Shown: positions 1-32,000, numbered from the stretch's first letter. The stretch is DNA of 32,000 nucleotides from Aliivibrio fischeri ES114 (GCF_000011805.1 NC_006841.2); one strand, 5' to 3'. A program made the numbers and translations. The notes: generated by a model not told the origin, from the letters alone.

Positions 1-120
1 AAATAATTTCTATAGAATAATTTTATTATTAGGCATTTTTATTTATTTGTTTGGTGTAAATGCCTTGGGGTGTCAGTGCTTAAAAGCTTATAATGACTAA
101 ATAAAGGGTTGGTTCAACAC

Positions 121-1011
121 ATGAAGTATCTTTTTGAACAAATTTTAAAAAAATATAGAGAGAAGAGCGGCGTTACTCAAGAGATTATGGTTGACTTATT
201 GAGTCACAATTCTTCGAAGTTAAAAAAATTAGATAACGTAACATTTAGTCGCTGGGAAAGAGGGATCACTATTCCTCCGTTCAAAAAACAAATTGAGATA
301 TATCAGTTATTAGGTGTCGATCCTATAGATGAAATCATTGATTCAAATATAGAATTACCAAAAGTGGATAATGAGAATTATTTCGCTATTGATTACTATA
401 CCTATGGTAATAGTGATTTTGTTACGCATGTATTAAATCGAAATACGTTATCCGGTTTAGATTCTGTTCTTGAAGAAATGGAATTAATAATTGATAGTGA
501 TTATTATTTTAAGCAGTTAATAAAAGCCACTGGAAAAAATAGTATAAAAAAATCAATAGAGTCATTAATGACAAAACTAAATGCTGAGATTATTGTTTGT
601 AAGTATAAATCTCGATTAATTGCACATTCGATTACGCTTTATGTATCATCAGATTTTTTAAAAGATTTAATGTGTAATGAAATAGATTATACAAAAATAA
701 AAAATTACGCATCAAATAACCCATTAATAATATCATTCTATGCATCAACTAATGATAGCCTTAAATATATACTAGGCCGAATTTTGACAAATTTTTTAGA
801 TATACCAAATATAGATTCAAAATTGTATTTTATTTCAGGTGAAAAAAATATACATAAGTTATTTGTTAAATTAAATTCTAAAATTAAATTTAATGAATTT
901 ATCGATGATAAAAACTATAAGTTATCTGAAGTAACTAAGTTAAATATTAATCACTCAAAAGATGCATTACATTTTCTTGTTGATTTTAGAAGAATGGAAT
1001 ATGAAAAGTAA
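121..1011 (+). CDS. XRE-type helix-turn-helix regulator with an uncharacterised C-terminal domain of about 220 aa
   Basis: ORF 109..1011 begins at TTG; the first ATG is at 121. The N-terminus (KKYREKSGVTQEIMVDLL...FSRWERG) looks like a Cro/C1-type HTH. I do not recognise the C-terminal part. The stop overlaps the next gene's ATG (ATGAAAAGTAA, 1001..1011). Confidence 0.55.
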   Translation: MKYLFEQILKKYREKSGVTQEIMVDLLSHNSSKLKKLDNVTFSRWERGITIPPFKKQIEIYQLLGVDPIDEIIDSNIELPKVDNENYFAIDYYTYGNSDFVTHVLNRNTLSGLDSVLEEMELIIDSDYYFKQLIKATGKNSIKKSIESLMTKLNAEIIVCKYKSRLIAHSITLYVSSDFLKDLMCNEIDYTKIKNYASNNPLIISFYASTNDSLKYILGRILTNFLDIPNIDSKLYFISGEKNIHKLFVKLNSKIKFNEFIDDKNYKLSEVTKLNINHSKDALHFLVDFRRMEYEK

Positions 1012-2149
1012 AATAAATATAATATTAGTAGATGATATTGATTTTTCAAGGAAAGTAGTTTCATTTATTATAAAGAAGAATTTTCATGATCAAGTAAATA
1101 TCATAGAAGCAAAAAGTTGTAATGATGTGGTAAATATTTTAAATAAAAAGAATATAATACACGGAATTATAACAGATATAATGATGCCTAATGGAGATGG
1201 CTTAGATCTAATAAAAGTATTATCTGAGAATAATTACCACATACCAGTAGCTATTGTTTCATCAGTAAAAGCGACTATTTTGGAAAAAGTAATGGACCTT
1301 GCTGAAGTCAGTGGGGTTACTATTGTTAATTCTTACAATAAACCCATTTCAGCTGAAGAAGTCATTTCTACCATTGATTTTTTTAATGTGAATAGAATTG
1401 AAGATCGAAAGATGTTGTTTGAAGATGTAAAGCAAAATGATCTTGTTGAATTATATTATCAACCAATCGTTAATTTCGGCTCTCATCGAATTGATGGTGT
1501 TCAGGTTTCTCCTCATTGGAAAAATCAAAAGGCAAGTGCTGTTGCCGAAAGTGTGTTTCTACCAGACATTAATGATATGAAAAATACTGCTGGGTTTATG
1601 AATTTGATGTTCACCCTGCTTGAGCGTGATATCAAGAGTAAGTTTTCTGATTATCGTCATACCTTTCGTATAAATGTGAAGGATATTTTAATATGCGATG
1701 ATGATTTTATTAATCATGTTTTTGATAAAATTGAAAAGGAAACGAAGGATAAGATCATTGTGGTTGTTGAGTTTTCAGAAGATGTTGTGTTACTTGATAA
1801 ATTAACAGAAAATCTGGAAAAATTACTCTCAGATGGAGTTCGCATATCAATTGAATTGGTTGACAATGATATGCAGTACAAACTATTAGAACAAGGAATT
1901 GCTCTTTCTAATATTTGTTTTGAATATAAGAAAAATGTATTTGATGATATCGAGAGGTTTAAAGAACTGCATGGTAAAGATATTCCTATCATTATAGGTA
2001 ACATTCAAAAAGTAAATCAGCAACAAGCATCATTAGATTATGGCTTTGAATGTTTACAAGGTGATTTCATCACGTCGGAAATGAAAAACGATAAATTAGT
2101 TAAATGGATTAACGCTTATGAATCAGAAACTGAAAACCTTCAATGTTAA
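1001..2149 (+). CDS. Response regulator: canonical receiver domain fused to a degenerate EAL domain
   Basis: Numbering from the ATG at 1001. Receiver residues are LVDD (D11/D12), IITDIMMPNGDG (D59), AIVSS and YNKP (K114). The EAL fold starts at ELYYQPIV, but the EALxR motif reads QVSPH, DDFG reads ELVDND and EGVE reads GNIQ; QG is retained. Confidence 0.75.
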   Translation: MKSKINIILVDDIDFSRKVVSFIIKKNFHDQVNIIEAKSCNDVVNILNKKNIIHGIITDIMMPNGDGLDLIKVLSENNYHIPVAIVSSVKATILEKVMDLAEVSGVTIVNSYNKPISAEEVISTIDFFNVNRIEDRKMLFEDVKQNDLVELYYQPIVNFGSHRIDGVQVSPHWKNQKASAVAESVFLPDINDMKNTAGFMNLMFTLLERDIKSKFSDYRHTFRINVKDILICDDDFINHVFDKIEKETKDKIIVVVEFSEDVVLLDKLTENLEKLLSDGVRISIELVDNDMQYKLLEQGIALSNICFEYKKNVFDDIERFKELHGKDIPIIIGNIQKVNQQQASLDYGFECLQGDFITSEMKNDKLVKWINAYESETENLQC

Positions 2150-2438
2150 AGATTTTGAAAATGGAACTTCAACATCTCACTCCAGTAAAGAAGCATATTA
2201 TTTTAAAAGAATGATAGTTGAAGGAATAGAGAAAGAACTTAAGGAAATTGAAACTGATGGTGTCCAAGATACGATTCACGCGATAAAAGGCATATCGAGT
2301 TATGCTGGGTTAAATAGAATGCATGAAGTCTGTATGAGACTTGAACATTATCATCAAGTAATGAGATTCAAATTAGTTAAAGAGATATTGCATCGGGAGT
2401 ATCAAACCGTTGTAAATGATGAACAATTTTTAGCCTAA
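2118..2438 (+). CDS. Stand-alone histidine phosphotransfer (HPt) protein
   Basis: 106 aa, the size of a four-helix HPt domain. It has the HPt signature HAIKGISSYAGLNRMHEVCMRLE (HxxKG...G...E). Its start overlaps the REC-EAL gene by 32 nt. No clear SD sequence. Confidence 0.6.
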   Translation: MNQKLKTFNVKDFENGTSTSHSSKEAYYFKRMIVEGIEKELKEIETDGVQDTIHAIKGISSYAGLNRMHEVCMRLEHYHQVMRFKLVKEILHREYQTVVNDEQFLA

Positions 2439-2443
2439 AATAA

Positions 2444-2472
2444 AAAGCATAGTTTCGACTATGCTTTTTTTT
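2444..2472 (+). terminator. Rho-independent terminator after the HPt gene
   Basis: Perfect 10-bp stem AAAGCATAGT / ACTATGCTTT (2444..2453 / 2458..2467) with a TTCG loop, followed by a T-run to 2472. Confidence 0.75.
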
Positions 2473-2745
2473 GTTTCTAAAGAAAGACTAATTACATTTA
2501 AATATAGATCTTGATCCAGTAATTACAACACAAACATGATACTAACACTTTAGTGTTATATATTTATAATTATTATGCTTGATAATAGTGATTAGTAATA
2601 CACTTCTAATAATTTAGCATTTTGTTTTATTTTTATAATGTACATGCCTTGTTAGTTTTTTGTACCAACATTTATTATTTCGTCTCTTTCTTAATACACA
2701 AAATCATTTTTGATTATGTATGTTAATTTTAATAAGTCAGTATAT

Positions 2746-2760
2746 AAACTCAATGAGTTT
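2746..2760. promoter_or_regulatory. 15-bp perfect palindrome (candidate operator) just upstream of flp
   Basis: AAACTCA-A-TGAGTTT at 2746..2760, 28 nt upstream of the flp ATG and abutting a TATATA stretch (2741..2746). Confidence 0.3.
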
Positions 2761-2788
2761 AACATTAGAGATAATAAGGTAAAAAACA

Positions 2789-3007
2789 ATGTTAATTAAG
2801 TTTTTCGAATTTTCTAAGAACGCAATCCGAAGCTTTAAAAATGATGAGCGTGGCGTTACAGCTATTGAATATGCAATTATCGGTGTAGCTATTTCTGCTA
2901 TTATCTTATTGATGTTTAATGGAACACTTCAACAAGCCTTAATTGATGCAATTGGTACAATTTCAGCTAACATTACATCTGCCAATGACACTGGCGGTGG
3001 TGCTTAA
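2789..3007 (+). CDS. flp: Flp-family type IVb/c prepilin
   Basis: 72 aa. The Flp processing motif is ERG|VTAIEYAIIGVAIS (cleavage after G22), followed by a hydrophobic helix. AAGG RBS. It is the first gene of the tad cluster. Confidence 0.9.
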   Translation: MLIKFFEFSKNAIRSFKNDERGVTAIEYAIIGVAISAIILLMFNGTLQQALIDAIGTISANITSANDTGGGA

Positions 3008-3016
3008 AATAATTTA

Positions 3017-3451
3017 ATGAGTAATAATTCAATTATATGGTGGACATTTTTGTTCACCATATCGTGTATTATATGCTACCAAGATATAACTAGACGAACT
3101 ATATCAAATCGAATGTGCCTTATAGTTCTTATTATTTGCATTTTCCTTGTTATAAAAAACGGCAATTACTCTTCACTATATTATTCAGTAATAATATTTC
3201 TCGGAGGGTTTATACTTTTTATAAAAAAAGTTATAGCGGCAGGGGATGTGAAGCTTATATCTTCTTTCTTTATTGCAATTAACCAAAATTATCAGTTATT
3301 GACTTTCACTATTATTCTCTTGGCTGGTGGGGTTATATCTATAGTCCTATTGATTCATAAGATAATTAATAAAGAAAATACAACAATGACAGTTCCTTAT
3401 GGAGTTCCTATCTGTATTGGGTGCTTATTTGGTATTGCAGCATCACTTTAA
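3017..3451 (+). CDS. tadV: Flp prepilin peptidase (A24 family, no methyltransferase domain)
   Basis: 144-aa polytopic membrane protein with two Asp motifs (CYQDITRR and AAGDVKL). Its position directly after flp fits TadV/CpaA. Confidence 0.8.
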   Translation: MSNNSIIWWTFLFTISCIICYQDITRRTISNRMCLIVLIICIFLVIKNGNYSSLYYSVIIFLGGFILFIKKVIAAGDVKLISSFFIAINQNYQLLTFTIILLAGGVISIVLLIHKIINKENTTMTVPYGVPICIGCLFGIAASL

Positions 3452-3459
3452 GGTAATTT

Positions 3460-4245
3460 ATGAAAGCTAAAATAATCGTTGTGTTAGCAATGATTACTAT
3501 TTTGTTTGGGCTATATGGTCTAGCAGGTAGTTTATCTATGTTTGCTCCTCAAAATATAATAAAACCAAAAGAAGAAAATAAAATAAAAGTTTGGCAATTA
3601 AAAGAAAATGTAAACGCTAGAGATGAAATTAATCGACGCTTAGTCTCTCTTGTTCTTCTTCCTGAATCAGAGGCTAATAAACTGAGTTTTTCAGAAGACG
3701 TGCCAATTAACTGGAATAGAGGAACGATTTATAGACACGATCTTAAAAAGGGTGATTACATTTCAATGGAGGATTTTATCACCCCAGAAGAAGATAACTA
3801 TATTGAATATGTAATTGCACCAAATCGAGTTCCATTCCCATTACCTATTGATTCACCCGATATTATTGGAGGTGTAATCGGTAATGGTAGTTTTGTTGAT
3901 GTATTAGCTCTTACCAAAAGTGATGAAAACCGTAATTCAAATCGCGCAACGAAAAAAACACTATCGATTACGCCAATTTTTACAAGTATTAAAGTATTGC
4001 AAGTAAAACGAACCGTTATTCCTGAGACTCGTATAGAGCCAGCGAAAGAAGGCATAGTACTTATTCTTGAACTTACTCGTAGTCAAGCTGTTGAACTTAT
4101 CGTTGCAAAAGAAGCAGCAAAAATTGAAGTTCATAAATCAATTGGTAATTACAGTATCGAAGATTTAAAAGCAAATGCTGGTGACGTACTAGATGATTTT
4201 AGAGCGGTGACAGAATATCGCGCAAATAAAGTTACTATTAAATAG
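3460..4245 (+). CDS. rcpC: Flp pilus assembly protein RcpC/CpaB
   Basis: 261 aa with an N-terminal membrane anchor. Size and position immediately upstream of the secretin fit RcpC/CpaB. The call rests mainly on synteny. Confidence 0.7.
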   Translation: MKAKIIVVLAMITILFGLYGLAGSLSMFAPQNIIKPKEENKIKVWQLKENVNARDEINRRLVSLVLLPESEANKLSFSEDVPINWNRGTIYRHDLKKGDYISMEDFITPEEDNYIEYVIAPNRVPFPLPIDSPDIIGGVIGNGSFVDVLALTKSDENRNSNRATKKTLSITPIFTSIKVLQVKRTVIPETRIEPAKEGIVLILELTRSQAVELIVAKEAAKIEVHKSIGNYSIEDLKANAGDVLDDFRAVTEYRANKVTIK

Positions 4246-4255
4246 AGTAAATAAA

Positions 4256-5578
4256 ATGTGGAATAATTATTATCGAGCACTGTTGGTATTAGTTTTATTA
4301 CCTATATCATTTGTTAGTTTAGCGGGCAATATTATTAATATGTCAGAAGGTGATTCGCAAGTCATCTTAGCCAATAAGGACGTTGGTTCTGTATTTGTAT
4401 CTGATCCAAAAATCGCAGATTACCAAGTAATAGAAAAGAAAAAAGTTATTGTTTATGGGAAAAAAATAGGGCAAAGCTCTGTGATGGTTTTTGATAGAAA
4501 TGGCCATACCCTTGCAAATAAAAAGCTCATCGTAAATAAAAGTCTTGATTCTATAAAACAGTATATATCAGTTAAATACCCAGATGTTGATGTTGACGTT
4601 TTTAATATAGGTGAGCAAGTTGTACTCAGTGGAACGGTTTCAACCGAACAAGAGAAAGATGAAATAAACAATATTGTTGGGCAGCTGCTTGATAAAGATG
4701 ATGAAAAATTCACTTTTGAGCAAGACATGGAAGACCAAGATTATGAAATTCAGTTCATGGAAAGAACGGATTACAAAGGGATTGTAAATAATATCGAGGT
4801 AGCTACAACAAAACAAGTGAATGTAAAAATCTCAATTGCTGAAGTATCACAGTCATTCTTACAAGATATTGGTATTCAATATGGTACAGATGCGGCAGGT
4901 GTATTTATTCAACCACTTACTCACTTTAGTTCATCAGACATTATGTCCGTTATTACTGCTATTGGTAGCGATACGGTAGGGCAAATATTAGCAGAGCCAA
5001 ACCTATCGGTAGTTTCTGGAGAAAGTGCAAGCTTTTTAGTTGGTGGTGAATTGCCGGTTGTAACAACCGTAAATAACAGCACCAATGTGATGTACAAAGA
5101 ATATGGTGTGAGACTCGAGTTAATGGCCAAGGTTAAGAAAGATGACAAGATCACGCTTTCACTGGTTCCTGAAGTTAGTTCATTAGATATCCAATATGAA
5201 AATGATTCATATGATTTACCAGCTCTAAAAACTCGTCGTGCACGTACAACCGTTGAACTTGGCGATGGGCAAAGTTTTGTTTTAGGTGGATTATTGAGCT
5301 CTGAAGATAAAGAAAGCCTTCAAAAAATTCCTTTCATTGGAGATATCCCAATTTTAGGTGCTTTATTTAGAGGTTCATCGACTAAGAGAAATAAAACTGA
5401 GTTACTTATTGTAGCAACGGTAAATTTAGTTAAGCCAATTCATTCTTCGCAAATACAACTGCCAATGATGAGAAAGACAACCACATTAAATCGCTTTTTT
5501 GCATTAGAAGATTCATATGTAACAGCCGGTGATAAATGGGCTAAAGAGTTATTAGCTATTGGAGGATTTAAAAAATGA
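4256..5578 (+). CDS. rcpA: Tad outer-membrane secretin RcpA/CpaC
   Basis: 440 aa with a signal peptide. The C-terminal secretin signature is LPALKTRRARTTVELGDGQSFVLGGLL...IPFIGDIPILGALFR...ELLIVATVNLVKP. Confidence 0.9.
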   Translation: MWNNYYRALLVLVLLPISFVSLAGNIINMSEGDSQVILANKDVGSVFVSDPKIADYQVIEKKKVIVYGKKIGQSSVMVFDRNGHTLANKKLIVNKSLDSIKQYISVKYPDVDVDVFNIGEQVVLSGTVSTEQEKDEINNIVGQLLDKDDEKFTFEQDMEDQDYEIQFMERTDYKGIVNNIEVATTKQVNVKISIAEVSQSFLQDIGIQYGTDAAGVFIQPLTHFSSSDIMSVITAIGSDTVGQILAEPNLSVVSGESASFLVGGELPVVTTVNNSTNVMYKEYGVRLELMAKVKKDDKITLSLVPEVSSLDIQYENDSYDLPALKTRRARTTVELGDGQSFVLGGLLSSEDKESLQKIPFIGDIPILGALFRGSSTKRNKTELLIVATVNLVKPIHSSQIQLPMMRKTTTLNRFFALEDSYVTAGDKWAKELLAIGGFKK

Positions 5579-6111
5579 TCAATTGGAAAGGAATGTTATT
5601 TCTCCCATTAGTATTAATGACTGGTTGTGTTGAAAAAGTAAATGAACGTTTTGGCCCGGAAATAGATGTGTTTCCTGTAACGTATTCAGTATCTTTATCT
5701 AACACTCGTGAGTCAAAAATGTCGCTATCTACTTTTATCAGCGATCATAAAAAAGAACTTATTAACTATGGCGCAAATGTTCAGTGGGTGAGCCAATCAG
5801 GAAATCGTTGGGCGAATGAAATAAAAAAACAATTAATTAAAGAAGGCGTAAATAAAGATTTAATTATTATTTCTCAGGGTGAAAAAGGTGATGTGTATTT
5901 CGATATTAAATTTTCTATCGTTGTGCATAAAACACAAGTATCTAGCTGCCAATATGCTGAACTTGGGGCTATTAACACAGTAGCAACGGGGTGTTTTATT
6001 GAAAATGCGCGTTGGTCATCAATGGTTAATCCACAGAAAATGTTAATAACACCATCAGTAGATCAAGAGCATAAAGAAGCTGAAGCAACAGCACCTGGAA
6101 AGGAGGAATAA
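5575..6111 (+). CDS. Pilus-associated lipoprotein (CpaD/RcpB position)
   Basis: 178 aa with lipobox LMTG|C (Cys18). ATGA overlap with the rcpA stop. It lies between the secretin and tadZ, as CpaD/RcpB-type lipoproteins do. Confidence 0.55.
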   Translation: MINWKGMLFLPLVLMTGCVEKVNERFGPEIDVFPVTYSVSLSNTRESKMSLSTFISDHKKELINYGANVQWVSQSGNRWANEIKKQLIKEGVNKDLIIISQGEKGDVYFDIKFSIVVHKTQVSSCQYAELGAINTVATGCFIENARWSSMVNPQKMLITPSVDQEHKEAEATAPGKEE

Positions 6112-6112
6112 T

Positions 6113-7330
6113 ATGTTTGATTTATCAAACTCAATGAATCTGCCTGTGAATAAAAAGCAAAACTTAGAACTTGTTCTTTTTCACCAAACAGATGAATACC
6201 GACAGTTAATAGAAGAAGTTTTCCGTTTTGAAGGGGTATCAGAGCCTCTTGTACTAGATAATACCGACGAAGTCGTTGCACAGCACGCTAGAAAGTACCC
6301 AAATCATATCATTATGATTGAACTTAATAATAGCCATCATGTAGTGAATGATATTGAGCGTATTAGCCATCTTTTACCTAATAATGCGCCAGTCATCGTG
6401 TTAGGAAAAGAGAATTCAATATCTGTTATCCGTGCATTAAAAGACATGGGCTATTACTATTTATTTTGTCCTGCTACTAAGACTGAACTCTTTGATTTTG
6501 TAAGTGAAATCAATGAGAAAAACATGAAAAAAGAGTTAGGTAGTACGACAAGAAAAGCGAAGAAAATTGCTGTTCTAGGCGCTAAAGGTGGAGTTGGAAC
6601 TTCGTTTATTGCAGCAGAGCTAAGTAAAGAATTATCTGGTAGTCGTAATAGTTCGTGTGTTGTTGTTGATCATAATATTCGAGGCGGTAACTTAGATATT
6701 ATGCTTGGCATGAAACACTTTAAAAGACGAAAGCTAACCCAAGGTATGCTTCTTTCTAATTTGGATGTTGATTACGCTACCAATATGGTAACTAAGTTGA
6801 ATGATATGCTTTCATTACTCTCAATTGAATCTGACAATTTTTCAATTGAAGAAATGAAAGAATATATCAGTGTATTGACGTCACAACTTGCGCTTCAAGC
6901 TAATTTTATTATTGAAGATCTTTCTGGTTCGGCAAGCGAGAAACTCAGTTATCTAACTAAATCAGCTGATGTTGATGCTGTCGTTCTTGTTGCGGATCAA
7001 ACGGTATCGAGTTTACGAGAAGCTGCTTTAGTTGTTAATACAATTAAAGAAAAGAACCTTCCAATCCGCGTAATTGTGGTTGTTAATCATACTAAACCTG
7101 AAAAGTACTCAACAATAGAGTCACAAGAAGTAGAAAAATATATTAATAAGAATATAGATGTGATTTGTCCATTTGAACCTAAGTTAGGTACGTATTTATT
7201 ACATAGAGACAGTATTTATACAAAAGATATAGAAATTGCTCAAAGTTTAAATCGTATTACTGCTTTATTGCTTGGTGAAGAAGAAATCAAGAAATCAAGC
7301 TTGCTTAAGCGTTTAATTAAAAGGTTATAG
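6113..7330 (+). CDS. tadZ: TadZ/CpaE ParA/MinD-like pilus localisation ATPase
   Basis: 405 aa with a GGAGGA RBS. It has an N-terminal receiver-like region without an acidic pocket, then a deviant Walker A, AVLGAKGGVGTSF (KGGxGTS, lacking the GK[ST] lysine), as reported for TadZ. Confidence 0.8.
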   Translation: MFDLSNSMNLPVNKKQNLELVLFHQTDEYRQLIEEVFRFEGVSEPLVLDNTDEVVAQHARKYPNHIIMIELNNSHHVVNDIERISHLLPNNAPVIVLGKENSISVIRALKDMGYYYLFCPATKTELFDFVSEINEKNMKKELGSTTRKAKKIAVLGAKGGVGTSFIAAELSKELSGSRNSSCVVVDHNIRGGNLDIMLGMKHFKRRKLTQGMLLSNLDVDYATNMVTKLNDMLSLLSIESDNFSIEEMKEYISVLTSQLALQANFIIEDLSGSASEKLSYLTKSADVDAVVLVADQTVSSLREAALVVNTIKEKNLPIRVIVVVNHTKPEKYSTIESQEVEKYINKNIDVICPFEPKLGTYLLHRDSIYTKDIEIAQSLNRITALLLGEEEIKKSSLLKRLIKRL

Positions 7331-7332
7331 AT

Positions 7333-8619
7333 ATGGACCAAAATAAATCAATTTATATCGAAATTCGAGCTCAAATTTTTGATGTATTAGATGCAGAAAC
7401 GGTTAATTCATTAAGTAAAGAGCAGCTACATAATCAACTGAGTAATGCGATAGACCTGTTAATTGAACGCCATGAATGGCCAGTAAGTACAATTGTGCGA
7501 GCTGAATACGTAACAAGTCTAGTAAATGAATTACAAGGTCTTGGGCCTCTTCAGGTATTAATGGAAGATGAATCTATTAGTGACATTATGATTAATGGGT
7601 ACGACAAGATTTTTATCGAACGAGCAGGTTTAGTTGAAGTCGCACCGGTTAGCTTCATTGATGAAGAACAACTACTACATATAGCTAAGCGTGTTGCTTC
7701 TCAAGTTGGACGACGTGTTGATGATTCATCACCAACTTGTGATGCGCGGTTAGCTGACGGTAGTCGTGTAAATATTGTTATTCCACCAATTGCTATTGAT
7801 GGAACCTCTATGTCTATACGTAAATTTAAAAAAGACAGCATAGGCTTAGAGAAATTAACTGAATTTGGTGCGTTGAGTCAAGAAATGGCTCAGTTATTAA
7901 TGATTGCATCTCGTTGTCGTTTGAATATTTTAATATCAGGTGGTACGGGTTCTGGTAAGACAACAATGCTGAATGCGCTATCGCAATATATTTCAGAAAA
8001 AGAGCGTATCGTAACGATAGAAGATGCTGCTGAACTGAAATTACTTCAACCGCATGTAGTGAGATTAGAAACTCGAAATTCAGGGATTGAAGGTAACGGG
8101 GCAATTACTCAGCAAGACCTTGTTATTAATGCCTTACGTATGCGTCCTGACCGAATAATTGTTGGTGAGTGTCGTGGCGGTGAAGCTTTTCAAATGCTTC
8201 AAGCAATGAATACTGGCCATGATGGTTCAATGTCAACGCTCCATGCGAATACACCTCGTGATGCAATGGCTCGTGTAGAGGCAATGGTGATGATGGCAAG
8301 TAACAACTTACCACTAGAAGCGATTCGTCGAACCATAGTTAGTGCTGTTGATATCGTAATTCAAATCAGCCGCTTACATGATGGAAGTCGTAAAGTCATG
8401 AGCATCACTGAGGTGATTGGTCTTGAAGGTAATAACGTTGTATTGGAAGAACTCTACAAATTTGAATCAACAGGCCAGAACACTCCAGAAGGAAAAATTA
8501 TCGGTAATTATTCTACCACTGGTTTAATGCAACGATCGGTATTAGTTGAAAAAGCTCGATTCTTTGGGTTAGAGCAGCAACTGAAAGCGGTATTTAATAA
8601 GTTTGATGAGGCGATATGA
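7333..8619 (+). CDS. tadA: Tad secretion ATPase TadA/CpaF
   Basis: 428 aa. Walker A is GGTGSGKTT, Walker B/Asp box is DRIIVGECRGGEA, and the His box is GHDGSMSTLHAN. Confidence 0.95.
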   Translation: MDQNKSIYIEIRAQIFDVLDAETVNSLSKEQLHNQLSNAIDLLIERHEWPVSTIVRAEYVTSLVNELQGLGPLQVLMEDESISDIMINGYDKIFIERAGLVEVAPVSFIDEEQLLHIAKRVASQVGRRVDDSSPTCDARLADGSRVNIVIPPIAIDGTSMSIRKFKKDSIGLEKLTEFGALSQEMAQLLMIASRCRLNILISGGTGSGKTTMLNALSQYISEKERIVTIEDAAELKLLQPHVVRLETRNSGIEGNGAITQQDLVINALRMRPDRIIVGECRGGEAFQMLQAMNTGHDGSMSTLHANTPRDAMARVEAMVMMASNNLPLEAIRRTIVSAVDIVIQISRLHDGSRKVMSITEVIGLEGNNVVLEELYKFESTGQNTPEGKIIGNYSTTGLMQRSVLVEKARFFGLEQQLKAVFNKFDEAI

Positions 8620-9539
8620 TTTATTTTATTGCATTAGCTATCGGCATTTTGCTTATTTTATACTTATTAATGCCTCAAAGTAAAAAACATCATGAGTATC
8701 TAAAAAAAAGTAATTTTTCAAGTTCTGATTTATCAAATGATGAAGACAAACAGGCAGTAAAATTAGAATCATTGTCTGATGAAACATTAAAGCAAAAATT
8801 ACTTCGCTTTTTTAATAATACGTATCAGCAAGTGGACTCTCTAGCAAATATTAAAATACCTTTATATTGCGCATTTTTAGTGGTTCTTGGGATATATATA
8901 AATAAGAGTTTTCTTCAAGCTAACCCTTTAATGATCGTTGCTATTACAGAAATTAGCGGCTTAATTTTTGGCGTTATGTGGTTAAGAAAACGAGAAAAGA
9001 ACCGATTTGAAGAGTCTTTTCCTGATGCATTAAACATGATGTCTAGTGCGGTGAGTGCTGGTGAAGGAATTATGCAGGCCGTGGTGTTTGTTGGCCGCTC
9101 GTTAGATGGGAAAGTAGGGAAAGAATTCAAAAGAATGGGAGAGCAGCTACAATTAGGAGAGTCTCCTGATACTGTTTTTCGAAAGTCTTGTGAACGATTT
9201 CCATATCCATCATTTCAATTTTTTATTATTACTTTACGAACCAGTATGCAGCGAGGTGGACAACTAAAAGAGGTAATGAAGCGCTTAAATAGATTGATGT
9301 TTGGTGCAAGAGCGATTGAAAAGAAAAAACTGGCGTTAACTTCTGAGGCTAGAGCATCAGCAAAAATAGTCGCAGCAATTCCGTTTATTTTCTTGTTTAT
9401 GTTGCAATACCTTAGTCCTGAAAACTATGAATTTGTGATGTTTAATCCTGCGGGAAGACCAATATTATATTATGTGTTAATCAGTGAAAGTATTGGGATA
9501 CTCATTATATGGTTATTGATGAGAGGAGTTCGTTCATAA
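8616..9539 (+). CDS. tadB: Tad inner-membrane platform protein TadB
   Basis: 307 aa polytopic protein with a T2SS-F-like cytoplasmic domain. ATGA overlap with the tadA stop. Confidence 0.85.
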   Translation: MIYFIALAIGILLILYLLMPQSKKHHEYLKKSNFSSSDLSNDEDKQAVKLESLSDETLKQKLLRFFNNTYQQVDSLANIKIPLYCAFLVVLGIYINKSFLQANPLMIVAITEISGLIFGVMWLRKREKNRFEESFPDALNMMSSAVSAGEGIMQAVVFVGRSLDGKVGKEFKRMGEQLQLGESPDTVFRKSCERFPYPSFQFFIITLRTSMQRGGQLKEVMKRLNRLMFGARAIEKKKLALTSEARASAKIVAAIPFIFLFMLQYLSPENYEFVMFNPAGRPILYYVLISESIGILIIWLLMRGVRS

Positions 9540-10420
9540 TGAATTCACAAACAATATTATTTATTGAGTTAGTTTCAGTATTTATTGGTATCTCTTTATT
9601 TTTATGGTTGTTAGTCCAAATTCTATTGCAACGTAAATTATTAGGTAAATATTTAGCAAAGCATAAAGAGTTTAATAAAGATGATAATGTATTTGATAAA
9701 GTAGAGCGATTTTTACCTAGTGTCGCTTCGAATGATGCCGACAGCATTGAAAGAAAGTTTTATTCTGCCGGTTTATACGAATCAAAATACGCTCATTTAT
9801 ATATGCCCGTTAAATATTTAACGGCGGCTATTGGTTCGGGGATAATTTATTTATTACTAGGTAAAGATTCCTCAATGACAACGCAAGTCGCATTAATGTG
9901 TATTTGGTTAGTTGTGTGTATTTCTATTCCTGATGCCATATTAAGTTCAAGAAAAAAAGCATTGGAAGAAAAACTGTCTGGCCAATTACCGTATTTATTA
10001 GATTTACTAGCAATGTGTGTACATACCGGAATGACGATCGAATCATCATTAAGCTATCTAGCTAAAGAAATGCAAGGGTTTGATAAAGACTTAGCTCATA
10101 TGATTGCAAGAACGAATGATAGAGCTAATATCGTTGGATTAGAGCCAGCTTTAGATGAACTTTATGTTCGGGTACCGACTAATGAAATGCGAAGTTTTGT
10201 TATGACGTTAAAACAAAGCTTACATTATGGTAGTTCGATATATGAAATATTAAATACATTAGCGGCTGATATTCGTAGTGTTCGTTTACTTTCGTTAGAA
10301 GAAAAAGTGGGAAAACTTGCAGCTAAAATGTCTGTACCACTTATTTTATTTATCATGATCCCCGTCGTGATATTAATTGCTGCTCCAGGAGTAATGAGGA
10401 TGATGACAGGTGTATATTAA
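9539..10420 (+). CDS. tadC: Tad inner-membrane platform protein TadC
   Basis: The ORF track starts at 9509, but the ATG at 9539 overlaps the tadB stop (TAATG) and follows a GAGAGGAG RBS (9521..9528). Polytopic paralog of TadB. Confidence 0.85.
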   Translation: MNSQTILFIELVSVFIGISLFLWLLVQILLQRKLLGKYLAKHKEFNKDDNVFDKVERFLPSVASNDADSIERKFYSAGLYESKYAHLYMPVKYLTAAIGSGIIYLLLGKDSSMTTQVALMCIWLVVCISIPDAILSSRKKALEEKLSGQLPYLLDLLAMCVHTGMTIESSLSYLAKEMQGFDKDLAHMIARTNDRANIVGLEPALDELYVRVPTNEMRSFVMTLKQSLHYGSSIYEILNTLAADIRSVRLLSLEEKVGKLAAKMSVPLILFIMIPVVILIAAPGVMRMMTGVY

Positions 10421-11153
10421 AAAAATAGTAATCGGTTTACTTTTTGTTACGTTAGTTGGGTGCTCATCTAGTCCTGATACTGAAGAGACAAAAGAGAAAA
10501 TTCTTATTAAAACAAATAATTATTCAGATTTGATTATTTTTTATAAGAATCAGTTAAAAGTATCTGAAGACCCTTATACTCGTGAAAAACTGGCGCAAGC
10601 CTATTTAGATTCTGGAGATCCAGATTCAGCTCTTTTTGCAATCCAATATCTTAATGAGGATGACGATTCTCGAAGTATTTCTTCATTTTTAATTGAAGCA
10701 AATGCGCAGTTAGAATGCGGAATGTTAGAACCGGCTTTAGATACAGTAAATCGTGTATATAAATTAAATGAGGATAACCCTGAGATTGAAAATTTATTAG
10801 GTGTTATTTATGCGAGTAAGCGTGATTTAGATAAATCTCGTCATTATTTTAATTTAGCAAGAAAGCATTTATACAGTGATATTACGATAAAAAATAATTT
10901 GGCTATTCTCAATATTATTGAAGGCAAATATGACCAAGCAGTTAAATTATTATTACCAATATATATGAGTAATAAAAATGATGCCTTAGTACAAGCTAAT
11001 TTAATGTTAGCAATGGCGAAAGCTGGTGATTTAGAGTTTATGGAAAAAGTATTGTCGCCGCAATTCAGTAAGCAAGAAATTGAAAGACGCTACTCAATTC
11101 TAAAAAATACTGAATCACATCGTGATGATACAAACCTGTTTGGAGCGGATTAA
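10410..11153 (+). CDS. tadD: TPR lipoprotein TadD
   Basis: GTG start overlapping the tadC end. Lipobox LVG|C (Cys18). Repeated TPR-like helices (e.g. AQAYLDSGDPDSA, LLGVIYASKRDLDKSRHYF). Confidence 0.8.
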   Translation: MYIKKIVIGLLFVTLVGCSSSPDTEETKEKILIKTNNYSDLIIFYKNQLKVSEDPYTREKLAQAYLDSGDPDSALFAIQYLNEDDDSRSISSFLIEANAQLECGMLEPALDTVNRVYKLNEDNPEIENLLGVIYASKRDLDKSRHYFNLARKHLYSDITIKNNLAILNIIEGKYDQAVKLLLPIYMSNKNDALVQANLMLAMAKAGDLEFMEKVLSPQFSKQEIERRYSILKNTESHRDDTNLFGAD

Positions 11154-11157
11154 CATC

Positions 11158-11646
11158 ATGAAAATTAAAAAGAACAGGGGTGTAGCCAGTATTGAGTTTG
11201 CAATGGGATTTATGGTTTTTTGGTTGATTTGTATGGCTTGGGTTGAAATGAGTTATATGTCATATGTATCAGCAATAAGTGATCTCATTATTTCTGAATC
11301 AGCTCGAGAATCCAAAACAAAAAACTCGGATTATCTGCAGGCGTTTACTGATGCTGTAAATGATAATCAATCGATCTGGGGTAATGTGGTTGATCCAAGT
11401 AAATTTACGATGTCGATACAATACTTAAAGAGTGTAAACGAACTAGGTTCATTAGTTGAGCCATGTACAGTTCCTGATAGTGAGAGTACTGCTGAATGTG
11501 GTTCATCAGATAATAGTTCCATTGCTGTTTATCGAATTGATTATCGTTTTTCACCCATTTTTACTTATTTTATGGGATTTGAAGGAATTTTCAGCCGAGA
11601 AGATATTGTGATTCAGGAGTACGAACGTGATGCCTTTAAAGTTTAA
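11158..11646 (+). CDS. tadE: TadE-like pseudopilin
   Basis: The ATG at 11158 is preferred over the track start at 11122, which lies inside tadD. The N-terminus NRG|VASIEFAMG plus a hydrophobic helix matches the TadE/Flp-type processing motif. Confidence 0.7.
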   Translation: MKIKKNRGVASIEFAMGFMVFWLICMAWVEMSYMSYVSAISDLIISESARESKTKNSDYLQAFTDAVNDNQSIWGNVVDPSKFTMSIQYLKSVNELGSLVEPCTVPDSESTAECGSSDNSSIAVYRIDYRFSPIFTYFMGFEGIFSREDIVIQEYERDAFKV

Positions 11647-12169
11647 ACAACGTGGAAACTTTACTGTTGAGTTTGCAATGGTAGGGCTAGGTCTTAGTTT
11701 GATTTTTATATTTAGCGCTGATGTAATAATAAAACTATCAATAAAAGGTAAGTTAGATCGGCTCTCTTATTCTCTTGTTAATGTTTTAAAAGAGCGAACA
11801 CAGTTATATGACGAAGATTATTTAATAACGAACAGTGAAAGTAGTGAAATATTTAATATTGCAAAGAATTCACTGCGCCGCACATTAGGAAGTTATGAAG
11901 ATGAACGTTTTGGTGCCGTTATTGAAGAGTTAACTTTTCGTGATATTGGTGCACCGAATACACCGGTTACGTATAACTATGGTTCTTTTTCCTGTCCTTT
12001 ATCTAAAAGGATCGGTGAGCTTGACTATTTATCAGTGGTTACCACATGGGAAAGGCAAGCAACGTTATATCGTGTCACCTTATGTTATCAAACAGACAAT
12101 ATGTTTGGTTCAGTCGTTGGTGAGTCATACACAGATGTCATTTCATCGTCAGTGATGATTGGGAGGTAG
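11627..12169 (+). CDS. tadF: TadF-like pseudopilin
   Basis: GTG at 11627 or ATG at 11630, after an AGGAG RBS (11615..11619). The N-terminus is QRG|NFTVEFAMVG plus a hydrophobic helix. It overlaps the tadE end. Confidence 0.65.
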   Translation: MMPLKFKQRGNFTVEFAMVGLGLSLIFIFSADVIIKLSIKGKLDRLSYSLVNVLKERTQLYDEDYLITNSESSEIFNIAKNSLRRTLGSYEDERFGAVIEELTFRDIGAPNTPVTYNYGSFSCPLSKRIGELDYLSVVTTWERQATLYRVTLCYQTDNMFGSVVGESYTDVISSSVMIGR

Positions 12170-12170
12170 T

Positions 12171-13442
12171 ATGAGAAATTTAAGAAAGCATCAGCAAGGT
12201 CACGCTGCCATTTTATTTGCAATGATGATACCTGCGTTGTTTGGAATATTTGCTTTAGCTAGTGATGGTGCTAGAGCTATTCAAACTAAAGCAAGAATAG
12301 AAGACGCAAGTGAGGTGGCAGCTCTTGCTATTTCAGCTCACAATGATCCTGATCAACCGGATAATGGTTCTTATACTCCAAGTACTAGGAACAGACAAAT
12401 AGTCGTGGATTATGTAAATGCTTACATTAGTGATATTGATGCTGTTACAGATATTAAAGTGGCAAAAAGACGTTGTGAATTAATTTCTGGCTGCGTAGCT
12501 GGTTTATATAAAGGGGATGCGCGTTATTTAGAGCATGAGATTGATGTAACAACAAGACAAAACTCATGGTTTCCCGGTAATGAAGCGATTGAAGGAATGG
12601 GGGAGACGTTTTCAACACGTGGCAAGTCCTTGGCTCGTAAATATCAAAGTGAGGCCGTTGATGTGATGTTCGCTGCCGATTTTTCCGGTTCAATGCTAGA
12701 TACTTGGAGTGGCAGCTCTAACCCTAAATATATTGATCTAATTGAGATCATTAGAAATATTTCTGTTGAATTGCAGAAATTTAATGATTTACCAGAGAAC
12801 CGCGATAAAAGCACGATGGGAATATCAGCATTTAGTACCTTTACTAATTCATTCACATCGGATACCGGTATTCAGTGTTCTCTATCTCAAGGTGTTAATA
12901 GTAAAAATAAACCAGGGAACTGGTTTCGACCTGTCAAACCTGCAAATACGGTTGCTAACATTTGGAATGAGAAAACTGAAGATTATTGTAAATCGGGTGC
13001 TTATGCCGGTTTTCATGATGTCAATTTAACTTCAAATTTTAATTCTTTAAATGGTCAAGTAGGTAGCTTTTATGCAGGTGGAGGTACTGCCTCTTATCAA
13101 GCGCTAATTCGTGGAGCACAGCTACTCGATAGAGGACGTAATTCTCGACGTTTGTTGATCGTATTATCGGATGGTATGGATAACGATAGAAACCTAGCTA
13201 ATGGATTAGTTAGTAATGGCATGTGCCGTGAAATTCAAGCTGGTTTAGAGTCAGATAGAACACCTGATGGTAGACCGATTGCAGCAAAAATGGCCGTTAT
13301 TGGGTTTGACTATGATCCATTCGCCAACAAAGCGTTAAAGGATTGTGTTGGAGAAAAGAATGTATACAAAGCAGAAGATGCGGATGAAGTCGAAGACATA
13401 ATTCTAGAGTTAATAAACGAAGAAGTTGGCCATTTAAAATAA
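12171..13442 (+). CDS. tadG: TadG-like protein with a von Willebrand A domain
   Basis: ATG at 12171 after a GGGAGG RBS (12161..12166). The N-terminus is QQGHAAILFAMMIPALFG (TadE/G-like). MIDAS-like motifs are VMFAADFSGSM and LIVLSDG. Confidence 0.75.
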   Translation: MRNLRKHQQGHAAILFAMMIPALFGIFALASDGARAIQTKARIEDASEVAALAISAHNDPDQPDNGSYTPSTRNRQIVVDYVNAYISDIDAVTDIKVAKRRCELISGCVAGLYKGDARYLEHEIDVTTRQNSWFPGNEAIEGMGETFSTRGKSLARKYQSEAVDVMFAADFSGSMLDTWSGSSNPKYIDLIEIIRNISVELQKFNDLPENRDKSTMGISAFSTFTNSFTSDTGIQCSLSQGVNSKNKPGNWFRPVKPANTVANIWNEKTEDYCKSGAYAGFHDVNLTSNFNSLNGQVGSFYAGGGTASYQALIRGAQLLDRGRNSRRLLIVLSDGMDNDRNLANGLVSNGMCREIQAGLESDRTPDGRPIAAKMAVIGFDYDPFANKALKDCVGEKNVYKAEDADEVEDIILELINEEVGHLK

Positions 13443-13481
13443 TAATTTGACGTGTAATACGTTTAAAGTAGAGAGTAAAAA

Positions 13482-14243
13482 ATGTATAAAATTTTAATTA
13501 TAGTTGCTGCTGTTTTAGGGTTATCTTTTAATGCTAATGCTAATGCTAATGCTAATGCTAATGCTAATGCTAATGCTAATGCTAATGCTAATGCTAATGC
13601 TAATGCTAATGCTAATGCTAATGCTAATGCTAATGCTAATGCTAATGCTAATGAGAAAGTGGAAGATATCAAAAAATCAGAACAATCAGTTTTAATTTAT
13701 TGTGGTTCTGTAAACAAAGAGTATCAAAAAGAAGTGAATGTGGCTGAAGGAAAAAGACTTTCGCTTAACGAAGGTGGCTTTTATCAAATTCAGCATCTTG
13801 AACCAATTGAACCTAAAGGTGCATTTGTTAATCGTGAGCTTGATAGCATTGATGTTGAATCAACGTGTTCCGAATTTTTAATCAGTAATACATCAGATGC
13901 ATTAGTAAATAAAAATGCAGTATTAGCTCGTGTGTATTTTAATTTTGATAAATCAACATTAACTAAGCGCTCAGAGTATGTGCTTGATAAGCTTTACTCC
14001 AAAATGGGCGAGAAAGATATTAAATTGAAAGTTGAAGGTCATACTGATTCAAAAGGCAGCAGCACCTATAATTACGATCTGGGGCTAAAAAGAGCGAATA
14101 TTGTATATCAATACTTAGTCCAACAAGGAGCTGAACCTAATCAGTTTTCTGTGGTTACTAAAGGTGAACGAGAGCCTATTAAAACAAATAAAACTGCAAA
14201 TGGACGAGAAAAGAACCGACGAGTAGAAATTGAGAAAATTTAA
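13482..14243 (+). CDS. Secreted OmpA_C-like peptidoglycan-binding protein with an (Asn-Ala)x20 tract
   Basis: Signal peptide MYKILIIVAAVLGLSFNA with no lipobox Cys, then the NA repeat. The C-terminal OmpA/MotB-type motif is FNFDKSTL...VEGHTDSKGSSTYNYDLGLKRA...NRRVEIE. Confidence 0.85.
   Translation: MYKILIIVAAVLGLSFNANANANANANANANANANANANANANANANANANANANANEKVEDIKKSEQSVLIYCGSVNKEYQKEVNVAEGKRLSLNEGGFYQIQHLEPIEPKGAFVNRELDSIDVESTCSEFLISNTSDALVNKNAVLARVYFNFDKSTLTKRSEYVLDKLYSKMGEKDIKLKVEGHTDSKGSSTYNYDLGLKRANIVYQYLVQQGAEPNQFSVVTKGEREPIKTNKTANGREKNRRVEIEKI
13530..13652 (+). repeat. Perfect hexanucleotide tandem repeat (AATGCT)x20 plus AAT
   Basis: Counted directly: 120 nt of uninterrupted AATGCT from 13530 to 13649, then AAT. 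It is in frame with the CDS (codons 17-57). Confidence 0.95.
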
Positions 14244-14268
14244 TTAGCTTAAATTGAATTTTTTGGTT

Positions 14269-14342
14269 CAGAATAGAGTAATAATGAAATTTTAGAATGT
14301 CATATTCTATAGTTTTATTGTTGCTCTATTCTGTTTTGTTTT
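14269..14342 (+). terminator. Large compound rho-independent terminator ending the tad operon
   Basis: Outer stem CAGAATAGAG (14269..14278) / CTCTATTCTG (14324..14333), extendable with G-U pairs. Inner hairpin TAGAAT-GTCAT-ATTCTA. Followed by TTTTGTTTT (14334..14342). Confidence 0.55.
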
Positions 14343-14363
14343 ATCTAAAATTAATAGTTTATT

Positions 14364-14999
14364 GTGAATAATATAGATGTATATGTAAACAAGAAAGAAA
14401 GATTGCTGACAGATAATATGAGTTTGAATGTGTATTTAACAAAATATGAATTCAAGCTCTTTATTTGTTTGTTAAACTCTCCAGGTGTTAATCAAACAAA
14501 TGAGGTTTTAATTAACACAATATGGAATGACAATGGTAAGGATAGCTCTAATTTAATACAGTTGATATCGAAAACAAGGCGACACTTAAAACCATTAGAA
14601 CACGTTTTTAAAATTAAATCACAAAGAGGGGAAGGGTATTCAATAGTCGTTAATAATAATTATAATTTCATTAATAATTGTTTTAGAGCAAATGAAGTAG
14701 AATATTCTGATAATAAAGAAACACTTACGCTTGATATTACGGATAAAATGTTTAGTAAAGAGCTTGTTTTGTCATTGTTAATATCTATAATAGTTTCCTT
14801 ATATATGTCGAATCGAACTTTATTCTTCCCTGATATTAATACAATCAATGATAGATTTATTGGGATGAATTGTTATAAAGATAAGATGATAAAATCAACT
14901 TATAAATTTGATTGTGAAAAATCTGGAATTGATTTCTCAAAGAGTAAGAACTATGTACTATCTACTTTTGATGAAAAAATTGTTTATACAGAAAAGTGA
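14364..14999 (+). CDS. ToxR/CadC-like membrane-anchored winged-helix transcriptional regulator
   Basis: The N-terminal OmpR/ToxR-type wHTH pattern is LTKYEFKLFICLLNSPGV...NTIWND...SSNLIQLISKTRRHLKP...SQRGEGYSIV. It has a single TM segment (LVLSLLISIIVSLYM) and a short periplasmic tail. GTG start without a clear SD. Confidence 0.6.
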   Translation: MNNIDVYVNKKERLLTDNMSLNVYLTKYEFKLFICLLNSPGVNQTNEVLINTIWNDNGKDSSNLIQLISKTRRHLKPLEHVFKIKSQRGEGYSIVVNNNYNFINNCFRANEVEYSDNKETLTLDITDKMFSKELVLSLLISIIVSLYMSNRTLFFPDINTINDRFIGMNCYKDKMIKSTYKFDCEKSGIDFSKSKNYVLSTFDEKIVYTEK

Positions 15000-15000
15000 A

Positions 15001-15414
15001 ATGGTTAATAATTACATGATGTTAACCATTTTTTTGGTAACTGGTTTATTCTTAATAACAAAAGAGGTAAAAGAAAATTATGTTGGAACTTTAACCGAAC
15101 TATCTGGAATTAAGCACCATTATACAGTTACCATTTTTGATTATAAAAAAATGTTAGTAGATGAAACTATTGATGGAATAAATGGATTAACAAGAACTAA
15201 TGTTTGTTTATTTACATTAAATCATATAGATGATAATAGATATATTTTATTAACAAAAGAATCATTATCAAACGAATCGAAAAGAGAAAGATGTATTGGT
15301 TTTTTTAGTAACCTTTCAATGCTGTCTTTTTATAGTGATGATGATGGTTTATTCGTTGAAAATAATAATGCATATCTATTTTTAAAACGAAAAAAAGAAA
15401 ATAGGCTCAAGTGA
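15001..15414 (+). CDS. Small bitopic membrane/periplasmic protein in the ToxS position
   Basis: The ATG at 15001 lies 1 nt after the upstream stop; the track start at 14908 is a TTG inside the previous gene. N-terminal TM MLTIFLVTGLFLI, then about 110 periplasmic residues. I see no recognisable motif; the call rests on arrangement only. Confidence 0.4.
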   Translation: MVNNYMMLTIFLVTGLFLITKEVKENYVGTLTELSGIKHHYTVTIFDYKKMLVDETIDGINGLTRTNVCLFTLNHIDDNRYILLTKESLSNESKRERCIGFFSNLSMLSFYSDDDGLFVENNNAYLFLKRKKENRLK

Positions 15415-15420
15415 GCCTAT
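15389..15420 (-). terminator. Terminator hairpin for the minus-strand kinase, spanning both convergent stop codons
   Basis: ATAGGCTC-AAGT-GAGCCTAT (15401..15420), preceded on the plus strand by an A-run (15389..15400), which is a T-run on the minus strand. Confidence 0.5.
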
Positions 15421-17627
15421 TTAAAAATAGTGGTTATTATTGAGTCTAACTCTTTGTTTTCTATTGGTTTTGCAAGATACCCATCACAATGTTTTTTAAT
15501 TTCAAGCTCTTCATGCACCATACCATGGGCTGTAATTGCTATAACTGGAATATGTTTGGTATTATCTGATGATTTGATACGTTTTGTTAATTCAATTCCA
15601 TCCATTATTGGCATTTTTATATCTGTAAAAATAATGTCTGGTAACTTAATTATTGACTCTAGTTTATTTAGCATATCTTGTCCGTTGATAGCTTCGATAA
15701 TTTCAAACCCGTAATCTTCTACCTTTTTCTTTAAAACTTCCCTGTTGAATTCTATATCATCAATAATTGCGATGGTTTTTGAATCTTTAAATTTAGTAAC
15801 ATTTCTCCGCATTGTATGATATTGGTCGATTAATTTAGATTTAATGATTTCAACATCCTTTAATTTAATACAAATAGATGTTCCTATTCCAACTTTACTT
15901 TTAATTGAGATATTACCGTTCATATCTTCTATGATTTTCTTAGTAATAAACAAACCAAGGCCTGTTCCATATTCTCTGTCTTTATCATAGAGTTGTTCAA
16001 ATGGATTAAATATACGTTCTAAATCTTTTTCTTCAATTCCTCGGCCATTATCGGTAAATACCATGATAAGATCGGTTGTTGTTGGTGTGGAATTTTCATA
16101 TTTTACATCAATATCTATTTTTCCACCATCTTCTGTAAACTTGATGGCATTACTTAAGATATTCATTATTATCTTATTTATATATTTTTTATCTATGTTT
16201 AAATGGTGAAATTCCGTTTTTTTGTATTGAATTTGGATATTCTTTGACTTTGATTGAAACTGAGTAATATCAATAATGTCTGAAATGATATGATCGATAG
16301 AGTTTGGTTTATTGTGGGCAATGATTTTGTCGGCTTCAATTTTACTTAAATCGAGAATGTCATTAACCATCTCTAATAAGCCTTGACCCGCTTTATTTAA
16401 TGTTTCTAATGTTTTCTTTTTCTCACTGTTTTCTTCTTTTTCGATAAGATATAAACTTAGACCTAATATCGCATTTAAAGGCGTTCTTAATTCATGCGAT
16501 ATATTAGCTATAAATTTTGATTTATTGATATTAGCTTTTTCTGCTTGCTCTTTGGATTGTTGAAGAAGTTTCGTTCTTTCAGTTATCTTACTTTCTAAGT
16601 TATTGACTAAAATCGAGATATCTTGGGCCATCAAAGAGACATTTCTCGCTAATGTTCCTAATTCGTCTTTTCTATATAGTAAAGGATTATTGTATTCATA
16701 ATTACCTCTTTGAATTTCTTTGATCCATTCACTAAACAGAATTAATGGACCTTTTACATAATAAGTGATTAAAATTGATGTTATAAGAGTGAATAGGGTA
16801 ATAAATATTATTGTGTTAAATAATTTATTACTAAAAAGAATGTAGTTATTATCAATTTTATTCGTTAGATCTTGATCGTAATTGACCGATAGTTTTTTCT
16901 TTATAAGAGTAACTATGCTCCATGGAAGGTCTTTTACGGGTTGAATTGCAATAATATGGTCTTCACCATTTATTTTTATTTCTGAATCCCATGTCTCTTT
17001 CTTTTCGATTTTTCTCATTGCTATCATTAAGTCATAAGAAATTTCGTCTAGCTTTGTAATGTCCTTCAGTTTTTGTTTATATAGTGATAAGTACTGTTTA
17101 CTATCTGAATTATCAGTCACAACATTCATATTTTTGTCTATAATTATTGTAACGAAGTCAGCGTAATAGTCTTTATTTTTTAATCTATTAAGTAGTTTAG
17201 TTACGTCTGTTTGAAATATTAAATATGTACTTTCATTGATTTTATATTGTTGAGTAACGAGTGTTTCATCGGTAGTGTAACTGATCTTAGAATCACTGAT
17301 GATTACGCTAGTAGAGTACTTTTTTAGTTCTTGCACAGCAGTGTTTAAGATATCTCTTGATTTAATTGATCGAATGTTCTTGATTAACTCAACATATCTT
17401 TTGGAAATGTTTTTTATTTCAATCATTTTTCGATTTAATGAGTTGCTTACATCAAATGAATAGTGCAGTGCACTTTGATGTAAGTACTTATTTTCTGCAT
17501 TTGTAGCAATTGTTTTTACTTCTTCTTGATTTGAAGTGATTATTTTATACGACGTAAACGAAATGAAGACGGAATAGGCAATAATGGTACCAGCAAGAGC
17601 AACAAAGAATTTGTTTTTCAAAAGCAT
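15417..17627 (-). CDS. Hybrid sensor histidine kinase (Cache-like periplasmic domain, HAMP, HisKA, HATPase, REC; no HPt)
   Basis: 736 aa with two TMs flanking a periplasmic region of about 250 aa (IAIQPVKDLPWSIVTLI is Cache-like). H-box ISHELRTPLNAILG; N box NILSNAIKFT; G boxes DNGRGI and GTGLGL. The C-terminal receiver has IAIIDDIEF...DIIFTDIKMPIMDG...AITAHG...AKP. The protein ends right after the receiver. Confidence 0.9.
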   Translation of the reverse strand: MLLKNKFFVALAGTIIAYSVFISFTSYKIITSNQEEVKTIATNAENKYLHQSALHYSFDVSNSLNRKMIEIKNISKRYVELIKNIRSIKSRDILNTAVQELKKYSTSVIISDSKISYTTDETLVTQQYKINESTYLIFQTDVTKLLNRLKNKDYYADFVTIIIDKNMNVVTDNSDSKQYLSLYKQKLKDITKLDEISYDLMIAMRKIEKKETWDSEIKINGEDHIIAIQPVKDLPWSIVTLIKKKLSVNYDQDLTNKIDNNYILFSNKLFNTIIFITLFTLITSILITYYVKGPLILFSEWIKEIQRGNYEYNNPLLYRKDELGTLARNVSLMAQDISILVNNLESKITERTKLLQQSKEQAEKANINKSKFIANISHELRTPLNAILGLSLYLIEKEENSEKKKTLETLNKAGQGLLEMVNDILDLSKIEADKIIAHNKPNSIDHIISDIIDITQFQSKSKNIQIQYKKTEFHHLNIDKKYINKIIMNILSNAIKFTEDGGKIDIDVKYENSTPTTTDLIMVFTDNGRGIEEKDLERIFNPFEQLYDKDREYGTGLGLFITKKIIEDMNGNISIKSKVGIGTSICIKLKDVEIIKSKLIDQYHTMRRNVTKFKDSKTIAIIDDIEFNREVLKKKVEDYGFEIIEAINGQDMLNKLESIIKLPDIIFTDIKMPIMDGIELTKRIKSSDNTKHIPVIAITAHGMVHEELEIKKHCDGYLAKPIENKELDSIITTIFK

Positions 17628-17645
17628 TAGTTGTCCTTTCTTTTC

Positions 17646-18041
17646 TTAATTATGGTATAGGGTAATATTTTTCTTTACGGTATTTTTTAACGTTTTTATT
17701 GAAAAAGGCTTTTCTAATATAGTTTGCTTGGGAAAATTATATTGTTTCATTTCTAATAGTTTTTCAAACGAACCCATTAGAATGACATTTTGAGCAGCAG
17801 TGAAAGGATTAAACGATTTCTCACTTAAAAGTTCCATTTTATCTTCAATTGTGTATTTCTCACTGTCTAAATCGTAAACAACAAGATCAGGTACAGGTAT
17901 CTTATGCATGTCTTTTTCTGTGAGTTTATGAAAATTTGTGACTGTCATTGTCTTCGTATCATGTACATCATTTAGTTCACTCAGTACTTTATTTGCTACA
18001 TCTTTGATAAGAAAGTAATTACTTACTATTAATATGTTCAT
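17646..18041 (-). CDS. Single-domain receiver-like protein with a degenerate acidic pocket
   Basis: 131 aa, 18 nt upstream of the kinase gene on the same strand. REC-like layout: LVVYDLD, VILMGS, LEKPF. The N-terminal DD pair is replaced by SN (ILIVSNYF). Confidence 0.55.
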   Translation of the reverse strand: MNILIVSNYFLIKDVANKVLSELNDVHDTKTMTVTNFHKLTEKDMHKIPVPDLVVYDLDSEKYTIEDKMELLSEKSFNPFTAAQNVILMGSFEKLLEMKQYNFPKQTILEKPFSIKTLKNTVKKNITLYHN

Positions 18042-18164
18042 AACTATGGCTCAAAAAATGATGGATTTCAGTTCGCCATACTAATAGCTATTTAGATTTG
18101 TATTGATAGCATATTTAACTCGGCCTTTTAAATTTCTGCCTAAAGCGCATTATGCTTGGCTATT

Positions 18165-18323
18165 ATCTTTCGATAACGAATGTAGCACGCTCGTTTCTTT
18201 ATGGATTATATGGAGTAAGTAAGAGATGACTCATGGTCAGACCTGCTCGTTTGCTTGTTTTATGCTTTAGATCTTCTTTTTAGAATTCTGACACGTACTT
18301 TCTGTGCTCGAACGCTCATTTTG
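18165..18323 (+). promoter_or_regulatory. Cluster of GlpR-operator-like boxes upstream of glpF
   Basis: ATCTTTCGATAACGAATGTA (18165..18184) is a near-palindrome around TTCGATAACGAA. Further CTCG-containing repeats occur at 18187..18198, 18242..18253 and 18305..18323. Confidence 0.4.
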
Positions 18324-18427
18324 GTTGTGTTGATATTTTAAATATTAAGAATGAGAGTACATTTCTTGGTGCTTAACGTGAATGCTGTACCTACATATAA
18401 CGAATAAAACGCATAAAGGAATCAATC

Positions 18428-19282
18428 ATGAGACAAAATAAACAACATACCTTGTTTGGTGAATGCCTTGCAGAGTTCATTGGAACAGGGTTACTGATCT
18501 TTTTTGGTGTGGGCTGTGTTGCTGCTTTAGTGCTAACAGGAGCTGAATTTGGTCAATGGGAAGTAAGTATTATATGGGGCTTTGGCGTTGCCATTGCTAT
18601 CTATTGTACTGCGGGAGTGTCTGGTGCACATATCAATCCAGCGGTTACGATTGCACTTGCGGCTTTTCATGGCTTTGATAAGGCAAAAGTTATTCCATAT
18701 ATCATTTCACAAATGCTTGGCGCTTTTTGCTCTGCAGCATTAGTTTACTCTCTATACAGTAATTTATTTGCGGATTATGAAATCGCAAATGGTTTCCTAA
18801 GAAGCAGTGAAGCCGCATTATCCACTGCAGGTATCTTCTCAACTTATCCTCATCCCTCTTTGTCGATACTTGGTGCTTTTGCTGTTGAATTTGTAATTAC
18901 TGCTGTGCTTATGTTTGGAATTTTGGCACTAGGAGATGAGCATAATGGTGCTTCTCGTGGACCAATGAACCCATTACTTATTGGTATTTTAATCGCTGTT
19001 ATTGGTGGTTCGCTTGGGCCGCTAACTGGCTTTGCTATGAACCCAGCTCGTGATTTCGGACCAAAATTATTTGCATATCTAGCTGGATGGGATTATGCCT
19101 TAACTGGGGCGAAAGAAATTCCGTACTTTATTATTCCAATCTTAGCTCCTATTGCTGGTGCATGTTTTGGTGGTTGGGCATACCCAAAAATGATTGGTGC
19201 TTATCTACCTACGGCAGGGCAAGGTTGTACGATTCCGAATCAATGTGATAAAGATGAAGATAGTAAAACTGCTGAAGCATAA
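18428..19282 (+). CDS. glpF: Glycerol uptake facilitator (aquaglyceroporin)
   Basis: 284 aa. It is collinear with E. coli GlpF as I remember it (EFIGTGLLIFFGVGCVAA). Two NPA boxes: HINPAVT and MNPARD. Confidence 0.95.
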   Translation: MRQNKQHTLFGECLAEFIGTGLLIFFGVGCVAALVLTGAEFGQWEVSIIWGFGVAIAIYCTAGVSGAHINPAVTIALAAFHGFDKAKVIPYIISQMLGAFCSAALVYSLYSNLFADYEIANGFLRSSEAALSTAGIFSTYPHPSLSILGAFAVEFVITAVLMFGILALGDEHNGASRGPMNPLLIGILIAVIGGSLGPLTGFAMNPARDFGPKLFAYLAGWDYALTGAKEIPYFIIPILAPIAGACFGGWAYPKMIGAYLPTAGQGCTIPNQCDKDEDSKTAEA

Positions 19283-19347
19283 TTATTAGAATAAGTAATA
19301 TCTAACAAATAACACCCTACAATTAAATATAATAAAGGAAACTCATC

Positions 19348-20862
19348 ATGACTGAGCAAAAATACATTGTTGCACTTGACCAAGGTACTACCAGCTCTCG
19401 TGCTGTCATTCTTGACCACGATGCGAATATTGTCAGTGTTTCTCAGCGTGAATTTACTCAGATTTATCCAGAAGCTGGATGGGTTGAGCATGATCCACTA
19501 GAAATCTACGCAACACAAAGCTCTACACTTGTCGAAACGTTAGCAAAAGCGGGGATCCGAAGTGATCAAATCGCAGGTATCGGTATTACTAATCAGCGTG
19601 AAACAACAATTGTCTGGAATAAAGAGACGGGTAAGCCTGTATATAACGCAATTGTTTGGCAGTGTCGTCGAACTGCTGATACTTGTGAAAAATTAAAAGA
19701 AGCAGGATTAGAAGAATATATTCGTGAAAATACTGGTTTAGTTGTTGACCCATACTTTTCGGGAACCAAAATTAAGTGGATTCTAGATAACGTAGAGGGT
19801 GCACGAGAAGATGCTGAAGCAGGCAAGCTATTGTTTGGTACCGTAGATACTTGGCTTGTGTGGAAAATGACACAAGGACGCGTTCATGTGACAGATTATA
19901 CTAATGCGTCACGTACTATGGTGTTTAATATCAATACACTTCAATGGGATGAAAAACTGCTAAAAGAATTAGATATTCCACTTTCAATGATGCCTGAAGT
20001 GAAATCATCATCAGAAGTATATGGTGAAACAAACATAGGTGGTAAAGGCGGAACACGTATTCCTATTGCAGGCATTGCAGGTGATCAGCAAGCAGCACTC
20101 TATGGGCAAATGTGTGTTGAACAAGGTCAAGCAAAAAATACCTATGGAACTGGTTGCTTCTTGTTAATGAATACTGGAAAAGAAAAAGTAACCTCTCGTA
20201 ATGGCCTACTAACTACATTAGCTTGTGGTCCTAGAGGTGAAGCATCTTATGCCCTTGAAGGTGCAGTGTTTATGGGCGGGGCTTCTATCCAATGGTTACG
20301 TGATGAGATGAAATTATTGGCCGATGCTAAAGATTCAGAGTATTTTGCGACCAAAGTAGACACCTCTAATGGTGTATATGTTGTTCCTGCTTTTACTGGT
20401 CTTGGCGCGCCATATTGGGATGCTTATGCACGCGGTACGATTGTAGGCTTAACTCGTGGTTGTGGCTCTAACCATATTATTCGTGCAACGCTAGAAAGTA
20501 TTGCTTATCAAACTCGTGATGTAATTGATGCTATGCAGGCGGATTCCGGCATTAAATTATCTGCACTTCGTGTTGATGGTGGTGCGGTAGCGAATAATTT
20601 CTTAATGCAATTCCAATCGGATGTTTTAGATGTTGCGGTTCATCGTCCAAAAGTTACTGAAGTAACGGCTCTTGGTGCGGCATATCTTGCTGGTCTAGCG
20701 GTCGGTTTCTGGAATGGTTTAGATGAGCTAGCAGATAAGGCCGTCATTGATCGTTCGTTTGAACCACATCATGATGAGGAGAAACGTAATCAGCGTTATC
20801 GTGGTTGGAAACGAGCAGTAAAATGTGCGCAAGCTTGGGCAGAGTTACATGATGAAGAGTAA
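19348..20862 (+). CDS. glpK: Glycerol kinase
   Basis: 504 aa. The N-terminal [16 protein letters not shown] and the FGGY-family motifs throughout are highly similar to enterobacterial GlpK. Confidence 0.97.
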
Positions 20863-20887
20863 TTAATCTAATTTGCTGTTAAATTAT

Positions 20888-20921
20888 ACAAAAGGAGCAC
20901 ATATATTGTGCTCCTTTTTTT
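20888..20921. terminator. Bidirectional terminator between convergent glpK and the rscS-like gene
   Basis: 11-bp stem AAAGGAGCACA (20891..20901) / TGTGCTCCTTT (20907..20917) with loop TATAT. It is flanked by an A-run and a T-run. Confidence 0.8.
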
Positions 20922-20931
20922 ATGACGAAGT

Positions 20932-23715
20932 TTATTGTGTTTCATACTTCTCTAATAATCGAGATGCTTGTTGAATATTAATTTTTAGTAAATTTATCAA
21001 TTGCTGAACATCTTCTAGCTTCGGCATGTTTTTTTTCTTCGCGCATAGCTCAATTGAGGTTGCTATTTTTATTAAGCGTGAGGCACTGAAATTAGAAGCC
21101 ATACCTTTTATCGAGTGAGCATTAAATCGAATTGATTTTATATCCTTCCTTTCAAACGCAGTGATGATTTCTGTGATGTTTTCTTCTGATGTATCGATAA
21201 ATGATTGTAAAAATACACAAATAATTTCGCTATCAGTACCACAAATATCTTGTATTGAAGTCAGTTTTATTTCCGCTTCAGTTAGTGCATCATCTGAAAG
21301 TTTATATTTAGAAGGGCGTTTCAATTCTATGATATTGCTATTTTTTTCTTGAGTGGGGTACGACGTTCTTTTTTGTTGGATGATTGCATCTTGATATTGT
21401 TTGATTGCGCCAATGAAATCATTTTCTTGTAATGGTTTAGTTAAGACATAGTTTGCTCCTGCTTTTAAAAAGTTATCATGTGCTTTTTGAAAGGCATTTG
21501 CTGTGTAAGCAAAAATAACCGTTGAGATTTTTAATTTTTCTCTGATTATTTTTGTGGCTAAAATACCGTCCATTACAGGCATATGGTTATCCATGATAAT
21601 TAAATCGAAATGCGTTTCTTTTAATTTGTCGATGGCAACTTTTCCATTTTCTGCAATGATCGCCTTATGTCCTAGTCGTTGACAAAACATCTGAGCGACC
21701 AATGCATTAATTTTATTATCTTCAGCGATTAATATGGACAAATTTGCCATTGGAATAGGATTTGTTGATTTACTTTGTCCTGATGGTAGTAGGGCATCGT
21801 TATCTTTTAATTGTTTTGATTTGGTTATATCAAGAGGCAGAACTAAAGTAAAACAAGACCCTTTTCCTTCAGAGCTGCTGACTGAAATATATCCTCTCAT
21901 TATATCGGTTAATTGTTTTACAATGGCAAGACCTAACCCTGTACCACCATACTGGCGCGTGGTGCTAGCTTCAGCTTGAATATAGGGTTCAAATATGTGT
22001 TTTAGTCGGTTTTCTCGTATGCCTACACCTGTATCTTTAATTTTTATTTGAACAGCTTGTTTACCTTTACCTGTTAGAGTATGGCTAAAATTAAGAGTAA
22101 TGCTTCCCTCATGAGTGAATTTCACTGCGTTGCTGATTAAATTAAAAATAATTTGTCGTATACGAGGTTTATCGCCAATGAAAACTATTTCATTGTTAAT
22201 CTTATTATCAATAATAAATTTAAGCCCTTTATTTTCACAAACTGATAGATAAGTATTAGTGATAGGTTCAATTATATCAACAAAGTAAAAAGAAGCATGA
22301 TTAAGTTCTAGTTTATTTTGTTCTATTTTTGAAAAGTCTAATATTTCATTGAGCAAAAATAGCAAATGGTCGCCTGATTCCAGTAGCATTTTTATTTGTT
22401 TATGCTGCTCTTTATCTTTTATATTACTTTCAATAATTTGAGCCATTCCCAATATACCATTAAGAGGTGTCCTTAACTCATGGCTCATAGTTGCTAAAAA
22501 CGTAGATTTAGCTCTATTTGAAACATCGGCTTTATTTGCTGCTTTTATTAACTTATCTTCTAGTTCTTTTTTTTTAGTGATGTCTCTTTCTACGGCAATG
22601 TAGTGCATGATATTGCCATTAGGTTCCAAAATTGGAGTTATGGATACATCTATCCAGAATAAAGTTCCATCTTTATGATGATTTGTTAATTCAAAAGATA
22701 TGGATGTTCCTGTTTCTAAGGATTGAAGCAAGATAATAATATTGGCATGTTTTATTTTATCTAACTGCAGAATTGATGGAAGATCTTTACCTTCAATATC
22801 CTCTAATGTATTACCGGATAAAGCAGAATAACTTTGGTTTATCCAAGTTAACCTGCCTTGTTTGTCCAAAATGAATATTGCGTCATGAGCATACTCGGCA
22901 ACGAGCGCTAATTTTGCTTTTTCTTTTTCAGAGCGGATTAATTCCCTTTTTATAGTTAATGTTTTTATAAGTTTATCATTAAGACGAATATAAAAATAAA
23001 GTGCTATACAACAAAGTAAAAATAAGGTTGTTATAAATAATTGAGTTTTTATCGTTTCAGATTGGGTTATCCAATAAGCATTTTGCTTTGTAAGTGTTTG
23101 CTTTACTGTACTGTCGATACTTTGTTCTTTTGGTTTTGACTCAATACGTTTACGCAGTTTTATGTAGTTGGGTAAGCTAGTGAAATCAGAATCATTGATT
23201 GCAGTGTCTGATAAAGCAATTTCTTTAGGTAAAGTTCTATGTAAGGTTAATTGAGAAGTTAGATATTTATCCTCAACATTTTGTACGTTATTTGTTAATT
23301 GTTTTTCTAATAAAAAAATAGTGTGGATTGTGTATTCTTTGAATACTTTTAGTTTAAGTAAAGATTCAAGATCGGTGACAATCACAACGATATTGGAATA
23401 AGTATTTTGAGAAACAAATACTTGGCTATCACTAATTAGAAAAAACTCTAACCAAGAAGCAGTACGACGATTATACAAAAATGAAGCTTGCAGCTCACTA
23501 TCAACGAGTAGCGAAGCATACTCATCGTACGTTTTACTGTCTTGATGATTAAAGTGATAAATATTTTCACGTGATTGAATTATATTATGTGATGGTGTTA
23601 AATAGGCCCGCTGATATTGTTTTACAGGATGGTTCCTCGTGAGCATGAGATAAATGATAATTAATGTGCAAGTAATGATTGTGATAAGGCTATAACGTAA
23701 TAATTGATTTTTCAT
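20932..23715 (-). CDS. rscS: Hybrid sensor kinase (2 TM, periplasmic loop, PAS, HisKA, HATPase, REC, HPt); probable RscS
   Basis: 927 aa. By my count, H412 lies in TMSHELRTP, D709 in LIIMDNHMPVMDG and H867 in NAHSIKGMASNFSA. This matches the length and the H412/D709/H867 phosphorylation sites I recall for V. fischeri RscS. The location between glpK and glpR is also as I recall it. Confidence 0.8.
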   Translation of the reverse strand: MKNQLLRYSLITIITCTLIIIYLMLTRNHPVKQYQRAYLTPSHNIIQSRENIYHFNHQDSKTYDEYASLLVDSELQASFLYNRRTASWLEFFLISDSQVFVSQNTYSNIVVIVTDLESLLKLKVFKEYTIHTIFLLEKQLTNNVQNVEDKYLTSQLTLHRTLPKEIALSDTAINDSDFTSLPNYIKLRKRIESKPKEQSIDSTVKQTLTKQNAYWITQSETIKTQLFITTLFLLCCIALYFYIRLNDKLIKTLTIKRELIRSEKEKAKLALVAEYAHDAIFILDKQGRLTWINQSYSALSGNTLEDIEGKDLPSILQLDKIKHANIIILLQSLETGTSISFELTNHHKDGTLFWIDVSITPILEPNGNIMHYIAVERDITKKKELEDKLIKAANKADVSNRAKSTFLATMSHELRTPLNGILGMAQIIESNIKDKEQHKQIKMLLESGDHLLFLLNEILDFSKIEQNKLELNHASFYFVDIIEPITNTYLSVCENKGLKFIIDNKINNEIVFIGDKPRIRQIIFNLISNAVKFTHEGSITLNFSHTLTGKGKQAVQIKIKDTGVGIRENRLKHIFEPYIQAEASTTRQYGGTGLGLAIVKQLTDIMRGYISVSSSEGKGSCFTLVLPLDITKSKQLKDNDALLPSGQSKSTNPIPMANLSILIAEDNKINALVAQMFCQRLGHKAIIAENGKVAIDKLKETHFDLIIMDNHMPVMDGILATKIIREKLKISTVIFAYTANAFQKAHDNFLKAGANYVLTKPLQENDFIGAIKQYQDAIIQQKRTSYPTQEKNSNIIELKRPSKYKLSDDALTEAEIKLTSIQDICGTDSEIICVFLQSFIDTSEENITEIITAFERKDIKSIRFNAHSIKGMASNFSASRLIKIATSIELCAKKKNMPKLEDVQQLINLLKINIQQASRLLEKYETQ

Positions 23716-24066
23716 TGCATTAGCTCCTATAAAATAGTCTGTTTGGAGCTATGAGTGTATTTTAAGAAAGCACTTATTTTTACAATCGTCATTGGTGCTA
23801 ATTGGCCTAGCTTTTGATATTTAATAATTGATGGTTAATTGTCATCTATTTCAAAAGGTTATGGATAGAACTCTCTATTTGTTTTTCTAAACTTGTAGCT
23901 CATTCGTCTAAAAAAATCGAGTGTTAAGGTCCATACTAAATATGGTAGGGGAGTTTCTTGAGTTGATTCCACTCTGCTATATAACTGGTGGTGACAAGAG
24001 TGCAATTTGAATACAACTTGGTGTCTATAAATAGCTTAAGTCCAAGCTTTCTTCACATGTTGTAGA

Positions 24067-24110
24067 AAATGCTCGATTAAGCGTATTCAAGAACATTCGA
24101 ATTCGGTACG
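24067..24110. promoter_or_regulatory. GlpR-operator-like half sites in the rscS/glpR divergent region
   Basis: AAATGCTCGATTAAGCGTATT and GAACATTCGAATTCGGTACG contain the same (T/C)TCGA cores as the glpF and glpD boxes. Only the left halves match well. Confidence 0.3.
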
Positions 24111-24296
24111 TTTTCAATTTGTATAAGATCTACTCTAATTTAGAGATTTTTTATCAATTGTGTTTTCTTTTCCGAACTTTAATTGATATATATCACGCAT
24201 ATTCATCGCAATTATTTCCAATTTTATGAGCTTCTTTGTACACTTTATTGAGTAAAATATTAAGTTGTTGATTGTTCGTAATTAGGGGAGTAATTC

Positions 24297-25064
24297 GTGA
24301 AGCAATTATCAAGACATCAAGAAATCGTAAACTTAGTCCAGCAACACGGATACGTCAGTACTGAAGATTTAGTTGAACAATTTAAAGTTAGTCCACAAAC
24401 CATTCGTCGTGATTTAAATGAATTAGCCGATGAAAATAAAATTCGTCGTCATCATGGTGGCGCGACCATTCCTCTTAGTTCAGTTAATACAGCCTATACA
24501 ACACGTAAGGTAATGCAACTAAATGAAAAAGACACAATTGCAGAGGCATTAGCAAAGCATATACCTGACGGTGCGACCTTGTTTATTGATATTGGAACAA
24601 CACCTGAATCAGTCGCTAAAGCATTAGTAAAAAACCATAAAGACCTACGTGTTGTTACTAACAATATCAATGTTGCTATGATTTTAATGGCAAATCCAGA
24701 CTTTAAAGTGATTTTAGCTGGTGGGGAAGTTCGTAATCGTGATGGTGGAATTGTAGGTGAAGCAACATTAGATTTTATTAAACAATTCCGTTTAGATTTT
24801 GGTATTTTGGGGATCAGTGGTATTGACTATGATGGGTCACTACTGGATTTTGATTATCATGAAGTTAGAGTAAAGAAAGCGATTATTGAAAACAGTCGTA
24901 GTGTTTACCTTGCTGTGGATCATACGAAATTTGGCCGTAATGCTATGGTTAATTTAGGTAGCATTACTGAATTACATATGATTATCACAGATCAAGAACC
25001 ACCAGAAGAAATCGTCACGATTTTAAAAGATAATGAAATTCCTTATGAAGTAATTTCAAAGTAG
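24297..25064 (+). CDS. glpR: DeoR-family glycerol-3-phosphate regulon repressor
   Basis: 255 aa with a GTG start. It is near-collinear with E. coli GlpR as I remember it (VSPQTIRRDLNELA, LFIDIGTTPE, GEATLDFIKQFRLDFGILGISGID, KFGRNAMVN). Confidence 0.9.
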   Translation: MKQLSRHQEIVNLVQQHGYVSTEDLVEQFKVSPQTIRRDLNELADENKIRRHHGGATIPLSSVNTAYTTRKVMQLNEKDTIAEALAKHIPDGATLFIDIGTTPESVAKALVKNHKDLRVVTNNINVAMILMANPDFKVILAGGEVRNRDGGIVGEATLDFIKQFRLDFGILGISGIDYDGSLLDFDYHEVRVKKAIIENSRSVYLAVDHTKFGRNAMVNLGSITELHMIITDQEPPEEIVTILKDNEIPYEVISK

Positions 25065-25086
25065 CTCTCATTTCTGACGAATAAAC

Positions 25087-25120
25087 GATCCCTGTTCTTG
25101 ATTAAGATCAGGGATTTTTT
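25087..25120 (+). terminator. Rho-independent terminator after glpR
   Basis: Stem GATCCCTG(T)TCTT / AAGA(T)CAGGGAT with one mismatch, followed by TTTTTT (25115..25120). Confidence 0.7.
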
Positions 25121-25136
25121 ATATCTGCATCACACT

Positions 25137-25226
25137 AAATGTTCGAAATCGAAAATATAAAGTGACTCTAAACGAAAGTTAAGCTATCGTATTTTTATCG
25201 TTAGTAATGTTCGTTCGCTCATTTTG
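25137..25226 (+). promoter_or_regulatory. Two GlpR-operator-like boxes in the glpD promoter/leader
   Basis: AAATGTTCGAAATCGAAAATAT (25137..25158) and TGTTCGTTCGCTCATTTTG (25208..25226). The second is 16/19 identical to 18305..18323 upstream of glpF. Confidence 0.45.
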
Positions 25227-25241
25227 TGTAAAGGTTAGACT

Positions 25242-26789
25242 ATGAATAATGAAAACAAAACTCATATAGCCGATTCAGTTTTAGACGTCATTGTTGTTGG
25301 TGGTGGTATTAATGGCGCAGGTATTGCTGCAGATGCCGCTGGCCGGGGCTTAACCGTTGGTTTATATGAAGCATCTGATTTTGCTTCTGCAACTTCATCG
25401 GCAAGTTCAAAGCTCATTCATGGAGGATTAAGATATTTAGAACATTATGAGTTCCGTCTAGTTTCTGAGGCATTAGCAGAACGTGAAGTGCTATTAGCTA
25501 AAGCACCACATATAGCTAAGCCAATGCGCTTTCGTTTACCCCATCGTCCATTTTTACGCCCAGCATGGATGATCCGTGCTGGTCTTTTCCTTTACGATAA
25601 TTTGGGCAAACGAACAACACTTCCTGCTAGCCATTCAGTTGATCTTGCTGCTTCAGGCTTGCTTAAAAGTGAAATAACAAAAGGCTTTGAATATTCGGAT
25701 TGTTGGGTAGATGATGCTCGTTTAGTTATTTTAAATGCGATGGCCGCAGAAAAAAATGGGGCTGAAGTTAAAAACTATTGCCGAGTAGAAAAGGCGATTC
25801 GTGTTGATAATATTTGGCATGTAACGGTTTTTGACGTGCAAGCGAATGTTCGCTTTGAACGTAAAGCTAGAGCTTTGGTCAACGCTGCTGGACCGTGGGT
25901 AAAACAGTTTTTTGATGACAGTTTAGAAGATGAGTCTCCTCGCAATATTCGCTTAGTAAAAGGCTCACATATTGTTGTGCCTAAAATTCATAATGAAGAG
26001 CAAGCGTATATTTTACAAAATAAAGATAATCGCATTGTGTTTGTTATTCCTTATATGGAAGATTTTTCAATTATTGGTACTACCGATGTTGAATATAAAG
26101 GTGATCCAAGAAAAGTAGAAATTTCTGAAGAAGAAGTTAATTATCTTATTGATGTTGTTAATCAACACTTTGTTGATCAAATAAAACGTGATGATGTTGT
26201 TTGGACTTATAGTGGCGTACGACCACTGTGTGATGATGAATCAGATTCACCTCAAGCGATTACCCGAGATTATACGTTAGAATTAGAGCAAGAGTTAGAT
26301 CAAGCTCCATTACTCTCCATTTTTGGTGGCAAATTAACGACCTATCGTAAGTTAGGTGAAACGGCGATGAAAATGTTGAACCCATATTTTGCTAAAATGG
26401 GGACGCCATGGACCAGAAATGTTGCATTACCTGGAGGGGATTTTGATTATCCTCGACATCAACTGGTCGATAATATCTGTTGTAAACATCCATGGTTGGC
26501 TAAAGAAACCGTGACACGTTATGTTAATCAATTTGGAACATTAACATGGACTTTATTAGAGGGTATTGAGTGTCAATCTGATATGGGAGAGTTGTTTGCT
26601 CAAGGCGTTTATCAGGCTGAAATTGACTATTTAATTAAACATGAATTTGCTAAGAATGCAGAAGATGTTCTATGGAGAAGAACTAAACTTGGTCTATATT
26701 TGACAGAAGAAGAAGAGAAACAAATAGCGTTATATATCGAAAGTTATTTAAGCCATAGACATAAAGTAAAACTTCAAAATGTGATATAA
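25242..26789 (+). CDS. glpD: Aerobic glycerol-3-phosphate dehydrogenase
   Basis: 515 aa. N-terminal FAD fold DVIVVGGGINGAGIAADAAGRGL. The GlpD-type sequence runs throughout (SSKLIHGGLRYLE, GGKLTTYRKL). Confidence 0.95.
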   Translation: MNNENKTHIADSVLDVIVVGGGINGAGIAADAAGRGLTVGLYEASDFASATSSASSKLIHGGLRYLEHYEFRLVSEALAEREVLLAKAPHIAKPMRFRLPHRPFLRPAWMIRAGLFLYDNLGKRTTLPASHSVDLAASGLLKSEITKGFEYSDCWVDDARLVILNAMAAEKNGAEVKNYCRVEKAIRVDNIWHVTVFDVQANVRFERKARALVNAAGPWVKQFFDDSLEDESPRNIRLVKGSHIVVPKIHNEEQAYILQNKDNRIVFVIPYMEDFSIIGTTDVEYKGDPRKVEISEEEVNYLIDVVNQHFVDQIKRDDVVWTYSGVRPLCDDESDSPQAITRDYTLELEQELDQAPLLSIFGGKLTTYRKLGETAMKMLNPYFAKMGTPWTRNVALPGGDFDYPRHQLVDNICCKHPWLAKETVTRYVNQFGTLTWTLLEGIECQSDMGELFAQGVYQAEIDYLIKHEFAKNAEDVLWRRTKLGLYLTEEEEKQIALYIESYLSHRHKVKLQNVI

Positions 26790-26794
26790 ACGAA

Positions 26795-26820
26795 AGCAGC
26801 CACGATTGGCTGCTTTTTTT
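26795..26820. terminator. Bidirectional terminator between convergent glpD and the ToxR-like gene
   Basis: Stem AGCAGCCA (26795..26802) / TGGCTGCT (26807..26814) with loop CGAT and T-run 26814..26820. The minus-strand stop codon (26819..26821) sits in the T-run. Confidence 0.8.
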
Positions 26821-27940
26821 ATGTATGCTTATAAGCAATGTATGAAATGTTCATTTCATCATTAAAATAATAACTTATGTTTTTAGATATAGGGTATGAA
26901 TAACTATAAGATTGTTTTTCTCTAGGGCCTGATAGCAGGTTGTATGCATAAGTCATTTTACTATTCTTTACCATACCAAATTGAAATCGTAGTGAAAGCA
27001 GATTATCGTCATCAATTTTTTTTATTAAATATTTATGATGATTTTTATTCTTTATTGGGGTTATTTTATTGACTGAGGCATAGCCAAACCCTCCAGAATA
27101 GCCAGACTCTTTGATATAAGTTGTCTTTTTTGAAAAATAATCATTGTTGTTTGTTTTTTCTAAGTCAAAGTTTATAAATAACTCCCCATTATATTTTTTG
27201 TTATTTAACGATCTTAATTGTATTTCTGCTGATAACGAAGTTAATTTATCTTTTTTCACTAATAATAAATCCATATCATCATCAAATTTAACATTAGATA
27301 TTAAATCTGCCATCTTAATCGGTGTTGATTCTTTTTTAAAATAAATGGCATTATAAACGTTAATACATATATTTTTTTTAAGCTTGCATGCTGAAATTGA
27401 GATGAAATTATTTTGATTATTTATAAAATATTTAACATCATCTTCTAATTTCAGATTGCTAGTATCGAATTTATTTGATGCAGATGTAGTTACTATATTA
27501 TTATTTATTTTTTTGAATTTGAACGATGTCAGTTTTTCATTTCCTAAATTAGAAACTGGGTATTCTAATATTAGTATAGATATCATGCTTAAAAACAAAA
27601 CTAAAGCAGAGTACATTCCCATACCTTGCTCTTGAACGAGATGTGCAGCTTTGTACCCTTTACCTTTTACTGTTTCGATTGGTTCTAAGCCATGCATGCT
27701 TAACTTCTTACGCAGCAAGGAGATAGCTTGCGGAACGACTGATGAATGACATTTAATTTCTTTACACCATGAATGGTTACGAATCTCTTCTTTACTAAAG
27801 ATAACGGTAGGATTTTGTATCAGTAAAGATAGAATATTTCGTTCTACTGAGTTTAACTTTATTTCCTTATTACTTTTTGTGATGATCTTTTTTTCATTTA
27901 TCAGTAATGTGAAATTATGAAATTTAATTTTATTAGACAT
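26819..27940 (-). CDS. Second ToxR/CadC-like membrane-anchored winged-helix regulator with a periplasmic domain of about 250 aa
   Basis: 373 aa. The wHTH pattern is FHNFTLLINEKKI...IKLNSVERNILSLLIQNPTVIFSKEEIRNHSW...VVPQAISLLRKKL...IETVKGKGYKA. The TM segment is MYSALVLFLSMISILIL. The large C-terminal domain is Asn/Lys-rich. Confidence 0.65.
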   Translation of the reverse strand: MSNKIKFHNFTLLINEKKIITKSNKEIKLNSVERNILSLLIQNPTVIFSKEEIRNHSWCKEIKCHSSVVPQAISLLRKKLSMHGLEPIETVKGKGYKAAHLVQEQGMGMYSALVLFLSMISILILEYPVSNLGNEKLTSFKFKKINNNIVTTSASNKFDTSNLKLEDDVKYFINNQNNFISISACKLKKNICINVYNAIYFKKESTPIKMADLISNVKFDDDMDLLLVKKDKLTSLSAEIQLRSLNNKKYNGELFINFDLEKTNNNDYFSKKTTYIKESGYSGGFGYASVNKITPIKNKNHHKYLIKKIDDDNLLSLRFQFGMVKNSKMTYAYNLLSGPREKQSYSYSYPISKNISYYFNDEMNISYIAYKHT

Positions 27941-28164
27941 TGTAATCCCTATATTCTAAATGACCTATGATTCTCAAATATGATATTTAAAATGTCTATG
28001 ATTATTAGGGATTATCTTTAGATTAATTTGATTATATAGAATTCTATTTAAGTGCTTTATTGGTTTTTATTTTTTTTCATTTTTTTATTTCTAACGATGT
28101 CGCAGTTATGAGAGGATGGAATTCTGTTACTTATTTAATCGATATATTTTATAAGGATATTTAT

Positions 28165-28362
28165 ATGGAAAGAATCACTCTTATATGTAATTCAATGCAA
28201 TCATTTATGGACCTTTGTGAAAATAATTTAGTTACCTCATGTTTTGTTCATTGTACTTTTATCGTCGAGTTAAGTGATTTTAAATGGATGGAAAAACGGT
28301 TAAAAGATAAAAGCGGTAATGGTTTGTCTGTGACCAAATTAGTCAAAGATGGCTACTTCTAA
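28165..28362 (+). CDS. Small Cys-rich hypothetical protein (65 aa)
   Basis: ATG at 28165 with an AAGGA RBS 7 nt upstream; the track start at 28060 is a TTG in AT-rich promoter DNA. Sequence MERITLICNSMQSFMDLCENNLVTSCFVHC... I see no recognisable motif. Confidence 0.3.
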   Translation: MERITLICNSMQSFMDLCENNLVTSCFVHCTFIVELSDFKWMEKRLKDKSGNGLSVTKLVKDGYF

Positions 28363-28450
28363 AAGGTAAATTTACATACTAGCGAAGAAATACTTGGAAA
28401 CTTATTTGATAGGAGTAATATCAAGCAACCATTAACAGTGAGATCTCAAA

Positions 28451-29539
28451 ATGAAAATAAAAATTCTCTCTATGCTTGTTGCTTCTTGTGTTGCCTATTC
28501 AGCCAGTGCTTGTACCGGTATTTCTCTTTCAACGACTGAGCACGATTATATTCAAGCGAGGACGATTGAGTGGGGACAAAATGATCTTAACAGTAAGCTT
28601 ATTATTTCTCCGCGTAATCATGCTTACGTTTCAACGATGCCAGATCAAAAAAAGGGATTAAAATGGAATTCTAAATATGGATTTGTCGGTATTTCAGTCA
28701 GTGATGACCGATTTATTGCAGATGGCGTTAACGAAGAAGGATTAACCGCTGGACTGTTTTATTTTAAGAATTACGGCTCGCTAGAGAAGTATGACCCAAG
28801 TGATACGACAAGAACCATTACAGATATGGATTTTAACCGTTGGATTTTATCGCAATTTAAAACGGTAGATGAAGTAGAGCAAGCGATTAATAAAATTAAA
28901 ATTGTTCCAGTATATATTGATGCGAAAGGTAATCCATCACCGACGGCACATTGGCGAGTTGCAGATAAACAAGGGAATAATATCGTAATTGAAATAATGA
29001 ACAACGGTGAGGTTAATATTCATAAGAATACGGCGAAGGTATTAACCAATGCTCCTGACTACCAATGGCAAGTGACTAATCTTAATAATTATATTCATTT
29101 GTCTCCAGGCTCAAGCCAAGGGCAGAAAATCAATGAGGTAAATGCCTTTTCATTTGGTGTCGGTTCAAGTTTCTTAGGTCTTCCTGGGGATATTACGCCT
29201 CCATCTCGATTTGTGCGAGCTGCATTTTATGTGAATTCAGCACCTGTTATGAAAACAGAAGAGCAAGCGGTATCACAAGCATTCCATATTTTGAATAACT
29301 TTGATATTCCAATTGGTAGTGAGTTTAGTGCTAAAGAGCATATTCCTGATTTACCTAGCGCAACTCAGTGGACCTCGGTAATTGATCAAACTAATGGTGC
29401 ATTTTTTTATAAAACAATGCGAGATAGTACGATTAAGAAAGTAGATTTAACTAAAATAGATTTTAATCAAAAAGAAGAGGTGAAACGCCCACTCGATTCA
29501 GGGCGTTTTCATGTGATTGATGTGACTGGTGGATTGTAA
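28451..29539 (+). CDS. Secreted choloylglycine hydrolase / penicillin V acylase family Ntn-hydrolase
   Basis: 362 aa. The signal peptide ends in ASA|CTGISL, so signal-peptidase cleavage would expose the N-terminal nucleophile Cys typical of this family. R17 (mature numbering) lies in IQARTIEW. Size is typical of PVA/BSH enzymes. Confidence 0.8.
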   Translation: MKIKILSMLVASCVAYSASACTGISLSTTEHDYIQARTIEWGQNDLNSKLIISPRNHAYVSTMPDQKKGLKWNSKYGFVGISVSDDRFIADGVNEEGLTAGLFYFKNYGSLEKYDPSDTTRTITDMDFNRWILSQFKTVDEVEQAINKIKIVPVYIDAKGNPSPTAHWRVADKQGNNIVIEIMNNGEVNIHKNTAKVLTNAPDYQWQVTNLNNYIHLSPGSSQGQKINEVNAFSFGVGSSFLGLPGDITPPSRFVRAAFYVNSAPVMKTEEQAVSQAFHILNNFDIPIGSEFSAKEHIPDLPSATQWTSVIDQTNGAFFYKTMRDSTIKKVDLTKIDFNQKEEVKRPLDSGRFHVIDVTGGL

Positions 29540-29550
29540 TTTATTAAATA

Positions 29551-29585
29551 AAAATAAGCTTCATGCTGGGTGAAGCTTATTTTTC
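29551..29585. terminator. Bidirectional terminator shared by convergent genes
   Basis: Stem ATAAGCTTCA (29554..29563) / TGAAGCTTAT (29571..29580) with loop TGCTGGG, an A-rich run before it and TTTT after it. The last codons and stop of the minus-strand gene lie inside the hairpin. Confidence 0.65.
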
Positions 29586-31267
29586 TTCGACTTCTTGCGT
29601 TTCCGCTTGTTAATGTACATCGCTTTATCAGCTTGCTCTAACGCACTTTTTACGTCGTGTTCTATTGAAGAGACACCAAAAGAGAAGGATAAATCTAGAC
29701 CTTTTTGTTGAAAATGTTCTTCAAAACTCGTTCGTATAGCGGCTAATTTTTTATTTATGTTTGTTGTGGAGGTTGAATCAAAGCATAAAATAAACTCATC
29801 TCCACCAAAACGAATTAATAAATCTTCTTTTCTTAAGTATTTATTAATTAAACGTGCACCTTCTTTGAGTTGTAGATCACCACACTGATGTCCGAACTCG
29901 TCATTAATGCTTTTAAAACCGTCCAAATCAATAAACGCCATGGTGTTATACAAATTTGTGTCTATGTGATTTAACTTTATCTTTGTAAAACAGCCTGTTA
30001 ATGGGTCTATCGCAGCATTTCCTTCTTGATCATCTTCATAGACGAAAGTCATAATGAAAGTTTTATCAAAATATTTAATTTTCTGTCTATAAGTATGAAA
30101 GTGTTGTGTGCAACTTCCTACTTCTACCGTCTCATTGGAAATCAGAATATCTGAGCTTTTGTTTAATAATTGTTGGTCAAGTTGCAAGCAGGTCTGATAG
30201 TCAGGATATCTGGCCAACACTTCGTCAACTGGCATTCCGACTAAGCTACATCCAAGGTAGTCGATATGTTTTTGATTATTATAGATTGCCACCCCATGTT
30301 CATCTCGTAAAATGAAAAGACAATTACAATGTTTCATTAAATTTGTTGTAAAAAGAATTGATGGGCTTTTAATCCCATCAAGCAATTCTTGATACTTTAA
30401 ATTTAACGCGCTTAAATTAAAATTATTATAATCAATACCAAGTAAATTAAATGGGTCTTGACGTTTTAGGTTGCTAAGAGCGACAGTGAGTTCAGTATTA
30501 TTTCTAGCAATGTTTACATTATAAATAAAACGATCAATAGGTTCATTGTATTTATTATCACTGTTTAATGGACGATTATTTTTTTCTTTATGTCGTGAAT
30601 TAAGTTCATTTAGTTCTAACGGATACGATAAATGATAACCTTGTGATATGACAGATCCAAAAGAATTAATTAAGTTTAACTGATTTATATTTTCAATGCC
30701 TTTTATCGCTACTTTATAACCGAGAAATTTATGTAATTTATGATATAAAGAGCGTAAAAAACAAAATGACAAATAGTCATCACTAATTGTACTAATAAGA
30801 GCACGATCAATTTTTATATAATCAAAATTGAGTCCTAGTAATGGATCAGAGTGCTTGCATTCTGTTCCATAGTCATCAAGAGTAAAAAGTACGCCTAATG
30901 CCTTCAATCGTGACATATTTTGCTTTATTTTCTCTAACTCATAGACTTGGTTTTTGAAGTTAAGTTCTAGAGTAAATCCTTGATGTTGAGAAAATATTTG
31001 TTCGCAATGTTCAACAAACTCATTTGATTCCAGACTTTTTGCGAATACGTTTATCGAAATATGAATGTTTTCGTTGTTTTTTAACGTTAATTTGTCTGAT
31101 ATGACATGCGAAACAACCTCTTTATCAAAAGACGTTTTATCTTCAAGTGATTCAATGAATTCATTTGGAAGAATCGTTGAGTCTTTAAATCTAATTAATG
31201 CTTCGTAAGAAACAATAGAACCTTCAAAGAAGTTAGGCTGATAAATGAAGTATTTATTCATAATCAT
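29561..31267 (-). CDS. c-di-GMP turnover protein with inverted domain order: EAL, PAS-like, GGDEF
   Basis: 568 aa. The N-terminal EAL has YQP...YEALIRF, INV, DDYG, KIDR and QGY, but EGVE reads KGIE and ExTE reads ELNF. The central part is PAS-like (FILRDEHGVAIYNNQKHIDYLG). The C-terminal GGDEF has DPLTG, FIDLDGFKSINDEFGH and RFGGDEF. An I-site RKED sits exactly 5 residues before GGDEF. Confidence 0.85.
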   Translation of the reverse strand: MIMNKYFIYQPNFFEGSIVSYEALIRFKDSTILPNEFIESLEDKTSFDKEVVSHVISDKLTLKNNENIHISINVFAKSLESNEFVEHCEQIFSQHQGFTLELNFKNQVYELEKIKQNMSRLKALGVLFTLDDYGTECKHSDPLLGLNFDYIKIDRALISTISDDYLSFCFLRSLYHKLHKFLGYKVAIKGIENINQLNLINSFGSVISQGYHLSYPLELNELNSRHKEKNNRPLNSDNKYNEPIDRFIYNVNIARNNTELTVALSNLKRQDPFNLLGIDYNNFNLSALNLKYQELLDGIKSPSILFTTNLMKHCNCLFILRDEHGVAIYNNQKHIDYLGCSLVGMPVDEVLARYPDYQTCLQLDQQLLNKSSDILISNETVEVGSCTQHFHTYRQKIKYFDKTFIMTFVYEDDQEGNAAIDPLTGCFTKIKLNHIDTNLYNTMAFIDLDGFKSINDEFGHQCGDLQLKEGARLINKYLRKEDLLIRFGGDEFILCFDSTSTTNINKKLAAIRTSFEEHFQQKGLDLSFSFGVSSIEHDVKSALEQADKAMYINKRKRKKSKKNKLHPA

Positions 31268-31813
31268 CGTTATTATTTTACTAGAAAAATTGTCGCTAAT
31301 GTAGCACGCTTTATTTATATTGCCTTTGAATATTTATAGTACAAATCAAGACATTGATCACATTTATAAATTGATTATATATGTATCTGAGAATCCGTGA
31401 TTTATCTAGAGCATTACTATCCACCAAAAGGTGATTATGAATATAACGTTATGAATAAATTAATCTAAAATATTTTAAATTAATGCCTGTTAAGTTGTTG
31501 ATATTTTGTCATTTATCTCTTTTTTGATGTTGAGCCCCACTCCTTACTAACAATTTAGTCATGTAGAATTAACTTTTAATATTACAAATGGAAATGGTTG
31601 TTGACAAAAATATGCGTATTCAAGATCTCTGTGTGAAAAAACAAACTCAAATAAAATGTGATGCATCAGTCGGTTTTCTTTTAAGCCCTGAAGAAGTTTC
31701 ATATATTGAAATGTTATTGGATGTGAAAATCATTTTTGCCAATTCTTTTTCAAATTAAATAGACAATAAACATTAATAAAGGACAAGGTTTGAAGCATTT
31801 ACAACGTATTTTT

Positions 31814-32000
31814 ATGAATCTTAAAGTTAGGTATCAAGTTCTATTACCCGTTGTGATCGCCGTATCACTTACAGCGGTGTTATCTATGGTAATAATGAGT
31901 AGCTATGATCGCTTAGAATATAACTCAATATCAATGGACCATAATTCTTCAGATAGTACTAAACTTACAGAAGCTCAAGAAAAATTGTTACATTTAAGAA
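31814..32000 (+). CDS. 5' end of a membrane-anchored protein (sensor or chemoreceptor-like), truncated by the window edge
   Basis: The frame is open from 31763 to the window end. ATG at 31814, with an alternative in-frame TTG at 31790. N-terminus MNLKVRYQVLLPVVIAVSLTAVLSMVIM is a TM helix. Not in the ORF track because no stop lies within the window. Confidence 0.4.
   Translation, partial: MNLKVRYQVLLPVVIAVSLTAVLSMVIMSSYDRLEYNSISMDHNSSDSTKLTEAQEKLLHLR

Follow-up and report, generated by a model that had tools for sequence, protein, structure and literature searches.

We examined a window of 32,000 nucleotides (the whole stretch of DNA analysed, with positions counted from its first letter) and found that this part of Aliivibrio fischeri ES114 chromosome II is the tad2 locus, in which the Tad pilus genes lie between matching parts of a putative four-step phosphorelay. 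The locus consists of three transcription units, namely HTH-REC(-EAL)-HPt on the 5' side, flp-tad, and a p131-kinase unit that is convergent with tad on its 3' side. About 13 kb separates the upstream and downstream flank units, each of which has its own terminator, and the flanks are AT-rich (GC 26-29%). All the parts that an earlier note on this DNA had claimed are present where it had placed them.

Between the flanks, the flp pilin gene (2789..3007, plus strand; MLIKFFEFSKN...GVTAIEYAIIG in translation, with orthologues that match Pfam Flp_Fap) is followed by tadV-rcpC-rcpA-rcpB-tadZ-tadA-tadB-tadC-tadD-tadE-tadF-tadG (3017..13442, plus strand), with Pfam matches to Peptidase_A24, RcpC, Secretin, T2SSE, T2SSF (twice), TPR and Tad. 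In published work tadF2 is VF_A0228, in the tad2 locus (PMC5466423). The last gene of the tad operon encodes an OmpA-family lipoprotein (13482..14243, plus strand; Pfam OmpA), and within it we also observe a perfect (TAATGC)x20.8 repeat at 13529-13653 (TRF). The gene order flp-tadV-rcpCAB-tadZABCDEFG-ompA between the flanks agrees with the earlier description of parts split by tad genes. Further inside the bracket, 14364-14999 (plus strand) encodes a ToxR-like membrane regulator that has a TM segment and a winged helix (Pfam Trans_reg_C), and 15001-15414 (plus strand) encodes its small TM partner.

Signalling genes on the two flanks

The upstream flank begins with an HTH protein of 296 aa (121..1011, plus strand; a weak Pfam HTH_19 match, E 2e-3), which joins an XRE-type N-terminal HTH to a C-terminal alpha/beta domain that is weakly GNAT-like. 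Its family comprises 8 clusters, and the named clusters are all Aliivibrio. The N-terminal 80 aa, which form the DNA-binding domain, are 79-86% identical across lineages, versus 40-51% for the remainder of the protein. For the C-terminal domain, no sequence match to PDB or Pfam was found, and Foldseek against PDB returned GNATs at E ~7e-4, with a TM of 0.5, an rmsd of 7 A and an AF2 model whose pLDDT is only 64. This protein is a candidate for the DNA-binding output of the circuit.

The second gene, VF_A0216 (1001..2149, plus strand), encodes a receiver and a degenerate EAL domain (Pfam Response_reg and a partial EAL match). A published cloning primer matches 1001-1040 exactly, and this start makes the phospho-acceptor D59. 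The receiver residues DD11-12, D59, S87 and K114 are directly observed to be invariant in 7 orthologues, and we propose this receiver as the terminal acceptor D2. Of the receiver-EAL fusion described previously, the canonical receiver stands; the EAL domain turned out to be degenerate and missing in half of the lineages. Its Pfam match spans only positions 5-153 of 236, and on direct reading DDFG is replaced by ELVDND and EGVE by GNIQ, while the N, ExxE, K and QG motifs are kept. We rejected an assignment as EAL phosphodiesterase, as GAEVLARW of RocR aligns with GVQVSPHW and the EAL Glu is replaced by Q. The domain is absent from the orthologues in L002, L003, L012, L013 and L016, which are REC-only, and it evolves very fast, with 25-30% identity across orthologues versus 60-65% for REC. 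As half of the lineages lack the EAL domain, and the domain is itself inactive, c-di-GMP hydrolysis is not the output, and the conserved terminal part is the bare receiver. A DNA-binding domain was not found by Pfam in VF_A0216 or in its REC-only orthologues. Upon searching for relatives, we found RocR (3sy8) to give the best full-length match among solved structures and PvrR the best NCBIfam match; membership of the RR_EAL_PvrR family itself was rejected, at 55 bits against an NCBIfam cut-off of 580.

In a systematic V. fischeri c-di-GMP survey, VF_A0216 was published as predicted degenerate and expressed, with no motility or cellulose phenotype; upon overexpression the c-di-GMP-linked phenotypes (motility, cellulose) were unchanged, tad expression lying outside the assays. 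The protein has also been found in squid light-organ exudate (PMC3187790), and in our literature search the locus tags neighbouring VF_A0216 were not mentioned. These properties bear on a post-translational alternative, in which the REC-degenerate-EAL protein contacts the Tad machinery (TadA or TadZ) as a c-di-GMP sensor or adaptor in the manner of FimX or LapD, and the HTH protein and the palindrome described below form a separate transcriptional layer. Such a role would suit the retained motifs, the nearest named relatives RocR and PvrR, and the co-occurrence of the EAL domain with p131 across lineages. Nevertheless, we consider it improbable, given that the domain is missing in half of the lineages, diverges far faster than the receiver, and left the c-di-GMP-linked phenotypes unaltered when overexpressed.

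The third gene encodes an orphan HPt protein of 106 aa (2118..2438, plus strand; Pfam Hpt E 5.6e-8), whose His54, in TIHAIKGISSYAGLNR, aligns in the family profile with the HPt His of BarA in 3iqt. The motif around it, TIH[AT]IKGIS, is invariant in 8 orthologues, and the HAIKGISSYAG given in the earlier note is present. The family holds just one further 50%-identity cluster among 1.8 billion representatives, making it a lineage-specific orphan, and we propose this protein as H2. The HTH and REC genes overlap by 11 nt and the REC and HPt genes by 32 nt, which together with the Pfam Hpt match bears out the claim of an overlapping tricistron of HTH, receiver-EAL and 106-aa HPt. An intrinsic terminator with a 12-bp stem and a T run lies at 2442..2469 (plus strand), 4 nt past the HPt stop codon.

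On the downstream flank, a hybrid sensor kinase of 736 aa is encoded on the minus strand (15417..17627), with a layout of TM, ~240-aa periplasmic domain, TM, HAMP, HisKA (369-432), HATPase_c (479-590) and Response_reg (619-731). Pfam Hpt was not matched and the protein ends 5 residues past the receiver, so that the reported absence of an HPt from this kinase holds, as does the contrast with RscS (20932-23715), which carries its own Hpt by Pfam. The sensor region is clearly periplasmic, between two TM segments. The Cache-domain signal suggested for it found little backing, since the region is only weakly dCache-like (dCache_1 20.1 bits versus a gathering score of 45, over the model's C-terminal third only). 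The H-box SHELRTPLN and the receiver Asp in FTDIKMP do not vary among 6 lineages. Good scores were obtained for the kinase core with LuxQ, TorS, BarA and ArcB models, and full-length orthologues are confined to Aliivibrio. The kinase terminator is at 15422-15399. We propose the kinase as H1-D1, and observe that DDI[ED]F[NS]R[EK]V opens helix alpha-1 both in its receiver and in that of VF_A0216. The two receivers are 40% identical over 88 aa, the top value among the 122 hybrid kinases compared, with no match for RscS.

Co-transcribed upstream of the kinase is p131, a 131-aa protein (17646..18041, minus strand), for which neither Pfam nor NCBIfam matches were found even at E 10 and meaningful fold matches were not found with an AF2 single-sequence model (pLDDT 47). 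When aligned to the REC profile (hhalign probability 34%), its PDLVVYDLD pairs with PDIIFTDIKMP and its EKPF with AKPI; the acidic pair DD is replaced by SN, and D57 and K111 are kept. p131 is possibly a degenerate receiver. It is 75% identical in salmonicida/logei-like lineages and is missing wherever the EAL is missing. The parts list can therefore no longer be called complete and non-redundant, as previously suggested, with a possibly receiver-like protein in the kinase transcript and a ToxR-like regulator inside the bracket.

Conservation of the bracket across tad loci

Upon comparing related tad loci, we observe that the HTH, REC, HPt and kinase genes flank every Aliivibrio tad2 locus examined (at least 7 divergent lineages) at 44-63% identity, and that every orthologue, at 44-65% overall identity, retains the H-box His, D1, His54 and D59 (with DD, S and K). 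The entire bracket lies on a single contig in L014/L015, L016 and L019, and in the EL58 and S4 strains the flanks are on paired loci of the same contig. The kinase always adjoins the tad 3' end, though its outer neighbour switches from glpF to LysR/Toluene_X, and it stays there while the inner cargo varies; the ToxR-like pair occurs only in the window and in L019, with PAP2_3 or nothing elsewhere. In the minimal loci (EL58, S4 and wodanis), p131, the EAL domain, the ToxR-like pair and PAP2_3 are gone, and the kinase, HPt, REC and HTH genes remain. The tad loci of the nearest outgroups, Photobacterium (with a TadA that is 85% identical) and P. damselae (78%), retain the order of the tad genes and are missing both flanks, and the families of the kinase, the HTH protein and the HPt are otherwise restricted to Aliivibrio. 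The synteny comparison that the earlier note had put forward as a check thus came out in its favour, with flanks linked to tad2 in every Aliivibrio locus examined and absent together in Photobacterium. This joint presence and absence carries little statistical weight, because it probably reflects a single gain or loss event.

The same comparison bears on whether the two flanks are connected. They could belong to one island and regulon and yet be unwired to each other, with the kinase passing phosphate to a different HPt, such as LuxU or the SypF HPt, or to p131 only, and the orphan HPt and VF_A0216 being fed by other hybrid kinases. Consistent with this, each flank is an operon of its own that ends in its own terminator, and the kinase has a small co-transcribed partner of its own in p131. 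Furthermore, one HPt domain can serve several hybrid kinases in trans in V. fischeri, with RscS and HahK using the SypF HPt and LuxQ and AinR using LuxU, a promiscuity that makes cross-wiring plausible. L019 is a further case in point, combining a fischeri-type kinase (96% identical to ES114) with a very divergent HPt (44%; TadA 78%, REC 62%), so that the flanks are not always co-inherited and can recombine apart. However, the minimal loci keep exactly the kinase, HPt, REC and HTH genes, the kinase and HPt families are equally narrow in distribution and jointly missing in the outgroups, and the alpha-1 motif is common to D1 and D2. On balance we regard unwired flanks as unlikely.

A common palindrome and co-regulation with tad

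Next to these coding features, the HTH gene and flp have in common a 33-bp palindrome, GGCAT-N23-ATGCY, which adjoins the -35 hexamer in front of each gene. The copy at the HTH promoter, GGCATTTT-N17-AAATGCC (32..64), is an exact match to RGCAY-N23-RTGCY; its proximal arm abuts TTGGGG-18-TATAAT (89-94), and in a repeat search the arms 31-38/58-65 are 100% complementary. An exact copy is found 58-60 nt before the HTH ATG in L001, L002, L003, L011-L014 and L016, and the L019 promoter has a copy with a 24-nt spacer. The copy at the flp promoter, AGCATTTT-N-ACATGCC (2616..2648), is likewise an exact match and abuts a predicted -35/-10 pair, TTGTTA-18-TATTAT (2649-2678). It recurs exactly at ~175-180 nt before the flp ATG in 9/9 Aliivibrio lineages and was not found in Photobacterium L017/L018 or P. 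damselae L020. Exact RGCAY-N23-RTGCY matches in the window number 2 versus 0.20 expected, the sole sites being those upstream of the HTH gene and flp. The palindrome positions are kept in nearly all lineages examined, while the rest of the intergenic DNA is unalignable.

A third copy, with one mismatch, lies 67 nt upstream of p131 (18108..18140), where it abuts ATCAAT-18-TAGTAT, and one-mismatch copies are found at 66-67 nt before the p131 ATG in four lineages (66 nt in L006-L010 and L014); as ~3 one-mismatch matches are expected per window, this copy is weaker evidence. In the loci that lack p131 (EL58, S4 and wodanis), the palindrome was not found at one mismatch or fewer in the region upstream of the kinase. 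Each copy abuts a weak -35 hexamer. The half-sites are ~25 bp apart centre to centre, a non-integral number of helical turns, which counts against the circuit proposed below.

Published transcriptomes add co-regulation, which we read through a mapping made here of A. salmonicida VSAL_II0362/0363/0364 to HTH/REC-EAL/HPt and of VSAL_II0381/0382 to kinase/p131. In RNA-seq of an A. salmonicida rpoQ mutant, the former are up 9.5x, 5.3x and 4.6x, the latter 2.6x and 2.2x, and the tad genes 4.6-25x (PMC6420764). In the litR mutant, too, both flanks rise with tad (published RNA-seq). The co-induction could be regional de-repression of an AT-rich island.

Taken to its extreme, the neighbourhood could be coincidental, with abundant two-component genes lying at the borders of an accessory island and functioning in matters unrelated to tad. 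Vibrios encode dozens of kinases and response regulators, and the flanks are AT-rich, fast-evolving accessory DNA. This explanation is very unlikely in our estimation, as the linkage persists in no fewer than 7 lineages, at protein identities as low as ~45-55%, although the inner cargo and the outer neighbours turn over, the promoters have a positionally conserved palindrome in common, and the flanks are co-regulated with tad.

Proposed circuit and closest known systems

Since the flank genes are inherited with the pilus genes, have a promoter element in common with them and are co-regulated with them, they are probably a control circuit for the pilus, and a new one. We give about even credence to the more specific reading that they are an Aliivibrio-specific regulatory module of the tad2 island, working as a four-step relay to the HTH protein and the palindrome. 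For this module we infer each phosphotransfer step, the identity of the palindrome-binding protein and the contact between REC and HTH as follows. The membrane hybrid kinase would sense a periplasmic signal, autophosphorylate on the H-box His and transfer the phosphoryl group to its own receiver Asp. The next acceptor would be His54 of the orphan HPt, followed by D59 of VF_A0216. The phosphorylated receiver would most likely act on the translationally coupled HTH protein by protein-protein contact. The HTH protein would bind the 33-bp GGCAT-N23-ATGCC palindrome at its own operon, at flp and probably at the kinase operon, switching on pilus and signalling genes together in a positive feedback, with quorum-sensing repression by LitR and RpoQ overlying the circuit.

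A bolder and rather doubtful elaboration is a 'split response regulator', in which a bare receiver, phosphorylated via a private orphan HPt, would contact a separate XRE-HTH/GNAT-like factor that reads the wide GGCAT-N23-ATGCC operator at three promoters, giving a self-amplifying Tad switch; the degenerate EAL and the p131 pseudo-receiver of the A. fischeri, salmonicida and sifiae lineages would then be a co-inherited accessory pair adding a second input, e.g. c-di-GMP. Tad pilus regulation in vibrios and the roles of the two tad loci of A. fischeri are little studied, and tad2 offers a compact circuit candidate in a tractable model, with four conserved signalling genes, a 33-bp putative operator at two promoters and a weaker third, and a known quorum-sensing input upstream (LitR and RpoQ in A. 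salmonicida). The circuit would also provide a likely role for VF_A0216, which is phenotype-less in the systematic c-di-GMP survey, and the loci with and without EAL and with and without p131 form a natural series in which to see what a phosphorelay gains from degenerate EAL domains and pseudo-receivers.

Among known systems, the REC + EAL architecture of VF_A0216 is that of P. aeruginosa RocR and PvrR (RocS1-RocR-RocA1 and PvrS-PvrR; cup fimbriae), which receive phosphate from hybrid kinases by way of an HPt and regulate adhesive fimbriae. In contrast to VF_A0216, with Q for the EAL Glu and without DDFG and EGVE, RocR and PvrR are active phosphodiesterases, and in the Roc and Pvr systems the HPt is inside the kinase, whereas that of tad2 stands alone. 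Trans-HPt relays exist in Vibrio, namely LuxQ/LuxN to LuxU to LuxO and RscS/HahK to the SypF HPt to SypG, and similarly the tad2 kinase, which has no usable HPt, would reach a receiver by way of a separate HPt. The terminal regulators of the LuxO/SypG type, however, are sigma-54 activators with DNA-binding domains, whereas the tad2 receiver is bare or carries a dead EAL. Caulobacter ShkA-ShpA-TacA likewise joins a hybrid kinase to a response regulator through a stand-alone HPt, and the control of ShkA via a c-di-GMP-binding pseudo-receiver recalls the tad2 accessory pair of p131 and degenerate EAL; homology is limited to generic domains, TacA is a sigma-54 activator, and the Caulobacter genes are unlinked to cpa/tad.

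Signalling genes beside a tad locus are found elsewhere. The PprAB two-component system is described as adjoining the P. aeruginosa flp/tad locus (Bernard et al. 2009, as cited in PMC3767616; PMC3510237), and in Pectobacterium the OmpR-type pair ECA0785/0786 adjoins flp/tad, where deletion of the response regulator lowers flp, rcpA and tadA mRNA (PMC3767616). Both control tad transcription, and both are classical systems of two proteins, in which the response regulator binds DNA and an HPt is lacking. The tad2 locus differs in its hybrid kinase, its stand-alone HPt, its receiver without a DNA-binding domain and its separate HTH protein, split over both ends of the locus, and its flank proteins are not orthologues of PprAB or of the Pectobacterium pair. 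In Yersinia enterocolitica, PypB is described as a ToxR-like activator of the tad operon (Schilling et al. 2010, as cited in PMC3767616). The regulator at 14364-14999, directly after the tad operon, resembles PypB in kind, a likeness by description; it is restricted to A. fischeri-type loci (the window and L019), which places it outside the conserved core.

Components of the tad2 bracket

The pilus genes of the tad2 locus, beginning with flp (2789-3007) and running from tadV through tadG (among them tadF2, VF_A0228) to an OmpA-family gene, lie between two regulatory flanks. On the upstream side, an HTH protein with a weak XRE-type HTH (121-1011, 296 aa), the receiver protein VF_A0216 (1001-2149; DD, D59, S and K in the receiver, followed by a partial EAL match) and a 106-aa HPt carrying HAIKGISSYAG (2118-2438) form a tricistron whose genes overlap by 11 and 32 nt. 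VF_A0216 was identified through a published cloning primer that matches 1001-1040 exactly, with the reverse primer matching the end of the ORF; together with tadF2 and rscS, this assigns the window to ES114-type chromosome II of A. fischeri. The identical HPt protein is present in many A. fischeri assemblies, and no annotated copy of the window turned up in PLSDB. On the other side, the 736-aa hybrid kinase (15417-17627, minus strand) has two transmembrane segments around a ~240-aa periplasmic region, then HAMP, HisKA, HATPase_c and a receiver; Pfam finds no Hpt domain in it, and the protein stops 5 residues past the receiver. Intrinsic terminators follow the HPt stop codon (2442-2469, strong) and the kinase stop codon (15422-15399), so that the bracket comprises three transcription units. 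An Rfam scan of the whole window returned no RNA family and hence no c-di-GMP riboswitch before flp.

Pfam and the ORF coordinates thus confirm the earlier note in its description of the kinase, the tricistron, the intervening tad genes and an RscS (20932-23715) with its own Hpt. Two of its statements did not hold: the parts list, called complete and non-redundant, is not non-redundant, as a 131-aa gene (p131) and a ToxR-like regulator also lie in the region, and the Cache domain assigned to the kinase corresponds to a weak dCache_1 match, scoring 20 bits where the cut-off is 45. Gene rscS, known to have been acquired horizontally by squid-colonising A. fischeri, has glpK and glpR as its neighbours in the window and is missing from this place in the further Aliivibrio loci that were compared (L004-L007), which is consistent with such acquisition.

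Conserved core and variable parts

We found full-length orthologues of the kinase in Aliivibrio only (98, 63, 63, 53 and 53% identity), the next match reaching 31% over the kinase core alone. Similarly, the HTH family consists of eight clusters, every named one from Aliivibrio, and among 1.8 billion cluster representatives searched with the HPt, just one other HPt cluster turned up. The closest outgroup tad loci (Photobacterium, TadA 85% identical; P. damselae, 78%) keep the tad gene order and contain neither tricistron nor kinase. Upon comparing gene contexts, the whole bracket was found on one contig in each of the loci labelled A. salmonicida (L014/L015; HTH, REC-EAL and HPt upstream, kinase and p131 downstream), in A. 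wodanis (L016; HTH, a 142-aa REC without EAL, and HPt, with the kinase only) and in a divergent strain labelled A. fischeri (L019; HTH, REC-EAL and HPt, with kinase and p131), while in the EL58 and S4 strains (L003/L004, L002/L005) the REC-only form of the tricistron shares a contig with the kinase, again without p131. In L008-L010, LysR/Toluene_X replaces glpF as the outer neighbour of the p131-kinase pair, indicating that the pair stays with tad and not with glp. Flanks unlinked to tad in relatives, which the earlier note had named as evidence against its reading, were therefore not what we observed, and the linkage across Aliivibrio loci is well supported. The phosphoacceptors, namely the H-box His and receiver Asp (D1) of the kinase, His54 of the HPt and D59 of VF_A0216 (D2), are invariant throughout the orthologues. 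These contexts define a conserved core of HTH, REC, HPt and kinase, to which the EAL domain, p131, the ToxR-like pair and a PAP2_3 phosphatase are dispensable.

The EAL domain of VF_A0216 is degenerate by several measures. The EAL Glu is Gln (GVQVSPHW, aligned with GAEVLARW in RocR), the Pfam match spans just the first two thirds of the domain, and direct reading shows that the DDFG and EGVE motifs are gone. A c-di-GMP survey lists the protein as "predicted degenerate" and expressed, with overexpression giving no motility or cellulose phenotype (PMC11575326). We therefore ruled out c-di-GMP hydrolysis as the output, given that the domain is degenerate, missing in half of the lineages and without a published phenotype. 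The 131-aa product of p131 (17646-18041, minus strand), co-transcribed with and upstream of the kinase, matches no family in Pfam or NCBIfam; hhalign gave a weak match to receivers (probability 34%), in which the phospho-Asp and Lys positions are kept and SN replaces the acidic pair, and a single-sequence AF2 model gave no useful fold. The degenerate EAL (1400-2149) and p131 co-occur, both being present in A. fischeri, the salmonicida-labelled L014 and L019, and both missing from EL58, S4 and A. wodanis (L002-L005, L012, L013, L016). This joint pattern may stem from one loss event, but is also a hint of joint function.

The slot that separates ompA from the kinase carries variable cargo. In A. 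fischeri it holds the ToxR-like membrane regulator (14364-14999) and its small TM partner (15001-15414), in the salmonicida-labelled L014/L015, in lineages L006-L010 (63% identity) and in Photobacterium L017 as well it holds PAP2_3, in L019 it holds both cargos (17794-18823), and in EL58, S4 and A. wodanis it is empty. As the ToxR-like gene is present in A. fischeri-type loci only (the window and L019), it was ruled out as a conserved regulator. Between ompA and this gene lies a long inverted repeat (14269-14333; 30-nt arms, 83% complementary) containing TTCTATAG. The OmpA-family gene itself harbours a perfect hexanucleotide repeat, (TAATGC) x 20.8, at 13529-13653, which encodes (Asn-Ala)n just past the signal peptide and is a candidate length-variable region; the protein has 253 aa in the window compared with 205-213 aa in other lineages. 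In L014/L015 (16125-16766) the tad-linked ompA is split into ORFs of 90 and 121/107 aa, in agreement with the annotation of VSAL_II0379 as "OmpA family (pseudogene)" in PMC6420764.

Co-expression and a shared promoter palindrome

PMC6420764 reports that, in A. salmonicida LFI1238, LitR and RpoQ repress the orthologous tad operon (VSAL_II0366-0378) when cell density is high. We mapped the flanking genes onto this genome by gene order and annotation, with the OmpA pseudogene (0379) and glpK (0385) matching L014 and L006. According to the supplementary tables of PMC6420764 (rpoQ mutant versus wild type, low density), VSAL_II0362 (hypothetical; mapped to the HTH gene) increases 9.5-fold, VSAL_II0363 (putative response regulator; REC-EAL) 5.3-fold, VSAL_II0364 (hypothetical; HPt) 4.6-fold, VSAL_II0381 (mapped to the kinase gene) 2.6-fold and VSAL_II0382 (hypothetical; p131) 2.2-fold, alongside 4.6- to 25-fold for the tad genes, with lesser increases in the litR mutant as well as at high density. 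This co-induction places both flanks in the same regulon as tad, an assignment that is well supported, although regional de-repression of an AT-rich island could also produce it. Regarding A. fischeri, a literature search on neighbouring locus tags found no papers, these genes go unmentioned in the papers on LitR ChIP and on the biofilm transcriptome of V. fischeri, and beyond the c-di-GMP survey (PMC11575326) and a proteome list we found no paper on them.

Next, we investigated the promoters. The intergenic DNA between HPt and flp could not be aligned across lineages; a k-mer search of these regions returned one conserved block, a 33-bp palindrome GGCAT(TTT)-N23-(AAA)ATGCY, which the earlier note does not mention. 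The window contains exactly two exact matches (0.20 expected; 2 of 100 shuffles reached two), one at 32-64, which precedes the HTH start codon by 57 nt and was also found independently by repeat search, and one at 2616-2648, which precedes that of flp by 141 nt. Exact copies occupy both positions in L001, L002, L003, L011-L014 and L016; in L019 the flp copy is present, the copy at the HTH promoter has a 24-nt spacer, and the palindrome was not found in the outgroup tad loci, which lack the flanks. A copy with one mismatch (18108-18140) lies 66-67 nt upstream of p131, also in L006-L010 and L014, and is weaker evidence because ~3 such matches are expected per window and these promoter regions are alignable anyway; where p131 is missing, no such palindrome could be recognised ahead of the kinase gene. 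At each of the three promoters a weak -35-like hexamer lies directly against the proximal arm, and a -10 hexamer follows 18 nt later, a geometry suggestive of activator-dependent promoters. The left arm resembles TGGCAC, but direct reading finds no GC element at -12 spacing, and a sigma-54 reading was rejected.

The best candidate for the palindrome binder is the HTH protein, since it is the sole DNA-binding protein encoded in every locus and its N-terminal domain is highly conserved (79-86% identity between lineages, compared with 40-51% in the remainder). Its family profile had no match in the PDB. The C-terminal two thirds (400-1011) give weak Foldseek matches to GNAT acetyltransferases (E ~7e-4, TM 0.5; AF2 pLDDT 64) with no sequence-level support; an XRE-HTH/GNAT-like fusion would make an unusual regulator. 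Two smaller elements accompany the palindrome. Upstream of the GGCAT arm in the HTH promoter region, at 12-15 nt, all lineages but L019 have a small palindrome TCTATAGA (TTCTATAGAA at 9-18). At 18092-18107 (minus-strand reading ATGCTATCAATACAAA), and at the same place in L006-L010 and L014, a conserved TATCAATA overlaps with the p131-kinase promoter at its -35 region; this sequence looks like one half-site of the LuxR/HapR/LitR-type consensus, and could be the site through which LitR represses in A. salmonicida.

Proposed relay and the evidence on its wiring

The best-supported reading of these data is a relay in which a periplasmic signal would reach the hybrid kinase and phosphate would pass from the H-box His to D1, then to His54 of the HPt and on to D59 of VF_A0216. 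The phosphorylated receiver would modulate the co-translated HTH protein, which would act at the palindromes of the HTH, flp and p131-kinase promoters, so that the circuit would feed back positively on itself and the pilus genes would be induced along with it, subject to repression by quorum sensing. The transfer steps, the palindrome binder and the REC-to-HTH contact are predictions of this model. The split relay proposed in the earlier note is thereby supported in part: linkage of the flanks to tad (synteny) and membership in one regulon (A. salmonicida RNA data) are well supported. The output is not hydrolysis of c-di-GMP.

Related systems share individual parts. The REC-EAL regulators RocR and PvrR, fed by hybrid kinases, control cup fimbriae, and relays with stand-alone HPts, such as LuxU and ShpA, are classical. 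PMC3767616 describes two-component systems that lie beside tad and regulate it (P. aeruginosa PprAB, Pectobacterium ECA0785/0786) and cites the ToxR-like PypB as an activator of tad in Yersinia, which the window's ToxR-like gene recalls. No protein of the bracket passes a family cut-off for the named systems, and in none of those systems are a hybrid kinase, an orphan HPt of its own, an output-less receiver, an HTH protein encoded separately and a wide palindrome shared between promoters found together, divided between the two sides of a pilus operon.

The specific phosphotransfer path is a plausible prediction. Weak backing for the relay comes from the likeness of D1 and D2: both have DDI[ED]F[NS]R[EK]V at helix alpha-1, and an 88-aa alignment of the two gives 40% identity, which ranks first among the 122 hybrid kinases compared. 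Counting against strict wiring, HPts are used promiscuously in trans in V. fischeri, and the kinase promoter of loci without p131 lacks a recognisable palindrome. Additionally, L019 (GCA_001730155.2) is a mosaic produced by recombination, in which the flanks are uncoupled: relative to ES114 its kinase protein is 96% identical, TadA 78%, REC 62% and HPt 44%, and nucleotide identity in the kinase drops from 98% at the 5' end to 78% at the REC-coding 3' end. The tad genes and tricistron of L019 are more divergent from ES114 than those of other Aliivibrio species. It seems that two highly dissimilar tad2 alleles are in circulation, and that a junction between them, produced by recombination, lies close to the 3' end of the kinase gene.
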